This document shows, piece by piece, positions 1 through 64,000 of a DNA stretch of 64,000 nt. The number at the start of each line of letters is the position of its first letter. Positions within the stretch are counted from its first letter, which is position 1. The notes beneath the pieces were generated by a model. The model did not search any database and had not been told where the DNA came from. It saw nothing but the letters and a program-made list of their open reading frames with translations. Both the position numbers and the translations under genes were made by a program. The DNA comes from a virus (taxonomy: Duplodnaviria > Caudoviricetes), in the IMG/VR virus record IMGVR_UViG_3300015214_000001, positions 1 through 64,000 of that record; one strand, written 5' to 3'.

Positions 1-21
1 CCCCCCCCGAATATTTGTCAA
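1..21 (-). promoter_or_regulatory. Poly-G-spacer sigma70 promoter (truncated at window edge)
   Basis: Minus strand TTGACA-AATATTC-G8+, the same motif as complete copies elsewhere. Confidence 0.7.
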
Positions 22-56
22 CAGGTTTTTGTTATGGAATTGTCAAGATAAATAAA

Positions 57-82
57 AACAGCCTATTCATTGATAGGCTGTT
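57..82 (-). terminator. Intrinsic terminator
   Basis: AACAGCCTAT/ATAGGCTGTT stem with T-tail on the minus strand, after gene 110-865. Confidence 0.6.
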
Positions 83-109
83 CTGACTGCAATAGGCTGT
101 TGAAAGATA

Positions 110-865
110 TTACTTGCTTTCCAGATATGCCTTCAACAGGGTATGAACGATCTCTGGAATGTGTGAGCTTGTTCGCCACTGGTTATCGTGCAAAAGGATA
201 CTACCAGCAGTAGCAACACCTAACCCTAGTACATCAAAGGTGAGGTGATAACTATTAAGCCGAATATCGCCACAATCGCGGTATTCAATATGAACAGCGA
301 TTCCATCAGCTAACTGGATAGTCTTATGTTCAAACTTAAGTGGCTGAATGTGATCTTCTAACCACTTCATCAGGCTATCACTTACCGATTGAGTCTGCTT
401 TGTAAGCCACCGCGTATTGGGGATGGGCATTTTGAGCGTATTAGTATCATTGGTCAGACCTTTGAAGAACCTAAAGATCGCTTTACGCGCCTCGAATGAA
501 AAGCGCCACATTTCCGCGCACATCCGCAACACACAGTGTTGACCAGCTTTTAGGGTTGCGTGGAATGGGGTGTAATACTTGTTGTTGTCAAACTGGATAT
601 GAACGGCGATCAATGAGCCATCATCGGCATAATCGGCAGTGGCAACAACAAACGCGCTGTTCTTGCCTAATACTCTAAGCAAGGCAGGTTTGTTCTCACC
701 ATCTTTGACCAAGAATGATTTGTAGCCAAACTCAGCCCACTTACTTTTTAGCACTGGTGCATGACGAATTAGTTCGCCCAATGCTTCAATAGTTTCAGCG
801 CCGATTTGGATGTCTACAAACATCCCTTTTTTCTTTGCCGCGTCCATCATATCGCCGATTGTCAT
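110..865 (-). CDS. Hypothetical protein, paralog of 1355-2116
   Basis: 251 aa ORF; IQIGAETIEALGELIR vs IQVGSKTIEALGELVR, with similarity along the whole length. Confidence 0.85.
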   Translation of the reverse strand: MTIGDMMDAAKKKGMFVDIQIGAETIEALGELIRHAPVLKSKWAEFGYKSFLVKDGENKPALLRVLGKNSAFVVATADYADDGSLIAVHIQFDNNKYYTPFHATLKAGQHCVLRMCAEMWRFSFEARKAIFRFFKGLTNDTNTLKMPIPNTRWLTKQTQSVSDSLMKWLEDHIQPLKFEHKTIQLADGIAVHIEYRDCGDIRLNSYHLTFDVLGLGVATAGSILLHDNQWRTSSHIPEIVHTLLKAYLESK

Positions 866-876
866 AATATTTTCCT

Positions 877-1212
877 TTACAGATCGTCATCTTCTTCAAT
901 GCGTGTCAAGTGTGCAATCTGCTTGATATGAGCAGTAACAACTGTCCCTGCCTTCAATAAGCCCAAAATCCCCATATCATATTGGGTTGTAACATCTAAC
1001 AGCGTCACCCCATGCAAGCCGTTTCTTACTAAACCTTCTTGCACCGTGTAGCCATCACCGCTTTTTGCTGATGAGAAATATTTCTCACAGAAAGCCTGTG
1101 CATCATATTGGTTGTCTACGATGTAATCAACATCAAGTGGGAATTGATTACCCCCCCCATGCTTCTTGATTCGAATGATATACAGTGGATTTACTAATTT
1201 CTTGATAGCCAT
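877..1212 (-). CDS. Hypothetical protein with in-frame G8 tract
   Basis: 111 aa ORF with RBS; G8 encodes GGG at 1151-1158. Confidence 0.75.
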   Translation of the reverse strand: MAIKKLVNPLYIIRIKKHGGGNQFPLDVDYIVDNQYDAQAFCEKYFSSAKSGDGYTVQEGLVRNGLHGVTLLDVTTQYDMGILGLLKAGTVVTAHIKQIAHLTRIEEDDDL

Positions 1213-1242
1213 GCTAAACCTTTCTGATTGATGTATATATTG

Positions 1243-1273
1243 ACTTTAGCATGGGGGGGGGTGAAAACGTCAA
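1243..1273 (-). promoter_or_regulatory. Putative promoter with C9 in spacer
   Basis: TTGACG-19 bp (contains C9)-TAAAGT, upstream of 877-1212. Confidence 0.45.
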
Positions 1274-1354
1274 TAGTCAGTTTTGGGCAATTTTGCGTAA
1301 ATTGGAGAAATAAAAAAGCCGACAGAAACCCCACTGTCGGCTCAGTCGGCTTAT

Positions 1355-2116
1355 CTACTCATCGCCTATTTGAGCGATGGCTTTCAACATTGCGCCTTGC
1401 ACAATGTCAGGGATAATAGCGCCTGATCGCCATGTGCTATCGCGGACATATAATGTCCCTGCGGTTTCACGCCCCAACCCGCGCACATCAAAGCTGAATG
1501 AATAGTAGTCAAAGCTACTACCGCCACAATAACGATAATTGGCGGTGATACTTACAGCATCAGTCTTAACAATCTGTAGGCTGGTTTTGCCTGTTTTGTC
1601 GATATTGTTATCTAGCCACGACATGAACTTGCCATTGACTTTATGTGACTGACCATCAAGCCACTTCACATCAGGGATTGCAAGTTTGGCTGTATCGGCA
1701 TCATCAACCAAGCCTTTTAAGAAGTTGAAGATGACATTGCGCTGATTAGTGTCTAATCGGCTATAATGTGCGTCTAGGTGCAAGTCATTGACTGTCCCTG
1801 CCTTCAATGCTACGCTGATGGGGTCATCAGATGAGTGGTTATTCGTTTTGAACAACACACTTTCCAATGAGCCATCATCATCAAAAACAGCAGTTAGGAT
1901 GATGATAATGCCATTCATTACCCGATGGAATACAGGTCTATTTGTGCCATCATAGACCACATATTCTCTGTAACCCATCTTGATAGGCTCAGTCAATGGC
2001 GCTGATTGGCGCACGAGTTCCCCTAACGCCTCAATGGTTTTTGATCCCACTTGGATAGTGGAGAAAAACCCCTTAAGGGCTACCGATTTGAACATGCTAT
2101 AAAGTGAATTGGACAT
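1355..2116 (-). CDS. Hypothetical protein, paralog of 110-865
   Basis: 253 aa ORF with shared motifs. Confidence 0.85.
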   Translation of the reverse strand: MSNSLYSMFKSVALKGFFSTIQVGSKTIEALGELVRQSAPLTEPIKMGYREYVVYDGTNRPVFHRVMNGIIIILTAVFDDDGSLESVLFKTNNHSSDDPISVALKAGTVNDLHLDAHYSRLDTNQRNVIFNFLKGLVDDADTAKLAIPDVKWLDGQSHKVNGKFMSWLDNNIDKTGKTSLQIVKTDAVSITANYRYCGGSSFDYYSFSFDVRGLGRETAGTLYVRDSTWRSGAIIPDIVQGAMLKAIAQIGDE

Positions 2117-2152
2117 TGGAGTTCCCTTTCGCGCCCATCGTGTGTCAATGTA

Positions 2153-2539
2153 TCAAATATAGCAGTTCCGCATAGCTATATCAATGGTCACTTTCGGGAT
2201 AATCCAACTCTTAGGTAAAAACTCTTTCATGCCAATCTGATGCAAGAATGAAATTGCCGATTGTGTCAATGCTGTTAAGTCGGCTGTGTCGTTATATCGC
2301 ACTAGCCATACAGTTTGACCATAGTCCTCAAAAGCATCTTGGTGATGTCCGTGAGCTAAGTAATTGACACGATAAATACTAATCATATAGGTTTCAACCA
2401 ACGCATTAATGCTAACCACGTTGATCTTACCTAAATGGGGCAATGCCGATTTCGCTGCCTGATAAAACATATGGTTTGGCAGTGGAACATTATACGGCAC
2501 GCCTTGATATGTGATGTCGTTTGCTTCGATGGTTTTCAT
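2153..2539 (-). CDS. Hypothetical protein
   Basis: 128 aa ORF in co-oriented run. Confidence 0.75.
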   Translation of the reverse strand: MKTIEANDITYQGVPYNVPLPNHMFYQAAKSALPHLGKINVVSINALVETYMISIYRVNYLAHGHHQDAFEDYGQTVWLVRYNDTADLTALTQSAISFLHQIGMKEFLPKSWIIPKVTIDIAMRNCYI

Positions 2540-2542
2540 GTG

Positions 2543-3199
2543 TTAGTTTCCCTTGTTGTGTCGGACAGTGTTTAAGAAGGTAAATTTATGAATAGCGCCA
2601 CCTTCAAACAATCCGAATAAAACACTATGTAGGATGTCGATAAACCTTTCTTTATCAGCATCTCTGTATAGAATGCGGTTATTGAATTTGGCGCTATAGC
2701 TATTTTTCTCAATCACTCGCTTATCCACCATTGAATCGCCGTCATATTCTTGAGATAATTTAACTTTGAACCCACTCACATACCCCTTAGCAGAGAGCAT
2801 ACGCGCCGCCTCAGCGCACTTATCTGCATTAGCATATGGATCAACCAAGATAGCTAGTGCCATCACATCAACTGGCTTGGCATTACGTTCACCTGCAAAG
2901 AAACGCATGAAGCTATCAACTTCATAATATGCTAATGGCAATACTTCATCACGCATGATGCCTTTGATGCGGATGCCATATTGATCGTCGCTTAATAAGC
3001 CGATTGAGACAAGCCCCATATGGGTAAAATTGCACTGAGCTATGAATGATACGCAATGTTGAAATTCTTCATCAACATCATCTTCATCTCGAATGTATAA
3101 CCGCGCTCCACTATTGATGCGTCGATTCCATTCGTCTAACAGCGATGGGTCATCCTTCATACCTTCCAACAAATCAACATACTTCATGTTTTGTAACAT
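2543..3199 (-). CDS. Hypothetical protein
   Basis: 218 aa ORF, AGGAG RBS. Confidence 0.8.
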   Translation of the reverse strand: MLQNMKYVDLLEGMKDDPSLLDEWNRRINSGARLYIRDEDDVDEEFQHCVSFIAQCNFTHMGLVSIGLLSDDQYGIRIKGIMRDEVLPLAYYEVDSFMRFFAGERNAKPVDVMALAILVDPYANADKCAEAARMLSAKGYVSGFKVKLSQEYDGDSMVDKRVIEKNSYSAKFNNRILYRDADKERFIDILHSVLFGLFEGGAIHKFTFLNTVRHNKGN

Positions 3200-3262
3200 A
3201 GACTACTCCTATATATAACAAACAGCGCCGATCAATTGGCGCTGTTAACTTTGACTTAATTC

Positions 3263-3829
3263 CTAGAAATAACGCATTGAATTGGGCCATCTCATATCAT
3301 TCATCACTAAGTACATATACTCAGCACAGAACGCCACGCCTGAAATATGATCTAACCCACGTAACGGGTCTGTGATGTGGATGCGATCTTGATAAGAGCC
3401 TTCAATCCCATCGGGAGTTACGTAACGCTCTGAGCCGACTTTTTCCATGCGAATACCCTTGTATTCCGCATAACCATTATCACTAATAGCTATCTGGATA
3501 AAGAAGCTATATGATTGATGAATGATTGTTCGTTTGGCGAAACGCAAGATACAGCCGATATGGTCTGTCGCATTGACACTGTGTGTTATAAGATACAAGT
3601 CTGATGGAATATCTCCTCCATCCCAAAGAAATATATATTCTCCATTGTGAAACAACTTCACTATGGAGTTGGATGGCTTTTTATTAGCTTTAACGCCGAT
3701 TGAATAACCGTCAGGCATTATTGAATTTAATGCTTTGACAGTATCAGCTATATCCTTTGTCGTAAATAGTTTTCCCACGCGGATACCTTTCAATTGTTTT
3801 TCAACTACCATCATAGCAGACCGCGCCAT
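3263..3829 (-). CDS. Hypothetical protein
   Basis: 188 aa ORF. Confidence 0.7.
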   Translation of the reverse strand: MARSAMMVVEKQLKGIRVGKLFTTKDIADTVKALNSIMPDGYSIGVKANKKPSNSIVKLFHNGEYIFLWDGGDIPSDLYLITHSVNATDHIGCILRFAKRTIIHQSYSFFIQIAISDNGYAEYKGIRMEKVGSERYVTPDGIEGSYQDRIHITDPLRGLDHISGVAFCAEYMYLVMNDMRWPNSMRYF

Positions 3830-3849
3830 AAAATATAAGGGTAAATCCC

Positions 3850-4572
3850 CTAAAGGCTATCTAATTCATCATGTAATTCTGACAATAACCCGCCGTCGCA
3901 TGTCTGGTCATACTCTGTTAATAGGTCTTTGATGCGTCCATCAGGAAACACAGATAGGTATTTAATTGGCATTTGCTCTGCTACAGGGGTGCGCGTAACA
4001 GCATGTACACCCCTTGCTCTATAGCTATCCAATTCATAAGCATAAACAGCTTTAAATAATGGTTGCTGATCTCCTAGCATGAAGTGAAACTCACCATAGA
4101 ACTGATGATGCCATTTAGTGAATTTTTCTAAGTCCAGCAAGTAAGGCCCATATCGTTTGAGTTCTACTTCTTTTGTTGATGATATGGATAAATTTCCTTC
4201 TGTTGCAATTGTGTATTCAGCGTCAAGTCCAATGCAGTGCAGCTGTGAACGGCGACGACCAATATAATGATTTCTATCGCAACGTTTGAGGATGTCAGGA
4301 GAGATAAATCTAGCATCCAATTCTGTCAAGAAGCCATATCTCTTAATCAATGTATCATCAATGAAATTAGGTTGCTTCCAATCAAGGAAGTTAAGTAGGT
4401 CTCGGTTATCCCAGAATACCCCTTCCTCAACTTCATATTTGTGGTGTTGTTGGAATCCACAATATGTATCTACGATCAACCCCACTGGCACATTGATTGT
4501 CTTGCGCTGAACTTCATCTTCATGTAGCACTCTAGTTTCAGGTCTTGCTTCAATCAGTGGTAACGCATTCAT
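3850..4572 (-). CDS. Hypothetical protein, paralog of 14628-15374
   Basis: PVGLIVDTYCG / RYGPYLLDLEKF vs PIGFVVDCYCG / RFGPYLLDTDKF. Confidence 0.85.
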   Translation of the reverse strand: MNALPLIEARPETRVLHEDEVQRKTINVPVGLIVDTYCGFQQHHKYEVEEGVFWDNRDLLNFLDWKQPNFIDDTLIKRYGFLTELDARFISPDILKRCDRNHYIGRRRSQLHCIGLDAEYTIATEGNLSISSTKEVELKRYGPYLLDLEKFTKWHHQFYGEFHFMLGDQQPLFKAVYAYELDSYRARGVHAVTRTPVAEQMPIKYLSVFPDGRIKDLLTEYDQTCDGGLLSELHDELDSL

Positions 4573-4601
4573 GATTTTACCTTTCTATCTTGGTTTAACT
4601 T

Positions 4602-4628
4602 ATTTTACCCCCCCCGAATGTTTGTCAA
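4602..4628 (-). promoter_or_regulatory. Poly-G-spacer sigma70 promoter
   Basis: TTGACA-AACATTC-G8-TAAAAT (15 bp spacer). Confidence 0.8.
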
Positions 4629-4651
4629 GTATCAATTTATATAAAAGCCAA

Positions 4652-4679
4652 TTGACAATTAATGTGGGGGGGGTAATAT
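4652..4679 (+). promoter_or_regulatory. Poly-G-spacer sigma70 promoter (divergent)
   Basis: TTGACA-ATTAATGT-G8-TAATAT (16 bp). Confidence 0.75.
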
Positions 4680-4713
4680 CTGAATATCTATTAAATTGAA
4701 AAGGATAAATACA

Positions 4714-5097
4714 ATGAGTAATGTAATTAAAATTCCCGTTGCCATGCTGATGGATGCGTTTTGTGGGAGAGACTGGGATTATGATATTGAAGCCTTCCGT
4801 TACCCTGATGGTAGACCTTGCGTTCATGCTATGGGTGAGTTGTACAGATTTATCGGCGCGAGAGGGCCTCACCGCGATCACTTCATGTTAGCTTATGCTG
4901 GTCGCTCTGTTTTGTTGCCAGCGATTGAAGCGGGGTTCTTTCCTGGCTCACTCAAGGCTCATAACGTAGCAGAAAGATATATTGAGGCAAGAGATGAATT
5001 TCTACTGTCAATTGGATACCAGCCGACTGACTTAATCGAGATTGAAAATGTTTCTAGGCTTCTTGATCCGAGACACTTTGATCCAAGATTCCTTTAA
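4714..5097 (+). CDS. Hypothetical protein
   Basis: ORF; start moved to the ATG after the AAAGGA RBS. Confidence 0.8.
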   Translation: MSNVIKIPVAMLMDAFCGRDWDYDIEAFRYPDGRPCVHAMGELYRFIGARGPHRDHFMLAYAGRSVLLPAIEAGFFPGSLKAHNVAERYIEARDEFLLSIGYQPTDLIEIENVSRLLDPRHFDPRFL

Positions 5098-5108
5098 CAG
5101 TAGAAAAT

Positions 5109-5134
5109 AAAAAGCCCCTAGTTGGGGCTTTTTT
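5109..5134. terminator. Bidirectional intrinsic terminator
   Basis: AAAAAGCCCC..GGGGCTTTTT between convergent genes. Confidence 0.75.
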
Positions 5135-5135
5135 G

Positions 5136-5423
5136 TTACTTGTCTTTGCTGATTTCCTTATCAGGGATGCTGACGTGTAACCATCCCTCATCATCCGTTG
5201 TCCACTTGGCAGCAGGACAGAAAATAACATAAGTTTCCACGCCACCATCTTCTAATGTCTTGGCGATATAGCAGAAGGGGTTATCAGAGATAACCTCAGT
5301 CTGGATCGTTGGGTCATCGGCAATCAAGTTCTCAGCCATCTGCTTCGCATAAGCTCTTGTGCGAGCTTTGACTAACTGCACCATCCCAGACGATTCATCA
5401 TAACCACTTTCACTTACTTGCAT
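5136..5423 (-). CDS. Hypothetical protein
   Basis: Start reassigned to MQVSES after the GAAAGG RBS. Confidence 0.75.
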   Translation of the reverse strand: MQVSESGYDESSGMVQLVKARTRAYAKQMAENLIADDPTIQTEVISDNPFCYIAKTLEDGGVETYVIFCPAAKWTTDDEGWLHVSIPDKEISKDK

Positions 5424-5452
5424 AATATATACCTTTCTGTATAAGTTAAAAT

Positions 5453-5875
5453 TTATTGAGTGTCGCTTGTATCGGCACATAATCGTGCTGATAACATTGA
5501 TGCCACAATTTTAGCCTTATTTGGCGCTTGTGGATAACCTGATACTACTTCCCGAATAATACCCAACAAGTCAGGGTGGCAGATATTATCAAGGATATAG
5601 TAAAAGTCGGCATCATTGTCATTAGCATCAATCATAATGCCAAATTCACCAGTTGACAATGGGTTCGCATAAAGCGATAGTCTGCCATCTTTGCGGTAAG
5701 TCACTCCCACCCCTTTGACAAGGTTAACACGCGCCGCATAGGGGTGTTCTTTACCTAAGAAGCGATAACATTCAAGGTGGAAGTTAAATCGCGCTCTCAT
5801 TTCCTTGATCGCATTGCTTTCACAATCGCGCATATACGCAATTATCAACTCAGATAATCTTCTCTGTTCAGCCAT
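5453..5875 (-). CDS. Hypothetical protein
   Basis: 140 aa ORF, coupled to upstream gene. Confidence 0.75.
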   Translation of the reverse strand: MAEQRRLSELIIAYMRDCESNAIKEMRARFNFHLECYRFLGKEHPYAARVNLVKGVGVTYRKDGRLSLYANPLSTGEFGIMIDANDNDADFYYILDNICHPDLLGIIREVVSGYPQAPNKAKIVASMLSARLCADTSDTQ

Positions 5876-6339
5876 TATCCCTCACTTTTGGCAGTTGTCG
5901 AGTAGCTACCATCAACAACGCTAACGGCATAAGATTGATCTTTGTCAATCTCTCTGAAAATCAAAGCGCGTTCGCTGAGTGACTGTGTTACATCTTCATA
6001 CGGAGCAATGTCCATTTCCTTGATGACACGCATATCTTTAACAAGCCACACCTTACCATCGCCCACTAGGTAGGTATGTTCATCCTCAAAGAAAATATAG
6101 CGCACTGGGAACTCAAGGCGTAACGTGGCAACAATACGGCGTTGTGATGGGTTAATCCACTCAACAATCCCGCGCCCAGTTCCGATTAAGTGTTGCCCAT
6201 CGGACTTAAGTAGATCATATGATGTCGATCCACTTGTAATCCATTGATTACCATCAATATCGAATGCGCTGTACACTTGAGTGCGGCCACTTTCATTGAT
6301 GGATACATACGTTGTGTTACCTAATTTAGTGTATAGCAT
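5875..6339 (-). CDS. Hypothetical protein
   Basis: 154 aa ORF with AAGGAG RBS. Confidence 0.8.
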   Translation of the reverse strand: MLYTKLGNTTYVSINESGRTQVYSAFDIDGNQWITSGSTSYDLLKSDGQHLIGTGRGIVEWINPSQRRIVATLRLEFPVRYIFFEDEHTYLVGDGKVWLVKDMRVIKEMDIAPYEDVTQSLSERALIFREIDKDQSYAVSVVDGSYSTTAKSEG

Positions 6340-6367
6340 ATCAAGACTCCTTAATCAACATAAACAC

Positions 6368-6397
6368 ATTCTACCCCCCCCACGAAAAATGAGTCAA
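6368..6397 (-). promoter_or_regulatory. Poly-G-spacer sigma70 promoter
   Basis: TTGACT-CATTTTTCGT-G8-TAGAAT (18 bp). Confidence 0.8.
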
Positions 6398-6419
6398 TGG
6401 GCAAAATCGTTAGTGTGCC

Positions 6420-6443
6420 AAAAACGTGGAGTTCCACGTTTTT
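6420..6443. repeat. 24-bp palindrome, copy 1
   Basis: AAAAACGTGGAGTTCCACGTTTTT. Confidence 0.95.
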
Positions 6444-6465
6444 ACATATCACCAGATCGCAATAA

Positions 6466-6939
6466 TCATACACCGCTTGTCATCAATAGCAAGTGCAATA
6501 TGCACTCATTGAATGCCGATTGATTTTCAGCATCTATTTGATCTAACGCGATACGCGCTAATGAGTATTCGCCTGATAGCACTTGCTTAAGGCTTGTATG
6601 CAGGCTTTTCACATGGTCAATGTTTTCATCACCAGTAGTAGCGCAAGTTTCTATCAGTATCCCCGTTATGTTGATGCTTGTGCTATCGTCAATCGGCAAT
6701 ACAAAGACCTGTAATTGTCCGTCAGCCGATAGAGCCAACTTAAGCCTGTTTTTGCCACCGATACTAAGGACAACAGATTCAGATAGATCATTGTTGATCG
6801 TGTGAGACTGTAACGCCACTGCACCATCGGCTTGACCGTTACGCATATATTGTCTGATGGCTTCAATAGCAAGGTCTTGTCCTGATTTGGTTTTAGCAGA
6901 TACCCAAAATTTCAATACTGTGTGTAAATTGTTTTGCAT
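6466..6939 (-). CDS. Hypothetical protein
   Basis: Start reassigned to MQNNLH after the AAAAGG RBS; the longer ORF overlaps a divergent gene. Confidence 0.75.
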   Translation of the reverse strand: MQNNLHTVLKFWVSAKTKSGQDLAIEAIRQYMRNGQADGAVALQSHTINNDLSESVVLSIGGKNRLKLALSADGQLQVFVLPIDDSTSINITGILIETCATTGDENIDHVKSLHTSLKQVLSGEYSLARIALDQIDAENQSAFNECILHLLLMTSGV

Positions 6940-7057
6940 AACATATCGCCTTTTCTTATATAACAGTGTTGTTACTTTACTACATTCTCCCTTGCATATC
7001 GCATGTAAAATGCTACAATAGTGAAGTCGATTAATTATCAACAAGGAGAAAAAAGAA

Positions 7058-7237
7058 ATGTCCGACGAAAAACGCTCAATTGAAGATGTATTCCGTGATA
7101 TGGATTTACGGAATATCGGGTATCTTCTGACAAACCCTAGCGCGTTTGAAGATGTGCCAACTGAGCGCATCCCCGAACTCATCAAGCGTGCGGTTGATTT
7201 AATCGCACGCAGGGGAGAGGAAGGTGACACAGAATAA
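7058..7237 (+). CDS. Small hypothetical protein (59 aa, absent from ORF track)
   Basis: MSDEKRSIEDVFRDMDLRNIG...; AAGGAG RBS, promoter TTGCAT-16-TACAAT (6992-7019), terminator 7244-7273. Confidence 0.8.
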   Translation: MSDEKRSIEDVFRDMDLRNIGYLLTNPSAFEDVPTERIPELIKRAVDLIARRGEEGDTE

Positions 7238-7243
7238 TCTGTG

Positions 7244-7273
7244 AGAGGGGTGCAAATAGCATCCCTCTTTTTT
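7244..7273. terminator. Intrinsic terminator
   Basis: AGAGGGGTGC/GCATCCCTCT stem followed by T-run. Confidence 0.7.
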
Positions 7274-7285
7274 GTTGTGTCTGCG

Positions 7286-7816
7286 TTACCAGTGTGTCAC
7301 TCGTGGGCCATCAGCGGTGAATCTGACACCTTCGCCTGACAAACCTAAAAGATTATCCCATTCTTCTAAAATGTCATTGACTGATTGAAACCGTTCCTCA
7401 CTACAATCAACACGATGGCCATCCTTAGCTTCCCATGTCCAAGTACCCATCGCCAATATAAACTCATCTAGGTCTGGATTTGCTCGTAATACGTTTCGCG
7501 CTTCTGTTTCAAGACATCTAAGCGCAAAATTTCTGGCTGTATTATATAATGCGCCGACTAAGCCGTCTGAGCTAAGATGGGTTTCTTGCTCTACATTCTT
7601 AGACAAGTAATTAGCTAACATCCAAAAACATGATCTTGTTTCAATCGGCGCATTGGCTAAGAATGTCATTACTTGCTCTTGGTAGTGGCTGGTGACATCA
7701 GCATGAAACCTTTCAGTCTCATCTCTAACCTTCTCTGCTTCTCTGCTTGCGATCTCTTGCAGTTCTTTCTTATGCTTATCACGCAACTCAGAAAGTTGTA
7801 ATGTATTATCTGACAT
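7286..7816 (-). CDS. Hypothetical protein
   Basis: 176 aa ORF. Confidence 0.8.
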   Translation of the reverse strand: MSDNTLQLSELRDKHKKELQEIASREAEKVRDETERFHADVTSHYQEQVMTFLANAPIETRSCFWMLANYLSKNVEQETHLSSDGLVGALYNTARNFALRCLETEARNVLRANPDLDEFILAMGTWTWEAKDGHRVDCSEERFQSVNDILEEWDNLLGLSGEGVRFTADGPRVTHW

Positions 7817-7818
7817 AT

Positions 7819-8397
7819 TTAACTCTCCCTGTTCCTAAATAGGTCATTGATGATCTTTTCAAATACTAGCGATGGGTCATTGTTGTGGGGCGCTAAAACA
7901 TTCCCATGAACATCAGTTAATCGTATTGTGGTGCAGTATAAACCTTCGTGCATTTGACATGACATGGACTGAGTGCCGACTGCAAAATTAACAATGCGAT
8001 CAACCCCAAATTCTTCAATAGTCACATCAACGTTCAGCGCTTTGATGTCATTGATTGCAAGCGCTACATTGTCGGCATTACCATATAACAATCGTAATAC
8101 TGATGGGAATGCAGGGTGATTGACGTAAACCAGCGGATACCAGTCAATAGTCGGCAATGGCAATAATGCTGACACTTCATCAGAGCCATTGACCACAGAC
8201 AATTTAATACCGTTGTCGATATACTCAAGCTCAATGCGCTCTGATTGCCGATTGATTGCATTGAAAGTGAGCCGACCAATCGCATAAGCCTCAAACACAG
8301 TCAGATGACTGCCATCAACTTGAAGCGTTAAACGTTTGAGTGCTTCATCAACTGCTAAGATTTTATTCGATACTTCCGATGCGTCTAGTAGTGTCAT
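7819..8397 (-). CDS. Hypothetical protein, tandem paralog of 8411-8983
   Basis: WYPLVYVNHPAFPSVLRL shared; start reassigned. Confidence 0.85.
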   Translation of the reverse strand: MTLLDASEVSNKILAVDEALKRLTLQVDGSHLTVFEAYAIGRLTFNAINRQSERIELEYIDNGIKLSVVNGSDEVSALLPLPTIDWYPLVYVNHPAFPSVLRLLYGNADNVALAINDIKALNVDVTIEEFGVDRIVNFAVGTQSMSCQMHEGLYCTTIRLTDVHGNVLAPHNNDPSLVFEKIINDLFRNRES

Positions 8398-8410
8398 GAT
8401 TATTTTCTTT

Positions 8411-8983
8411 CTATGAATCCAACTGACTAGGGAATAGGTCATTGATAATTTTCTCAAAGATCAATGACGGATCATAGTTATATGGTATTAAATCATCGCT
8501 TGGTTTAACACCCCAAAAGCGTAACACTTCTCCACCAACCCCATTGCATATCAGTTGATTATCTCCAACTTTAATAGTTATATTTCGACATCCGCTAGTT
8601 TCTTCAACTGAAACATCAGCATTAAGCGCCTTAAGGTCACTGATAGCAAGTGTCACATTATCGGTATCACCGTATATCAACCGCAATACTGATGGAAACG
8701 CGGGATGGTTAGCGTAGACTAATGGATACCACGCCACAGCAGGCAACGGCAACATCACTGACACCTCATCAGCAACGTTGAAAACAGAGACTTTGATGCC
8801 ATTGTCGGCATACTTCATTTCGATGCGTTCTGTCTGTCGATTAGTGGGGTTGAAAATAAGTGTTTCAGTGTCGTCAATTTCTCCCGCTGTTAGGTAACTT
8901 CCATCTTCTTCCAGCGTCAGGCTATACAACACCTTATCAACTTCGTCAATTAGACGGATTATATCTGAGCCAGTGTAGAACAT
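8411..8983 (-). CDS. Hypothetical protein, tandem paralog of 7819-8397
   Basis: WYPLVYANHPAFPSVLRL and DPSLIFEKIINDLF shared. Confidence 0.85.
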   Translation of the reverse strand: MFYTGSDIIRLIDEVDKVLYSLTLEEDGSYLTAGEIDDTETLIFNPTNRQTERIEMKYADNGIKVSVFNVADEVSVMLPLPAVAWYPLVYANHPAFPSVLRLIYGDTDNVTLAISDLKALNADVSVEETSGCRNITIKVGDNQLICNGVGGEVLRFWGVKPSDDLIPYNYDPSLIFEKIINDLFPSQLDS

Positions 8984-9048
8984 TGTATTTCCCTTTCTTG
9001 CACAATGCACCCCTATGGCTAAAACTAACGATAGGGGTGTAATGCGGA

Positions 9049-9342
9049 TTATTTATATTCTTTGCCTAAAAACCCAAATAATAACGCGATGGAATCAACA
9101 AATCTACTATCAACGCCATTACGTAATTTCGTAGCACATGAGATTGATAACTGACCAGTAGCGGGATCATAGCTTATAGCCGATATACTATCAAGTGGGA
9201 TTGCTTCTTCGTTGTTCAAGTATAGGAATTTCTTGCCGCCGACTTCCACAATTAAACCTTTTTCTAACGCGACGTGTAACTCATTTTGATCCATCACACT
9301 TAAAAGAGTTTTTAATGCCGATGCTCGATCTACTACATACAT
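9049..9342 (-). CDS. Hypothetical protein
   Basis: 97 aa ORF with RBS. Confidence 0.7.
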   Translation of the reverse strand: MYVVDRASALKTLLSVMDQNELHVALEKGLIVEVGGKKFLYLNNEEAIPLDSISAISYDPATGQLSISCATKLRNGVDSRFVDSIALLFGFLGKEYK

Positions 9343-9469
9343 TTTTTGTTTCTTTCCTCTTAAGGGATACGTTGATTTATTATATCAATTAATTCCACGA
9401 GCAACAATCCTAAATACTTTCCCTTGCATGTTAAAATGGGAACTATTGCCAAGTAAAGGATTATAGATC

Positions 9470-10078
9470 ATGTATGCACATTGTAATGAATATGTATTGA
9501 ACAGGCTTGTTGAAGCCTATAAAGAACGTGTTGAAAGCATCAACCGAGAAAGCATAACCCCTGAAATACGCGATAGGCTCGGATGGGACGCAGATTTATA
9601 TTGCAAAGAATATAAATTAAACATCAGTGATGTTGCAGATATTTTAATTGGTTGCGATAATGATGCTGATAGGCTTAAAGAATTGAATAGGCTGATCTAT
9701 ATGCGTCAGTTGATTGAATTAGGAGATAAGTTTTATAGCTACGTGAGAGACCTTATCGGCGGCCTGCAACTATCGACAAATTCTCTTGAGTTTATTTGTA
9801 TCCAAGATGAACTTTATATCAGAACTGATGATATTATAAGTATGCAATTTGAATTTAATGTTTCTGAGCCATCAATCACTATCACTGTGCGCTCAAACGT
9901 GCCTGAATTGCGCGGGGGATCAACATTTACTTGTGTAGGGGTATTTGCTAAGGCAGTGGCGGCTGTACTGGGAAAATACGATTGGTTTAATGAGATCGCC
10001 AAAGAACACTACGCGCCATTTGCATTGAGAAGCATAAGAGAGCTAAACCCCAACGCATCAACTTATCATATACGGTAA
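9470..10078 (+). CDS. Hypothetical protein
   Basis: 202 aa ORF with AAAGGA RBS. Confidence 0.8.
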   Translation: MYAHCNEYVLNRLVEAYKERVESINRESITPEIRDRLGWDADLYCKEYKLNISDVADILIGCDNDADRLKELNRLIYMRQLIELGDKFYSYVRDLIGGLQLSTNSLEFICIQDELYIRTDDIISMQFEFNVSEPSITITVRSNVPELRGGSTFTCVGVFAKAVAAVLGKYDWFNEIAKEHYAPFALRSIRELNPNASTYHIR

Positions 10079-10084
10079 GTAATC

Positions 10085-10137
10085 CTAGAATCAAAAAAGC
10101 ACACTTGCTGATCTAATGTGTGCTTTTTTGATTCTAG
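10085..10137. terminator. Bidirectional intrinsic terminator
   Basis: CTAGAATCAAAAAAGCACAC..GTGTGCTTTTTTGATTCTAG between convergent genes. Confidence 0.8.
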
Positions 10138-10149
10138 CTTGAATAAACG

Positions 10150-10689
10150 TTATTTTTCCAACTCCCCGATGTGTTCTTTCGCGCTTGCAATTAACTTACG
10201 CATAACCTTCTCTAACTTCGCGTGATAATCACCTGTGGCTCTCAGGCTATCACTATCAACGTAACTACCTTCTACTGTAACCATCAACTGCGCCACTTGT
10301 CCTACGATTTCAATGTAAATGGCAGCCTCTTTCGATAGCTTAAGCGTACAACTGGCTTTTCCTGTCTGGTTCAGACGCTCATAAACTCTATCAACAATCG
10401 TCTTTTTCTGAGGGGTCACTTCTGTATCAAGCCAATCAGTAAATGATTCGATAACGCACTCTGATAAACCATCAATGTCTAGCTTATTATCCTCACCATC
10501 AAGGATAATATATCTGTCATCAGGGTCATCAGGGAAATTGACATATAGCCGATCATTCCCGTTCGGGTTCTGCCATAGGTTGACATAGAAGGTTAATTCA
10601 CCTTCTTTATGTGGCGCGTGTTGCTTACGTCTTGTCGCTGCCACAGCTTGAAGTTTCTGGATTTGAGCCTTTGATAATTCTAAGTTCAT
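10150..10689 (-). CDS. Hypothetical protein
   Basis: 179 aa ORF with RBS and own promoter. Confidence 0.8.
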   Translation of the reverse strand: MNLELSKAQIQKLQAVAATRRKQHAPHKEGELTFYVNLWQNPNGNDRLYVNFPDDPDDRYIILDGEDNKLDIDGLSECVIESFTDWLDTEVTPQKKTIVDRVYERLNQTGKASCTLKLSKEAAIYIEIVGQVAQLMVTVEGSYVDSDSLRATGDYHAKLEKVMRKLIASAKEHIGELEK

Positions 10690-10722
10690 AATGTTTTTCC
10701 TTTCTAGCCGATTTATACTCTT

Positions 10723-10749
10723 ATTCTACCCCCCCCAGTTATTTGTCAA
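10723..10749 (-). promoter_or_regulatory. Poly-G-spacer sigma70 promoter
   Basis: TTGACA-AATAACT-G8-TAGAAT (15 bp). Confidence 0.8.
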
Positions 10750-10771
10750 TAGAGAATTGATTGAGGATTGA

Positions 10772-11241
10772 TTAATCTGTCGAAAAGGTTACAACATCGA
10801 CAATCGGCTCTAAGAAACGCTTGGGCATTGAAAATGCGCCGACGCAACCACCCACACATTTAACCCACCAAGCGTCATCAGTGATGAAATATCTAACAGT
10901 GACAACATCGCCATCACCTATAAATCTAACGCCTCCTGGCACGCTCTTATACCATCCGTTATAACCTTTTTTAATACGGTATTCAGTGGGTTCAGTGCTG
11001 AGAGGGAATTTGTCTTTACCCCAGATAGTATCAACAACGCTGGAGTGTCCTAGTTGACGGGGTTCGTTGCGATCCAGTTCTGAGCTGATGCGTGTAATGA
11101 ACTGGTCAGCATAGCTCTGTGCGTCTTGACGAGTGCGGAAGTCAACGCCGTATTGCGTGTATTCTACCCCCCCCGAATTGCGGATATGGTGCAATTCCAT
11201 GTGCCATCATTTTGTTGCATGTATTTCACTTGTGTTTCCAT
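10772..11241 (-). CDS. Hypothetical protein, frameshifted at G8 tract
   Basis: AAGGAG RBS plus ATG at 11241 (METQVKYMQQ...); G9 at 11167-11174 would restore a 156 aa ORF. Confidence 0.75.
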
Positions 11242-11451
11242 TTATCAGTCTCCTTTTAGACGATAGTTGGTCTTATGATAAAGATAGCACTAATACCCCT
11301 TTGCTGCAATAGCCAGTTTTCCTTGCCTAAAACGGGAGATATTTAACTTACATTAAACTGGATATTAACCATGCCATCAATATTACTAATGATAAGTATG
11401 GTTATCACCGAGTAATTTTCATGGCATCGCAAGCTCAGCCTGAAAATGCGG

Positions 11452-11695
11452 CGGTCTGATAATAACTTATCAGACCGTATGCCTTACTCAACCTTAACCT
11501 CGTGGTCAAGGGGTGATAACTGCCGTTATCAAGACTGGTCGCAAGCGACACGCTACGTATAAGGGCTCTACGCTCAGTTGCCCTCAGCTTTGATGCTTCG
11601 GCTCGATAACGGGGTTTATCACGGAGTAATATATTGTCCGAAGTCCGCAGGTCAACTAAGCGAAGTCTCCCTGTACGTAGCGTGTCGCTTGCAAC
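11452..11695 (-). ncRNA. Putative highly structured non-coding RNA
   Basis: Perfect 19-bp inverted repeat (11541-11559/11674-11692) closing a ~150-nt rod, plus three hairpins; G-U pairs mostly favour the minus strand. Confidence 0.55.
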
Positions 11696-11790
11696 GATAT
11701 GATTACTTATCAAATTCGCCATTGACCATATCGGCACAATCGGCAATAATGAGTTTATCTTCATTCGTCTGTCTTGAAAGGACAAGCCCC

Positions 11791-12120
11791 ATGTACGCAG
11801 AAACCACTACACTTGAATACTACGTCAATGATGATGTGACGTTGGTGTTCAATATCTATCGGTACGCACATGGGTTAGTGATCCACAGTGTGGCAATGAA
11901 GAACGCCAAGACTGGCGCTATTGATCGTAGCACCATCAAAGATTTTAATGGTGGGGTGAATAACCGTCGCCTTGACCAAATGGCTAATGTGCGCTCAATA
12001 GATTATGCGGTTGAGCAAATCATCAAGCCTCATTTTGATGGGGAAATCCCGATACGCTATTTCAGGGATTTTGCAATGGATAGGTATCTTGAGAAGGAAA
12101 AGCAAAAGACCAGCCAATGA
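11791..12120 (+). CDS. Hypothetical protein
   Basis: ATG after GAAAGGA RBS; promoter TTGACC-17-AATAAT upstream. Confidence 0.8.
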   Translation: MYAETTTLEYYVNDDVTLVFNIYRYAHGLVIHSVAMKNAKTGAIDRSTIKDFNGGVNNRRLDQMANVRSIDYAVEQIIKPHFDGEIPIRYFRDFAMDRYLEKEKQKTSQ

Positions 12121-12133
12121 AGCTGGTCTTTTT
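12104..12133. terminator. Bidirectional intrinsic terminator
   Basis: AAAAGACCAGC..GCTGGTCTTTT. Confidence 0.7.
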
Positions 12134-12198
12134 AATTACATCTAATAACCATCTAACTACAAGTAAGCAGTTTAATGTCATACTTAGGACGTGATGAG

Positions 12199-12996
12199 TT
12201 ACTCGAATAAGTGGGGCGCTATTGCTTTCATGATCCCCATGGCTTCCTTTTCGAGGTTCTCCACCTCAAATTCAATAGGTGTTTCAATGTCTCTGCAATG
12301 GCGGTTACGCTCTACCACTACGGGGCGTTGCTTGAAGAAGTTTGCTGTTTCTTCACTCGTCAGAAGTGGCAGCGGGATATTTAGGTAATTCCCGCCACTT
12401 GTACGAAGCACTGGGAGATCGTAGTATGCCTCGTGGGGGTATTCCCCGTCTGGATCATTGGTCTCAAGCTCCCACTTCACGCTGCGAGGCGCGTGAGATA
12501 AGATAAAATTAAAAATAAGATTAGGGATACTATATGCTTCAAACCCTTTCAGCTTATCAGCTAGTTTAACTAGCTCTTCAATATAAGAGTGCGGCGTTTC
12601 AATGGCTTCCTTGATAACGACGCAAGTGAGCCGTCCCACATAAGGGATTTCTACTAACTTCTCAACAGTGTGAGCTTCAAATTGCCCCACGGTCTCAATA
12701 CCTGCGCCATGAAGGGCGTTGATCCAACGTGCTTTTGTTTCGGCACTCACAGGCAACACTAGGGTTTCTAGCGGTTGAGCGTCACTTGCTCCCTTCACAA
12801 AAGCACCCGTGAATGTTTCAATGTCGTCATTATCAAATAGATCATACTCTGGATGGTTCTCAACTTCTTGAATTGCAGCAGCTTTTAATATATCAGAAGC
12901 AAAACCCTCTACGCCGCCGACTGCGGCATAGTCACAACCTGAGATTGTAAATGCTGTTTCGATATTTAAGGATTGAGCAACTGTTAAATTAGACAT
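12199..12996 (-). CDS. Protein with RNA polymerase alpha C-terminal-like (HhH) domain
   Basis: RWINALHGAGIETVGQF...LVEIPYVGRLTCVVIKEAI resembles the RpoA-CTD consensus. Confidence 0.65.
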   Translation of the reverse strand: MSNLTVAQSLNIETAFTISGCDYAAVGGVEGFASDILKAAAIQEVENHPEYDLFDNDDIETFTGAFVKGASDAQPLETLVLPVSAETKARWINALHGAGIETVGQFEAHTVEKLVEIPYVGRLTCVVIKEAIETPHSYIEELVKLADKLKGFEAYSIPNLIFNFILSHAPRSVKWELETNDPDGEYPHEAYYDLPVLRTSGGNYLNIPLPLLTSEETANFFKQRPVVVERNRHCRDIETPIEFEVENLEKEAMGIMKAIAPHLFE

Positions 12997-13120
12997 TTTG
13001 CATCTTCTTTCTTTTTGATTGTTGTCGCGGGTTCATCCCGCCTTTAACTTATAAATAAATTGTATAACATTTGGCGATATATTACCCCCCCCAATTTGTA
13101 GGGGTGAAACTATTGCATTC

Positions 13121-13143
13121 AAAAACGTGGAGTTCCACGTTTT
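13121..13143. repeat. 24-bp palindrome, copy 2
   Basis: AAAAACGTGGAGTTCCACGTTTT. Confidence 0.95.
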
Positions 13144-13207
13144 CTAGGAATATCGGCTTATTAGGGAATCAAAAAAGACCAATCTCAATGACTGGTCTTT
13201 CAATCGG

Positions 13208-13591
13208 CTATGATGTACGCGATGTCAATTGATCTTTGGCACGACTTACTGAGGCATTGATGCCCTCACTGTTGGCATTCTGATACAAGCTGATACGGAA
13301 CGCACGGGACATGCACTCAATGTCAGACAGCGGCATATCCTCAGCGCGATAGCCATCTAGTATCCAAAATGCAAGATCAACATTGACCTTGATAATTTCT
13401 TCTTCGGGACACCATGTGCCTTTCATCTCATTGGGTAACATGACTTTAACGTATGATTCGCCAACGCTCGGCGTATAGCGCTCATCCGACATCACTACAC
13501 CGAGCGTTGGAAAGTAATCATCCTGACTTTCTTCCCAAAATCCTACGAACACAACATCACCAGCGGTTACTTTGCTATTCATATTCATCAT
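13208..13591 (-). CDS. Hypothetical protein
   Basis: 127 aa ORF with own promoter. Confidence 0.75.
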   Translation of the reverse strand: MMNMNSKVTAGDVVFVGFWEESQDDYFPTLGVVMSDERYTPSVGESYVKVMLPNEMKGTWCPEEEIIKVNVDLAFWILDGYRAEDMPLSDIECMSRAFRISLYQNANSEGINASVSRAKDQLTSRTS

Positions 13592-13634
13592 CTTTCTGTC
13601 TGGTCAAGACTAATTAGAACTAACTGATAGCCTT

Positions 13635-13662
13635 ATTCTACCCCCCCCCAGTTATTTGTCAA
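13635..13662 (-). promoter_or_regulatory. Poly-G-spacer sigma70 promoter
   Basis: TTGACA-AATAACT-G9-TAGAAT (16 bp). Confidence 0.8.
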
Positions 13663-13725
13663 TAGTGTTTATCAAAAACCATTGAAACTGCTACTAAGAT
13701 GGGTTAGTGCTTATAAAATATAGGT

Positions 13726-14448
13726 TTAATCATCCCATTTTTCATAAGCTAAAGGCCCACTGTTTAACTCATTGCGGGTTATCTCCCAGTTGGCAAGAAA
13801 TTTAGTCATCAACTGCTTAAACCGCGCAGTGTGGTTGCGTTCCAATAAGTGGACAAGCTCATGCACAATGACATACTCAATACAGTTGACAGGTTTCTTA
13901 GCCAATTCCAAATTGAGCCAAATGCGTTTAGCTTGGATATTGCACGTTCCCCATTTCGTTTTCATGCGTTTAATTTGCCAATCATTGATCGACACGCCGA
14001 TAATAGCCTGCCAACGCATAATCAATGGCAATGCGCGTTTCTTCAATTGCTCACGATACCATGCCATCAGCACGCGCTCACGTTGGGCAACATTGCTGCC
14101 AGGTCGAACAGTCAACACAATAAACTTTTTATTGCGTATATGGACAGTCGGCTTCGCGTCGCTATACTCAACTTGTAATAAATAGCGTTGACCTTCAAAG
14201 TAATGACTTTCGCCTGAAATATATTGGCGTTCTGTCTGGCGTTCTTGCGCCATAAACGCTTGTTGTTCGCGCTTGATCCATGCCATTCTTTTGATGATAA
14301 TCAATCGTACTTGCTCATCATCAACTCTATTTGGCACAGCAACACGAACGCGCCCATTTGGTGGATATACCCCTATATGGATATTCTTAATATCCTTACG
14401 GACGACTTCGGCGGTTATTTCGCCAACTTCGATATAGTGTTTTGTCAT
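13726..14448 (-). CDS. M48/YgjP (DUF45) family metal-dependent hydrolase
   Basis: KRMKTKWGTCN, IEYVIVHELVHLLERNH (HExxH), N-terminal RKDIKNIHIGVYPPNGRVRV. Confidence 0.9.
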   Translation of the reverse strand: MTKHYIEVGEITAEVVRKDIKNIHIGVYPPNGRVRVAVPNRVDDEQVRLIIIKRMAWIKREQQAFMAQERQTERQYISGESHYFEGQRYLLQVEYSDAKPTVHIRNKKFIVLTVRPGSNVAQRERVLMAWYREQLKKRALPLIMRWQAIIGVSINDWQIKRMKTKWGTCNIQAKRIWLNLELAKKPVNCIEYVIVHELVHLLERNHTARFKQLMTKFLANWEITRNELNSGPLAYEKWDD

Positions 14449-14627
14449 GGTGTGTTGCTCCTACGTGTTATGAATTATAAGGTCAATTGTACAGAGATAG
14501 TGCGCCTCCGCATAGTGTGACTTTTGATATTTATGTTGATCGGTTATCGAGGGGAATCTAAAAGACTAACCTTGTGAGCTAGTCTTTGTTGTTATTGTCA
14601 ATATCTTATAGGCTCATAAACTGCATT

Positions 14628-15374
14628 CTAAAAACTAGCTAATCTTTCAGACAGAACAGGCAACAGATCAATATTTCTTGTCTCGTCATATTCTTGCAAA
14701 AGCGCCAGCAGTTCGGAATCTGTAAACACCGATAAACAATCGACTGGCACATCATAGTTAATGGGTATGTCGCCAAGTCCCAAGACCCCAATTGCTTCAT
14801 GACTATTTGCTTGCGCGAAATATACAGCTTTGTGTAATGAGTGATTGCTGTGTGCTAATGGATGCTCATGGCTATTTTGGCGACTGTACCACTCAAAGAA
14901 CTTATCTGTGTCTAAAAGATAAGGGCCAAAACGATCAAGTTCTTTGGTGACATGCTCGAAAACAAGCACACTGCCGTACACTGGGATTAATTCATCTGGT
15001 TTGCCGCCAATTCTGAGTAATTGCTCGTTTCGCTCCTTAATGTAATCTTCTATATTGAGAAGTCCAACTTTAAAACATTCAACCATTGCCGATAGATTGT
15101 CTAAGTCTAATCGGTTTATCAATGGTACTTTTCCTAATACTGCACTTTTATTGATGGGGATTACATCTTCTTCGTCAATAAAAGCAACAAAGGCTCGAAA
15201 ATCCCAATTCGCTGTGCCATCGTAGCCTTCATATTTTTGGTCTATGCTTGTATCCAGTCCGCAATAGCAATCCACAACAAACCCAATAGGCAGATCAACC
15301 CGCTTTGTTACATATTTTGCGTCAATATGAGCATATTTTTCAGGAACAGCCATGATCTTAGGTAAGATATTCAT
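14628..15374 (-). CDS. Hypothetical protein, paralog of 3850-4572
   Basis: Shared motifs; also driven by a poly-G promoter. Confidence 0.85.
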   Translation of the reverse strand: MNILPKIMAVPEKYAHIDAKYVTKRVDLPIGFVVDCYCGLDTSIDQKYEGYDGTANWDFRAFVAFIDEEDVIPINKSAVLGKVPLINRLDLDNLSAMVECFKVGLLNIEDYIKERNEQLLRIGGKPDELIPVYGSVLVFEHVTKELDRFGPYLLDTDKFFEWYSRQNSHEHPLAHSNHSLHKAVYFAQANSHEAIGVLGLGDIPINYDVPVDCLSVFTDSELLALLQEYDETRNIDLLPVLSERLASF

Positions 15375-15407
15375 TGTTCTCTCTTTCTAATTTTTCTTTA
15401 TTCCTGC

Positions 15408-15434
15408 ATTTTACCCCCCCCGAATATTTGTCAA
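15408..15434 (-). promoter_or_regulatory. Poly-G-spacer sigma70 promoter
   Basis: TTGACA-AATATTC-G8-TAAAAT (15 bp). Confidence 0.8.
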
Positions 15435-15467
15435 TACCTATTTTTATTAAGACTTAAATATGGTTTC

Positions 15468-15491
15468 AAAAACGTGGAAGTCATCGTTTTT
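15468..15491. repeat. 24-bp palindrome, degenerate copy 3
   Basis: AAAAACGTGGAAGTCATCGTTTTT (2 mismatches), between divergent promoters. Confidence 0.8.
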
Positions 15492-15523
15492 AGCGATAGA
15501 GAGATGGGGATTAGTCGGCAATG

Positions 15524-15553
15524 TTGACAGATGATAAATGGGGGGGGTAAAAT
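15524..15553 (+). promoter_or_regulatory. Poly-G-spacer sigma70 promoter
   Basis: TTGACA-GATGATAAAT-G8-TAAAAT (18 bp). Confidence 0.8.
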
Positions 15554-15657
15554 AGCGACATTGATCGTGTGATAGATACGCAAATGCCACCCTAATAGAT
15601 AAGGTGGCATTGCACTCAGCCGACTAATCAACTGAGGGGATCAATCACTATTATAAC

Positions 15658-16428
15658 ATGAGACAGGATAGCACCATGAAACACAGTAATTGGGTAATGC
15701 GTGAAGCGTTCGGGAAACGCATGTTCGGCAACACTTATACTGGTGAAGTATTCATCACCAATGGAGATGATAAATTATTCAGCGTTATTGAGCCAAAGCC
15801 AAACTTTGATCCCGTCATAGCTATTAGCGTCGATATTGTCTATGACGGAGACAAGCCACAGAGAGAGGACAGTAAGTTCATTGTAATAACAGCCGAAGCC
15901 ACATCCATTATTGACCTCAGTGGGTGGATCGAAAAACGGTTTATTAATGAGCAAAACGTTGATGTTTTGGTAGATAGGCTAAACAGAAGGCTAATTCTAG
16001 GTAACACAGGATTCAGACAAGAAGGCAATGGGAACACCGTTATAGGTGACTATAGTAAATCTATTAAATTGCCGCTTGAAGAAAAATTACAGCATGATGC
16101 TGGACTAAGCAAAGGAATGGCAAGGGCTATTCTCAATGCTGATAACCACGATGATGAACAAGATAAAGCATTTTTGTGGAAAGAATTTAATATCCATCTA
16201 CCAGAAGATGATGCGATTGTCTTTGTGGTACACGTTCGCTCTAAAGATCAATTCTACTTAGCTTGTGGTATAACGTCAAACGATAACCCTGTACATGGTC
16301 TCAAATTGCCTGATATGCCGATTGCAGTGCAGCATGAAGGCGCTGGATTAATTAAAGTATTCTTCGATAATGGGGGAAGTCGAGACTATTATGTCTCAGG
16401 TGGATATATTCTAGGCAAGACAGTATAA
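15658..16428 (+). CDS. Hypothetical protein
   Basis: 256 aa ORF (start may be the second ATG). Confidence 0.8.
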   Translation: MRQDSTMKHSNWVMREAFGKRMFGNTYTGEVFITNGDDKLFSVIEPKPNFDPVIAISVDIVYDGDKPQREDSKFIVITAEATSIIDLSGWIEKRFINEQNVDVLVDRLNRRLILGNTGFRQEGNGNTVIGDYSKSIKLPLEEKLQHDAGLSKGMARAILNADNHDDEQDKAFLWKEFNIHLPEDDAIVFVVHVRSKDQFYLACGITSNDNPVHGLKLPDMPIAVQHEGAGLIKVFFDNGGSRDYYVSGGYILGKTV

Positions 16429-16451
16429 CGCTAACCCTGTAATACATCTGC

Positions 16452-16484
16452 AAAACAGCCGACTAATATCAATCGGCTGTTTTT
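16452..16484. terminator. Bidirectional intrinsic terminator
   Basis: AAAACAGCCGA..TCGGCTGTTTT. Confidence 0.75.
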
Positions 16485-16491
16485 ATTTACA

Positions 16492-16752
16492 TCACGATAT
16501 TGGCTCTGTCGGCAATTCAATCTTGCCCATATCATGTCCATTGATATTCACATGCAGATCAATCCTGCCTTCCACCAATTCGCGGAAAGCAGGATTGTTA
16601 TACCACTGCTTTAAAATCTGCACATAATCCCGTGTTTCAGGTGTCAAATCAGACGCTAAGAACCCGTCTAGCATCTTATTGATAACGCTAATATTGCCTG
16701 ATTTCAGAACTACTTCGACCCCTTTAAAAAATTCTTCTTGTGTTAACGTCAT
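16492..16752 (-). CDS. Hypothetical protein
   Basis: 86 aa ORF, RBS, promoter TTGCTG-17-TATCAT. Confidence 0.75.
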   Translation of the reverse strand: MTLTQEEFFKGVEVVLKSGNISVINKMLDGFLASDLTPETRDYVQILKQWYNNPAFRELVEGRIDLHVNINGHDMGKIELPTEPIS

Positions 16753-16867
16753 TATTTGTCCTTATCTGATGCCTATCAATACCCCTATGATAGCATATGC
16801 CGATATTACCAGCAAGTAACCGATGGCGATCCTAACTAGAGCATTTAATTGATTTTTTAGAACAAAT

Positions 16868-17596
16868 TTGCTAATATATAATAGAGTAATCACTGAACCA
16901 TTAATTTACTGTTGCCAGCGCCTAAGCGTTAGAAAGTGTTTTACTGTGAGCATTAACGATCACTTCATGCCAACACCTAAGAGAGTACCTAGCTTGCCGA
17001 TTAATCAATCAATCAAAACGGTTAATGTAGACACATCTCATGCGATTTTGATTGATAAATATAATACCCCCCCCAGTACGATATTGACACGGGTTATTCA
17101 AAATACCAACAAGCTAAAATCATATGGCGCGTACCATATAGCTAACCGCATATTTATCACATTAGCATCCAACTACTACACGCTGTCTAATCATGGTCTG
17201 ATAGTAGGGTATGAGTACAGCGCGGGCCATCAAATCAAGCGGCGATATGATTTACTGCCTCAACTATTGATGTCACGGTTTATACGACCATTTCATGATT
17301 CGTCGGCGCTATACAAATCACGCAATGAACATCACTGGCATTATGACCTGGTATTGTTAAGCTGCAATAATCAAATAATCAACATCCCGCGTCCAAAACT
17401 TCACCCTGCATTAGTCGGCGCTCTACTGATGACTATTATCAATAAGCCCGATCAATGGATTGAAAAATGGTCACATGAACGTAAAATTACCCCTAGCCCT
17501 GATCGGCAACTTATTGATGATCTATATGAGAACATTAAGCATGATCTGAATGATCTCAATATCCATCTATGCGCCTATGCAGTATCAGGCATATGA
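16868..17596 (+). CDS. Hypothetical protein (start uncertain)
   Basis: 242 aa ORF with in-frame C8; true start probably downstream. Confidence 0.55.
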   Translation: MLIYNRVITEPLIYCCQRLSVRKCFTVSINDHFMPTPKRVPSLPINQSIKTVNVDTSHAILIDKYNTPPSTILTRVIQNTNKLKSYGAYHIANRIFITLASNYYTLSNHGLIVGYEYSAGHQIKRRYDLLPQLLMSRFIRPFHDSSALYKSRNEHHWHYDLVLLSCNNQIINIPRPKLHPALVGALLMTIINKPDQWIEKWSHERKITPSPDRQLIDDLYENIKHDLNDLNIHLCAYAVSGI

Positions 17597-17664
17597 TCTA
17601 TCGGCAATCCGTATAACACCCTGCATCTAACTGATGGGCAAAACAATAAAATATCCTCACCCTG

Positions 17665-17687
17665 AAAACGTGGAGTTCCACGTTTTT
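17665..17687. repeat. 24-bp palindrome, copy 4
   Basis: AAAACGTGGAGTTCCACGTTTTT. Confidence 0.95.
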
Positions 17688-17852
17688 TGTTACCTGGTTG
17701 TGATGCCGATGAGCGCCGACAGAACCACCTATCAACTTGTAACAATCTTGTTATATTGAGGGGAAACCCTAGTATTTTGAGAGAAAAAAGCTACAATAAA
17801 AGGGTAACAATCGTTACAGACTGTCCAGTATATACACAAGGAACTTTAACAA

Positions 17853-18602
17853 ATGAACAGAAATCTATTTGAACAGTTAGTTAGAGCGTTGGCTTATAAC
17901 GTTCTGCAAGATGTTAGATACCTTATAGCGGAATTGGTAAAAAATATTCCTAGCTATAAGGGGATACAGTTCAATATATTGAGTGAGACTCGTTGGTGGA
18001 ATATGCCATTAACAAGGTCTGCATCTATTGAGATTGTATGGCGTGACAATACACTAGGTCTATTCCGCGTGAACGTCCCATATCATCTAATTGACCCCAA
18101 AGACCTTAGAATAATACTAGCTGAAAAACCTAATATCATCCATGCTTATAAGGGTTATGAATTTGCTAGGGCAGATCAAAATAGCAGTTTTATGCTAGAC
18201 GGATACCTATCCCATGAACTTTTAAAAGTAGAGTTGGAAAGAACAGGCCATATTTATATGGATATGGTAGGGGATGCTGGTTTGTTCAAGCCCGAAGGTG
18301 ATACTTTACACCCTGAGTATTATGAAGATATTGATATTTTCTTAAATGATGCTGGTTGGACATTTACGAAAAATAGGTACTCAGTTGATCTGCACAATTA
18401 CATTGTCACTGGTAAATACTACGGCGAAAATATACCAGATGAATTACTAGACGCGCTGTATCTATTTGACCCACGTCCTGATTTAGAGCAAGATAAATAT
18501 TATGGCGTTTGGGTATTCACAATAACATTAGCAACAGTTGTTCATGATGATATTCGTGAACAATATAAGGGCAACCACTGGACTACTGATATTGACGAAT
18601 AG
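17853..18602 (+). CDS. Hypothetical protein, tandem paralog of 18808-19560
   Basis: YMDMVGDAGLFKPEG vs YADLVAGMGFFKPVG; duplicated leader and terminator. Confidence 0.85.
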   Translation: MNRNLFEQLVRALAYNVLQDVRYLIAELVKNIPSYKGIQFNILSETRWWNMPLTRSASIEIVWRDNTLGLFRVNVPYHLIDPKDLRIILAEKPNIIHAYKGYEFARADQNSSFMLDGYLSHELLKVELERTGHIYMDMVGDAGLFKPEGDTLHPEYYEDIDIFLNDAGWTFTKNRYSVDLHNYIVTGKYYGENIPDELLDALYLFDPRPDLEQDKYYGVWVFTITLATVVHDDIREQYKGNHWTTDIDE

Positions 18603-18807
18603 CCGATAGAGTCTCACTGATAAAAGAGGGTGATTAATGTCACTCTCTTTTTGATTCTTGGCGGCGCGATCAACAATAGCCGCTGCTAGACCACGTATAA
18701 CAATGTTGTTATATTGAGGGAAAGAACCTATCATTTTGAGGGTAAAATGCTATAATTAAAGCGTAGCAAATGCTACAAATTGTCCAATTTTCTACACACA
18801 AGGAAAG

Positions 18808-19560
18808 ATGAAAATGAAAGTTTTTGATGCTTTTGACGCGCTTGTATTTGCATTGCAGGATAGCGATTTTCCTATGGCGCGAAACGTCATAGATGAAATG
18901 GTTAACAACAACGGCTATTACAAGTTGAAATATGCAATCATAACGGATATGCAGAATTGGGAAAACGATATTTTCGCGCCGTCTACATATATTGAATTGA
19001 CGCGGGATTATGGCAACAATAAGATTCGGCGTGTCCCCGTGCCGATTGAGATCATCACTGATGAATCAGCAAAAACCATTGTAGCAACTAAGCCCTTAGT
19101 TATCACTAGTCACGCTAGAATGATGACAGACGGCATCATTAATGAAGAACCATTGTGCTATGACACATTTAATACATATGTAAAGCATAGCCTGTTACGT
19201 CATGATTTAGATGTTACAAATTATGCTTATGCTGATTTAGTGGCTGGCATGGGGTTCTTTAAACCAGTGGGCTTAGACGTATATCCAACCGCCTATTATG
19301 ATGTTGTGAAGGCGATTAAAGAGTCGGGATGTTCTGACATTCTCATGACTTACGCGCCTGATATGAGTTGTATCCTGATTGTTGGCAATTACTATCATGA
19401 GGATTTAGACGATAAAGCGAAAGACATGCTATATCTGTTAGATCATAGCATGAGAATTGAATTTAACCATAAGTCACAAGTGTGGCAATTCATGATTATT
19501 ATTGCCGATGCTGTAGACAATAAAACATGGAAAAAATTTAAGGGGAATAACAACAAATAA
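18808..19560 (+). CDS. Hypothetical protein, tandem paralog of 17853-18602
   Basis: 250 aa ORF with shared motifs. Confidence 0.85.
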   Translation: MKMKVFDAFDALVFALQDSDFPMARNVIDEMVNNNGYYKLKYAIITDMQNWENDIFAPSTYIELTRDYGNNKIRRVPVPIEIITDESAKTIVATKPLVITSHARMMTDGIINEEPLCYDTFNTYVKHSLLRHDLDVTNYAYADLVAGMGFFKPVGLDVYPTAYYDVVKAIKESGCSDILMTYAPDMSCILIVGNYYHEDLDDKAKDMLYLLDHSMRIEFNHKSQVWQFMIIIADAVDNKTWKKFKGNNNK

Positions 19561-19623
19561 CCACCGATAGCAGGTAACAAAAAAGAGAGTGATTAGCGTC
19601 ACTCTCTTTTGATTCTAATGGCT

Positions 19624-19842
19624 TTAACCGTTGCTAGGTAATAATCGCCTACGGTTTGCCTTGACGGATTGCTCATAATACCCGTAGACTCGATCATTGC
19701 CATTGTTAGCGCCTTGATTGCCGATAATCAAATAACCGTTATCGTGTGGCGTGATGACATTAACATCAATGCCACGCCTGCTTAAGTCATTGTGGACACG
19801 CGCCACACGGAAAATATTTAATAACATTCTTACCAAAAACAT
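19624..19842 (-). CDS. Small hypothetical protein
   Basis: 72 aa ORF downstream of TTGACT-17-TAAAAT promoter. Confidence 0.55.
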   Translation of the reverse strand: MFLVRMLLNIFRVARVHNDLSRRGIDVNVITPHDNGYLIIGNQGANNGNDRVYGYYEQSVKANRRRLLPSNG

Positions 19843-19919
19843 AACAAAATACCCCTATCCCATAAATTATCACTTATGGGACATTTTACCGCACAACCGT
19901 TCTAAAGTCAAGCGCCCTA

Positions 19920-21020
19920 AAACCCCATATCGCTAATGCCGATGAAATACCAATCTAAATTTTTAGAACAAAATTCTTATTCAATAAAACCCCTATTACA
20001 AACTAACTATCATGTAAATTGTTAATGTAGTATTGACAATTGATAGAAAATTCTAACAATTCGTCACAAATGTTCTAATTTTAGGTATAAGGATATACTA
20101 ATAAATCGAGGTTAATTCGTATTTTAACAGAACAAATTTTCGTAGAACAAATTTTCGGGGAAAAAAGTAACCCCGCCACGCACGTTCCGCGCTGTGGGGC
20201 TTCGCCGTTGCATAGCAACGTACATGAGATCATTGATAGATAATATCAAAAGTAAGATCAATAATGTAAGGATATGCAACAAGTCATCAGGGGATTAATG
20301 GTGGTGGTTAGTATCGGCATGTGTGGTCAATCAACGATAAATAACAGTAAGCGTAAGGGGAAAACAAGTGGATATGAGTTGATGGAATACTCGACATAGG
20401 GGTTAGTTGATAAGGCATTACCTATATACGGAATAAGTGCGTATTGCATGAAGGTTAATTGGATGTTGGATAAGTTGGGATAAATGTTGGATAGTGTGGG
20501 ATAATATCGGCTTATAATGGGTTGCAAAATATTTTATAGGGTATGCAAAAATAATGTTTATCGGGGCTTTATAAATTGCACTTATTATGGGTATATTCAA
20601 GGTCTATTTGCATTTAAAACGCTTATGTGTTGTCTATAGACATAAATGCGTTAAATATGGCTTATATCGGCACATAGAAGGTTTAGTCATCGTATGGGAT
20701 ATTAGCGATTATGCTATACAGTATATTATGGTAAGTGATTGCATAATGGACATATAGGCTTTACGTATATCTATATTGTTGATAGTCGTTATATCTGTAT
20801 ATACGGTGAAGTGTGTGCAATGTGTGTATTATGTGTTGTATTGCATATAGGGGTTATTGGCAGATGGTGGATGTCAGCGCAGGAATAAATAATAGGCATA
20901 GTGGATAAGAGTGTTTGTTAGTCGATTTGCAATGACTTAGCTGATGGTTTGATTTATCGACTATACCTATTAGGTTAAGCGTCTACATATATAGCTTATC
21001 GGTAACGCTTTTTGAATGGA
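19920..21020. other. Long non-coding region (candidate origin or genome terminus/packaging site)
   Basis: No credible ORF; tandem AGAACAAATTTTCG x2 (20129-20157), GC-rich island, GTTGGATAA-like repeats, G/T strand bias. Confidence 0.4.
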
Positions 21021-21033
21021 TGATAATGGCCTC

Positions 21034-21867
21034 TTATATCATCGTAAATATACCTATTATCAACATAACAGTCATAACGATAAGCGCTAAGAATGCCCAT
21101 ACTCCCATTAGCCATAATGTTGCTTGCACAATAAACGTTAGCGGATCATTGCGGAACGCAGCTTTTAATCGTATCCATCGAATCATCAAGGGTTGGTCGG
21201 CATACTTTTCCTCAAGCTCATAATCTCTTTCTGGATAGCCGAGCCGCCGACGGTAAGCATTTTCGCTATCGTTGCGTCTGCGTTCTTCTTCTTTCAATTT
21301 GTAATCACAACCTTCCTCAACAGATCGCATCAGCTTATCAATAATTTCATCAGGCATGTTTGCTCCATCTTCATCAATGCGGCGTTCTGTTTTATTGCGG
21401 ATGGTTCGCAACTGCTCTACGATCAATTCATCTTGACCGAGAAAACTATTACGCCCTATTTGATAAAATTTATCCGTTAAGATCGCCTCGGCTTCTGGAA
21501 AAACATATAGCGCCGTGTCATTATCAAGCAGACGTGAAGAATTATACTTGAAATAATGCCGATCAAATATAAACCACTCTGTTCTTTCGTTGCCCTTATA
21601 TCTGGAATTGCGGTTTTTGCCACGCACCCGATAAACATCATCGGCAACTTCTTCAATCGGCACGCCCCTGCTTACACTTAACATCGCCATATATTGATGC
21701 GCTTGGTCTATGTCGTCAATACGTGTATCAATGAATGTCGCGTTGTCATATAGTGAAATAATGCCACTGAATGGGAGAGTAGAACGAACAGCCATCGCTT
21801 TTATGTCTATGTCGGCAGTGCTACCAGTTGTTGCGTTATCATACATCGTGTGTCCTTTCACTTTCAA
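21034..21867 (-). CDS. Hypothetical membrane protein, family A paralog
   Basis: TEWFIFDRHYF motif; C-terminal hydrophobic helix. Confidence 0.8.
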   Translation of the reverse strand: MKVKGHTMYDNATTGSTADIDIKAMAVRSTLPFSGIISLYDNATFIDTRIDDIDQAHQYMAMLSVSRGVPIEEVADDVYRVRGKNRNSRYKGNERTEWFIFDRHYFKYNSSRLLDNDTALYVFPEAEAILTDKFYQIGRNSFLGQDELIVEQLRTIRNKTERRIDEDGANMPDEIIDKLMRSVEEGCDYKLKEEERRRNDSENAYRRRLGYPERDYELEEKYADQPLMIRWIRLKAAFRNDPLTFIVQATLWLMGVWAFLALIVMTVMLIIGIFTMI

Positions 21868-21907
21868 TACAAATCAATAACGATAATATATGGAAACGGT
21901 TCTGTAG

Positions 21908-22507
21908 CTATAGTAATGACCAGTTAAAAATACGTTTCAGCCGATACATCAGTGACGGTTTTCCTTTCGCTGGTTTTGTCATAATGCCTTTCTCATAAGC
22001 CAGAAACAATTTGTTAAATTCCCCTGCTATGAAGCCGCCGCGTTTCGACCTGCTATCTATGCTTGTCCAAGCATCGTCAAAATACTTGCGGCGCATGTGT
22101 CGCCATAAGTATTCTCGCCTTCCCCCTAATGAATTTGCACTGGTGGGCAGATGAAATTCATTTTCATTACACCCAAGTCGATAAAACAAGTCATGTAAAG
22201 CTACTTCAGATTCTGGAAGGATATAGGTGTCCTTGCTTTCAGGGTAATTATGAGGGAGACGAAAGTTTGCGCGGTTAAATAAAAACCATTCTGACTTAAC
22301 ATCGCTCGATGGACTGACAATTACATATACGCCATCGGTAATTTCTTCAATGGGTGCTTTCATCGCATCCGATAGCCTAGCCATATATTCATGTGCCGCA
22401 TCGACATTATCATAGTCCCCGACCATCGTAATGTTATCGCTGGATGGGATAATGCCCAATAACTTGAAGTTTGATTTATAGAAGTCTACATTCGCGCGGT
22501 TTGTCAT
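21908..22507 (-). CDS. Hypothetical protein, family A paralog
   Basis: SSDVKSEWFLFNR motif. Confidence 0.85.
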   Translation of the reverse strand: MTNRANVDFYKSNFKLLGIIPSSDNITMVGDYDNVDAAHEYMARLSDAMKAPIEEITDGVYVIVSPSSDVKSEWFLFNRANFRLPHNYPESKDTYILPESEVALHDLFYRLGCNENEFHLPTSANSLGGRREYLWRHMRRKYFDDAWTSIDSRSKRGGFIAGEFNKLFLAYEKGIMTKPAKGKPSLMYRLKRIFNWSLL

Positions 22508-22570
22508 GATATTTCCCTTTATCTTGATTATTTAATGTCTGTTGATATTGATATTGCTTACTGTCTGACC

Positions 22571-23080
22571 TTACCACTGCGCCATTTTCAGGTAATCTGT
22601 AATGTTCTTCTCACGACCCATCTCATATGCGTGGACTAACTCATTAATCTGATCTTCGCTAAGGTGCTTATCGGCTGGATCAATGATGTTTTGTCGCGCA
22701 AAATCCTGCGTATTGGTTGGACTTTCCTCATTCGGATCGTTGTAACCAAGCAAGTAGAATTCACTTTTCAGCCGCTTTTCACCTTCTGGCAAAACAACGC
22801 ATTTAATACTGATGTCATTAACCTGATGTTGCGCGTTGAAATTGAAATAGTCGCGGTAAAATAAAAACCACTCCGACTTAACATCACTTGATTGGCTCAA
22901 GATCATGTAAACCCCCGCGTCAACTGCCATCGGTCTTGATTTCATCTCAGTGGATAATTCATTCATTTTCCGATAGAGGTCGTCGGCTTCAAGCACTGAC
23001 GATGCTGTTGTGACATTATCACACGACAAGATGATACCATGTTGATTGAATAACCCTTTACGCATTTCAAATGTTGCCAT
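22571..23080 (-). CDS. Hypothetical protein, family A paralog
   Basis: SSDVKSEWFLFYR motif. Confidence 0.85.
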   Translation of the reverse strand: MATFEMRKGLFNQHGIILSCDNVTTASSVLEADDLYRKMNELSTEMKSRPMAVDAGVYMILSQSSDVKSEWFLFYRDYFNFNAQHQVNDISIKCVVLPEGEKRLKSEFYLLGYNDPNEESPTNTQDFARQNIIDPADKHLSEDQINELVHAYEMGREKNITDYLKMAQW

Positions 23081-23134
23081 GTTGTTGCTCCTTTGTTGTT
23101 GATGCTTCGGATAGAAAATGATCTTTAATAATGC

Positions 23135-23518
23135 TTATACAACAATTGTGATGTCGCGGTGTGGCATTGCACATAAAACCATGTTGCGAATATCTGGATA
23201 AATCTGCATTTGTGATAATGAGCCACCACCGTTAGCATAATCTTTCAAGAATTGTTCTGTTGCAAAACTTTGCAACGGCTCTGGTAATTGCTCGACAATA
23301 TGCTGAGGATATGTCCAACTAGGAAGGTAAAAAGTGATCTTTTGAGGATCATCGTGTGGCGGATCATCATTTGGTGTGATTTTATTACATAACAATAGCT
23401 CACGCAATTCTTGTTCTGTAATGTTCGCTTTCTCACCATTAATCAAGACATCAATGTTTGACAAAGGGTGATTGAAGATAAGATCAACTAGAATGCCTAC
23501 TTTTACTACGATTTGCAT
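23135..23518 (-). CDS. Hypothetical protein, family B paralog
   Basis: LVDLIF / IVEQLPEPLQSF. Confidence 0.85.
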   Translation of the reverse strand: MQIVVKVGILVDLIFNHPLSNIDVLINGEKANITEQELRELLLCNKITPNDDPPHDDPQKITFYLPSWTYPQHIVEQLPEPLQSFATEQFLKDYANGGGSLSQMQIYPDIRNMVLCAMPHRDITIVV

Positions 23519-23532
23519 AATGTTCTGTCCTA

Positions 23533-23925
23533 TTAAACTTCTTCCTGTGTGTGTCGTTTAAATTCAATGATCTTGGGGAGCGCATGCAAAAGGATGCCAC
23601 GCACGGGGTTATATCCGCACCAAAATAACGCCAGTGCGTAATGTTCATCTAAGCATTTCTTCCAGAAGTCGAGCGTTGAAAAACTTCTCAGCGGTTCAGG
23701 AAATTGTTCGACAATATATGGCGGGTATAGAGTGATGAAATAAGATGGGAAGATTCCTAGCTGGTCTGGTCTGGTGAGATGTTCATGAGTGCCACGCAAT
23801 AATCCATCTAACGTAGGCATCGTGATTTCTTTCGCCACACCATCTACCCACACTGTAATCGGCGCAGGGTGTTGATACTGGAACACAAGATCGACTAGAT
23901 TTTCAGCACTTACTCTAATAATCAT
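23533..23925 (-). CDS. Hypothetical protein, family B paralog
   Basis: AENLVDLVF / IVEQFPEPLRSF. Confidence 0.85.
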   Translation of the reverse strand: MIIRVSAENLVDLVFQYQHPAPITVWVDGVAKEITMPTLDGLLRGTHEHLTRPDQLGIFPSYFITLYPPYIVEQFPEPLRSFSTLDFWKKCLDEHYALALFWCGYNPVRGILLHALPKIIEFKRHTQEEV

Positions 23926-23948
23926 GGTAATCCTTTTTATTATGCTGC

Positions 23949-24359
23949 TTATCTTGGCATAGTAGGAACATCAGGGACTGTTAACATCATTGGTTTTATG
24001 TCAACAGTTTCAGGCAACGCACATAAAAGAATGTTATACACGGTGTTATATCCGTGCCAAAACAACTCCATGCTGTAATCTTCACCTAAGTATTTTCTCC
24101 AAAAGTCAACCTTCGCAAGGCTTCTCAGCGGCTCGGGGAATTGTTCAACAATAGATGATGAGAATAACGCAACGTGATAAATTTCTAAGCCACTGGATTC
24201 GGTAAGGTTATCATTATCTCCATGTAGTAAGTTGATTAAACCATCCATTGTGACTTCCTTCGGCTCACCATCAACCCATACTGTAAATAGTTCAGCAGTA
24301 TCTTTGGCTCGAAATACAAGATCAACTAGGTTTTCAGCTTTAACTCTAATCACCATCAA
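23949..24359 (-). CDS. Hypothetical protein, family B paralog
   Basis: AENLVDLVF / IVEQFPEPLRSL. Confidence 0.85.
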   Translation of the reverse strand: MMVIRVKAENLVDLVFRAKDTAELFTVWVDGEPKEVTMDGLINLLHGDNDNLTESSGLEIYHVALFSSSIVEQFPEPLRSLAKVDFWRKYLGEDYSMELFWHGYNTVYNILLCALPETVDIKPMMLTVPDVPTMPR

Positions 24360-24434
24360 TGCCCTTCCATTATTTTGCTATCGGCATTTATTTTACTTCA
24401 ATCTCACCAGATGTCAAATAGGGGTAATAAACGC

Positions 24435-24458
24435 AAAAACGTGGAACTCCACGTTTTT
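24435..24458. repeat. 24-bp palindrome, copy 5
   Basis: AAAAACGTGGAACTCCACGTTTTT. Confidence 0.95.
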
Positions 24459-24490
24459 GATTGGCTATCTAATTCGGCAATACTTCTGCT

Positions 24491-24838
24491 CTAAAGATGA
24501 ATAGTGACATATCCTTGTTCATTGTCGAGCGCTAACACCATAATATCCGACTTCTGAACCTTAGCTGTCTGTGCAAGCGCGGTCAAGAAGTCGGGTTCAG
24601 CAAACCACGCCAGCGTATTGGGAAGTTGGCATCTGACTTTAGGTGGAAGCACCCACACCTTAACTTGCTTACCATTATTATCAACTGGGATAAAATGTTT
24701 ACCTGGGTTGAGCAGATCACGAAGTTGATCTAAATCCAACACCCTAACCTCTCTATCAACAAAGACTTGAGACGAAGTAAAAGGCTCATTAAATACCAAG
24801 TTGACTAATGTGTTATATAGCACGCTAATCTGTGTCAT
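24491..24838 (-). CDS. Hypothetical protein, diverged family B paralog
   Basis: LVNLVFN / QLPNTLAWFA; start reassigned to MTQISV. Confidence 0.75.
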   Translation of the reverse strand: MTQISVLYNTLVNLVFNEPFTSSQVFVDREVRVLDLDQLRDLLNPGKHFIPVDNNGKQVKVWVLPPKVRCQLPNTLAWFAEPDFLTALAQTAKVQKSDIMVLALDNEQGYVTIHL

Positions 24839-25232
24839 TTTGTTGTGCCTTTCTCTGTTTATCGTAATAGGGGTTAACCCCGTAAGAATACCACCAGTTC
24901 GGAAATCCATCTCCTGGCCAGCCATGATCTCCGAATGATCTTCGGGAACGCTTCAAATATCCGTCTTTGTATAATCGACTTAACCACCGATTGAAAGCAT
25001 AGCAACGGCAAAAATGACAAACATCAGATTCTTTCGCTTTGTAATCAAACATCAGCGCAAATTCTAAGTGTAGCTCACTGTTAATCGTGTCGATCTCACC
25101 TATGCCACTCTCATCAATTTTCTGAATAACCCACCTTTTAATACCATCGTATTTTGTTTCGTCGTTTGCAGAATCCCACACTTCTATTTGAAGCGTTTTG
25201 TCTAATAAACGCGCCTCTATTAAATGTGTCAT
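24825..25232 (-). CDS. Hypothetical protein (possible winged-helix)
   Basis: 135 aa; RWLSRLYKDGYLKRSR. Confidence 0.7.
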   Translation of the reverse strand: MTHLIEARLLDKTLQIEVWDSANDETKYDGIKRWVIQKIDESGIGEIDTINSELHLEFALMFDYKAKESDVCHFCRCYAFNRWLSRLYKDGYLKRSRRSFGDHGWPGDGFPNWWYSYGVNPYYDKQRKAQQNDTD

Positions 25233-26290
25233 GATGATAGCTCTTTAATGATGTCAACCAACGTCATGTCATTAAGGCGTTTAGCCCGATTATCATGACG
25301 TTCATGGAGATGATAATCTTCTAAACTAGGTGGAATGATGTTAGGGTTATCAAAGAAACAAATATCTAGCAACGTCATATACGCTTGAATGGTTGGGTAA
25401 TCACCTGTGATAGTTGTTGATGGATCAGCAGAAAACCATAGTACATAGGGCGCATCTTCGTCAGTTGCGTTATAACTTAGAAAAATAAGGCTGTCACTAT
25501 CAATCTGAATATCACTAACATCGTGACTAATTCCGCGACATACTACCAACTTTTCAAAGGTCTTTGCACGATGCAATGCCATATTGATACTAGCAAACTG
25601 TGATACAATGACGCGCATATCATTGCCTTTTTTTGCTATATATTTTTGTTCCTTCAAGAATTCTCGTATCACATAGACGTAAATCTGTTTTCCTGCTGAA
25701 TGTTCGCTCGCGTCGGCATCCAGCAAATCAAATATATCAAAGCTACGTTTAGTCGGCTTAATCTCGATACCTGCCTCTTTAGCGATGCGGATGGCATGAT
25801 CCATGTAGGGCATAAACCGCGATTTTCCATAGTAGTTAAGAGTCTTATAAAAAACATAAAAGGGACTATACGCTTTCTCTATAGCAATGTCCGCATCATA
25901 TGTTTCTTTATCTGGGGTGAGTTGCTCCACACATCGCAGTATCTCTCTATTGAAGTTTTGGCGCAATCCATCACGATAAGAATTAGTTTCTTCTTGCGTT
26001 GGTTTTGTCACCCATTCACTAATGTTTGATAAATCTCCCATATAAATAGGAGCTGATGGGATGCTGCTAATAAGCGCTTCACCATATACTTTAACTAACC
26101 CGCAAATGTCGGCACGAGACATACGAATGTATTGCCGATACCGTTTCAACTTACCGATGCAATCGGCAATAATAATGTCTGGTGTTCTAATATTTCTCAG
26201 AAGTGATCCTGCGCTACCTTTAATGCTCTCAAGCAAAAGGTGTTCGATTGCTAGAGATTCTGATACTGATAACGGGTTGTACTTCAACAT
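25229..26290 (-). CDS. Hypothetical protein, family C paralog
   Basis: 353 aa; FYKTLNYYGKSRF, MTLLDICF. Confidence 0.8.
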   Translation of the reverse strand: MLKYNPLSVSESLAIEHLLLESIKGSAGSLLRNIRTPDIIIADCIGKLKRYRQYIRMSRADICGLVKVYGEALISSIPSAPIYMGDLSNISEWVTKPTQEETNSYRDGLRQNFNREILRCVEQLTPDKETYDADIAIEKAYSPFYVFYKTLNYYGKSRFMPYMDHAIRIAKEAGIEIKPTKRSFDIFDLLDADASEHSAGKQIYVYVIREFLKEQKYIAKKGNDMRVIVSQFASINMALHRAKTFEKLVVCRGISHDVSDIQIDSDSLIFLSYNATDEDAPYVLWFSADPSTTITGDYPTIQAYMTLLDICFFDNPNIIPPSLEDYHLHERHDNRAKRLNDMTLVDIIKELSS

Positions 26291-26386
26291 ATTGGCTTAT
26301 TCTTTCTTTATAGGCAGTATGTAACTAGGTTTTTACCTATTATGCGTCATTTAGTTACATACTACCACTGCTGTTTTAATTTGTCA

Positions 26387-27403
26387 CTAGCTTTTTTGTG
26401 GAATTAGATAAGCGATCACATCTTCCATAGATACACTTGAAAGTTGATAAACCATATCTTCATTGGTGGTCATCAGTTCAGATAATGGTTTATTATTGTA
26501 TGCGACTTCCAATAGTAGCAAATGCGATTCAATCAACTTTTGATTTGCGGTAATGTCTTGAGTATAGAATGTTAGCCTATACATATCAGTGTCTTTTTTG
26601 TCTCGTGCTAACCATACCCGTACATCATCCCAATCACCATCATTGCCCTCTGCATCGCATGAACGACCACGTAGTTCAACATATCCTCCGAGTGGCTGTT
26701 CATCCAGTTGAGAAAATGCTTCTTTAATATTCGATGCAATTGTCATTTGGTGGTGTAGTAAACCGTTGTATTTCCATTGATCGTTTAGATAGCGCCGAAT
26801 AGCATAAAGATAAATCAGTTCGCCTTTACTCATGTTTACTTCGCTATCAATGTTGCCTATGGTTGGATTGTTGACTGAAATGATTTCAACTTCTTCTCGC
26901 CTTGCCAGTTCAACTGCCCATTCTGCATATGGTGTAAAATGAGCTTTAGCGATATAGTTCAATTCTCTGTAAAAGTCATGAAATGCGTCATATGCCAATT
27001 TGCGGTTGAGTTTCCGATTGATGTATAAGTCATCAATGAGAAATAATGTGTGTTTGCGGTAGAATTCAATATCACGTAAATCTTTGTCAAATGGAATGAC
27101 TTTATTATAATGCTTAATAACCTGAACCATGTAGCTTTCAACTAATGGGATTAGGTCTTGGTAGACTACTCGGTTTTCAAGATTATAGTGAGTAATAACG
27201 TGGCTCATCCTTTGCAACGCCCTTAACGTCATATCACGCGGACTGTCGCTTTCTGACCAAAGATAGTAGCTTGACGAGAAAAAAGACGATAGCTTAAGTG
27301 CATCGGCAAATGCGACACGGACAATAGCCTCAAATCCATCACTCGATAGCGATGGCCACATAACATATGGTTCGATGTCTTGCTGTTTTCTAAAGCGTTT
27401 CAT
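26387..27403 (-). CDS. Hypothetical protein, family C paralog
   Basis: 338 aa; FYRELNYIAKAHF, AFSQLD. Confidence 0.8.
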   Translation of the reverse strand: MKRFRKQQDIEPYVMWPSLSSDGFEAIVRVAFADALKLSSFFSSSYYLWSESDSPRDMTLRALQRMSHVITHYNLENRVVYQDLIPLVESYMVQVIKHYNKVIPFDKDLRDIEFYRKHTLFLIDDLYINRKLNRKLAYDAFHDFYRELNYIAKAHFTPYAEWAVELARREEVEIISVNNPTIGNIDSEVNMSKGELIYLYAIRRYLNDQWKYNGLLHHQMTIASNIKEAFSQLDEQPLGGYVELRGRSCDAEGNDGDWDDVRVWLARDKKDTDMYRLTFYTQDITANQKLIESHLLLLEVAYNNKPLSELMTTNEDMVYQLSSVSMEDVIAYLIPQKS

Positions 27404-28384
27404 AACGACTTACCCCCCTGATCTTTTTTATTTGGCTCAACATTAGGCTTTTCTTTATCCATATATGAAGTTGCAATTAAAGTTGCTACTTCATCGGCAG
27501 GCAGCGTCGTATAACCGACAGATAGTAATATCATCACTGACGCGCAATGTTCGTGGTTGTCAGTAAGCGAAAATAACCTTTCACCTGTCATAATATCTCG
27601 CACAGTTAGGGTATATGTGTCACCCTCATCAACCTTTTGAAGTTGAATTGAGCAAACAATGGAATCACTTACCCCAATCAACGATCCTTGTTGCTCAGAG
27701 TTGCCCTGCTCACCATCTAACTGACTGAAAGCGATGTCAACACAATCGGCTGTGAATAACTGCAAATTGCAGTGTTCTTCTTCAAACCGTTCTATTGCTT
27801 GTTTATGAATATGAGCCAATATAGTAGGGTCATAATCGGCAGACTGTTTGAGTAGATCAATATATTCCAGTGAAGCCTTTTGCATGTCCTCAACATATGG
27901 GACAAATAAGGTCTTGCCGATAATACTGAGTTGAGCATGATAACGATATAACTCAGCGTTATCATGGTAATATGCGGGTTTATCATACAGCAACGGAAAT
28001 ACTTCTGGATTTAAGCCAGCAACAAGTTTGTGAAGCACAGCTTGTCGGGGGGAGGATAATTTTGATGCGGTCTATCGTTGAATCTATCGTTGAAAGTGTG
28101 TCATCATGATTGTGTTTGTCATTTGCTCGATCAGCAAAAGCACAGAATAACCTATACATCTCATAAACCTGCGCTCGTCTAAGATGAGGCAAAATATACC
28201 GACGGTTGCTTAAGCCAAACCCTAAAGCCATTTTAAATAATTCTCCATCTGATTTGTTTTGCTTTTCCGTTGGAAAGCCGCGCCAATTCTTTCCTAACAC
28301 ACCAGCATTTTCAAACAAATAAGTTAATGCCTCAAGTTCTTTGTCTGTTAAAGGGGTTAGTGGAATACTGTGTATAATGGGCAT
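27400..28384 (-). CDS. Hypothetical protein, family C paralog, split by frameshift at C6 tract
   Basis: ORFs 27983-28384 and 27400-28038 fuse if 28047-28052 is 5 or 8 nt, giving a family-typical length. Confidence 0.7.
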
Positions 28385-28397
28385 TTCAATCTCTCCT

Positions 28398-29222
28398 TTA
28401 ATCGAGACAGGCGGCTAATGTATCAACGGTTGTTTCGTGTAAGCAACACACATCTAACATAGTCAGAATAGCTGTGATAAATGTGCGACTACCCGTAGCG
28501 GCATTCTTTACATCAACTGTATCTTCATCGCGGCAGCTAAGGATATATTGATCTGGGCCTTCCATAGTTAGTGTATATTGCTTGCCATAACTACCACTAA
28601 TACCTAGTAAATCAACTGATGGTTGAGTAGCAGCATCATTCGCTTTAGCTTCATCCAACAACTGAAAAGCTAGATTGATCGCATCAACGCGATAGACAGC
28701 ATAAGGTGGATAATCTTCCTTGAATTTAGCAATCACATTAGCAACAACTTTTAGCACAACAGACTCTATAAGAAGCGTTTGATCTTTTTCTTGGATGCGT
28801 TTTCTGAACAGTTGTTTTCCCACGCCATTTAATTGACTATAAAACACTGCTAAATCAGCGAAAATATCAGTATTCAGAGCAGGGAAATCGCCAGCTTGTC
28901 TCATTTCATCTAACTTCTTTTGATATTGCTCTTTATTCAGCGGATTGCTGGAAATAACCGCAGCATACGCGCTAACGAGCGAAAATAATTCTTCTTCATT
29001 AATCCTCGAGATACATGCTAATGAAGAAGCCCATTTCAGACCAGTGTAAATGCTTCCGTGGTAAACCACATCCAGAAATAAATCAAAATCTGCTGATGAA
29101 TATACAGCAATATATGTCAAGAATTGCTTTAATGCCTCAAGCTCATCGTCAGCTAATGGGTGTGACATTTGAGGTGTGAAGTTTTTTAATTCATCAAATA
29201 ATGTTTGCAAGTTATTGCTCAT
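28398..29222 (-). CDS. Hypothetical protein, family C paralog
   Basis: PLADDELEAL, FYSQLNGVGKQLF, LAFQLLD. Confidence 0.8.
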   Translation of the reverse strand: MSNNLQTLFDELKNFTPQMSHPLADDELEALKQFLTYIAVYSSADFDLFLDVVYHGSIYTGLKWASSLACISRINEEELFSLVSAYAAVISSNPLNKEQYQKKLDEMRQAGDFPALNTDIFADLAVFYSQLNGVGKQLFRKRIQEKDQTLLIESVVLKVVANVIAKFKEDYPPYAVYRVDAINLAFQLLDEAKANDAATQPSVDLLGISGSYGKQYTLTMEGPDQYILSCRDEDTVDVKNAATGSRTFITAILTMLDVCCLHETTVDTLAACLD

Positions 29223-29225
29223 TTT

Positions 29226-30071
29226 TTATTTTCCTTCTTCTGATTGATGGAAGCTAATTAATGGAATTGTCGGCTCTGTGGCAAAACACACATTCATCAA
29301 ATGCAATAATGCACGCATATCGTCGCCATAACCAAGCGCGATGTTAATGTGTGTATTTGTAAAGGCATCCATAATATATGCTGTATAAGTATCAGGCTGA
29401 TCGCCGTAATGAACCCCTTTAAAGAGATTGATTTTGCAGATTGTTGAATCATTCGTTATGCCAAATAAAACAACAGGATGTAATGCGCCCATTTTATCTA
29501 GTTCATCGAATGCAAGTTCAACCACAGTGTGGCAATAGATGTGCTTTTCTTCATCCACCTTTTCTAAAAAGGTGTCGATCATATCATGTGGCTGGATTTC
29601 TTTTTCATTTCCACCCAGTGACTTGATGTATTCGGCAAATCTCAACTCACCAAGCATATTGAAGTATTGGGCGCGATAGGTATTTTGTTTTGGACGTAGT
29701 TGCGGGAATTTGCCATCACGCTGCATATCCTCTAACACGTCATCAAATATTTGACGAGATGATACTACTCCATTCCTGCCTCGCAATTCAGGGTTTTTCC
29801 ACACCACACCAACGAAATAGCTTTGCACAAGTGTGTATAAGCGTTCCTTATCAAGCATATCAGCATGACGCAATTTCGATGCCAGCGTTAATGCGTTGGC
29901 TATCAAATCTTTGATGTTATTCGCTTTAGGGGATGTATTTTTCAAAAAAGCCTCAAACACTGGCCCATCATATGTTCCCACTTCATTGGAAAACCTATTA
30001 AACATGCGGTTTAATGCTAAGGATTCATAGCTATTCGCTGATCGTCTAGCAAGGGGTGAACAATACTTCAT
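29226..30071 (-). CDS. Hypothetical protein, family C paralog
   Basis: LAFDELD, LHLMNVCF. Confidence 0.8.
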   Translation of the reverse strand: MKYCSPLARRSANSYESLALNRMFNRFSNEVGTYDGPVFEAFLKNTSPKANNIKDLIANALTLASKLRHADMLDKERLYTLVQSYFVGVVWKNPELRGRNGVVSSRQIFDDVLEDMQRDGKFPQLRPKQNTYRAQYFNMLGELRFAEYIKSLGGNEKEIQPHDMIDTFLEKVDEEKHIYCHTVVELAFDELDKMGALHPVVLFGITNDSTICKINLFKGVHYGDQPDTYTAYIMDAFTNTHINIALGYGDDMRALLHLMNVCFATEPTIPLISFHQSEEGK

Positions 30072-30104
30072 AATTATTGCCTTTCCTACTCAGATTATTT
30101 GTAA

Positions 30105-30767
30105 CTATCGAACAGACCATTCAGAGCCGACTTGCAATCTTGATGTAATAGGCGCTAAATCGTTTACAGGGGTAAAAATATAAGCCGATTCACCAACGCC
30201 TAACTTCCATACATCATCATAGATTGTGCCATAGTCGTAGTAATTGTCATCGACTTCAAAGCACAGCATTTTGTTTCTTTTAGAACCAAGCACAACATCA
30301 CAATAAGTACCATCGCCAAACCATAAGCCATATAGACGTAGAGTGTCACCTGTTTCTAATTGCATAAGAAACTCATATAGCGATGATAGATATTCTTCAC
30401 GCAGATCATATTTATGAATTTTAGCGCGTTCTGTGCGCTTCAATGGTAAGTAGGTTTTCGCCTTAAACCTACGCGGGATAAAGTAAGCACCTAAAAGACC
30501 TGGTACTTTTCGATCAATCTTGAGGTAATAGTAATTCAAAATTTCCCTGTGGATTGACGGAAGCAATGGGTTTAAGGCGTTCTGGTAATTTTCCTTAGAC
30601 AGCTCCCACGCACGATGAGTATCTGCGTCATATGGCAATTCCTCATCATGAAAAGTAGCTCCCGCTTCCACCATCGCTTTATAAAATGGATATACGGCGG
30701 GGTGCAAGTCTGGGTTGCCGATCAAAATATATTGTTTGTCGCTCATATGTATCCTTTCTTTGCACAT
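30105..30767 (-). CDS. Hypothetical protein
   Basis: 220 aa ORF (start probably MSDK). Confidence 0.8.
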   Translation of the reverse strand: MCKERIHMSDKQYILIGNPDLHPAVYPFYKAMVEAGATFHDEELPYDADTHRAWELSKENYQNALNPLLPSIHREILNYYYLKIDRKVPGLLGAYFIPRRFKAKTYLPLKRTERAKIHKYDLREEYLSSLYEFLMQLETGDTLRLYGLWFGDGTYCDVVLGSKRNKMLCFEVDDNYYDYGTIYDDVWKLGVGESAYIFTPVNDLAPITSRLQVGSEWSVR

Positions 30768-30782
30768 TTATAGATGGTGTCT

Positions 30783-30810
30783 ATTCTACCCCCCCCATTT
30801 CTATTGTCAA
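30783..30810 (-). promoter_or_regulatory. Poly-G-spacer sigma70 promoter
   Basis: TTGACA-ATAGAAAT-G8-TAGAAT (16 bp). Confidence 0.8.
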
Positions 30811-30814
30811 TAGT

Positions 30815-30838
30815 AAAAACGTGGAGTTCCACGTTTTT
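30815..30838. repeat. 24-bp palindrome, copy 6
   Basis: AAAAACGTGGAGTTCCACGTTTTT, 4 bp from a -35 box, between divergent promoters. Confidence 0.95.
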
Positions 30839-30906
30839 GATAAGCCATCACATTCTTAAAAAATACGCCTGCCATAAAACCTTAACTATATCTTAACTAA
30901 AGTATA

Positions 30907-30933
30907 TTGACAAATAATCGGGGGGGGTAGAAT
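30907..30933 (+). promoter_or_regulatory. Poly-G-spacer sigma70 promoter
   Basis: TTGACA-AATAATC-G8-TAGAAT (15 bp). Confidence 0.8.
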
Positions 30934-30974
30934 GAGGGTAAGTTCAATTTTTAGTAAAAGAAAGAAGAAATATC

Positions 30975-31286
30975 ATGAATAAAGATATGAGCAAGTTATA
31001 TATCTTGAAAGCGCAATTAACCACGATCTTACCAATGGCATTTGATTTTGCTGGTGGTGAATTTCAATTAGATGGATATTTCATCGTCCAGCAAGAGCCA
31101 TTAGAACGCCAGTTCTTTGAGCATGTATATAATGGCATGTGTGCGAGTATTGGTGATGGCTCATCAGAAGGCAATCAATATCTTATCAGTGAAGTGTTTG
31201 AAGCAATCGGCGCTAAGATCATTCCTGATTTTTCCAGTGGATACCCCAGTTACATCGTTCGTCCTAAATCAATTGAAATTACTTAA
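30975..31286 (+). CDS. Hypothetical protein
   Basis: 103 aa ORF. Confidence 0.75.
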   Translation: MNKDMSKLYILKAQLTTILPMAFDFAGGEFQLDGYFIVQQEPLERQFFEHVYNGMCASIGDGSSEGNQYLISEVFEAIGAKIIPDFSSGYPSYIVRPKSIEIT

Positions 31287-31308
31287 CACAACCTTAACAA
31301 AAACCCCA

Positions 31309-31335
31309 TTGACAAATAATCGGGGGGGGTAGAAT
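31309..31335 (+). promoter_or_regulatory. Poly-G-spacer sigma70 promoter
   Basis: TTGACA-AATAATC-G8-TAGAAT (15 bp). Confidence 0.8.
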
Positions 31336-31396
31336 GAGGGTATAAGTTGATGTGGGATGTACCTACATAACATAAAAACAAGAAAGAAGGAATACC

Positions 31397-31804
31397 ATGA
31401 ATAAGATCGTCAGCTTAACCCGTCATCCGTTGAACATTGACCAAATTAACTTGTTGAAACAATTATTTGGTGATGGTGTCGAAGTAGAAACAAAATCAGT
31501 ATTCTTTAGTGATGCTGAACATTTCACATCACTGGTTGAGGGGCAAACAGTGGCGGCAGTTGTGCCTGCTCATCTGCTCATGAAGGCGATGGTTGGCGGT
31601 GTCAACACCCGCATCATTACATGGGTAGCTGATGAAGAAGCACGTAAGCGGAATAATTTCGCGTGTCGTGGATTGTCAGTCTTTGAACTTGAGAACGGCA
31701 TGGTTGTTGCATCTCAAGACCTTGAAACTCAACCAACAGTTGAGAACTCTTTCAAGGATAATCAAGAGTTCCCATACGGTGGCGAGCCAGACACAGACAA
31801 CTAA
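31397..31804 (+). CDS. Hypothetical protein, possibly Csx15/Csx16-like small Rossmann fold
   Basis: IVSLTRHPL..Q..L and TVAAVVPAHL motifs; function tentative. Confidence 0.45.
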   Translation: MNKIVSLTRHPLNIDQINLLKQLFGDGVEVETKSVFFSDAEHFTSLVEGQTVAAVVPAHLLMKAMVGGVNTRIITWVADEEARKRNNFACRGLSVFELENGMVVASQDLETQPTVENSFKDNQEFPYGGEPDTDN

Positions 31805-31882
31805 TTCATAATGCAAATAACCCACATCGGCAAAATTTTGATGTGGGTTATTTGTTAATTTAATCAATAAGGATAATCCAAC

Positions 31883-32419
31883 ATGAAGATCAATACCATT
31901 GTGGTAGGGAAATATGCGGTAAATCTTTCACCAGAGTTTAACCTCGTAGAACAAGTTAATGTGGAATTTTCTACAGATATTCAAGAATGTGATGAACAAC
32001 TTCTGAGCATTTTATCTGACGCTCACGCTAAAGACGCATGTGTCTTATTCCAATACATCCCATCTATATTAGGGATGACGTTAATGCGTCATGCTTACTC
32101 AATTGGCAAAAATGTCGGTAGTTGTTATCCAGAGGCAGAACCACCGACATCAAAAGTGCCAATTGGGGTTCTTGTAACTCCGCACATGCCATTAGAAGTG
32201 AAAGAAGAAATTTACACACCATATTACAGCAATGAAGCTGCACGATTAGTAGATGCAGTCAAGTTTGCTAACCCACGCGCTGATGTGAATTGGTTAGATC
32301 ATGGACACATCAAAGTTCGCGTAGAAGGGCAAAGTATTTTTCATGTTAATGAGATTAAGGTGGAAAATGTTGAGTGGTTTGGACTGCCAAAGCAATTATT
32401 AGCGACTAGAAACGATTAG
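31883..32419 (+). CDS. Hypothetical protein
   Basis: 178 aa ORF with RBS. Confidence 0.8.
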   Translation: MKINTIVVGKYAVNLSPEFNLVEQVNVEFSTDIQECDEQLLSILSDAHAKDACVLFQYIPSILGMTLMRHAYSIGKNVGSCYPEAEPPTSKVPIGVLVTPHMPLEVKEEIYTPYYSNEAARLVDAVKFANPRADVNWLDHGHIKVRVEGQSIFHVNEIKVENVEWFGLPKQLLATRND

Positions 32420-32434
32420 GGAGAAGAAGCAATT

Positions 32435-32665
32435 ATGGAACAAGCACAAGAAAATAAAATGATAGAAACCATTATTCAATACGGCTTCTACGATTGGTAT
32501 AGCACTGGGTTTTTATCGCCACTATGGGAAGATTTCCGTAAACTCAATAAAGATGGAACGCATAAAGATGAGGGTTTTTTGCGGGAGATCGCGCAATATA
32601 TTAAATCACACTCAGCCAAATTTCCTGAGCTAAACGATGCGCTTAGCAAACTCCCGAATTTATAA
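32435..32665 (+). CDS. Hypothetical protein
   Basis: 76 aa ORF. Confidence 0.7.
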   Translation: MEQAQENKMIETIIQYGFYDWYSTGFLSPLWEDFRKLNKDGTHKDEGFLREIAQYIKSHSAKFPELNDALSKLPNL

Positions 32666-32677
32666 GGCAAAAAAATA

Positions 32678-33286
32678 ATGAAAGTATTTACCATTAAAGA
32701 CAACTCAGTGACAGATGGAGCGCAAGTGTCATCTGTCACTATCAAAGGCGCTGGTGTTACTGTTCCAGCGATTATCATTGGTGAAGAAGGGCGAGGTCGT
32801 AGCCAAGGCGTACTGCCAGTGGCTTATGCTAGTAAGCAAGAACAAGCAGAAGAAAACAAAAGACTGCTTTTTGCCAATGTGGGTCAATCACGTAGTGGGA
32901 AGCCAAAGTTGTTTGAATTACAACATGCTGATAGCCATGAGCAGTGCATCGTGGTATTTAGAACAACAATCGGATTTCGTGGCGGGAATAGCCATACTGG
33001 TGATGTCGCAAAAATTGAAGAATATGAACAGTATGGTGAAACTAAGAAAAGATACACATTTGCTGCGTTTCCTGGTAGCATCATTGTCAGAGGTGAGATC
33101 GCTCAAGGTGGCGCGGGACGAATGGGAAGCGGTTCTCAATTTGTTGCAATTATGCCAAAAGGTATTTGGTTTCGCGTAGCACGCAGTGGGCGGCTCTATG
33201 GCGCACACCCATCCCACTATTTTATGTTTGATGGTGAAAAGATCATCGGCGGTCTCACTTGGGACGAACGCTCACTGTTGGACTAA
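32678..33286 (+). CDS. Hypothetical Gly-rich protein
   Basis: 202 aa; GEEGRGR, GFRGG, GxIAQGxAGRMGSG motifs. Confidence 0.8.
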   Translation: MKVFTIKDNSVTDGAQVSSVTIKGAGVTVPAIIIGEEGRGRSQGVLPVAYASKQEQAEENKRLLFANVGQSRSGKPKLFELQHADSHEQCIVVFRTTIGFRGGNSHTGDVAKIEEYEQYGETKKRYTFAAFPGSIIVRGEIAQGGAGRMGSGSQFVAIMPKGIWFRVARSGRLYGAHPSHYFMFDGEKIIGGLTWDERSLLD

Positions 33287-33409
33287 ATACTAAGATCAAA
33301 TTTCATATTAAATCGACGCGATAGAAAGACATCTATCGCGTTTTTTTGTTCTATTCAGTAGATAAAAATCAACTCCCATCACATTGACAATTCCTTAACA
33401 AAACCGCCC

Positions 33410-33437
33410 TTGACAAATATTCGGGGGGGGGTAGAAT
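33410..33437 (+). promoter_or_regulatory. Poly-G-spacer sigma70 promoter
   Basis: TTGACA-AATATTC-G9-TAGAAT (16 bp). Confidence 0.8.
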
Positions 33438-33491
33438 GACCGTGTTGTTTAAAAGTAGGAATAAACCTGCAAAATAATTAAAGGAGCTTAA

Positions 33492-33743
33492 TTGATGGGA
33501 ACTTACTATAATCCACCCGATGATTTACCAAAGCTAGAGGGAGTCCGCAAGATTGAGGGTGATGGCTATGAATCATTAGTCACTCAACTTGGTGAGGATG
33601 AGTTGTTGTTTGGACTATATGATCGTGTGTTCTTTAAGAACGCGGTTCACTTATATTCAGAAGGTGAATACAATGAGTTTGAGCGACAAGGGTTAGTTCG
33701 ACTAGGCTTTTATGCCGTCCCTTCTAAACACATCGCGCGTTAA
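33492..33743 (+). CDS. Hypothetical protein
   Basis: 83 aa ORF, AAGGAG RBS. Confidence 0.8.
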   Translation: MMGTYYNPPDDLPKLEGVRKIEGDGYESLVTQLGEDELLFGLYDRVFFKNAVHLYSEGEYNEFERQGLVRLGFYAVPSKHIAR

Positions 33744-33749
33744 CTCTCT

Positions 33750-33789
33750 AATCAAAAAGAGGCTTTTAATTAGAAGCCTCTTTTTGATT
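33750..33789. terminator. Bidirectional intrinsic terminator
   Basis: AATCAAAAAGAGGCTT..AAGCCTCTTTTTGATT between convergent genes. Confidence 0.8.
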
Positions 33790-33866
33790 CGTGTGTATTG
33801 GATATTATAATCTAATCAAATTAGATGTCGCCATCGTACAGATTATGAATGACAACGCAATGTGCG

Positions 33867-34257
33867 CTAAAACTTTTTACCATCTGGCTTCTTGCGGTTT
33901 TCCATGTTGTGATCGGCACGCTGTTTGTTATATGCTAGTTTTTCATCCAATGCGCCGCCAATATCTAGTTTCATATATCCAGCAAGATCAAGAATTCTAA
34001 TGATGGCATCGGCTAATTCCACCTCAATCATTAGACGGTTCTTTAGATGGTCATCCATTAATCCTTTACGATAGCCTTCGGTAGCCTCAGCAATTTCTGT
34101 GACTATCAGCATCATCTTCTCTACGACATTGACAATGGAGGGTTCTCCTGTAGTTAGATCAGTGTACCAACCACGCTCAACATTGGCTTCATGTATCTCC
34201 GTTGCTAACGCATTAAGGGTGGCGGGGGGGGGTAATACCAGCGTCTTTTATCTGCAT
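33867..34257 (-). CDS. MazG-like all-alpha NTP pyrophosphohydrolase, frameshifted at C9 tract
   Basis: EIAEATEG and EVELADAIIRILDLAG motifs; C8 at 34224-34232 would join the ATG at 34257 (AGGAG RBS) to give 129 aa. Confidence 0.8.
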
Positions 34258-34270
34258 TATTATTCTCCTA

Positions 34271-35104
34271 TTAGCTGTTTTTGTTTAGATCGGGATTAGG
34301 CATAACCTGTTTCAGTTGAGCGCCTAATAGTAGTAAGTGATTACTGATTTCGTAGCGATTCACCACTTGATGGTTTTCTTTTCCATCAATGCTAGTATAA
34401 ACCATGTTGAAATGGGAACGATATTTTAATGTAACAGATGATATATAACTAGTGACTGCAATATCAAATAATAATCCATTACTATCAACACAAGAGAAAA
34501 TAGCTTGCATTTTTTCCTTATGGTTAACAAGCATATTTAACCCTTGTTCGATGTTGTCGAAACATAGCATTGAGCTTATATCATAATCAGTTTCAAAGCG
34601 TTGAATTGTATCCAAATATAATTTATTTAATGTCTCAAGATCGTTGATATATTTGTCTTTGCATGTCTGAGCGATAACATTGGCAAAGCTAGTTCTTCCT
34701 GAATGATGCAGAAAACTAGCATATTGCTCAAATACGTTAGAGGTGTAATCAACGATGTTTGGGTTAAGGCTGATCTGATCTTGAATTACCTGTTTAATTT
34801 TATCATGACCAGAAAAAGCATTGCATGTGGGGTTAGATTTTAATTGGAGGTGTCGATATGAACCACTGACGATAGAAATATAACGCCCCATTAATCGTAG
34901 TATTTGCGCTGATGTTAACCGTCTGTATTGTGACCAATTACTTAATTCATCAAACGCCCTACTTGCAACATACTCAACAAATCCGTCATTGTCAGATAAG
35001 CCATTCTCTTGGATGTATTGCTCAACAAGTTTTACTGAGTTATCTAGGACAATATCTGATAAGGCTAAAAATTCCATATGGTTAACTGGGATTTTAACTA
35101 TCAT
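34271..35104 (-). CDS. Hypothetical protein (possible distant family C member)
   Basis: 277 aa ORF. Confidence 0.75.
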   Translation of the reverse strand: MIVKIPVNHMEFLALSDIVLDNSVKLVEQYIQENGLSDNDGFVEYVASRAFDELSNWSQYRRLTSAQILRLMGRYISIVSGSYRHLQLKSNPTCNAFSGHDKIKQVIQDQISLNPNIVDYTSNVFEQYASFLHHSGRTSFANVIAQTCKDKYINDLETLNKLYLDTIQRFETDYDISSMLCFDNIEQGLNMLVNHKEKMQAIFSCVDSNGLLFDIAVTSYISSVTLKYRSHFNMVYTSIDGKENHQVVNRYEISNHLLLLGAQLKQVMPNPDLNKNS

Positions 35105-35119
35105 TCTGATTAACTTTCT

Positions 35120-35638
35120 CTATGAAATGTCTTGAGGCGAAAATAATGCAAGGGCTTTATTCCACTCATCAGGGTTATCTGCATTATCGTCAGTGTCATA
35201 TAAGATAGAAATGTCAAAAAGAATGTCATGTGAGGCGATATTCTCATCTCTACTTAACGCAACTATTAGACGTGGGGTATCCGAGTTATTCGTTGCATAT
35301 ATCTCAATAGCAACTATCGGCAACGGGCAATTATACTCTATTGGCCCACGAAAGAATGGCGCTACGTCAATTAAACCCTTTTGTCCAGAAGGTAACGCCG
35401 ACTTATCCACAATAGCCTGTATAGTCGCAAGAATGTGGTTACGTCTATGTGTTAATGGAACAGTCGCTGATTCTGGGACAGCTCCACGATGCTCATATTC
35501 TGTCAACGCTGGCTGTCTAGCGATCAGCAGGACTAATTCGCTAGTGACCTTATTTAATGTCTTATGTGATCGACAAAAACCATCAATGATAGTTGCCGCA
35601 TCCTCATCAGCAAATCGGCTTTTAATCACGCACTCCAT
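35120..35638 (-). CDS. Hypothetical protein
   Basis: 172 aa ORF. Confidence 0.75.
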   Translation of the reverse strand: MECVIKSRFADEDAATIIDGFCRSHKTLNKVTSELVLLIARQPALTEYEHRGAVPESATVPLTHRRNHILATIQAIVDKSALPSGQKGLIDVAPFFRGPIEYNCPLPIVAIEIYATNNSDTPRLIVALSRDENIASHDILFDISILYDTDDNADNPDEWNKALALFSPQDIS

Positions 35639-35711
35639 ATTAAACCTTTCAATCTATAATTAGATTTATTTATTAAGGTCAGTACGTATTAATAAACTAA
35701 CCTTAAATTAT

Positions 35712-35735
35712 AAAAACGTGGAAGTCCACGTTTTT
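35712..35735. repeat. 24-bp palindrome, copy 7
   Basis: AAAAACGTGGAAGTCCACGTTTTT. Confidence 0.95.
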
Positions 35736-35741
35736 AATTCG

Positions 35742-36116
35742 TTATCTCCACTGGTCATAGTCATAGCATTGGAATTTAGATGGTTGCGGGGACTTACACA
35801 ACACAGACCAAGCCTGATTTGAGATTACATCCATAACAATGTAAATGAAGTAATCTGGCTTATCAAATCCCCCTGATTGCCAAATGCGATCCATTACCAC
35901 AAATTCACCTTCTGCTCCTGCTACATATGTTTGAATAAACTGAATTGCTACTTCGTCTTTTTGTTCCTGCCCTAAAGCCGAGAAGATATTGGACACGAAT
36001 ACAAAAAGGATGAAAGTAACAAAAAGAAATATCGCAATGGTAAGAAAACGCTCAAACGACTTTCCATCACCTGCACCACTTAACGAGGTATTACTAAACC
36101 TTTGCTCTGCCATCAT
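35742..36116 (-). CDS. Membrane-anchored hypothetical protein
   Basis: Hydrophobic helix FLTIAIFLFVTFILFVFV; weak similarity to 38603-39028. Confidence 0.75.
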   Translation of the reverse strand: MMAEQRFSNTSLSGAGDGKSFERFLTIAIFLFVTFILFVFVSNIFSALGQEQKDEVAIQFIQTYVAGAEGEFVVMDRIWQSGGFDKPDYFIYIVMDVISNQAWSVLCKSPQPSKFQCYDYDQWR

Positions 36117-36152
36117 GAGCCTCTCTTATTGATATTAAAAATGCTATTGTCT

Positions 36153-36181
36153 ATTTTACCCCCCCCCGAATAACTTGTCAA
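36153..36181 (-). promoter_or_regulatory. Poly-G-spacer sigma70 promoter
   Basis: TTGACA-AGTTATTC-G9-TAAAAT (17 bp). Confidence 0.8.
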
Positions 36182-36214
36182 TATATAACAAGTTATTAAT
36201 CTACAGCATAACCA

Positions 36215-37123
36215 TTAAAGCATGTACTGACGAATAAACTTTGTAGTAGTATCACGAACTTTATCTAAAGTAGGTTGTCCGTTAACCGCTATATCGCCTT
36301 CATGAACAGACAATAAAGACGATATAGTCATCATATCTTTATTAGCATCGGCAACATAACCAACAAATACATAGCTAGGCGAACCATTACTATGATGACA
36401 TTTTATTACACTTAATCCACCCCATATTTTGATGGGCATTTCTTCATGGCGATGTTCGCGGTAAACTATCGGCATGATATACTCATGGTAAAGGATTGTC
36501 GCATTATATTTGTCTTGCATCGCTATGCTTAACAAGTCCTGCGGAGACATTTTAGGGTTGCTCTCAACATGATAACCTACTGGTGGGGCAAATTGCATTG
36601 TTTCATCAGGTATGCCTTGTGATGTTACGATGCAGTGATTAACCTTAGAGATATAGCGCTTATCACGACTATTAAAGTTACCCCGCATTATGTTGTCGCA
36701 TGTCATCGGCCGTGCTATGTGAATATCAAAATTTGGGTTGACCTTAACTTGCGTGCAATTTGGTTCATTATCTAGCAGGATGGCACCTAAAATACTTAAC
36801 AGCGATTCGCAATCACGTAAAGTAATAGCATGAGGAGAGTTAGGTATTATTGATACAACGGCAGTCAATTCAGGTATCACTCTAGTCAGAATAGCTTTAC
36901 TTTCAACATATAACTGACCATGAAATGCCAAATAAGCTGCACTCAGGTTACACAATGTATTTGTTAAACCGTGATTTTCGGCTAATTCAATAGCTTCTAA
37001 CTCTAATTCATAAGCCAAGCGCATTAATGACCAAAAATGAATACCATCTTTTGCTCTAAACGCCATAAAAGAAGCATTCATCGCTTTTGATCTTACTTCT
37101 GCAATATCTGAATGAACTACCAC
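36215..37123 (-). CDS. Hypothetical protein
   Basis: 302 aa ORF. Confidence 0.8.
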   Translation of the reverse strand: MVVHSDIAEVRSKAMNASFMAFRAKDGIHFWSLMRLAYELELEAIELAENHGLTNTLCNLSAAYLAFHGQLYVESKAILTRVIPELTAVVSIIPNSPHAITLRDCESLLSILGAILLDNEPNCTQVKVNPNFDIHIARPMTCDNIMRGNFNSRDKRYISKVNHCIVTSQGIPDETMQFAPPVGYHVESNPKMSPQDLLSIAMQDKYNATILYHEYIMPIVYREHRHEEMPIKIWGGLSVIKCHHSNGSPSYVFVGYVADANKDMMTISSLLSVHEGDIAVNGQPTLDKVRDTTTKFIRQYML

Positions 37124-37518
37124 TTCTTATTACGCCTTCTGGGATCAGACCACCTATAGTATTTCTCGGGCCACCAAGCATTAAGATTATCATCTTGGTG
37201 ATTTTCTGATTCCTTCACTTTAGATAACCATTTATCATAATCTTTAATACCATCGCAATTCAATCCTAGCAATTGATATGATTCCAATAACCATGCGTGA
37301 TATTCCCGCGAATAGCGGTCTGTGGGGATTGGTGTATTTGCGTGGTCTATCCAAGCTAAATGTTGTTTCCTTCGGCTTGGTGGTAAAAATAGAGCTAGTA
37401 CCTCGTTAAGACTTCGCACGCCAATTGAATATGATCGCAAATTATTGACAAAAAGGCGTAACCCCACTCTTGCTTCAAAAACAATAGCTCTTATATGATT
37501 TAATGCTGATTTTAACAT
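37117..37518 (-). CDS. Hypothetical protein
   Basis: 133 aa ORF. Confidence 0.75.
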   Translation of the reverse strand: MLKSALNHIRAIVFEARVGLRLFVNNLRSYSIGVRSLNEVLALFLPPSRRKQHLAWIDHANTPIPTDRYSREYHAWLLESYQLLGLNCDGIKDYDKWLSKVKESENHQDDNLNAWWPEKYYRWSDPRRRNKKW

Positions 37519-37526
37519 ATATCCTC

Positions 37527-38593
37527 CTAATCCACATTCATGGCAAAGTATAAGGATTTCAGCGAATCCTCATCAACTTCTTTATCCTCTGATACTTCTT
37601 CGCCTTCCCAAAACAAAGTATTTCGATATTCATTTAATGCAGACAAAGTAGAGCCTATATCTCTAAACTGTTCATGCTTAGTTTCATTCATGCAAATTGC
37701 GACTCGCATCATCTTAAATAGCTCGTAATTAGGCACTAAATACCCCTTTGCTTGGTATTTCAACAAACGTTTCATACCACCAATTGGGCAATGAACAATC
37801 CGAACGTTAGCTACCTTTTGAGCAAAATCAGGGAAGAACCCATCATCAACTACTGCATTATCTAAGTCGATTAGCGCTGCGCGACAAACTGTTAGGTCAA
37901 ATGAATTAATGATTTCTTCTGGTGGGCCATATGTCTGACCATTCGCTAATTGACGCGGAACAATAAGTTGTAATACTGGCGCATCTTGACTGCTTTCAGG
38001 TGTTGGGTAAAATGTTTTGACGATTTCATTGTTAAGCGAGGCGCTATCTATCACATACTCAACTTCTCCCCCCCCAAGTTAAATGCAGAAGATAATATCG
38101 CATCATAAATACCATCAAATTGTTCCGCATCACGACAGAATATATCAATATCCTTCCGTTTGGGGTTATCTGCAATGATGTGACGTGTCCCGCTTGAATA
38201 AGTGTCAGGTGCAATCATCCAAGCGACAAACCCTCCCGCGAAAATTGCACCCAGTGGGGTTAATCGTTGATAAATAGATGAAAGAAATTCTTTACCCCGA
38301 ATAACAGGTGTGATTTCAAAGCTAAAAATACCCGACAGATCATCATCTGATGTCCGATCAGTAAATGAATGAAACTTGTTTTGGTATCCCGAGTAATATG
38401 GCACAACAACATCGGATTGTGAGTGCTTAAACATTTTTTCAACCGCTTTACCATCATCATCATACATCCTGATCGTAAAACTCTTATCATCAATCGCAAC
38501 AATCACGCACTTGCGATTATCATCATGTGCTTTTACTACTTGCCCTAAGAAAATACTACCTACTCGTTTTTCTGAGCGATAAATATCAGTCAT
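37527..38593 (-). CDS. Phage nucleotidyltransferase-like protein, frameshifted at G8 tract
   Basis: AGGF...KDIDIF in the 5' ORF and LQLI...SFDLTVC...RLLKYQAKGY in the 3' ORF; G9 at 38068-38075 fuses them (355 aa). Confidence 0.7.
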
Positions 38594-38602
38594 TATAATC
38601 CC

Positions 38603-39028
38603 CTATCGTGTTGTATCTGGTTCATTAAAGAAAATCGGCACTGCTGAAAAACAACTTCTTGGATAGCATAGTGTTTGATAAAGGCCAGTAGATTCACCTT
38701 TACTATTGAATAGCTCAATATGGTACGTATAAGTTGTGATGAATCTCCTATATATGTATTCTTTAGACAGCGAACTACTCAATACCACACCTTGAGCATT
38801 GCTATCACCATAAAAAGATAGTGTATAGTGAATAGCCATTTCCTTATTATGTTCTGATATGCTGCTTGTGTCACCCCTTAAGATAATCACTATAAAAGCC
38901 AGTGACATCATTAGCGCCAAAAAGGTAGCTACAGCAGCTATTATAGTTATAAAACCATCAAGAAAGTTTTTCATTGCTTGCCTTCCATATTCATTCGTGA
39001 CATATGCCTTTATAAGAGTGTTTATCAT
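38603..39028 (-). CDS. Membrane-anchored hypothetical protein
   Basis: Hydrophobic helix. Confidence 0.75.
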   Translation of the reverse strand: MINTLIKAYVTNEYGRQAMKNFLDGFITIIAAVATFLALMMSLAFIVIILRGDTSSISEHNKEMAIHYTLSFYGDSNAQGVVLSSSLSKEYIYRRFITTYTYHIELFNSKGESTGLYQTLCYPRSCFSAVPIFFNEPDTTR

Positions 39029-39144
39029 AACAAAATACTACTGCATATGCAAGATAACCCCCTAATAAGCAAGGGCCATGAAATAAAAAAGCAACGGTAA
39101 TATTATCTTGCCGTTGCTTTCTATCTATATTGAGATTTGATCCC

Positions 39145-39534
39145 CTAGAATGGTATGTCATTCAAATCAGGTGGTGGGCCATCATTATTATCATCATTGT
39201 TGCCCATGTCCGCTAGATCATCACGCTTGCCTAGCAGGATTAACTTTTCTGCATTCACTTCCAGATTGATCGCAGCTTCACCTGCATTGTTAATATAAGC
39301 AGAGGCAAACAACGATCCGCTTACTAAGATTTGCCGACCCTTCTTGACGTAGCTCAAGGCTGTATCGGCGGTTCTTCCCCAACAAGTGATGCGATACCAC
39401 TGCGTCTCCTGTTGCTTGTTCCGATAGACTGAAACAGCCATGCTGAAAGTAACAGTTTTATGTGATCCTTCACCTACTATCCTTTGTTCTGGATCACGAC
39501 CAACATTGCCTACGATGGTAACACTAGAGTACAT
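39145..39534 (-). CDS. ssb: Single-stranded DNA-binding protein
   Basis: IVGNVGRDPE, TQWYRITCWG, KKGRQILVSG, acidic tail ending DIPF. Confidence 0.95.
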   Translation of the reverse strand: MYSSVTIVGNVGRDPEQRIVGEGSHKTVTFSMAVSVYRNKQQETQWYRITCWGRTADTALSYVKKGRQILVSGSLFASAYINNAGEAAINLEVNAEKLILLGKRDDLADMGNNDDNNDGPPPDLNDIPF

Positions 39535-39587
39535 ATTTATTCCTCTTTCTATGGTTCAAGGTAATCATTGTACTATTGATAAAGCAC

Positions 39588-40187
39588 TTATTCAATAGCG
39601 AACAAGTGCTTCTCTTTTTCAGTATTTTTGCGCCAATCGTGTAACACTCTCAGGCCAGTAAGAAGGTTTAGCTCACTACTGCCATCAGCCCCACTTATAG
39701 ACTTAGGCGCGTGAGAAGAAGTAATCTTAATTGGAACTTCAACTATTAGTGGTTTATGCCGACCTTTTTTAAAAATAGCTCGTTCCCCTCCAGCATCAAT
39801 TAAATGGCTGACATAACCACCAAAATAATCATCTAAGTAACGAGCGCCGAATATCCGTTGCCTATTCTCTTCCCAGTCATCCGCTTCTACAAAATGCGTA
39901 TAATGACATAAGACTGGGTTATCAATAAAATCTAAAAGCGGACTAGTATAAGGGGAACTAATTCTACACTGGAAAGACCAGTCACTTCCGACTGCAACTT
40001 TATTGCAAAATTCGCAAATGTCACTGTCATTAGATAATATCTCATTTCCATTGTTCATATATATATGAACTGACAAACCACCGTGTCTGACACTAATTTC
40101 GTCAATAAGATCAGAGTAGTTTGTTTCTAAGTCTGCTATATCGCCCTGCAAAGCGTTTAATATATGTTGTCCTAATCCCTTAATCAT
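39588..40187 (-). CDS. Hypothetical protein
   Basis: 199 aa ORF. Confidence 0.75.
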   Translation of the reverse strand: MIKGLGQHILNALQGDIADLETNYSDLIDEISVRHGGLSVHIYMNNGNEILSNDSDICEFCNKVAVGSDWSFQCRISSPYTSPLLDFIDNPVLCHYTHFVEADDWEENRQRIFGARYLDDYFGGYVSHLIDAGGERAIFKKGRHKPLIVEVPIKITSSHAPKSISGADGSSELNLLTGLRVLHDWRKNTEKEKHLFAIE

Positions 40188-40201
40188 TAAATATCATCTT
40201 T

Positions 40202-40579
40202 CTAATTATATAGGTCAATGAAATTTGATAGGTCAAATAGCATAGTAAACATTTTTCCACGTTCTGATAAGATCGCTTGCATTTCGTACCCATTATTCTT
40301 GATGGATTCTAGCAAACCTATTTCGGTTAAAATGTCAAAGTTATCACGCGGAATATGATCGTATATTTCCCAATACTTATGATTATGCGATGCTTTATAT
40401 AAAATTTCACATTGAGCATTCGTCAGCAAATGGAACGTAGTCAATTCTCTGATATAGATAAGTAATTGATTTAAACACTCATTTGTATCAAATCCACTGT
40501 CCACTAAAACATGGTATGTCGATTTGGCTTGCTCTAGCTGCTCATCATAATCAGGTTTTTTATTTGTTTTATTGTACAT
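40202..40579 (-). CDS. Hypothetical protein
   Basis: 125 aa ORF. Confidence 0.75.
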   Translation of the reverse strand: MYNKTNKKPDYDEQLEQAKSTYHVLVDSGFDTNECLNQLLIYIRELTTFHLLTNAQCEILYKASHNHKYWEIYDHIPRDNFDILTEIGLLESIKNNGYEMQAILSERGKMFTMLFDLSNFIDLYN

Positions 40580-40826
40580 TTTCGCTAACCAATCCTGATG
40601 CTTGCAAGATATTCCTAAACATCTTTGTTGATCGAGTTTTCTCTAAATCCAGTTCAACCCACGTTTTATGGTAAGTCGGATCAGCAAATCGAACATAAAC
40701 ATTGCCACTGACTGTGCGAGACATTTTCACGACAGCAACTTCACTTCCTAACTCTACTTTGAACACAACTTCATGTTCCAAAATACTATCATCTAGTGAA
40801 AATGATAATTTAACGCCTTTGGTCAT
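40569..40826 (-). CDS. Hypothetical protein
   Basis: 85 aa ORF with RBS. Confidence 0.7.
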   Translation of the reverse strand: MTKGVKLSFSLDDSILEHEVVFKVELGSEVAVVKMSRTVSGNVYVRFADPTYHKTWVELDLEKTRSTKMFRNILQASGLVSENVQ

Positions 40827-40886
40827 GATTAAATCCTCTCATCCTTTTTCGGAAAATATAACATATAATGTCAATTTTTCAAATTG

Positions 40887-41225
40887 TTATTTTATTTCTC
40901 TAGCACACATACGCACTAGGATAGTTTTAAGATCACTATCACTGCGATGGTCAATAAATTGTCCAGCTAAAACAAGATCAAGTATATTTTCGCTCAAGTA
41001 TAAATGAGTAGCATACATAAGAGACACTGTGTATGTGAGTTTGTTTTTGCCGCCAGCTTTTCCTACCGTCGATAATGTTACCCTTACTTTATCCCACTCA
41101 TCATCACTATTACTAGATAGGATCACTTGTAACTCAACAAGCACATAATACCCATGCCAGAACACGATATGTCTAACATTATTCTTGTAGCTAAATATAT
41201 CCTTTTTGCGAATTTTAAAAACCAT
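40887..41225 (-). CDS. Hypothetical protein
   Basis: 112 aa ORF. Confidence 0.7.
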   Translation of the reverse strand: MVFKIRKKDIFSYKNNVRHIVFWHGYYVLVELQVILSSNSDDEWDKVRVTLSTVGKAGGKNKLTYTVSLMYATHLYLSENILDLVLAGQFIDHRSDSDLKTILVRMCAREIK

Positions 41226-41291
41226 ATAACCTCAACATAAGTTAAAAAGGGAAGGTCTATTTCAACCCTCCCCTTTTTACTCCCAATTTAT

Positions 41292-41996
41292 TCATTCGGT
41301 CAAGAGTGATTTACCTGCGCTCATCGTCTCCAGTGGGTATGGATATGTCTCAACCCAGTTGCTACTAATTCCACGCACGCCTGTAACTTCAAGTTCATCA
41401 GCCCGACTATCCATGCCTCGGGCGCGATATTCTTGCACAATTGCTTCGATCACTCTGTAAATATTGATATACGCCGACGCATTATCAGGTTTTTCGTAAG
41501 TCACCGTTTTAAGTAAATCATCATCATAACCACCAACACCAAGTAACACAATGAAAGTGCTTACTCGATTGGCATTGATGAACGTTGTTAGATACAACGT
41601 TTCTAATAATGGTTCGTCAATGCCGTAGCCAATATAATATTTTGACGTGTTTCCATCACGCATAACAACAGGGATGTTGCTCATATAAATTGCGTTAGGA
41701 TCAGGGATGATTTCTTCATCGTTATGAGGGTTTTCATCTACAGGGATTAATTGGAGTTGCTGAGAATACTCATTAACACCACGATTGAAGCAGACAATGA
41801 TTTTTTGAATATCATCATCATCAAACTCAAGGAGGCCCTTTTCCACTAACACCTGACGAACTTTCGTTTCAATGCGGTCAGTATACATATGGGGCGTATT
41901 GTTGAATTCACCTGCGTAAGCATAACCGATATTTCGGAATTCTGCAAGTAAGTTTAGCAAATTCGTTGGTGTATAGGGGTTATTATCGTTGGACAT
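41292..41996 (-). CDS. Hypothetical protein
   Basis: 234 aa ORF, AAGGAG RBS, own promoter. Confidence 0.8.
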   Translation of the reverse strand: MSNDNNPYTPTNLLNLLAEFRNIGYAYAGEFNNTPHMYTDRIETKVRQVLVEKGLLEFDDDDIQKIIVCFNRGVNEYSQQLQLIPVDENPHNDEEIIPDPNAIYMSNIPVVMRDGNTSKYYIGYGIDEPLLETLYLTTFINANRVSTFIVLLGVGGYDDDLLKTVTYEKPDNASAYINIYRVIEAIVQEYRARGMDSRADELEVTGVRGISSNWVETYPYPLETMSAGKSLLTE

Positions 41997-42037
41997 TTTA
42001 TGTAGCTCCTTGTGCTTTTAATTAATCTTATAGACTA

Positions 42038-42067
42038 ATTCTACCCCCCCCACAATGAATCTGTCAA
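42038..42067 (-). promoter_or_regulatory. Poly-G-spacer sigma70 promoter
   Basis: TTGACA-GATTCATTGT-G8-TAGAAT (18 bp). Confidence 0.8.
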
Positions 42068-42165
42068 TGTAATGATTGTTAAATTATGATTAAGAACTTG
42101 AATCTAAATCAGGCGCATGAAAATATTGCGTCTGATTTAGACAATTACATTCAACTACAACTTAT

Positions 42166-42873
42166 CTATAAGAACCAGATATGACCGCTAAGACCGTTAT
42201 CTGTTAACCATGATGCTATATTCTCTGATAATGGGTGCATGTCCGATGTTCTGATGTTATCATCTGTGATTTGGGGTTGATTGCGCGAATCATAGAATTT
42301 AGCAATTCCGCCTCTGTGATTAAAATGCCAATCAACTGAGCATATCTGCATATCATCATCTACAATCTCACATTTATATGCGCGATCATGTGCGCTAATA
42401 GAAATATTGCGACCAAGAGCTTCTCTATACATCGTATTGATAGACCCTGTATGACTTTCCGATTGCTCCCAATCGCCATAAAGGGGTAAAAGCATCAACC
42501 AGTCGGCATAATCTGTTAACACATCAATAATGCGATTTGTGCTGACATGATACTTGACTGTTGGTGGCAATAAATCATCCTTGATTGAAACAGTCATCCA
42601 TACACTATCGCCATTTTCAAGCTCAAGTGTTACGAAAAAATGTTTCGTTTTATCGCATAGCATGAGTTTTCCTTCACCTACAAAAGAAACTGACCAAAAT
42701 TCGTGCTTAAATGCCCTATTTGCAAAGGCAATGCGATAAACCAAAGCAAGATGATTATTAACAAGATGATTGTTAACAGTTATAACATCTTCACATATAA
42801 TATCCATACCCTCATCATCGGGATGCTCTAATAAACACCACTCACCAACCAGTGACAACAATTTGCTACTCAT
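42166..42873 (-). CDS. Hypothetical protein
   Basis: 235 aa ORF. Confidence 0.8.
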   Translation of the reverse strand: MSSKLLSLVGEWCLLEHPDDEGMDIICEDVITVNNHLVNNHLALVYRIAFANRAFKHEFWSVSFVGEGKLMLCDKTKHFFVTLELENGDSVWMTVSIKDDLLPPTVKYHVSTNRIIDVLTDYADWLMLLPLYGDWEQSESHTGSINTMYREALGRNISISAHDRAYKCEIVDDDMQICSVDWHFNHRGGIAKFYDSRNQPQITDDNIRTSDMHPLSENIASWLTDNGLSGHIWFL

Positions 42874-43474
42874 TTATTTGCTCCTTCTTGATTATATCGG
42901 CAATAACCGACCATGCTAATGAGCCAGATAAGAAACTAGCAAACCACGATGGCGCTAATTCATGACGAATATCTACCTTTACATCGTTAGAAAAATTTAA
43001 TATATTAACATGGCTGAATATTAAATCCGTGCTATTCTCTCCACCAAATCGACATGAATTATCATTGCTAGAAAATTCGATGTAATCAGCCCATGAAGGC
43101 GAATAATGCAATTGCATCGACAGCGGAATAGGATAATTAGATAGAGGTCTAATAGTACTCCATATTCTAGTAAGTACGCCAATGCGAATAGCACTAAAAA
43201 TTGCAATTAATCGCATCATCACTTTATCGGGATCAAATAATAAATTGTGAAGATCAATATCCTGAATAGAGAGATTATGCCAACCATCCAGATCAAGCAT
43301 TCTTAGCGCTGATCTCATCGCTGCATAATGATATGGAAATCCTGGTGCATTTAAGCGATATTTGATAACATATTCATCGCCTCTAAGTGTAATTTCAAAA
43401 ACAATTTTTTCGCTGAATGCGATAAATACAAGGCGCGTAAGTTTTCCATCATCGCTAACTTCATGAACCAACAC
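42866..43474 (-). CDS. Hypothetical protein, family D (5' end probably extends through an A7 frameshift)
   Basis: MRLIAIFSAI / WFASFLSG resemble 43934-44599. Confidence 0.7.
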   Translation of the reverse strand: MLVHEVSDDGKLTRLVFIAFSEKIVFEITLRGDEYVIKYRLNAPGFPYHYAAMRSALRMLDLDGWHNLSIQDIDLHNLLFDPDKVMMRLIAIFSAIRIGVLTRIWSTIRPLSNYPIPLSMQLHYSPSWADYIEFSSNDNSCRFGGENSTDLIFSHVNILNFSNDVKVDIRHELAPSWFASFLSGSLAWSVIADIIKKEQINE

Positions 43475-43576
43475 ATCATTACCTTCTTTTTTTAAAAGAT
43501 TGTAGATGTTTGGATCATTGATAAGAGTCGTTGCTATTTTTTTCGTTGCTGTGTTGCCATAACTGTGTCATTTGTG

Positions 43577-43921
43577 TCATTGGGGAATTTCCTTTAATAA
43601 TTTGTGTTTTTGCCTTAATTCGCTAACAATCGTCTTTGCAAGATTAATGTGTCCTTCTTGCAAGAAAGTATTATTGTCTTTATTACTTGCAATTACAAGG
43701 GCAATTCCTGATTCAATGAGACGCAATGCACCTTCAAGGTCAGCGCTATAAGTTGAAATTAAACTATCGCAATTGGGATGAACTATTCGCCTACTGGTCA
43801 GCACAATAGAGCCGTTATGTGTTGAACTCATCCGCATTAAGTCTCCCTGGTGCAAGACAAGGCGACCTCGTTTAGCAAGTGGATTTTTAACTCTAATATA
43901 TTTCCAAGCATTATTGGTCAT
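43577..43921 (-). CDS. Hypothetical protein
   Basis: 114 aa ORF. Confidence 0.7.
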   Translation of the reverse strand: MTNNAWKYIRVKNPLAKRGRLVLHQGDLMRMSSTHNGSIVLTSRRIVHPNCDSLISTYSADLEGALRLIESGIALVIASNKDNNTFLQEGHINLAKTIVSELRQKHKLLKEIPQ

Positions 43922-43933
43922 GTTATACCCCTT

Positions 43934-44599
43934 CTATAGATGGTTAAAATTTAAGTCGTAACCTAGTAACCACATCGCAAACCATGTAGAGCAATAGTCG
44001 CGGTCTTTGCTGTAAGAAAATTCGCAGATTCCTTTTACTTGATCGGAATCTCTCAATAGACGAAAGTTAAGCATTGCACCATCGTCAACCCTAACACTGC
44101 GGTCTTTATGTGTAAAGGTGATGCTATAACCATCGCGTCCATGTGCTTCATAAGCTCCAATATGGTCTGCGTCATATGGAACGAATTCTTCTAATATATC
44201 CTTAGTGGGGTTTATGCCTGACATGAGACCGCTATAAATAGCAATCATCCGAATGATTAACAGACGATCATCTACCATGAAATTCGGGAATGTTAAGTTA
44301 TTCATATCGAGGCGCTGAGGCGTTCCTACAATGCGTCGTGCTGTTTCTTTGGTGTTGACTTCTAAAGTGACATCCGCGCCTTCAACTGCGTTTCCAACGA
44401 ATTTAACCCTTACTTTCCGATCTAGCAATAACACGATCAGCACTTCTTTTCCATCTTCATTGATGTAGTAATTCTCAACATCACAACCTAAATTCGCAGA
44501 TGACGCTAACGCATAAACGGATGCTTGTTTGTTGTTGTCATCAACGCTCATGTTCCACCATGTTATAAACTTTTTTGATAGACTTTGCTTATCCTTCAT
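43934..44599 (-). CDS. Hypothetical protein, family D
   Basis: IRMIAIYSGL / WFAMWLLG. Confidence 0.75.
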   Translation of the reverse strand: MKDKQSLSKKFITWWNMSVDDNNKQASVYALASSANLGCDVENYYINEDGKEVLIVLLLDRKVRVKFVGNAVEGADVTLEVNTKETARRIVGTPQRLDMNNLTFPNFMVDDRLLIIRMIAIYSGLMSGINPTKDILEEFVPYDADHIGAYEAHGRDGYSITFTHKDRSVRVDDGAMLNFRLLRDSDQVKGICEFSYSKDRDYCSTWFAMWLLGYDLNFNHL

Positions 44600-45359
44600 G
44601 TCTTGAACTCTCTTTCATTTCGTGGCGCGATCTTCTTATATCACGCGCATATGCTATGTGGTTAAACACAATCGTTTTGCGATACTCGCGTGACAACGCA
44701 TTACGATTATCATTGATTAATTGTATCGTTTCTTCTGGGGTGGGATTAGTCCACGATGCTAATTGCGTAGTCAATACCCCTTTTATGATTTCTGGCACAT
44801 TGCCGATAAACCACGCTGTATTAAAAGTTGCGCTTCCATACCAACTTTTACGCGGCATTTCAAAATTGATCCTGCCATGCGGTAAAACCATTAACATGCC
44901 GTGTCGCTGAATCATGTTTTGTAACGCCTTGCTGCCAAGTGAATCTAATGGCATCAGTAGAGCAAATGGTTTTCCTAAAGCATAAGCGCGGGCCATCCAT
45001 TTGTATTTCAAAGAATATGGTGGGTTCGTGATTTGCACATCATATTCTTCTGCCAGTGGGGTATAAGTGCTATCAAAGTAATCTTGTCCAGTTAATTTGT
45101 CCCCAATGATAACCTTTTTATCCATTTGGATAAGATGGTAAGCTAGATAGCGCTTACCACACGCTGGCTCATATACACGATCATGGTTCATGATTGACGC
45201 TGGCAACATAGATAGAACCTGTGGCGGTGACTGGCAACGATCCTTAGCTGAAACTTTCTTGCTGGATTTTTGCCTTACTTTGCGACCTACGACAGGTAAA
45301 CTAGTTGACTTCGGTTTAGATTTCACTATCAATTCTCCAATCATCACACTCATCACCAA
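44589..45359 (-). CDS. Orphan N6-adenine/N4-cytosine methyltransferase-like protein
   Basis: Motif I VYEPACG, motif IV ITNPPYS, KPFALLMP, GRINF. Confidence 0.8.
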   Translation of the reverse strand: MVMSVMIGELIVKSKPKSTSLPVVGRKVRQKSSKKVSAKDRCQSPPQVLSMLPASIMNHDRVYEPACGKRYLAYHLIQMDKKVIIGDKLTGQDYFDSTYTPLAEEYDVQITNPPYSLKYKWMARAYALGKPFALLMPLDSLGSKALQNMIQRHGMLMVLPHGRINFEMPRKSWYGSATFNTAWFIGNVPEIIKGVLTTQLASWTNPTPEETIQLINDNRNALSREYRKTIVFNHIAYARDIRRSRHEMKESSRHEG

Positions 45360-46218
45360 AATAATTATTTAATTTTGACCGAGTGTAATCACTTACATAT
45401 GTGAACCCTTCATATTTATCCTCATGGTTTGGCTTTTTCTTGCTATCAATATATTCTAAGGCATCGAATATTAACTTGCGTATATCTTCAAGTAAGGACT
45501 TGAGGTTATGTTTGTTTAACTCATTGTTCTTCGTGTTGGACATACCATTTAAGAAACTTAACACGTATGTATATGTGTCGAATAAGTCACGCACATGGAC
45601 TCGTGTAGCACTAGCATCTAAGTCAGCTAGATTTCCCTTAAATCGTATTAAGACTGGGTAATGCCCGTGGGAGATCAACTTTAATGAGCCATCCTCGTCT
45701 ATATTCTCTATATGAATATAACACTCTCTGGCAATATCACACCACAAGCCGTTAATCATGGCATTAATAAGCGCAAGAAATGGTGATACATGAGTTGGTC
45801 TATCAAAAGAGCCTGATCCAATAAGTGGTGAATATGGCATCTTATTGGAAGCTATATCCTCTAGTATTCTTGCTACAATTACATTGGGAGTATCACAGTC
45901 TCTATTGCGGAAAACAAAGCGAATAGGAGCTAAATACTTCCATTGTTTGGGTGCTGTGTCAATGATATATAACGTAGCACAAAACCCTAAGTCTGATGAT
46001 CTTAAATCATGCTTCATGTCATCGTCATAAGATAGCGATACACCCACTCTATAATGGTCAAATGTATCCCATTTCAAGAACATTCTTTTATGTAATCCCG
46101 ATTTAAACACGACACTATATGGCAGAGGATTACCCTTCACATACTTGAAAGCAAGATGATCGGCTCGGAGTCCAATAAAGCCATCAACATTGTTCTTAAT
46201 CTTTGAAAAAAGTCCCAT
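45316..46218 (-). CDS. Hypothetical protein
   Basis: 300 aa ORF. Confidence 0.75.
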   Translation of the reverse strand: MGLFSKIKNNVDGFIGLRADHLAFKYVKGNPLPYSVVFKSGLHKRMFLKWDTFDHYRVGVSLSYDDDMKHDLRSSDLGFCATLYIIDTAPKQWKYLAPIRFVFRNRDCDTPNVIVARILEDIASNKMPYSPLIGSGSFDRPTHVSPFLALINAMINGLWCDIARECYIHIENIDEDGSLKLISHGHYPVLIRFKGNLADLDASATRVHVRDLFDTYTYVLSFLNGMSNTKNNELNKHNLKSLLEDIRKLIFDALEYIDSKKKPNHEDKYEGFTYVSDYTRSKLNNYFGDECDDWRIDSEI

Positions 46219-46242
46219 ATAATCCCTTTCTTGTTTATTTGT

Positions 46243-47396
46243 TTAAAAACGTGGAGTTCCACGTTTTTCTATCTCGCGCTCCCATATATGTAAGGGGCGT
46301 TTCTTGCCATCTTTAACAGCGATCAATTGAAACCCTAAGCTATTAAAAAATTGATTAGCTTGCTCATTGTTGTAAACACAAGTCGCACGCTTAGGAGATG
46401 CTGGCAATGATGCTATTAACCCACTGCCAACCCTATTGCCCATCATTTGTGCTTTCTGATCTACTGCGATTTCATAGATTGTTATCCAACCATCGCGTCG
46501 CAAGTGGAAACGACAAAAACCTACAACACTGCCATTATGTTCAGCTACGATTAATTCTTTTTTCGCAATACTATCACGTAGCGATGGATAACGCAAGTAT
46601 CCGATTGCATCTGGATGCTGATTAGCAATCTGCTTAATGGCAACTATATCACTCTCTACGCCCCACCTAATGCCAGCAACAGTTCTATTCCAGTAAGATT
46701 TCCAATTCATTACGGATAATTCAAAACAAAAGTAAGGCACATCGTTATGAATGTCAGAAAATTTACTTTCACTCAAAAGTGGAAAGTGCCGATTAACGTA
46801 ACCTGAATAGTTACCACTATTGCCACAGAAAAATCCACATGGGTAATTTGCCATTTTTTGAATAAAATTTCCATCCAGACTTACAACATTTTCTATCATA
46901 TGGAATAACTTCATTTGTCTTTGGGGTGATCCACCCAATAAATGCGTAGGCCTAGCGCCAAACTCTTTAGGATTAACTGATGTGCCTTTAGCATATTGAG
47001 TATTACCGCCAGTAGCTACCGAATAAGCTAACCTAATCGGCTTTCCGTTAATGCTATCGGGGATTCGATCAATAATACCCTTCACCTTAGGGATAATTAA
47101 TACTGCTTCTGATACGAGCTTAGATATAACATCAGCCCATTGCATAACCTCATCAAATTGTTCTTCTCGTTCTAAATCTTTGACTGTGGCTAACCTTAAA
47201 TTATGTTCAGAAACAGCATTGGCGTATTGCTCCAATGTCAAGTTGGGGTTATTCCAGTCTTGATCTGCAAATTCTATAGGGTGATGGTTGTTAAGTGGCA
47301 ATTGTGATCCATAGGTTAATCCGTGTCGGATCGCTATCTCAGCAAAGCGCTGATTATTTCCAGCGCAATAAATTATTTCGGGGGGGGTAGAGCCAT
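46243..47396 (-). CDS. DUF6610-like TIM-barrel fused to GNAT acetyltransferase, frameshifted at C8 tract
   Basis: HLLGGSP..Q and SLDGN motifs; C-terminal IYEIAV...G.G...N..AN.FF..LGF; C9 at 47380-47387 restores MALPPPEIIYCAGNN (384 aa). Confidence 0.7.
46245..46268. repeat. 24-bp palindrome, copy 8
   Basis: AAAAACGTGGAGTTCCACGTTTTT overlapping the last codons (KRGTPRF) of the GNAT fusion. Confidence 0.95.
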
Positions 47397-47484
47397 GTTC
47401 TTCTATCCTTATAAATAAACCTTAAAAGCCACACAAGTAACTAGAGTGGCTTTTAAGGTCACAAAATACTACAAGAAGGTCTGG

Positions 47485-48567
47485 TTATTCGTTGGCGAAC
47501 GTGTTAATTTCTCGTAACTTTGTCAGTATAGGCTCATCAGAAACGAAATCATCATCTACATTAACATAATCATTCCAAGAGATACCTAGCGCCTTCGAGA
47601 CCTCTTTAGCCATATATGATTTGGCGCATTTTTGACAATACCCTACGCGGGTTTCCTTATTCCAAGAGAATGCTGGATTCGTGTTGTCATGAGCATGATT
47701 GCCAAATGGACAAACTGTTAATTCAGAGAAGCCTCTATTATCAAAGTTGCTAACTCCCAACTTATCTATGATTAGATCATAATAGTCGTTATAAGTATTT
47801 TCGGACAGGCTAATTTCACCTGCGGTTTGTTCTTGAACTATTGACGATTCCTGAACAAGTAAGGCAATTTGATTTGCCAGTTCTTCAAGGTCGATTGGAT
47901 CATATTTAATTGTCCAATACCCACCAGCAGGAGCGCTATAGCTATGGCGCTCTACATATTTCCAATATATTTCTTCCGCGTTATCACTTGTCTTGTAAAC
48001 TTTTGATAAGGCAAGATCAACTTCTTCATATTGCCAATCCCAATCTTCTTTGATGGTGTCAGGATTAACAACACATCCTAACACCTTACCATCAGTGAAC
48101 GCTACGCGAACCTCTAATGCGTAGTGGGTTCTTCCAGTCTGGGAGCGACGAAACAAATATACTGTATCATCTGGACTGATGACAAATTGTTCGTCATGTG
48201 TTCCCATCTCGTCTTGCCAATAAGTAGGCAGATTGTGTAAGACAAAAAGGTTCTTGCGACGATAAAGACCACTCGGTCTTGAAGCATATAGCCATGGTTC
48301 ACCCTGGCTATTTAATGATACCAACACGCGCTCTTTGCGACGAGTATCATCGAATTCTGTAACCCACAGTTCTTCTTCTCCATTATGAGTAGCAGCCACA
48401 ATGGATACCTGATTGTGGAGAAACCAACGATCATGGCTGTTATCATCTGCTCTTAACTTGGATGTTTTTCCTGCTTCGGTGATGATATTATGCAGCTTCT
48501 TTGCAACTGCATAACGATTGTTATGGTTGCTATCTGTCAATTGGCTCACTAAATGTTTGATGTCCAT
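47485..48567 (-). CDS. Hypothetical protein with C-terminal CHC2-like zinc finger
   Basis: CPF..HAHD..PAFSW....YCQKC resembles the primase zinc-binding domain. Confidence 0.65.
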   Translation of the reverse strand: MDIKHLVSQLTDSNHNNRYAVAKKLHNIITEAGKTSKLRADDNSHDRWFLHNQVSIVAATHNGEEELWVTEFDDTRRKERVLVSLNSQGEPWLYASRPSGLYRRKNLFVLHNLPTYWQDEMGTHDEQFVISPDDTVYLFRRSQTGRTHYALEVRVAFTDGKVLGCVVNPDTIKEDWDWQYEEVDLALSKVYKTSDNAEEIYWKYVERHSYSAPAGGYWTIKYDPIDLEELANQIALLVQESSIVQEQTAGEISLSENTYNDYYDLIIDKLGVSNFDNRGFSELTVCPFGNHAHDNTNPAFSWNKETRVGYCQKCAKSYMAKEVSKALGISWNDYVNVDDDFVSDEPILTKLREINTFANE

Positions 48568-48605
48568 CAGGTTTTCCTTGTGTTTTTAATTAACTTTATA
48601 GTCTA

Positions 48606-48635
48606 ATTCTACCCCCCCCACATCGGGATCGTCAA
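48606..48635 (-). promoter_or_regulatory. Poly-G-spacer sigma70 promoter
   Basis: TTGACG-ATCCCGATGT-G8-TAGAAT (18 bp); leader similar to that at 42010-42043. Confidence 0.8.
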
Positions 48636-48646
48636 TCCTGTTATTG

Positions 48647-49240
48647 TTAAGGTGTTGTTAAGTTATCATCCATCGGCACATATATTGGTCTTTTGTATAA
48701 GTGAGTGGCAACTAACCACGCTGGATGGGTATCTAACACAACATTAGGCTTATTAGTCCTAACCTTCATATCTCGAATATATCTTTTGCCGATAATCAGT
48801 CCTTCTGTGGGTAGTATGTCGGTTCGCTTCCAAATGTTATGACGACAATCTGATGCGGGATATTCTCTTGTTCGATAATACTTACTTGTTACAATTATCG
48901 TTTTACCAAAGGGACTTTGATCTAAGGGTTGATGATCTGACAGTGTAATATCATCAGCAGCAATAGCAACTAATTTGCGGTCAATTGCAGTCGCCACATA
49001 GAATGCAGTAATCACGTTTGTTGTTTTGAATTCTTGCTCCCAGTCATATTCGTACTCAGATGACCAAGTATATGAAGAATACATCCCTTCTTTTACCCTT
49101 GCTCGATATACGATTATGCCTGTATTTGGCTCAACATTGCTTTTGACCCACTGCGTAACATGCCCGTTGCGGTCTTTCTCAGTATATACTTTCCTCATTG
49201 TTGTAGAGAATGACACTATCTGTCCTATATGATGTTTCAT
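48647..49240 (-). CDS. Hypothetical protein with internal domain duplication
   Basis: W...PNTGII...FYVATAIDRK vs W...PTEGLI...WLVATHLYKR. Confidence 0.75.
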   Translation of the reverse strand: MKHHIGQIVSFSTTMRKVYTEKDRNGHVTQWVKSNVEPNTGIIVYRARVKEGMYSSYTWSSEYEYDWEQEFKTTNVITAFYVATAIDRKLVAIAADDITLSDHQPLDQSPFGKTIIVTSKYYRTREYPASDCRHNIWKRTDILPTEGLIIGKRYIRDMKVRTNKPNVVLDTHPAWLVATHLYKRPIYVPMDDNLTTP

Positions 49241-49345
49241 ATCAAAACCCCTTTATATAGATATGGAGCGTACTATATAACAAAACGCCCATGCGATCAA
49301 GGCACAGGCGCAAATAATTTATTCTGTTTTTATCATAACTAGTTG

Positions 49346-49612
49346 TTATAGGTTACGCCATTCCCTTGCAGAGTAAGTAGCGCCATTTTTCCCGCGCACC
49401 TTACCTGGAGTAATTGACGCGATATTGCCACCACTGGCTGTATTTGTAATCTTTTCACCAGCGATCCAAGTCAAAGCGCCACGTCTATGGGCATCTTTTA
49501 ATTCTTGAGCATCTTGCTCATCAATTGTTACGTCAAAATCATGATCGACTAATCGTATGATTTCACGTAATGGGGTTGAAGATGTGATTTTCTTAAAACT
49601 TTTACTTGACAT
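49346..49612 (-). CDS. Hypothetical protein
   Basis: 88 aa ORF with GGAG RBS. Confidence 0.75.
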   Translation of the reverse strand: MSSKSFKKITSSTPLREIIRLVDHDFDVTIDEQDAQELKDAHRRGALTWIAGEKITNTASGGNIASITPGKVRGKNGATYSAREWRNL

Positions 49613-49665
49613 TTATATATCTCCAATATATTTGAAATCCCATCAAGATACAGCATAGCACAAAA

Positions 49666-50361
49666 TCAGTCGTGCTTTCTTGATTTTAACTCATTTTTAT
49701 ATGACATTCGATACTCTCTTAAGCAATTCAGGCATCTTCCATATGCTGTATTCAAAGTATAATGACGTGGGAAATTTCCACATTTGGCACATAGAACAAC
49801 TTCTCCGTTTTGTAGCCGCTGTAACATTCGTTGGTTACGTCTCTTTTTCTCATTACTGCTATATTCTAAATAACACTTCTTGCAATAGCCACACAACCCA
49901 CCACCGCTATGCCTATGTAGTTTTCCTTTACACTTAGGGCATTTAGCACCTTTTGATCTCTCAGTTCCATTTTTTAAATACCTGAGTCTACAGCGTTCAC
50001 GGTTACACAGCAGACAATATCTTTGCAATTTCCCAGACTCCCCAATATGCTTTACATTAGTTTTGCACATTGGGCATATCTTACTACCATCATCAGGCTT
50101 GTTTAATATAACCAATATGTCGACAGCGCGAGATGTTAGCATATACTTTGTAGAGCCTTGTATTTCTGCTTTGTTAATGAGCCTGCGACGCAATAACGCT
50201 CTAATCGTGTTATCAGAAATATCATCTAATGTAACCCATATAAACTCATCCGCTATGCTTTGCATTTCTCGCATCACATAGTACATCATTGCGGTAATAG
50301 GCTCACCATTTACAATACGCTTTTCCCAACCGATAACACGTTTTGCTTTCTTATGTAGCAA
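49666..50361 (-). CDS. Multi-CxxC zinc-finger protein
   Basis: Six CxxC motifs in the basic C-terminal half; possible winged-helix N-terminus. Confidence 0.7.
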   Translation of the reverse strand: MLHKKAKRVIGWEKRIVNGEPITAMMYYVMREMQSIADEFIWVTLDDISDNTIRALLRRRLINKAEIQGSTKYMLTSRAVDILVILNKPDDGSKICPMCKTNVKHIGESGKLQRYCLLCNRERCRLRYLKNGTERSKGAKCPKCKGKLHRHSGGGLCGYCKKCYLEYSSNEKKRRNQRMLQRLQNGEVVLCAKCGNFPRHYTLNTAYGRCLNCLREYRMSYKNELKSRKHD

Positions 50362-50400
50362 TTCCTTGTTCTCCTGTGTAGTTATTATGTCCTGATTGCT

Positions 50401-51672
50401 TTAAGGTTGCTCAACGGCATTTGAATGAATATTAGCTGAATGTGCCATGTCATAGGTCATAATGTAAGGCACTGCACCATACCTGCCGACTAAATAACCC
50501 ATAGATAACCATTCCCCTTTGCGTTTCTCGTAATCACTTAATGGGGTTAAAATGGAGCGTCTCTTTTCGTTGGCGCTAATGTCTGGTCTGATGAATTCGA
50601 CAAACCAAACTTGCCCCCTATCTAACCAATTCATCACGTTAACCTGTTGTGTAGCTAGTAGAACCTGCGAGCCAGTTATATTAAATTCGCTATCATGAAC
50701 TAGATCAAGGATAGCATCACAAACGGCAGGATGTAGACCTTCACCATAATTATCTATGACGATAAAGCGTGGATTTTGTCTATTAAATTCTTGATGCAAT
50801 AAACAAAATGTTGCAATCGCTTCTTTCGCGCCGATTGGTAAATCACTCCATAAGATCAACTTGTTATGCACACTATCACGAAATGCCAACTCAGTTGATT
50901 TTACTAATTTTAAGTTGAGATCAGTCTGTGCAGCGCCTACACCTTTAGGGTAGTGTGGTGTAATATCTTGAATCTCAACATTTGATAACTCAAAATCACT
51001 AGCATATAAAAAGCAAGTTAGGGCTTGGCGCAAGGTTTCATTATGGAGCAAGCCACGAATGGCTTCTCGTTTATTGTCCTCATCAACAAAACAGAATAAC
51101 TTTTTAATGTATGCGTGGATCGTCTTTAACTGCGGAACATATCGGCTGGCATGTCCCAAGAACAATGCCTTGTATTGCATATCGTCTTTGCGTAATACTG
51201 AGGAAGGACTTCCCTTCAATGAGCGACCAAAGTTAAATTCATGGCTATTTCTTGTAAATAGCATCTGTGCGCGTTTATTAGGGTAGATATATAACCATTC
51301 TTCCAAAATATCAGCATCAGGTGATAAGACAAACCCATATTGATGTTTCACGCCATCTAGCAGAAACGTCAATTCTAGTTCAATCGGCATAGATGAATTA
51401 CCCCAATGAGTGTGTGGCTCAATGATTTCCTTGCTGAGACTACCAGTATAATTATCTGACTTCGCTACGAGGTCATAGAAAAATTTCATACCCGATAAGA
51501 AGTTAGACTTCCCTGCGCTGTTTTTTCCAAATAACGCATTCATAGATAACAAGGGCATTGCTTCTGTCCCAGTAAGATTTCGTGAGTTTTTCTCACCCTT
51601 AACCTGTGTAAACAGTAGGATTGTTTCTGTCTTAAATGATTTATATCCAGACAATTTAAACTTAATAATCAT
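50401..51672 (-). CDS. AAA_21/RloA-like ABC-type ATPase
   Basis: YKSFK, Walker A GKNSAGKS, EEWL, degenerate Walker B VIDNYGEGLHP, QVWFVE, YLVGRYGAVP. Confidence 0.85.
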   Translation of the reverse strand: MIIKFKLSGYKSFKTETILLFTQVKGEKNSRNLTGTEAMPLLSMNALFGKNSAGKSNFLSGMKFFYDLVAKSDNYTGSLSKEIIEPHTHWGNSSMPIELELTFLLDGVKHQYGFVLSPDADILEEWLYIYPNKRAQMLFTRNSHEFNFGRSLKGSPSSVLRKDDMQYKALFLGHASRYVPQLKTIHAYIKKLFCFVDEDNKREAIRGLLHNETLRQALTCFLYASDFELSNVEIQDITPHYPKGVGAAQTDLNLKLVKSTELAFRDSVHNKLILWSDLPIGAKEAIATFCLLHQEFNRQNPRFIVIDNYGEGLHPAVCDAILDLVHDSEFNITGSQVLLATQQVNVMNWLDRGQVWFVEFIRPDISANEKRRSILTPLSDYEKRKGEWLSMGYLVGRYGAVPYIMTYDMAHSANIHSNAVEQP

Positions 51673-51719
51673 AGTTGTTTACTTCACTTTCATTACTTAG
51701 ATAACTAACACCAATCATA

Positions 51720-52169
51720 TCAAATACGTTGCCAGTTCCACAAGCCTTGTTTTCCGATAACTTGTATCGGTGTATCTAACTGCTCAATCAATCTCATCTT
51801 CCAACCGAAACGCCCTTCTGACCAATCCCCCACTGCTAACTCAATTTCTTGTTGGCGCGGGGTATAAAATTGATGTGCAGTTGCTTTATAGGCTTCTGAT
51901 GGGATCACATCTTCTAAATAGCAAATACTGATAATCGCGCCTAATACTGGTTGCTCAATATCAATCAAGCTATTTAGCTCTGGATAACGGCTCAGTAAGC
52001 TAATACTAGTATGCTTTAAGCGATTATCCCATCGTTTAGCAGCATGAATAGCAATTAGTCCACGATAATTAGTTGACCAACCGCGAGTCTCAAATGTCTT
52101 GCTATGACCAATAAAACTTGCCCATGGTTGCCAGACTGTTAATGCTTTAACCGTTTCCATTGATCCCAC
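51720..52169 (-). CDS. ASCH domain protein
   Basis: KALTVWQPWAS, KTFETRGWSTNYRGLIAIHAAK, GKQGLW. Confidence 0.9.
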   Translation of the reverse strand: MGSMETVKALTVWQPWASFIGHSKTFETRGWSTNYRGLIAIHAAKRWDNRLKHTSISLLSRYPELNSLIDIEQPVLGAIISICYLEDVIPSEAYKATAHQFYTPRQQEIELAVGDWSEGRFGWKMRLIEQLDTPIQVIGKQGLWNWQRI

Positions 52170-52974
52170 TTGACCTTTCTTCTATTAACTTACTTAATAT
52201 ATGTTGCCAACCTCTAATCAAAGAGACTTCTGAGTGGTTTGCTTGCTTTGCAGGCGATATTATCTCGACTATATTAGTAGATGCACATCCGATAGCTACA
52301 CCAATCCCTTTAGACGAAAACTTATCAAGATTGCGTTCTATTGGCTTCACATGGTACTTATCCATGACCACATAAGAATAATTACTAAAAAGTGTATTTA
52401 TATGAGCTTGATATAATACCTTTTTCCAATTTGATAATTTCGCTTCTATGGCCGTGACGTGTCTAACTATCTTACTCAGGTTTGTGACTGTCAGTGTCAT
52501 GCCTTCAAAAGTAGATGCTTTATCAAATGGTCTATTATCATTTACCCTTAAGTAACCAGCCTGAACCATCTTATATAGCCCTTGTCGATATTGTTTGGTG
52601 ATGACATTAGATGAATATTGTTTCTTATCATGGTATTTCTTTTGCATAATAGACATATCATCATAATACTTGCGCCAATGAGAAACGCCAGCATTGATAA
52701 GTTCATCACAATCTATATGTGTATGATTTAGAATTGATGCGAAGAATTCCCACCATATCCCGCGCTCCAATATTACACCATTATCTTGTGATGGCAAATC
52801 ATATAATAAATTCGTGTTAATAACACCTGCTACCAGGTCAGCTATGCCTGATCTAACTTGCAATTCTGGATAGCATACTACTTCTTCATGAGGTTCAATC
52901 GGCGGAAGGAATAAGCCGATGTTGTCTTTAGTGAGTGCGACAAGATCGGCTTCCCACCTAAACTTAACGCGCAT
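52147..52974 (-). CDS. PD-(D/E)XK nuclease-fold protein
   Basis: E..V.SGIADLV ... AIEAKLSNWKKVLYQA ... SYVVM ... GIGV. Confidence 0.75.
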   Translation of the reverse strand: MRVKFRWEADLVALTKDNIGLFLPPIEPHEEVVCYPELQVRSGIADLVAGVINTNLLYDLPSQDNGVILERGIWWEFFASILNHTHIDCDELINAGVSHWRKYYDDMSIMQKKYHDKKQYSSNVITKQYRQGLYKMVQAGYLRVNDNRPFDKASTFEGMTLTVTNLSKIVRHVTAIEAKLSNWKKVLYQAHINTLFSNYSYVVMDKYHVKPIERNLDKFSSKGIGVAIGCASTNIVEIISPAKQANHSEVSLIRGWQHILSKLIEERSSGINGNG

Positions 52975-53611
52975 TACTATAAGCCTCTAAAGCAACGCGA
53001 GATGGCTGAGGTTGCTTTTTGCTGGTGATAACTCTATCTACTTGAAATTGCGGATAGCTATCTAATGTTTTCAGCAATCCCGATACCATCGCTTCATCTG
53101 GTCGTGACAAAATAACAGTCCACTGCTCGGATACTGGCGTGTAAAACAAGTGCAGTCCAGTGGTTTGTTGATAATCAACATAAATACTAATGCGATAACT
53201 ATAATTTAAGATTTCAATATCAAGTGGTGCATAAGCATCATCTTCTATTTGGCTAGGGAAATATTCGCCTAACAAAAAACCCCAACGTTGCTTTGAGTGT
53301 GGAAGAACAACAGTTACTGTGTCTTGCTCACTCAAGACTTTCTGCATCCAATACCTGCGCCCTAACCATGTACTAGCGATACTGCCATCATCGCGTTTAT
53401 GTGAGATATGTTTAACTGTGTTAATAAAATCCCACCGCAAACGGCTAAGAACACCCAGTTTACTTGCATCTGACCAATTAATGAGTAGCTTTTCTACCAA
53501 CTCATCATTAACACCTTCACTGCCTAGCCGAATAATACTTAACTCACCATAACGCCACCGATTAAATCTATTGAGGATTGCTTTCATTAGCAATGTCTCC
53601 TTCCATTTCAT
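52964..53611 (-). CDS. Hypothetical protein
   Basis: 215 aa ORF. Confidence 0.75.
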   Translation of the reverse strand: MKWKETLLMKAILNRFNRWRYGELSIIRLGSEGVNDELVEKLLINWSDASKLGVLSRLRWDFINTVKHISHKRDDGSIASTWLGRRYWMQKVLSEQDTVTVVLPHSKQRWGFLLGEYFPSQIEDDAYAPLDIEILNYSYRISIYVDYQQTTGLHLFYTPVSEQWTVILSRPDEAMVSGLLKTLDSYPQFQVDRVITSKKQPQPSRVALEAYSNAR

Positions 53612-54260
53612 AGAGTGTCAAGATTACTTTCTTAAATAGTTTCACACCAAACTCTCCGCCGACTTCATCAGTTATGACGATGCGCTGTCCATTGTCTTTA
53701 ATTATAAAATCAGGGTAAAAGTTGCCGTGTTCATCAAGTCCATACCTTCGTTGCAACTTAAAATATCGTTGATTGATGGTGTTATGAAATGCAAATGTCA
53801 CAATGGAATTCCGATCAACAATCTTATCGGTAGGATTAAATAATTCTTGGGTAATAGACAAATTCCACCCTGCATCAGCTAAACGACACATCGTGTCAAA
53901 ACTATAACGTTGACGTGAGACCGATGTAAATAACGATAAAACCGAAAGAAAATAATCACGTTCGATACTATTAATGATAGCTTCTACTTCTAGCGGGTTG
54001 TTCTTATAATCTACATCAACCAGTGGTGTTCTGTCGTCTCGCGTTACGCCGTCAAATGATATGGAATCGCCGTTCACAGTTAAAATGATAGTTTCATTAC
54101 GATATATGTCATTTGGAGAATGAGGCTTATAATGCCTGATAGAAATATCACAGCTGTTAACTGCCACCTCAGTGGATCGAGAAAATAGCTTTAATAATGC
54201 AGGCCGATCCACTGATACTTTATTTAAAGCGTCAATTACTAATTGGCTATTCTTGTTCAT
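53568..54260 (-). CDS. Hypothetical protein
   Basis: 230 aa ORF. Confidence 0.75.
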   Translation of the reverse strand: MNKNSQLVIDALNKVSVDRPALLKLFSRSTEVAVNSCDISIRHYKPHSPNDIYRNETIILTVNGDSISFDGVTRDDRTPLVDVDYKNNPLEVEAIINSIERDYFLSVLSLFTSVSRQRYSFDTMCRLADAGWNLSITQELFNPTDKIVDRNSIVTFAFHNTINQRYFKLQRRYGLDEHGNFYPDFIIKDNGQRIVITDEVGGEFGVKLFKKVILTLYEMEGDIANESNPQ

Positions 54261-54939
54261 TTAATCCATCACTCCAACCTGCCAAATACATGGCAACATC
54301 AAGCGCATTATACTCTTTTGCTCCACCAGTCCAGATGTTATAATCTAGCTTGACTTCATTAAATAGATAGCTATTAACTCTGATGTCGCTTCCATCCTTT
54401 AATATTACAACTTGCCTACTAGACATCGACAATTCATGACGGATTGCCGCGTCTCGTTCTTCTGATCCTGGAATAAATTTAACTCCCCAACTCAAGCGCA
54501 TATAAGGGCTTGACCATTCAGAGAACCGCATCATTGAGCCAAAAATATCATTAACCACAGTTCGTAATTGTGTCAAAATCACAACGGTGGGGTCAACTAA
54601 CAATGCAAATAGTTGCCGTTCTGTCAGGTCTGTGTAAACATCCTTCTGGGAGATGTAAACATCGTCATGTTCCCATGTCGCTTCAAATTGCAAATGGACT
54701 TCATCTTTCATAACTGTAATTTCGTATTTTGGCCTCCAGTTGTAAAATGGAATCAACACCACAACTGCATCTTTCCCATCTACCTGTCTCAAGGAGAAGA
54801 AATCGTCATTCGGACATGCTATGTTCTCGTATGATGTTTTTCCAGCTACCCAGTCACAGATTGACTGAGCTTCCTCCTCAGTTAGCAAGTCGGCATTTAG
54901 CCACTTGTGATAATCAATGCTATCTTCTGGTTTTTTCAC
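54247..54939 (-). CDS. Hypothetical protein (possible family D)
   Basis: 230 aa ORF; DGKDAVVVLI, VAMYLAG. Confidence 0.75.
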   Translation of the reverse strand: MKKPEDSIDYHKWLNADLLTEEEAQSICDWVAGKTSYENIACPNDDFFSLRQVDGKDAVVVLIPFYNWRPKYEITVMKDEVHLQFEATWEHDDVYISQKDVYTDLTERQLFALLVDPTVVILTQLRTVVNDIFGSMMRFSEWSSPYMRLSWGVKFIPGSEERDAAIRHELSMSSRQVVILKDGSDIRVNSYLFNEVKLDYNIWTGGAKEYNALDVAMYLAGWSDGLNEQE

Positions 54940-55056
54940 AACTATTCCTTTCTATCTTTTAGAGCCATGATACATGGAGATTGTTTTGTTTGCAAGAATG
55001 AATATATAACGTGAAGGAGAATAGTTTTAATTCCCTCGAAATCGAGGGAATTGAGA

Positions 55057-55677
55057 CTAACTCAAGATGTCATCTAGCGCTTGTAAAGTCATAACAAATG
55101 GTGGAATACTGCTATCCGTTATGGTTATAGTCGGACTGTTCATTACTAAGGTAAACGAGCCTTGCTTGTCTACTGATACACAGAAACTGCGCTCATCCAG
55201 TGTGTTTTGGAATTTGACAGACATCCCCTGTATATCGGCAATCGCCGTTACTGCAATGCCTTTATCGAATAATTTATGGATCAAAAGACCATAATCATAA
55301 AGATCATGCGATAATTCATATCCATCGCTGATGACAATAAGCAATGCTTTAAAATAAGGCTGATTAACATGCTTGAATATGGTATCAATCGAAACTTCAT
55401 CAACAACATCAAACTGCGCCACGCCTGAATGATGAATGCACATTTTCACTGTGTCATAGTTAACCCAAAAGTTAAACGAGTCGTGCATAGTAAAAATGGT
55501 GAATTGGTGTGTATAATTATTCCATGACTGTTTGTGACATTCTATGCTGGAATACTGGGATAACATCCCTTCTGGGTTTGTTAAGTCAGGGCTGGTAATT
55601 AACCCATCGGCCAGCAGTTTTAATTGTGCGATTGGTTCAAGTGAATTGATTTCATCTTGAGAAATATTTTTACTCAT
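55057..55677 (-). CDS. Hypothetical protein
   Basis: 206 aa ORF. Confidence 0.75.
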   Translation of the reverse strand: MSKNISQDEINSLEPIAQLKLLADGLITSPDLTNPEGMLSQYSSIECHKQSWNNYTHQFTIFTMHDSFNFWVNYDTVKMCIHHSGVAQFDVVDEVSIDTIFKHVNQPYFKALLIVISDGYELSHDLYDYGLLIHKLFDKGIAVTAIADIQGMSVKFQNTLDERSFCVSVDKQGSFTLVMNSPTITITDSSIPPFVMTLQALDDILS

Positions 55678-55982
55678 AAAACACTCCTTAATGTTAGATC
55701 ATTCTTGATTTCGATAACAAATTGTAAATCCTTATCTGGATATACCACAAAGGTAATATTTTCTTCTGTGGTATATAGTGTATTAATTCCACCGATAAAA
55801 TCTACTAATTTAGTGACATTCTCAATATAACGCTCTTTTAATTCTGCTATATATGCCTCTAAAGATGAGATGTCATCCTGTTTATCAAATGAGAGATGGT
55901 TAATTACTATTTCGCATTCTGTCATCTCATTTTGAAGCAATAACAAAAAGTGCATATAATCTTTGACTGATATTAGCGTCAT
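55674..55982 (-). CDS. Hypothetical protein
   Basis: 102 aa ORF. Confidence 0.7.
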   Translation of the reverse strand: MTLISVKDYMHFLLLLQNEMTECEIVINHLSFDKQDDISSLEAYIAELKERYIENVTKLVDFIGGINTLYTTEENITFVVYPDKDLQFVIEIKNDLTLRSVL

Positions 55983-55994
55983 GGCATTTTCCTT

Positions 55995-56771
55995 TTAAAC
56001 CGCTAGATTTGGAAAATCTTCACGCCATTGATCTGTTTGCCACTTCAAGTTTCCTTTGAAGAAAACATGAACACCTTGCTTGTCAAATAACGACAATAGA
56101 CCGCTAACCCATTCTGGCTCAGGTTGGAAGATGCGATTGCCGTTTGTTGCAGCGCCGATAACTGCCCAATTTAACGCATGGTTATATTCTGCGATTAATG
56201 GTGCAATATCAAACGACAAAGGTTCAATAGACATCCACGTAATGTTATTCGGAAACTCACTTAGCACCTTCATCTGACGATGCACCATGCGTTCTTGCTG
56301 ATTGTGTGTCAGTGGTTTACCAAACATTTGAGATGGGGGTGCGCTAACACCTACCCATAAATTAGGCAGACTACTAATTTCATCTTTGAATTCAAGCAAT
56401 CTAGGTGCATTTTTCGTCAGCAATTGGAAGCTGTGCCAATGCGCTTCACGAACCACACTTAACACCTGCATAATCTCGTCGGCAGATACCCAAGCGCCCA
56501 TTAAGTCACTCATACTATCTAAAAAGATACGCGAGGGTTGTTTTTGTTTTAACGGTTCGTTCAAACGGTCTGGATGCCAATAATGATGCTCAAACCCGTT
56601 GGGGTAAAACTTAGGTGATTTCATGCGATCCGCAATTGTTTCAGCATAGCAAATCGCAGTTGTTCCATCAGGCATTTCCCATCGACAGCCGTGCTGACAA
56701 CCGCCGACTGGATTCCATGTAAAATCAGTCCATTCAATCCCTCTTGATTTTCCATTCTTTTGTTTATTCAT
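55995..56771 (-). CDS. DUF5131 (phage Gp37/Gp68, radical-SAM-like) protein
   Basis: IEWTDFTWNPVGGC...C...CYAE, SMSDL, FQLLTK, SIEPL, FFK. Confidence 0.9.
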   Translation of the reverse strand: MNKQKNGKSRGIEWTDFTWNPVGGCQHGCRWEMPDGTTAICYAETIADRMKSPKFYPNGFEHHYWHPDRLNEPLKQKQPSRIFLDSMSDLMGAWVSADEIMQVLSVVREAHWHSFQLLTKNAPRLLEFKDEISSLPNLWVGVSAPPSQMFGKPLTHNQQERMVHRQMKVLSEFPNNITWMSIEPLSFDIAPLIAEYNHALNWAVIGAATNGNRIFQPEPEWVSGLLSLFDKQGVHVFFKGNLKWQTDQWREDFPNLAV

Positions 56772-56782
56772 GTTATGCCTTT

Positions 56783-57082
56783 CTATATGAAAAAGTAGTT
56801 TAACTGGTATAGTGCGCTATTAGCGAGGCGTTCAGCTTCATTAGCGCTGTTAGTCGGATTAGACTTATAGATAATATGATCTTCTACTTGAGGAGTTAGT
56901 TCCCATAAAATATCGCTTACCCACACTCGACTAACCCACTTTACCTTGTTACGCCTAACGATCTCACTAGCGATGCTAATGTGGATAAACTGGCCTGAAT
57001 GCTCGATCTTTTTTGCTTTTACTTGCGCTTCTGGTGTATTACAATATGTAATCCAACTCATACTACCCTTCTTTCTTCCCAT
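56783..57082 (-). CDS. Hypothetical protein
   Basis: 99 aa ORF. Confidence 0.65.
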   Translation of the reverse strand: MGRKKGSMSWITYCNTPEAQVKAKKIEHSGQFIHISIASEIVRRNKVKWVSRVWVSDILWELTPQVEDHIIYKSNPTNSANEAERLANSALYQLNYFFI

Positions 57083-57338
57083 GAAAAATTATTTTTGCCA
57101 ATCCTGCATTGATAATTTCTTTCATTGCATCAATAGCTTCTTGTTCAGTAAGATAATTATCCGTATCAGCAATTCTAATACATTGATCCCATGCTATAAT
57201 GTCAAGCGATGCGAAATATTCTTTACTTCTATAAGTTTCTTGAGCATATAAGAGTAAAAGTAAGTCATCACCTAATTCACAATATAGTTTAATTAGGCCG
57301 TCATCAGTTTTTCCTTCAATCCATTTGCTATTCTGCAT
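57063..57338 (-). CDS. Hypothetical protein
   Basis: 91 aa ORF. Confidence 0.7.
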   Translation of the reverse strand: MQNSKWIEGKTDDGLIKLYCELGDDLLLLLYAQETYRSKEYFASLDIIAWDQCIRIADTDNYLTEQEAIDAMKEIINAGLAKIIFHGKKEG

Positions 57339-57347
57339 AATTCGCCC

Positions 57348-57605
57348 TTACTTCTTTTTTCGCCATGAATAAGCGAAAATAACATCATCACCTGATATTC
57401 TATATTCAATACCTGAATCTAGCAATGCTAACTTTACAACAGTGTCTTTGGGGTCTGGCATATCGGGGTAATATTCATCTAAGAAGGCGACATAGAACGC
57501 TAACACCATTTCAGTATTCATCCACCAATTCAATGGCATATGATGTTCTATGAATTCTTTTAATAATGCTTTGTGCGTTGTTTTATAAACTTTCTTATAT
57601 CCCAC
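57348..57605 (-). CDS. Hypothetical protein
   Basis: 85 aa ORF. Confidence 0.7.
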   Translation of the reverse strand: MGYKKVYKTTHKALLKEFIEHHMPLNWWMNTEMVLAFYVAFLDEYYPDMPDPKDTVVKLALLDSGIEYRISGDDVIFAYSWRKKK

Positions 57606-57614
57606 CTCAGCGCC

Positions 57615-58118
57615 TCATATTCCTATTAAACGTATAAGGATAAACTCAACTAACATTTTGGGACTAAACAAAAACCACTCAAGATGATAACGCAATCCAG
57701 CGTAGTGGTCATGAAAAACGCGCTCACCATGCACTTCATCTGGAACTTTAACATTCCACCAAACAAAAATCCCGAATGGTGCGGCAGTACGATGGCTACG
57801 TAGGCGGCTATTTTGATCTGCGCTTCTGCCAATCTTAACCACTGGTAAAATAATGCCTATATCTGAAAAAGCATATATATATCCACCACCACGAACGCGA
57901 TTAATACGCCGTGATTTATTTTTATTGCCATGTCTTGACTTAAAGTGCATTTTATACTTTAGGCGCGTATATCCATATACACCCCATAAGACACAAAAAC
58001 ACAACCACAACAAAAGAAGATGTTTTGTTACATCCCAGTTATTGGTCATCATATAAACGATACACCATGAGATCGGATATATAGAGTAACTGATTACAGA
58101 TTTTAGTATTAAACCCAT
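57615..58118 (-). CDS. GIY-YIG (T5orf172/MUG113-like) domain protein with N-terminal membrane helices
   Basis: GYIYAF...VKIGRS....RL...E..FH......EWF. Confidence 0.8.
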   Translation of the reverse strand: MGLILKSVISYSIYPISWCIVYMMTNNWDVTKHLLLLWLCFCVLWGVYGYTRLKYKMHFKSRHGNKNKSRRINRVRGGGYIYAFSDIGIILPVVKIGRSADQNSRLRSHRTAAPFGIFVWWNVKVPDEVHGERVFHDHYAGLRYHLEWFLFSPKMLVEFILIRLIGI

Positions 58119-58147
58119 TTATATACCATACCTAATTTTAGAAAACA

Positions 58148-58170
58148 AAAAACGTGGAAGTCCACGTTTT
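58148..58170. repeat. 24-bp palindrome, copy 9
   Basis: AAAAACGTGGAAGTCCACGTTTT, just 3' of the tRNA-like RNAs. Confidence 0.95.
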
Positions 58171-58184
58171 AAAAAAGTGTTATG

Positions 58185-58261
58185 TGGAAGTGTGCGGACT
58201 CGAACCGCAGTACAACGCCTATCTCTTTACAAATAAACGCTGGCAATGCCATATCACTCCC
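58185..58261 (-). ncRNA. tRNA-like RNA 2 (mini tmRNA-TLD-like, Ala identity)
   Basis: GGGAGUG/CACUUCC-A acceptor with G3-U70, T-arm UGCGG-UUCGAGU-CCGCA, no D-stem, long central stem capped by GUAA. Confidence 0.8.
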
Positions 58262-58286
58262 ATTTAATAATAATAGTTCTAATAAG

Positions 58287-58365
58287 TGGAGGTGCAGAGG
58301 ATCGAACTCTGATGTAACGCAGTCCCTTGCAGGCTTTAATGCGTTGCACACGCCATATCACCCCC
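58287..58365 (-). ncRNA. tRNA-like RNA 1 (mini tmRNA-TLD-like, Ala identity)
   Basis: GGGGGUG/CACCUCC-A acceptor with G3-U70, T-arm CAGAG-UUCGAUC-CUCUG, no D-stem, central stem capped by GCAA. Confidence 0.8.
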
Positions 58366-58377
58366 TCATTAGAACTC

Positions 58378-58406
58378 ATGATAGCATTTGAGCTTATCGC
58401 TGTCAA
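58378..58406 (-). promoter_or_regulatory. Sigma70 promoter for the tRNA-like RNA pair
   Basis: TTGACA-17 bp-(TG.)TATCAT, 12 nt before RNA 1. Confidence 0.8.
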
Positions 58407-58413
58407 GTATGAG

Positions 58414-58929
58414 TTATAGCAATTCGTCAGGCAAAAGATTGGCATCCAAATTGAAAGTTGTTTCAGGTTCTTCTAAATCGGCAACAAGTCGTCCCCATCG
58501 ACTATCAACCTGTGAAAGTGATTGAATGGCAAAGAATAAAGCGATATACGCTTCTTTGTATTTTTCGCCATCGCGCATCGAATAACCTTTAACATCCTTG
58601 ACCATTTGGTAAAGCTCAACGAGATAATAAAGCACTTCATTTAAAGCAACTTTACTCTCATCTGTTTTGCTAATACATGATCGAGTCAAAATAAGTAAAC
58701 TCTTGACGTTAGATGTGAGAATAACATTACTTTGAGAGACCTTAGTCGTTATGTCGTTGAATTGGCTAATCAATTGCGCGATAGGATGTTCATGTAGATT
58801 ATCATAAGGCGCTTTGAATGATTTAATCGGCAATGTTTTCTCGGCCTTTAAATCTATGATCTTTTTTATTGTGCCTTGCTTTAAACGATTATATAATTTT
58901 CCCTTTTTACTCGACATCACTCTTACCAT
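58414..58929 (-). CDS. Hypothetical protein
   Basis: 171 aa ORF. Confidence 0.75.
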   Translation of the reverse strand: MVRVMSSKKGKLYNRLKQGTIKKIIDLKAEKTLPIKSFKAPYDNLHEHPIAQLISQFNDITTKVSQSNVILTSNVKSLLILTRSCISKTDESKVALNEVLYYLVELYQMVKDVKGYSMRDGEKYKEAYIALFFAIQSLSQVDSRWGRLVADLEEPETTFNLDANLLPDELL

Positions 58930-59206
58930 CGCTATTTATTTTAGAAACAATTTCTTTAATTTCCGACATGGTTTCTTCAACAGATTGATTGTTTTTATGT
59001 GCCAAGTAAGCGATTATTGCCTCATTGACATCCAATAGCAATTGGACATCATTTACGAGGTTGTTAATAACAACATTGAGATCAACTGATTCGCTATCCT
59101 CATCAGAATTAGCGATTGATAATAATGCCAATTCTGCCTGCGTAGGGGTCTTTTCTCTAGCGTCACCACTAGTAGGTAGATTGATCTTTCGCATAACCCG
59201 TGTCAT
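58907..59206 (-). CDS. Hypothetical protein
   Basis: 99 aa ORF with RBS. Confidence 0.7.
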   Translation of the reverse strand: MTRVMRKINLPTSGDAREKTPTQAELALLSIANSDEDSESVDLNVVINNLVNDVQLLLDVNEAIIAYLAHKNNQSVEETMSEIKEIVSKINSDGKSDVE

Positions 59207-59275
59207 ATATTCCCACCTTTAATAAAAACACATCTATAGATAGGTATATTTTAACACGGGTTGTACAGCGTTATT

Positions 59276-61234
59276 TTAATCAGTGCGCTTTTTACTCCAA
59301 TCAATAGACCGAACTTCAAATGGCGAACTTACTCCATGCGATTGTTTGCGTTGCTTAAATGGGATTGGTGGCATTTTAGAATCGGTAGCGTGATCTTGAA
59401 TATCAATTAGCGCCATCCGTAATGATGGTGAGCTTCGATTATATCCCGAGCTATCTAATTCCAGCGAATAAATAACATCAACACGATCAAGTGTCATGTC
59501 TGAATCTAAAATATGTGCCATGAACCACCCATTTGCATTGACTTGGTTTCCCTTATCGTCACACAAAGTCATTTGCAGATGCTTCTTAGATTTACTCCAT
59601 GCTTTTGCATCCAAAACACGAAGGTTCTTTGTCACAATACGAATATTAGGGAAGTCCTTGCCATACGGTTCTAAATAGCGAATAACCTCATATAAGCTCA
59701 TATCAATTTCTGAAACATCAACTTCAATATCAGCTTGAATGGCTGCGGGTTGCATGTCTGCGACACTTGCATCTGCTAATGCGGTGATCGTGGTTACAAA
59801 CGCTTCCCTGTTCTTATCCAAGATACTAACGCCAACTGCCATATCATGCCCACCATGACCATTTAACAAGTGGTCACATGAGCGCAACGCATCAGCTAAA
59901 TTAAACCCATTAACAGACCGACCACTTCCAGACCACAATCTATCCATGTTATCTTCTTGATTGCCATCAACGCGGCTAGAAAACACAATGGCGGGCCTAC
60001 CAAACTTAGTGCCGATGTCATTAGCAATTAACCCAGATAGACCTGGTGGAACGCCTTCTACAAATTCGATAATAATAGATGGCAATCCGTGAGTATCTAC
60101 GTTTTTCTCTACAGCGCTAATAATACTTTCAGCATGTTTCTGTTGAAGCGCCTTGCGCTGTGTGTTTAAATCAACTACCTTGCGTGATAGTACTTCCGCT
60201 TCATCCATACTATCTGTCAGCAATAACCGCGTAGCTACGTTAGGGTCGTCAATGCGACCAGTGGCGTTAATCGGCGGGGCAATGCTAAACCCAATAGTTG
60301 TCGCATCCATCGCGTTAATGTCAATTGGATAATACCCATGAGCATCAGATGTGCAATATGCCTTCAAACCTAATGATGGTTCGGCATGGATACGAGCCAA
60401 ACCACGCTTGACGAAATCGCGGTTTTCAGGGGCGCTCATTGGCATCATATCAGCTACAGTGCCGATAGCCACGTATTCGATCAGGCTATCCATAACCGAT
60501 GCCTTCCTTGCTTTATCAATATTCGCTACATCATAAAGCGCATTCATGAATTTATATGCTACACCAACGCCAGCAAGCATATTAAAAGGGTATGTGCAAT
60601 CATTCTGCTGAGGGTTAATAACTGCTATTGCATCTAATGGCAAAGCAGTTGGGTCTACAGAGTGATGATCGGTTACAATCACGTCAATACCCAATTCAGC
60701 TAAAATTTTCACTTCTTCTCGAGCTTTAATGCCATTATCAACTGTGATAATGACATTGAGGCGCTCAACATTATATTGTTCTAATGTCTTTTGAACAACT
60801 TGGGCTTTAATGCCATACCCATCTGAACGTGTTGGGACTTTATAGATAAGGTTAAAGTGACCACCAACAACTGGATTACTTTCAGACACTAAGTTGAAGG
60901 GAATGTTTAAAATATTGCATAAACGAGTTAGCCCCTTAATCATAAGGACAGTGGATGTAATGCCATCGGCATCATAGTCACCAAATATCATCATAGTTTC
61001 ATTAGCATAGATGGCATTAATGATTCTTTGAACACCTTCTTTCATGCCCTTCATTTGGAAGGGGTCTGTATCATAGTCAATGCGATCATTTAAAATTTGC
61101 TCAATCGCTTGACGATTTAAACCTTGAGATTGAAAGTATTGCAATAATTTTGGGTGTAGTTGTAAGTCAACCATCGTTGCTTTAAATTCTTCTGTTAATG
61201 GTTGAGGCAATAACCATTTGTTTCTTTGTGTCAT
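59276..61234 (-). CDS. recJ: Single-stranded-DNA-specific exonuclease RecJ
   Basis: GDYDADGITS, ITVDNG, TDHH, LAGVGVAYK, GTVADMM, INATGR, GSGRS, GGH. Confidence 0.95.
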   Translation of the reverse strand: MTQRNKWLLPQPLTEEFKATMVDLQLHPKLLQYFQSQGLNRQAIEQILNDRIDYDTDPFQMKGMKEGVQRIINAIYANETMMIFGDYDADGITSTVLMIKGLTRLCNILNIPFNLVSESNPVVGGHFNLIYKVPTRSDGYGIKAQVVQKTLEQYNVERLNVIITVDNGIKAREEVKILAELGIDVIVTDHHSVDPTALPLDAIAVINPQQNDCTYPFNMLAGVGVAYKFMNALYDVANIDKARKASVMDSLIEYVAIGTVADMMPMSAPENRDFVKRGLARIHAEPSLGLKAYCTSDAHGYYPIDINAMDATTIGFSIAPPINATGRIDDPNVATRLLLTDSMDEAEVLSRKVVDLNTQRKALQQKHAESIISAVEKNVDTHGLPSIIIEFVEGVPPGLSGLIANDIGTKFGRPAIVFSSRVDGNQEDNMDRLWSGSGRSVNGFNLADALRSCDHLLNGHGGHDMAVGVSILDKNREAFVTTITALADASVADMQPAAIQADIEVDVSEIDMSLYEVIRYLEPYGKDFPNIRIVTKNLRVLDAKAWSKSKKHLQMTLCDDKGNQVNANGWFMAHILDSDMTLDRVDVIYSLELDSSGYNRSSPSLRMALIDIQDHATDSKMPPIPFKQRKQSHGVSSPFEVRSIDWSKKRTD

Positions 61235-61314
61235 AGTAATGCTCCTTATTAAATTAAATCGCCCCTTGCATGAATATCTCAGAAAGGGGCGATTAGGGTG
61301 ATAAAATATTATCT

Positions 61315-62460
61315 CTATCGGATAGCCATCGGCATAATTACATAAACGCGGTTATCAACGTCTCCTTCTGGGCGAATAGTGGCAGGGTGTGATGATCCAG
61401 CGCTTTCAATAACAACCCGTTCAGTTGAGACTACTTTAAGAATATCAAGTAGATACTTGATATTGAAGGATAATTCTAGCTTTTCACCTTCAATGAACGC
61501 ATCAACTACTCCCTCATTGTCGCCTGATTGAGTGCTTTTACTCGCAATTTTCAATACGCCGTGTTCTGTGTGTGATTGAGGCGGGGTGGCGGTTAAATAA
61601 CCACTAAAATAATTATCACGGGCAAAAATCTCTGCACGCTGACAAGCCTTGGCTAAATCTTCACGATCAGCCACGATTTGCGTATTATATTGGCGCGGAA
61701 TAATTGCGCGGAAGTCAGGAAAACGTCCTTCTAACAATTGAGCCGACATCGCAAAATTGCGCGTCGAGAATGTGATAATGTCTCGATCTGTTGGAAAACA
61801 AATTTCAACAGGGTTGTCATCGCCAGATAATAGTTTCGACAAAGTATCCAGAGATTTGGCAGGAATGACCATCTCAACTGGATTTTTGAAAGTTTCATCT
61901 AGCTTAATAGTAGCAACCGCTAGACGGTATCCATCAGCGGATGCCATAGTCATTGTGTCGCCTTCTAATAATGTGTAAACACCTGTCAGGATTGGACGAT
62001 TGTCGTCCGCTGCCGCAGAAAATGTGACGCTATTGATAATCACTCGCAGCTCAGAGGGGTTGAGAACCAAGTCAACTTGATTAACCGATGGCACAGAAGG
62101 AAACTCGTCAGCATCAATTCCTCGCAAGGTTGACTTTGATTTACCGCATTTCAACGTTGCGGATAATGTTTCTTCGTCTACTCTCAGATCAACCCGTTCA
62201 TTAGCCATCAAGTTGACTAAATCGCCAAGCGTCTTGGCTGGTAAGGTAATTGCACCAGCTGTTGCGATATTCGCGCCAACATAGGACGTAATTACTGTCC
62301 CGAGCGACATATTAACACTTGTTACTTCAAGGCGCGTTTCATCAGTTCTAATCAGCACATTGCCTAACACGGGCAATGTCGGACGCGACTCGATGTTTTT
62401 TGCCGTTGCTTTCAATGCTCGGTCTAAATTCTCTTTAATTACTGTAACAGAAATTGCCAT
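61315..62460 (-). CDS. dnaN: DNA polymerase III beta sliding clamp
   Basis: TLPVLGNVL, RPILTGV, ADGYRLA, LLEGRFPDF, FNIKYLLD, VIMPM. Confidence 0.95.
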   Translation of the reverse strand: MAISVTVIKENLDRALKATAKNIESRPTLPVLGNVLIRTDETRLEVTSVNMSLGTVITSYVGANIATAGAITLPAKTLGDLVNLMANERVDLRVDEETLSATLKCGKSKSTLRGIDADEFPSVPSVNQVDLVLNPSELRVIINSVTFSAAADDNRPILTGVYTLLEGDTMTMASADGYRLAVATIKLDETFKNPVEMVIPAKSLDTLSKLLSGDDNPVEICFPTDRDIITFSTRNFAMSAQLLEGRFPDFRAIIPRQYNTQIVADREDLAKACQRAEIFARDNYFSGYLTATPPQSHTEHGVLKIASKSTQSGDNEGVVDAFIEGEKLELSFNIKYLLDILKVVSTERVVIESAGSSHPATIRPEGDVDNRVYVIMPMAIR

Positions 62461-62566
62461 TTATATGCTATGCTCCTTATTATGCTTTATGTTATTCTAT
62501 ATTGCCTATGCGTGATAAGCAATACTCAATTTCAGTCTCTTACAATATATAAGAGACTGAAATTAT

Positions 62567-62590
62567 AAAAACGTGGAATTCCACGTTTTT
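62567..62590. repeat. 24-bp palindrome, copy 10 (perfect)
   Basis: AAAAACGTGGAATTCCACGTTTTT. Confidence 0.95.
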
Positions 62591-62598
62591 ACTTTGTT

Positions 62599-62880
62599 CT
62601 ACTCTTCTTTTGGCGTTTGGGCAACTTCTTGTTCAATCATTGTTTTTCGTTCTGGTTTAACATGCTTTTGATCTCTTGCTACCCATGCAAGAATATCGGT
62701 AATATCTGAATAGACATATACTGACACATGCTCCATCCCAGCTGAGAAAAGAACTAACATATCTTCATGTGGTTGAACTGTAATGTCGCCTACACTTGAA
62801 AAACGCGCAACAACCGAACCATCCGAACGCTCTGCAATCGGGATGACATAGTGCGTTGCTGGTGTGTGTATATTAGTCAT
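62599..62880 (-). CDS. Hypothetical protein
   Basis: 93 aa ORF. Confidence 0.7.
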   Translation of the reverse strand: MTNIHTPATHYVIPIAERSDGSVVARFSSVGDITVQPHEDMLVLFSAGMEHVSVYVYSDITDILAWVARDQKHVKPERKTMIEQEVAQTPKEE

Positions 62881-63247
62881 GCTTTACTCCTACATTAAAC
62901 CAATCACCAATGCTGATTGTCTCTCTCTTGTTAGATAAATCGTTTTTGAATTGTTCTGCTTCATCCTCGCTGAGGATTAAAAACATAAACTGAGGCTGAT
63001 CTATAATTAATACTGTGCATAAATCTGCTTGTTTATATCCACATACGCTTAATACCACATCTGGATCATAACCTTCCACTAATCGCTGGTGAAAGTCATT
63101 TATATCAATTTGAAGTTCGTCTAAATGTTGCCTCATTAATCCATTAACAACATTATTAACATCGGTTAAGTTATTGCGAGCAATTTCTAACAGAGCGTCG
63201 CTCACAAGTGGCGATAAAATACAATCAATGGGGTAATTAAGATTCAT
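62873..63247 (-). CDS. Hypothetical protein
   Basis: 124 aa ORF. Confidence 0.7.
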   Translation of the reverse strand: MNLNYPIDCILSPLVSDALLEIARNNLTDVNNVVNGLMRQHLDELQIDINDFHQRLVEGYDPDVVLSVCGYKQADLCTVLIIDQPQFMFLILSEDEAEQFKNDLSNKRETISIGDWFNVGVKHD

Positions 63248-63725
63248 CGCCTATTTCTTCACCCTCTAAATTTACGTTAAAAACTTCACTAAGATCAATT
63301 GCTGATGATGGCTCATCAAATAGTTCTTTTAATATCCGCAAAGCATTGCTATTTTCAGCAGATAAATCAATACTCTGTGCTAGAAACGCAACAGATGATA
63401 GCCGCGAATTAAGCATGTTGATCTCGTTAATTGCTTCAATGAGATGTATGGTCACACTTTGCATTAACTGTGGCGATACGGCCAAAAAACTTGCGTACAT
63501 GCTAGGACTAAACGATGTACTATCGTCATTGCGAACATCAGCGATAACAAGACGTTCACCAGTCGTCGCTGTAGCAACGATGTGATATTTGTCTTGGCGA
63601 CTAGATGGTTGCGATTTAATCTCGCTATCGACATCAATTCCGCTATCTTCAATGATTTCAAGAATTTTTTGTAATGCTTCTGTACTAGGATAAGACATCT
63701 TCTTCTCCCCCGCCTTGCATGACAT
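63237..63725 (-). CDS. Hypothetical protein
   Basis: 162 aa ORF. Confidence 0.7.
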   Translation of the reverse strand: MSCKAGEKKMSYPSTEALQKILEIIEDSGIDVDSEIKSQPSSRQDKYHIVATATTGERLVIADVRNDDSTSFSPSMYASFLAVSPQLMQSVTIHLIEAINEINMLNSRLSSVAFLAQSIDLSAENSNALRILKELFDEPSSAIDLSEVFNVNLEGEEIGDES

Positions 63726-64000
63726 CTAATACCCTATTTTTATGCTTTTTTCGTTCAGCAATGCGCTTTGTAGCATCTGCAATCTTACCGAACGAATTAA
63801 AGCCCTTGAGACTTTCATGTAGTTGTGCAAAGGTCTCAGTGGTCAGAACACGTTGTGTAGCATCTATAATGCGTTTTTGTTCTGAATTAATAACCAACAA
63901 ATCACGTAAATCTTGATCCGAAGCATTGCCACTACTTCCTTGACTTCCGCCTAAATCCATATATTTCACAAGATCAATTAAAAATCTGTGTGTTTCGGAA
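63685..64000 (-). CDS. Hypothetical protein, probably 5'-truncated by window edge
   Basis: Reading frame remains open toward the end of the window. Confidence 0.55.
   Translation of the reverse strand, partial: SETHRFLIDLVKYMDLGGSQGSSGNASDQDLRDLLVINSEQKRIIDATQRVLTTETFAQLHESLKGFNSFGKIADATKRIAERKKHKNRVLDVMQGGGEEDVLS

Follow-up and report, generated by a model that had tools for sequence, protein, structure and literature searches.

Poly-G tracts in the promoter spacers of predicted early genes of a 208-kb phage suggest a slippage-tunable design

Nearly every strong predicted early promoter of this uncultured phage carries a poly-G tract between its -35 and -10 hexamers, a design not known to have been described for phage early genes. 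We lean towards reading these sites as slippage-tunable early promoters used by host RNA polymerase and forming part of a genome-wide set of poly-G tracts. The window analyzed is a stretch of 64,000 nucleotides from the genome of this member of the Caudoviricetes. It holds 23 G/C runs of at least 8 nucleotides (C8, 13; C9, 2; G8, 5; G9, 3), exactly the number given in the first-pass annotation, together with two runs of 6 and none of exactly 7. The further claims made there, that most runs read G8-9-TA and that their number lies far above chance (less than one per 64 kb), are borne out by the 20 of 23 runs with that reading and by first-order Markov simulations of the whole 208-kb genome, where 38 runs of at least 8 contrast with a simulated mean of 0.77 and maximum of 2. 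The genome-wide histogram of G+C run lengths (5:51, 6:10, 7:3, 8:29, 9:9, 11:1) accordingly shows a separate peak at 8. The genome-wide set comprises 41 Y-G7-11-TA tracts, with Y-G8-9-TA flanks common to all long ones, coding tracts included; 18 occupy promoter spacers, and the other 23 lie in or beside coding sequence or in other unrelated contexts. Comparison of flanks revealed no Y-G8-TA signature among G3-G6 runs, which rules out a flank bias general to G runs.

Sixteen window runs (18 genome-wide) lie inside promoters of the type TTGACA-N7/8/10-G7-9-TA(A/G)AAT; all 16 promoters of the earlier list were recovered at the positions given there, and a recount of their spacers reproduced its tally (15 bp, five; 16 bp, four; 17 bp, one; 18 bp, four; 19 bp, one). 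The five with 15-bp spacers share the arrangement TTGACA-N7-G8. Two end in TAAAAT, at 4602..4628 (minus strand; driving 3850..4572 and genes as far as a terminator at 1316-1343, with the ATG 29 nt past the -10) and 15408..15434 (minus; 14628..15374), and three in TAGAAT, at 10723..10749 (minus; 10150..10689), 30907..30933 (plus; 30975..31286, with CTTAAC repeats upstream) and 31309..31335 (plus; 31397..33286). Spacers of 16 bp occur in TTGACA-N8-G8-TAATAT at 4652..4679 (plus, divergent; 4696..5097), in TTGACA-N7-G9-TAGAAT at both 13635..13662 (minus; 13208..13591) and 33410..33437 (plus; 33492..33743), and in TTGACA-N8-G8-TAGAAT at 30783..30810 (minus), which follows a terminator palindrome (30815-30838) and heads an operon of about 10 kb (30767..21034). 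The only 17-bp spacer in the window belongs to TTGACA-N8-G9-TAAAAT at 36153..36181 (minus; 35742..36116 and downstream genes).

Spacers of 18 bp, all N10-G8, are found in TTGACT-N10-G8-TAGAAT at 6368..6397 (minus; 5875..6339 and downstream genes; after a terminator palindrome at 6420-6443), TTGACA-N10-G8-TAAAAT at 15524..15553 (plus, divergent; 15658..16428), TTGACA-N10-G8-TAGAAT at 42038..42067 (minus; 41292..41996 and downstream genes) and TTGACG-N10-G8-TAGAAT at 48606..48635 (minus; 47485..48567 and downstream genes). Another minus-strand promoter is cut by the window start (1..21), leaving its -35 TTGACA (21..16), an N7 stretch and the first 8 tract bases; its full copy, TTGACA-N7-G9-TAAAAT with a spacer of 16, extends across the circular junction, with the -10 at about 208329-208334. 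The atypical promoter of gene 877..1212 (1243..1273, minus) reads TTGACG-N6-C9-N4-TAAAGT, with a 19-bp spacer and a weak -10. The plus strand of the same site also reads TTGACT-N7-G9-TGAAAA, with no gene after it. The consensus proposed earlier, TTGAC(A)-N7/8/10-G8-9-TA(G/A)AAT, thus holds in most cases and fails at 1243, where C stands on the non-template strand and the -10 is weak, and at 4652, where the -10 is TAATAT.

Two weaker candidates extend the list. TTCACC-N10-G8-TAATAT (13079..13108, minus; spacer 18), absent from the earlier list, has a weak -35 (4/6) and lies directly after a terminator palindrome (13121-13144), 82 nt upstream of 12199..12996. The weak candidate GTGTCA-N10-G8-TATTAT (17061..17090, minus) is antisense to the plus-strand ORF 16868..17596, where its tract is in frame.

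Across the genome, the tract is present in 15 of the 17 sites with a perfect TTGACA and TAnAAT. The -35 is a perfect TTGACA in 14 of the 18 tract promoters and departs by one mismatch in the other four; the -10 is TAGAAT or TAAAAT in 15, the remainder being TAATAT, TGAAAA (or TAAAGT, on the opposite strand) and AGAATA. In all 18 the homopolymer is G7-G9, non-coding and within the -35/-10 spacer, and it adjoins the -10, filling the -10-proximal half of the spacer, except at 1243, where it is mid-spacer. Of the 18 promoters, 17 have G on the non-template strand. No TG precedes the -10 in any tract promoter, position -15 being G in all. Spacers of 15 (six), 16 (six), 17 (one), 18 (four) and 19 bp (one, at 1243 in its minus-strand reading) leave about a third outside 16-18. 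These promoters are confined to an ORFan-rich region running from 202 kb through the circular junction to 48.6 kb, often just after a terminator, and lie 25-60 nt from a ribosome-binding site and start codon on the same strand. Such placement, with boxes of sigma70/sigmaA type, fits the earlier view of sigma70 promoters heading early units, and a search of the phage found no sigma region 2, T7-type RNA polymerase or beta subunit. A start-site role for the tract, in a promoter for a single-subunit RNA polymerase of the phage, was rejected, given the conserved -10, the variable distance to TTGACA and a search that turned up no polymerase of this kind.

Five window tracts lie outside -35/-10 spacers. 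One is a G8-TA within ORF 877..1212, in frame at G8 (1151..1158, minus), and another a G8-TAGAAT lacking a -35, at about codons 9-12 of ORF 10772..11200 (11167..11174, minus). Two plus-strand tracts are intergenic: a G9-TA between two minus-strand genes (34224..34232), which places C9 in the 5' leader region of 33867..34115, and a G8-TAG that separates 47485..48567 from 46243..47301, both on the minus strand (47380..47387). The fifth, G8 followed by AGAAG (38068..38075, minus), serves as the ribosome-binding stretch for 37527..38054 and falls close to the end of 38051..38593; with one G more (G9), the two ORFs would join into one of 358 aa. Coding tracts of the same family stand at frame junctions at 69395, 114638, 116431, 123532 and 175402.

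Evidence that such promoters vary in length comes from same-architecture promoters elsewhere, which differ in tract length between samples. When promoters of metagenome contigs with flanks at least 95% identical are grouped as orthologous families, tract length differs within nine of the ten largest; one family contains G8 (nine), G9 (20) and G10 (six), another G9-G14, and orthologous bacterial promoters range between samples from G8 to G14. The promoters of the largest variable family head genes for a secreted protein and an M16 peptidase beside a terminase gene; this family was rejected as a phage promoter and is probably bacterial, situated beside a prophage. One promoter is retained in three related phage contigs with G8, G8 and G10.

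Near relatives of the phage itself were sought by megablast against INPHARED, which gave no match, by protein-seeded scans of IMG/VR and metagenomes for a second copy or near relative, which gave nothing, and by a promoter-pattern scan of IMG/VR with the same aim, which returned 0 matches. Among distant relatives, one contig with a RecJ-like protein of 28% identity (G001) has a single G8, at the contig end; faecal phage contigs related through their DNA polymerase (36-39% identity) lack G/C runs of 7 or longer; and a single G9 promoter is present in a contig that was binned with a Phycisphaerae MAG and whose polymerase shows 40-47% identity.

The reading we favor supposes that the primary-sigma RNA polymerase of the host recognizes the tract promoters as phage early promoters. 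Tracts of G8-9 are long enough to be slippage-prone, and slippage in replication would leave a fraction of each burst with a given promoter one base longer or shorter. Such a change may shift the transcription unit towards or away from the optimal hexamer spacing, so that about 18 early units could act as independently set, heritable and reversible dimmers. The rarity of 17-bp spacers (1 of 18) would fit a default dim state, one slip from bright. From the phage itself, indirect support comes from the coding tracts at frame junctions and from the contig break inside the tract at position 1, as expected of mixed C8 and C9 reads. Counting against dimmers, the two assemblies agree in their proteins over three coding tracts of the window, tract length is independent of the remaining spacer, and the five 15-bp promoters would be nearly off, which is odd for early genes unless these are dispensable. 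Position, strand and flanks are all constant, so the tract probably also plays a sequence-specific part beside the -10; for length-tuning alone, a set place against the -10, G-strand polarity and Y...TA flanks shared with coding tracts would all be superfluous.

An alternative is that the tract is a constant promoter module, a positive or structural element abutting the -10 on the non-template strand, whose changes in length are incidental noise. We regard this as rather unlikely, if deserving serious consideration. The module might be read by host sigma region 3, the beta-prime zipper or a phage early protein, in the manner of an extended -10 that tolerates spacers of 15-18 bp. In its favor, the tract abuts the TA of the -10 with the noted G polarity, and its length is narrow, remaining 8-9 whatever the spacer remainder (N7 with G8 five times and G9 three; N8 with G7 once, G8 three times and G9 once; N10 with G8 four times), and so gives no look of tuning to total spacer length. 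G8-9 followed by a -10-like hexamer without a -35 also recurs shortly before genes or at the beginning of ORFs (11167, 13085, 175402, 181761), shorter G runs lack the signature, and in IMG/VR eight matches place the tract against the -10, two against the -35 and none contains C8. On the other side, the lack of T at -15 departs from a classical TGn extended -10, and near-perfect conservation of the -35 implies that spacing should matter. In roughly half of the genomes from other bacterial lineages the tract occupies a different part of the spacer, and distant relatives of the phage are devoid of tracts. The same design is length-variable between samples and drives lipoprotein families of the classic phase-variable kind. 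The recognition element offered as an alternative in the earlier reading gains from position, G strand, length independence and shared flanks, and leaves the frame breaks at coding tracts unexplained.

Two further explanations are each improbable. A dedicated phage or host factor may recognize G8TA sites, either to control them jointly, in the way of a transcription factor or a pausing element, or to direct slippage and indels to these sites. The Y-G8-9-TA signature, strand polarity and tight length of the 41 tracts could mark such a system, which, if real, would amount to a programmed, genome-wide network of diversification or control rather than passive slippage. We are equally doubtful that the tract is a neutral by-product, a single G-run cassette spread by duplication or recombination and tolerated without a role. 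Many of the promoters are clear paralogues, with TTGACAAATAWTC before the tract, TAGAAT(G/A)AG after it and 70-80% identity around it, and the terminator palindrome, with ten copies in the same early region, may have spread likewise. The three spacer classes (N7, N8 and N10) are nevertheless of unrelated sequence, the same flanks accompany the 23 tracts in coding and other contexts, and a neutral G8-9 would be expected to decay or drift, yet lengths hold at 8-9.

It is very improbable that the recorded lengths are sequencing or assembly artefacts, with true lengths differing (for example, all giving 17 bp) and 8-9 acting as a calling ceiling. Homopolymer tracts in short-read drafts are error-prone and need caution (PMC4577077), and the contig does break at a tract: it starts with exactly C8 plus flank and ends at A-C9 plus flank, in the tract of the promoter at position 1, whereas a random cut would fall in any tract with a chance of about 0.0015. 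A C8 start and C9 end are what a branch between C8 and C9 reads would be expected to produce. However, no one correction takes the N7, N8 and N10 classes all to 17 bp; a G11 present once in the genome shows that calling has no ceiling at 9; and the called length preserves the reading frame at most tracts situated well within long ORFs. For three window proteins spanning or flanking tracts, two contigs give identical records (exact-protein look-up, ENA/Logan), and the 123-bp terminal overlap of the contig indicates, by inference, a short-read de Bruijn assembly. The ENA/Logan contig from that look-up is 208,473 bp long. The earlier caveat that convergence on 8-9 might partly reflect base-calling is thus unlikely to apply. 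An origin of the tracts as tailing or library artefacts was also rejected, since reads could not span such artefacts and most of the tracts set deep in long ORFs keep the frame.

The use of phase-variable promoters by bacterial pathogens is textbook knowledge, and to our knowledge slippery tracts in phages have until now been linked to frameshifts in coding sequence, chiefly in genes for receptor binding. If our favored reading of slippage-tunable promoters is correct, the set of host-takeover or anti-defence units switched on would vary heritably from virion to virion, a form of viral bet-hedging at the level of transcription. One established parallel is porA of Neisseria meningitidis (also opc and fetA), in which the spacer separating the -35 and -10 of a sigma70-type promoter likewise contains a poly-G or poly-C run. 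Neisseria has tracts in both the G and the C orientation, whereas the phage tracts are nearly all G on the non-template strand and next to the -10; moreover, the porA type concerns single bacterial surface-protein genes, in contrast to some 18 promoters before early genes. In porA, gain or loss of one base shifts hexamer spacing and significantly alters transcription (PMC3899988); intermediate "dimmer" states occur besides on and off.

Among phages, indel heterogeneity can be measured at homopolymers, and Fletchervirus is described as having poly-G tracts (10.1101/2025.10.21.683753); the main text of that preprint makes no mention of promoters. As summarized there, Sorensen et al. (2021) and data from T2/T4 led to the proposal that slippery homopolymers diversify progeny. 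The Campylobacter Fletchervirus tracts and T-even contingency loci resemble ours as slippery homopolymers in a phage genome but frameshift coding sequence, whereas the promoter tracts here are non-coding and would act on transcription; the other tracts of this phage, at coding frame breaks, do share the Fletchervirus type of placement. Extended -10 (TGn) promoters offer a partial likeness, an extra element directly upstream of the -10 with G at -14, but the phage sites lack T at -15, their element is a homopolymer of 8-9 nt and the -35 consensus is kept.

A nearly identical layout occurs in uncultured gut bacteria, in which TTGACA-N-poly-G-TAnAAT promoters are widespread, confined to the G strand and polymorphic in length; a literature search found no published description of them. 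These cassettes (for example, in a MAG of Ca. Caccopulliclostridium gallistercoris and other uncultured Clostridia) read TTGACAAA(A/T)...-G8-12-TA(A/G/T)AAT and occur in multiple paralogous copies per genome, in the G orientation only (0 C-tract against about 30 G-tract promoters in five bacterial genomes), with 17-bp spacers under-represented, as in the phage, and lengths that vary between samples. They head families of lipoproteins and secreted, signal-peptide proteins, whereas the phage design heads early ORFans.

Long G/C homopolymers are sharply over-represented in this phage genome (208,458 bp; GC 39.5%; the window is its first 64 kb), and a large share of them lie in promoters. The first-pass annotation had reported 23 G/C runs of 8 or more in the window, a figure reproduced on recounting, beside no runs of 7 and two of 6; the unique genome holds 38 such runs versus 0.77 expected from first-order Markov simulations. 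In the genome-wide histogram of G and C runs pooled (length 5, 51 runs; 6, 10; 7, 3; 8, 29; 9, 9; 11, 1), the count climbs to 29 at length 8 after only 3 at length 7, and the long tracts therefore constitute a distinct population rather than the upper end of the ordinary length distribution. All 16 promoters previously listed as carrying a tract are present with the same spacer tally, whereas two of them needed correction: site 1 is interrupted by the window start, its complete copy (G9, 16-bp spacer) spanning the circular junction, and site 1243 is atypical, its 19-bp spacer having a central C9 on the gene's own strand and its -10 reading TAAAGT. Two weaker candidates had gone unlisted (13079-13108 and 17061-17090). 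Genome-wide, the tract promoters number 18, including the 16 of the window.

The common layout is TTGAC(A/T/G), then 7, 8 or 10 mixed bases, G7-9 and TA(A/G)AAT, the tract always adjoining the -10 and the non-template strand carrying G in 17 of the 18. Similar tract lengths recur with 7 mixed bases (G8 in five, G9 in three; total spacer 15-16 bp), with 8 (one G7, three G8, one G9; 15-17 bp) and with 10 (four G8; 18 bp), so tract length does not compensate for the remaining spacer, and a 17-bp total occurs only once among the 18. These sites look like genuine promoters: they stand 25-60 nt upstream of a same-strand ribosome-binding site and start codon, and 15 of the 17 genome sites with perfect TTGACA and TAnAAT at 14-20 bp spacing contain a tract. 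A generic low-stringency promoter scan of positions 1-20 kb gave no enrichment over shuffles (71 vs 61), and the evidential weight lies with consensus-grade sites.

All 18 fall in a single contiguous early-type region running from 202 kb through the junction to 48.6 kb, circularity of the assembly following from a 123-bp terminal overlap of the IMG/VR record. The first 48 kb of the window encode short ORFs with no match in Pfam or PHROG; replication genes start past ~59 kb with a RecJ-like exonuclease and a clamp, and a DnaE-type DNA polymerase of 1109 aa lies further on (96255-99584, + strand; phrog_405, E 7e-302). Since neither sigma region 2, a T7-type RNA polymerase (searched without a positive control) nor a beta subunit was detected in the phage, its transcription probably relies on the host polymerase. 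A palindromic, bidirectional terminator-like element, AAAAACGTGGAAnTCCACGTTTTT, occurs in 10 copies in the window versus none expected (6420-6443, 13121-13144, 15468-15491, 17664-17687, 24435-24458, 30815-30838, 35712-35735, 46245-46268, 58148-58171 and 62567-62590), four of them immediately upstream of G-tract promoters. CTTAAC(A) direct repeats ~11 bp apart also precede the -35 by 25-60 nt at 30907, 31309, 33410, 42067, 48635 and 21; TTAAC is found 10 times in the 70 nt upstream versus 2 expected, and the repeats might serve a promoter sub-family as a regulator site or an UP-like element. ORF 12199-12996 (- strand; 265 aa), downstream of the candidate promoter at 13079-13108, matches the C-terminal domain of RNA polymerase alpha below threshold (E 0.0013; 18.8 bits vs a 23.8-bit cut-off), and its product may be a helix-hairpin-helix DNA binder.

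The assembly itself bears on tract length. The contig starts with exactly C8 plus flank (1-8) and its opposite end reads A-C9 plus flank (208335-208343), the cut thus falling inside a promoter tract; the chance of a random cut landing in any tract is ~0.0015. Coexisting C8 and C9 alleles in the reads would create a branch in a de Bruijn graph at the exact point of the break, and from assembler behaviour we infer that the break is the signature expected of such a mixture. The contig of a distant relative (G001; RecJ-like protein 28% identical) likewise ends in C8. Within this phage, coding tracts of the family fall where ORFs of different frames meet, at 69395, 114638, 116431, 123532 and 175402. 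Scans of IMG/VR and metagenomes for related phage DNA returned nothing related.

The same design is found elsewhere, with clear variation in length. In IMG/VR, TTGACA-N7-10-G8-TAnAAT matched 8 contigs, versus 2 for a variant with the tract against the -35 and none for a C8 version; three of the eight are related phages whose flanking genes have visibly diverged, one promoter being kept with G8, G8 and G10. The pattern occurs in at least 120 bacterial contigs, chiefly Clostridia and Treponema MAGs, and a narrower one matched at least 117 metagenome contigs. When the latter were grouped into families by flanks at least 95% identical, tract length varied between contigs in 9 of the 10 largest families among the matches listed (G8 in nine, G9 in 20 and G10 in six contigs of one; G9-G14 in another), and the genes behind these promoters specify lipoproteins or proteins with signal peptides. 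A Clostridia MAG of 1.1 Mb has 13 cassettes ahead of a paralogous secreted-protein family; in the Ca. Caccopulliclostridium gallistercoris MAG (G003, L270-L280) the 13 cassettes read TTGACAAAAATGC-G8-12-TA(A/G)AAT, upstream of paralogous signal-peptide proteins. Most G003 cassettes are followed by a hairpin whose stem sequence varies among copies with pairing retained. No C-tract equivalents were present in five genomes carrying ~30 G-tract promoters. Together these scans reveal an architecture that is widespread, length-polymorphic and strand-specific, and that in bacteria is associated with contingency genes of the classic kind. Among phages, the existence of distant relatives without tracts argues that the system is recent and lineage-specific. 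An 18.5-kb contig binned in a Phycisphaerae MAG (L138; JAUVVQ010000043.1), whose DNA polymerase shares 40-47% identity with that of the phage, carries a single TTGACA-N8-G9-TACAAT promoter and probably represents a mis-binned fragment of a phage distantly related to the present one (G000).

Spacers of 17 bp are under-represented among bacterial G-tract promoters as well, among the matches listed: a search restricted to 15-18 bp (L018-L137) gave 27, 41, 19 and 42 at 15, 16, 17 and 18 bp, and 401 Clostridia genomes sampled without that restriction gave 2, 9, 3, 9, 8, 2 and 4 at 15 through 21 bp. With the phage tally, this indicates that G-tract promoters in consensus assemblies tend to be one step off 17 bp, which is consistent with a default state that is dim and a minority of variants that are bright; alternatively, the optimum spacing could differ for G-tract spacers.

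We lean, with modest confidence, towards early promoters tunable by slippage. Mutability has been shown for the promoter design and presumably extends to this phage, where a gain or loss of one base pair in the tract would alter output, as expected from established promoter biology in porA (PMC3899988). The phage's own replicase may be relevant to slippage rate, and any adaptive value as bet-hedging is a matter of speculation. The leading alternative, a fixed promoter element adjoining the -10, is favoured by the position, polarity, length and flanks of the tracts, and we consider it possible though on the unlikely side; it and tuning by slippage can both be partly true. The flanks follow a pattern Y-G7-11-TA that is absent from G3-G6 runs (TA follows G3-G5 at 0.11-0.16): in all 41 tracts the preceding base is a pyrimidine in 40 and A in one, T follows in 38 and TA in 33. 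Neutral hitch-hiking seems distinctly improbable. Twenty-three additional tracts occur in coding or other contexts, the next triplet being TAG or TAA in 17. One G8 tract (38051-38075), close to where ORF 38051..38593 ends, also supplies the ribosome-binding stretch for 37527..38054; one more G would join the two ORFs (358 aa). An artefact of tract length is very improbable, as three window proteins spanning or flanking tracts are each listed, in an exact-protein look-up, from two contigs (JGI/IMG and ENA/Logan, the latter of 208,473 bp), which argues against gross miscalling and bears on that rather than on minor alleles.

Phage precedents for contingency tracts exist in the poly-G tracts of Fletchervirus and the loci of T-even phages, which act on coding frames (10.1101/2025.10.21.683753), whereas the G000 promoter tracts sit in the -35/-10 spacer; promoters go unmentioned in the main text of that study, and no promoter case of the G-tract design, in phages or in Clostridia, emerged from searches of the literature. 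The nearest sequence match is to the apparently unpublished G-tract cassettes of gut Clostridia, and the mechanism proposed is the same as that of porA, opc and fetA in Neisseria. The mechanism itself is already known, and what appears new here is a porA-like promoter-spacer tract design in a phage.

Follow-up and report, generated by a model that had tools for sequence, protein, structure and literature searches.

A tandem pair of candidate TLD-only tmRNA genes in a large phage with a probable Chloroflexota host

Background

The closest described counterpart of the locus reported here is the 'TLD only' tmRNA of mycobacteriophage DS6A, for which Mao et al. 2009 is cited as the source in two later papers (PMC4131195, PMC11915505). 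According to Hudson et al. 2014, a TLD-only molecule strongly inhibits tmRNA whether or not it can be charged, perhaps by titrating SmpB (PMC4131195). The reported inhibition of endogenous Escherichia coli tmRNA by the DS6A RNA is repeated by Nawrocki et al. 2025, who add CDS-less plastid tmRNA forms and state that organellar tmRNAs of the CDS-less type are found together with SmpB and have a suggested role in dealing with incomplete mRNAs (PMC11915505). The contacts on which SmpB binding depends are described for E. coli, in which SmpB Trp122 lies in a pocket of A15, U17 and A334, G19 stacks on the protein and the G19C change of tmRNA abolishes SmpB binding (PMC8363625).

Two RNA genes of this general appearance, previously described in a first-pass annotation as tandem alanine-accepting tRNA-like RNAs without an mRNA domain, were analysed in a stretch of 64,000 nt of phage DNA (hereafter, the window). 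The novelty that this description implied for the kind is lower, given that the DS6A TLD-only tmRNA is already reported (PMC4131195, PMC11915505) and has the same architecture as the first of the two genes (copy 1).

Results

Phage and genomic setting

The window constitutes the first 64 kb of a complete phage record of 208,458 bp with direct terminal repeats. The RNA locus occupies an intergenic gap of about 300 nt inside a long series of minus-strand genes, dnaN and recJ among them, and is bordered upstream by a 171-aa ORF that ends at 58414, to which no function was assigned, and on the other side by a T5orf172-domain ORF that starts at 58118. None of the short ORFs (60-69 aa) overlapping the locus was called as a gene. 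An identical 360-nt region was found in two independent assemblies (SRR8449813 and ERZ27247346), which rules out an assembly artefact.

The phage DnaN was nearest to proteins of Anaerolineae, including Aggregatilineales and Phototrophicaceae (49-56% identity), and because it is closest to that group the host of this large phage is probably a member of Chloroflexota from the Anaerolineae group. The best DnaN relative was surrounded by ordinary bacterial-looking genes. Among cultured phages, blastn returned no relative, and the search with the ORF upstream of the RNA locus returned no viral relative; RecJ had a single phage relative (28% identity), in a 214-kb phage from which the mini-tmRNA is absent. 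The phage also carries an AbiEii-like AAA_21 ATPase gene (window 50401-51672, minus strand).

Promoter, terminator and order of the genes

The sigma70-type promoter that had been noted ahead of both RNAs was borne out on the minus strand (58378..58406), with TTGACA at 58406-58401, a 17-nt spacer and TATCAT at 58383-58378. It has 11 of 12 consensus bases and an extended TG at 58386-58385, was the best of seven matches in the region, and would likely start transcription near A58370. Reading on along the minus strand, copy 1 (58287..58365) is followed by an AU-rich spacer of 25 nt (58262..58286), which comprises the 3' trailer of copy 1 and the 5' leader of copy 2, then by copy 2 (58185..58261) and by an intrinsic terminator (58143..58170) that consists of a 9-bp hairpin at 58170-58149 (z = -3.6) and a U-tract. 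Folding of the whole precursor says little about this unit, as the result varies with the start site and long-range alternatives are of similar energy.

Many sigma70-type promoters of this phage have runs of G8-G9 in their spacers (window positions 4652, 13662, 15524, 30810, 33410, 36181 and 42067, plus others elsewhere in the phage genome), which suggests phase variation; the mini-tmRNA promoter is without such a run.

Structure of the two copies

Much of the first-pass description of the RNAs held. Copy 1 is 79 nt long to the discriminator (58365-58287) and copy 2 is 77 nt long (58261-58185), and in each of them the two ends of the same RNA pair into a 7-bp acceptor stem that has G1-C72 and G3·U70 and is followed by A73. 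A 5-bp T-stem with a TTCGA T-loop makes up a canonical T-arm, the D-loop is stemless with GG at 12-13, and CCA is encoded by neither copy. The D-loop region and the T-arm are separated by only 32-34 nt, in which a short closed helix 2 replaces the mRNA domain and no tag frame is found. As had been stated, stem sequences differ between the copies with pairing kept: the T-stems have different sequences and pair completely, and the 4-69 pair is G-C in one copy and A-U in the other.

The middle of the molecules agreed with the earlier description in part, one long stem ending in a GNRA tetraloop having been assigned to both. The long stem applies to copy 2, for which the best fold (z = -3.5) is a continuous P2-like stem of 10-12 bp, but not to copy 1, which has a 6-bp P2 helix, an A-rich internal loop and a 3-bp hairpin, and whose middle folds weakly (z = -0.8). 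Conversely, the tetraloop is found in copy 1, where GCAA caps the hairpin, whereas the stem of copy 2 ends in a 6-nt loop and the GUAA register was scored 5 kcal/mol worse than this best fold. The D-loop, which had been called unpaired, is stemless in both; in copy 2 it faces a competing 4-bp mini-hairpin that is possible in silico (P ~0.85 for its three G-C pairs) and more stable than the open form by just 1.1 kcal/mol.

The architecture occurs twice in the 208-kb genome and not once in any of 60 Markov-resampled genomes; it is therefore not a product of chance. Copy 1 is additionally bracketed by an 11-bp inverted repeat (58275..58376, minus strand; arms at 58376-58366 and 58285-58275), compared with a family maximum of 9 bp among the matches listed and a null of 2/20000. 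In folding, this repeat favours a slipped acceptor stem in the uncut precursor, and it is no family trait.

Class assignment

Rfam at gathering scores gave no match at the RNA locus and ARAGORN made no call in the window, while relaxed-threshold ARAGORN 'tmRNAp' and intron-tRNA calls over the locus were discarded as noise among 167 such calls. Below its gathering score of 47 bits, the tmRNA model RF00023 matched both copies over their full length, with deletion of about 300 positions of the model (copy 1, 27.2 bits; copy 2, 44.9 bits, E 2e-15). Since ordinary tRNAs reach 27-33 bits on RF00023, this score alone is insufficient to identify copy 1, and relatives were therefore gathered and a family model (R1) was built.

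Other identities were rejected on specific grounds. For a canonical tRNA, neither RF00005 nor ARAGORN produced a call at the locus, and no high-scoring cloverleaf with a D-stem and a 7-nt anticodon loop is present there; four tRNAs were found elsewhere in the phage genome. A standard tmRNA was rejected given the missing resume codon, tag frame and pseudoknots, the roughly 300 deleted RF00023 positions and the lack of an ARAGORN call, an mt-tmRNA given no RF02544 match at E <= 1, and a YrlA-like bacterial Y RNA given no Y-RNA family to E 10 and no Ro60/TROVE gene in the genome. The inter-copy junction has a partial RF04321 match (27.5 bits, model positions 36-102 only). A permuted two-piece tmRNA across both copies was nevertheless rejected: pairing the copy 1 3' end with the copy 2 5' end leaves an A·C mismatch at 4-69, a terminator and not a coding part follows, and real permuted phage tmRNAs score 86-104 bits.

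Unannotated permuted tmRNA genes with such RF04321 scores (86-104 bits) were seen in Achromobacter phage JWDelta, Bordetella phage PHB04 and Tunturiibacter phage Tunturi_5 (L395, L396 and L397). These had come up as unannotated matches to the DS6A gene and were set aside as permuted full tmRNAs, not TLD-only forms.

Relatives in IMG/VR

Relatives were gathered by pattern scans of IMG/VR in which position 70 was left free (C or U), yielding at least 179 distinct pattern matches. Among the matches listed, G3·U70 was present in 104 of 106 non-cloverleaf matches versus 1 of 73 ARAGORN tRNAs. Nine-nt pattern matches such as L009 and L012 were excluded because they have no 5' acceptor strand and look like the 3' ends of permuted tmRNAs. 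At least 103 distinct clean family members remained, spread over unrelated phages and 60-88 nt in length (77-80 nt in 59/103 among the matches listed), with loop sequences that vary. In the main class of 45 members, which includes DS6A, the acceptor stem, helix 2, side hairpin and T-stem covary, with 89% of cells paired and a score of 0.58 versus 0.16 when shuffled and ~0.1 when slid. The search filter had partly selected the acceptor stem and T-stem but not helix 2, in which each of the seven pairs has changed on both sides among the 45 members.

The covariance model that the first-pass annotation had suggested as a check, along with a search of phage genomes, was built from these 45 members with the window copies left out, although some training sequences had been found with patterns derived from those copies. 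Copy 2 scored 61.6 bits and copy 1 scored 60.0 bits with R1, against 10.8 bits for the next match in the window and at most 34 for tRNA-Ala, and 22/22 and 21/22 highly conserved columns were kept in copies 2 and 1, respectively. RF00023, R1 and G3·U70 thus support the original reading of a tmRNA tRNA-like domain without an mRNA domain, with alanine identity and of phage origin, and by sequence both RNAs are classed as one-piece tmRNA tRNA-like domains of the DS6A TLD-only kind.

One family member (L385:505-585, minus strand) lies directly behind three tRNA-Ala genes in a tRNA array and has a junction as atypical as that of copy 1. The literature search found no paper that describes the breadth of the TLD-only family and none that uses 'mini-tmRNA'.

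Comparison with described systems

The DS6A gene was located at JN698994 28478-28560 (80 nt; RF00023 43.2 bits, sub-threshold). Like both copies it is phage-borne, one-piece and about 80 nt long, with G3·U70, A73, a stemless D-loop, a canonical T-arm and no encoded CCA, and it shares with copy 1 the P2 helix, the A-rich internal loop and the short side hairpin. Unlike it, the genes described here are two copies in their own promoter-terminator unit, are 55-61% identical to DS6A, belong to a phage with a probable Chloroflexota host and have lost the UCGAC junction, and copy 2 is without the side hairpin.

Standard tmRNA (SsrA, RF00023), including that of Aggregatilineales hosts, has in common with the copies the acceptor stem, alanine identity, D-loop GG, T-arm, A334 connector and start of helix 2, whereas the copies measure 77-79 nt instead of ~390 nt and are without pseudoknots, resume codon, tag frame and stop codon. 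CDS-less organellar tmRNAs (mt-tmRNA RF02544 and the ~65-nt Mallomonadaceae plastid forms) likewise have a tRNA-like domain without a tag frame, but the copies sit in a phage whose host has a full tmRNA, replace none and come without a dedicated smpB gene. Features shared with tRNA-Ala are G3·U70, A73 and the T-arm; the D-stem and the anticodon arm are missing from the copies.

The tandem arrangement

Each of 97 IMG/VR loci among the matches listed had a single copy. No second close pair emerged from IMG/VR when a strict pattern required two heads within 38 nt, the sole match being a tRNA-Ala followed by a single mini-tmRNA, which was rejected. The copies are 64% identical to each other and closer to the genes of other phages (up to 73% and 68%), which points to an old duplication or to a separate acquisition of each. 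Exchange with the Anaerolineae host group is hinted at by a 127-nt tmRNA-like gene in one genome of that group, to which the final 28 nt of copy 2 have 93% identity. The unusual feature of this locus is that two copies lie close together in a transcription unit of their own; the tandem unit, like the atypical copy 1, adds modestly to a known kind.

SmpB-contact positions

The column equivalent to A334, unconstrained by the search patterns, is A in both copies and in 98 of 99 relatives among the matches listed. The G19 column is G in copy 2 and in 72 of these 99 relatives; in copy 1 it is U in the model alignment and becomes G only with a 1-nt register shift. The consensus UCGAC/GGAC junction is missing from both copies. 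Copy 2 keeps the C-G closing pair, whereas the closing pair of copy 1 is non-pairing, its junction bases can zip into Watson-Crick pairs, and it has C60 as opposed to U in 98 of 99 relatives among the matches listed. Because the A334 and G19 equivalents are both kept in copy 2 and G19 is clear only there, copy 2 is the better SmpB-binding candidate; the junction of copy 1 is atypical and its binding uncertain.

Phage and host partners

The search of the phage genome returned no smpB, no full tmRNA, no Pth gene and no RF-1/ArfB-family gene. As the phage has neither smpB nor a full tmRNA, any SmpB partner must be that of the host, and smpB was found in 7/7 candidate-host genomes tested. A full tmRNA was present in 22/22 candidate-host genomes, with CCA encoded in 0/22, and none of the four phage tRNAs encodes CCA; its lack in the copies is therefore normal here. 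A CCA-adding-like nucleotidyltransferase of 498 aa, scoring below curated cut-offs, is encoded at phage genome 105136-106632 (L382:3135-4631), about 0.5 kb from tRNA-Arg(ACG), and could complete the CCA-less phage RNAs. Both acceptor-stem variants seen in the copies recur in the nearest Anaerolineae tmRNAs, though they are common across the family.

Further observations were made on these genomes. In 15 of the 22 candidate-host tmRNAs (L356 and L358-L371) the T-arm is non-canonical, with GGGCAGGUCCC replacing GUUCRA, and ARAGORN misses them. Besides the full tmRNA, 4/22 Anaerolineae genomes have a one-piece tmRNA-like gene of 124-127 nt with G3·U70 and a conserved internal block (L372:169-295, L373:1501-1626, L374:1501-1624 and L375:1501-1626), set among ordinary chromosomal neighbours; one of these genomes (G003) has two smpB genes. 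A third D-stem-less tRNA-like element of the phage lies outside the window, directly behind tRNA-Arg(UCU) (phage genome 92146-92212, plus strand; L380). It has a 7-bp acceptor stem, a long hairpin and a canonical T-arm, and its G3-C70 pair and discriminator U do not correspond to alanine identity.

Discussion

Both copies are, to judge from the letters, real RNA genes that look functional. The favoured reading, held at a probability of about 0.5, is that both RNAs would act as alanylated competitors for host SmpB and stalled ribosomes and so lower tagging; SmpB competition is preferred because of the DS6A precedent and the conserved A334. The host sigma70 polymerase would make a dicistronic precursor running from the promoter to the terminator, both of which are present, and each RNA would be freed by RNase P and 3' trimming and then completed by a CCA-adding enzyme of the host or the phage. 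Host AlaRS would then charge the RNAs through G3·U70 and A73, which both copies have, and these would bind host SmpB at the elbow of D-loop and connector, and EF-Tu, as the head of tmRNA does. With no tag frame in the RNAs, SmpB and entry into stalled ribosomes would be diverted from the host tmRNA, and following the DS6A precedent fewer nascent chains would receive the proteolysis tag during infection. Having a second copy probably raises the dose, and SmpB may be bound less well by copy 1 than by copy 2.

That G3·U70 is strictly conserved, set beside an inhibition that is charge-independent according to Hudson et al. 2014, suggests more than plain titration. Because this conservation exceeds what plain titration needs, some weight was given to a rather unlikely alternative, active tag-less rescue, in which an alanine-charged RNA with SmpB and EF-Tu enters the stalled ribosome, accepts the nascent chain and adds at least one alanine, after which a host back-up factor frees the ribosome and no degradation tag is left, as suggested for CDS-less mitochondrial tmRNA. 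The joint conservation of AlaRS and SmpB determinants, the clustering of lengths at 77-80 nt, the conserved helix-loop-hairpin shape and the role proposed for SmpB-accompanied CDS-less organellar tmRNAs (PMC11915505) are consistent with it. Against it, the RNAs have no stop codon or resume signal for ribosome release, the phage is without an RF-1/ArfB-family or Pth gene, and the sole experiment on RNAs of this kind reportedly showed inhibition (PMC11915505).

Less probable again is a pair that forms an active, sub-functionalised phage module, with copy 2 in tag-less rescue or alanine tailing and copy 1 separately regulated or bound to another tmRNA-binding factor, a role tied to its altered SmpB junction and its leader-trailer clamp. 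If this were true, a widespread phage RNA family would re-route ribosome rescue and not merely block it.

Slightly more doubtful still is a counter-defence role, by which the RNAs would sequester a host defence nuclease or sensor specific for the heads of tmRNA or tRNA, such as one with SmpB-like OB folds, two diverged copies covering two sensors. SmpB-like domains are present in CoCoNuT systems, whose predicted target is tmRNA (PMC10542128), the family occurs in unrelated phages and the copies are only 64% identical, but the literature search found no phage decoy of such a kind. The narrower proposal that the RNAs bait anticodon nucleases is a poor fit, because they have no anticodon loop and their loop sequences vary.

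That copy 2 alone works in the tmRNA pathway, copy 1 being a decaying or repurposed duplicate, is thought improbable. The deviations of copy 1 at G19, at the closing pair and at C60, its weak middle and the flanking repeats that slip its acceptor stem in the precursor would agree with such a role; yet copy 1 conforms to the family at 21 of the 22 highly conserved positions, retains all acceptor and T-stem pairs, has the DS6A side hairpin that copy 2 is missing, and is matched in its odd junction by other relatives (L385). A non-functional relic, an attP fragment or the permuted two-piece tmRNA is largely rejected as highly improbable. In favour of these readings, tmRNA genes serve as integration sites, a tyrosine recombinase is encoded by the phage and the junction matches RF04321 in part. 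Against them, both acceptor strands are present in each copy and show compensatory changes, the recombinase resembles XerC/D and is ~52 kb distant (phage genome 110892-111998; L382:8891-9997), and the longest exact match to the 22 host tmRNAs is at most 10 nt. Nothing supports a non-ribosomal donation of alanine by the RNAs.

Conclusions

TLD-only tmRNAs have one published phage example, are overlooked by ARAGORN and fall below the Rfam cut-off, and more than 100 distinct versions are present in IMG/VR. The locus places two natural variants next to each other that differ in the usual SmpB junction and in the side hairpin, which could help to show which features matter, and it bears on the question of what tag-less tmRNAs do. 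If such RNAs suppress or re-route trans-translation, many phages would target ribosome rescue with an RNA of 80 nt.
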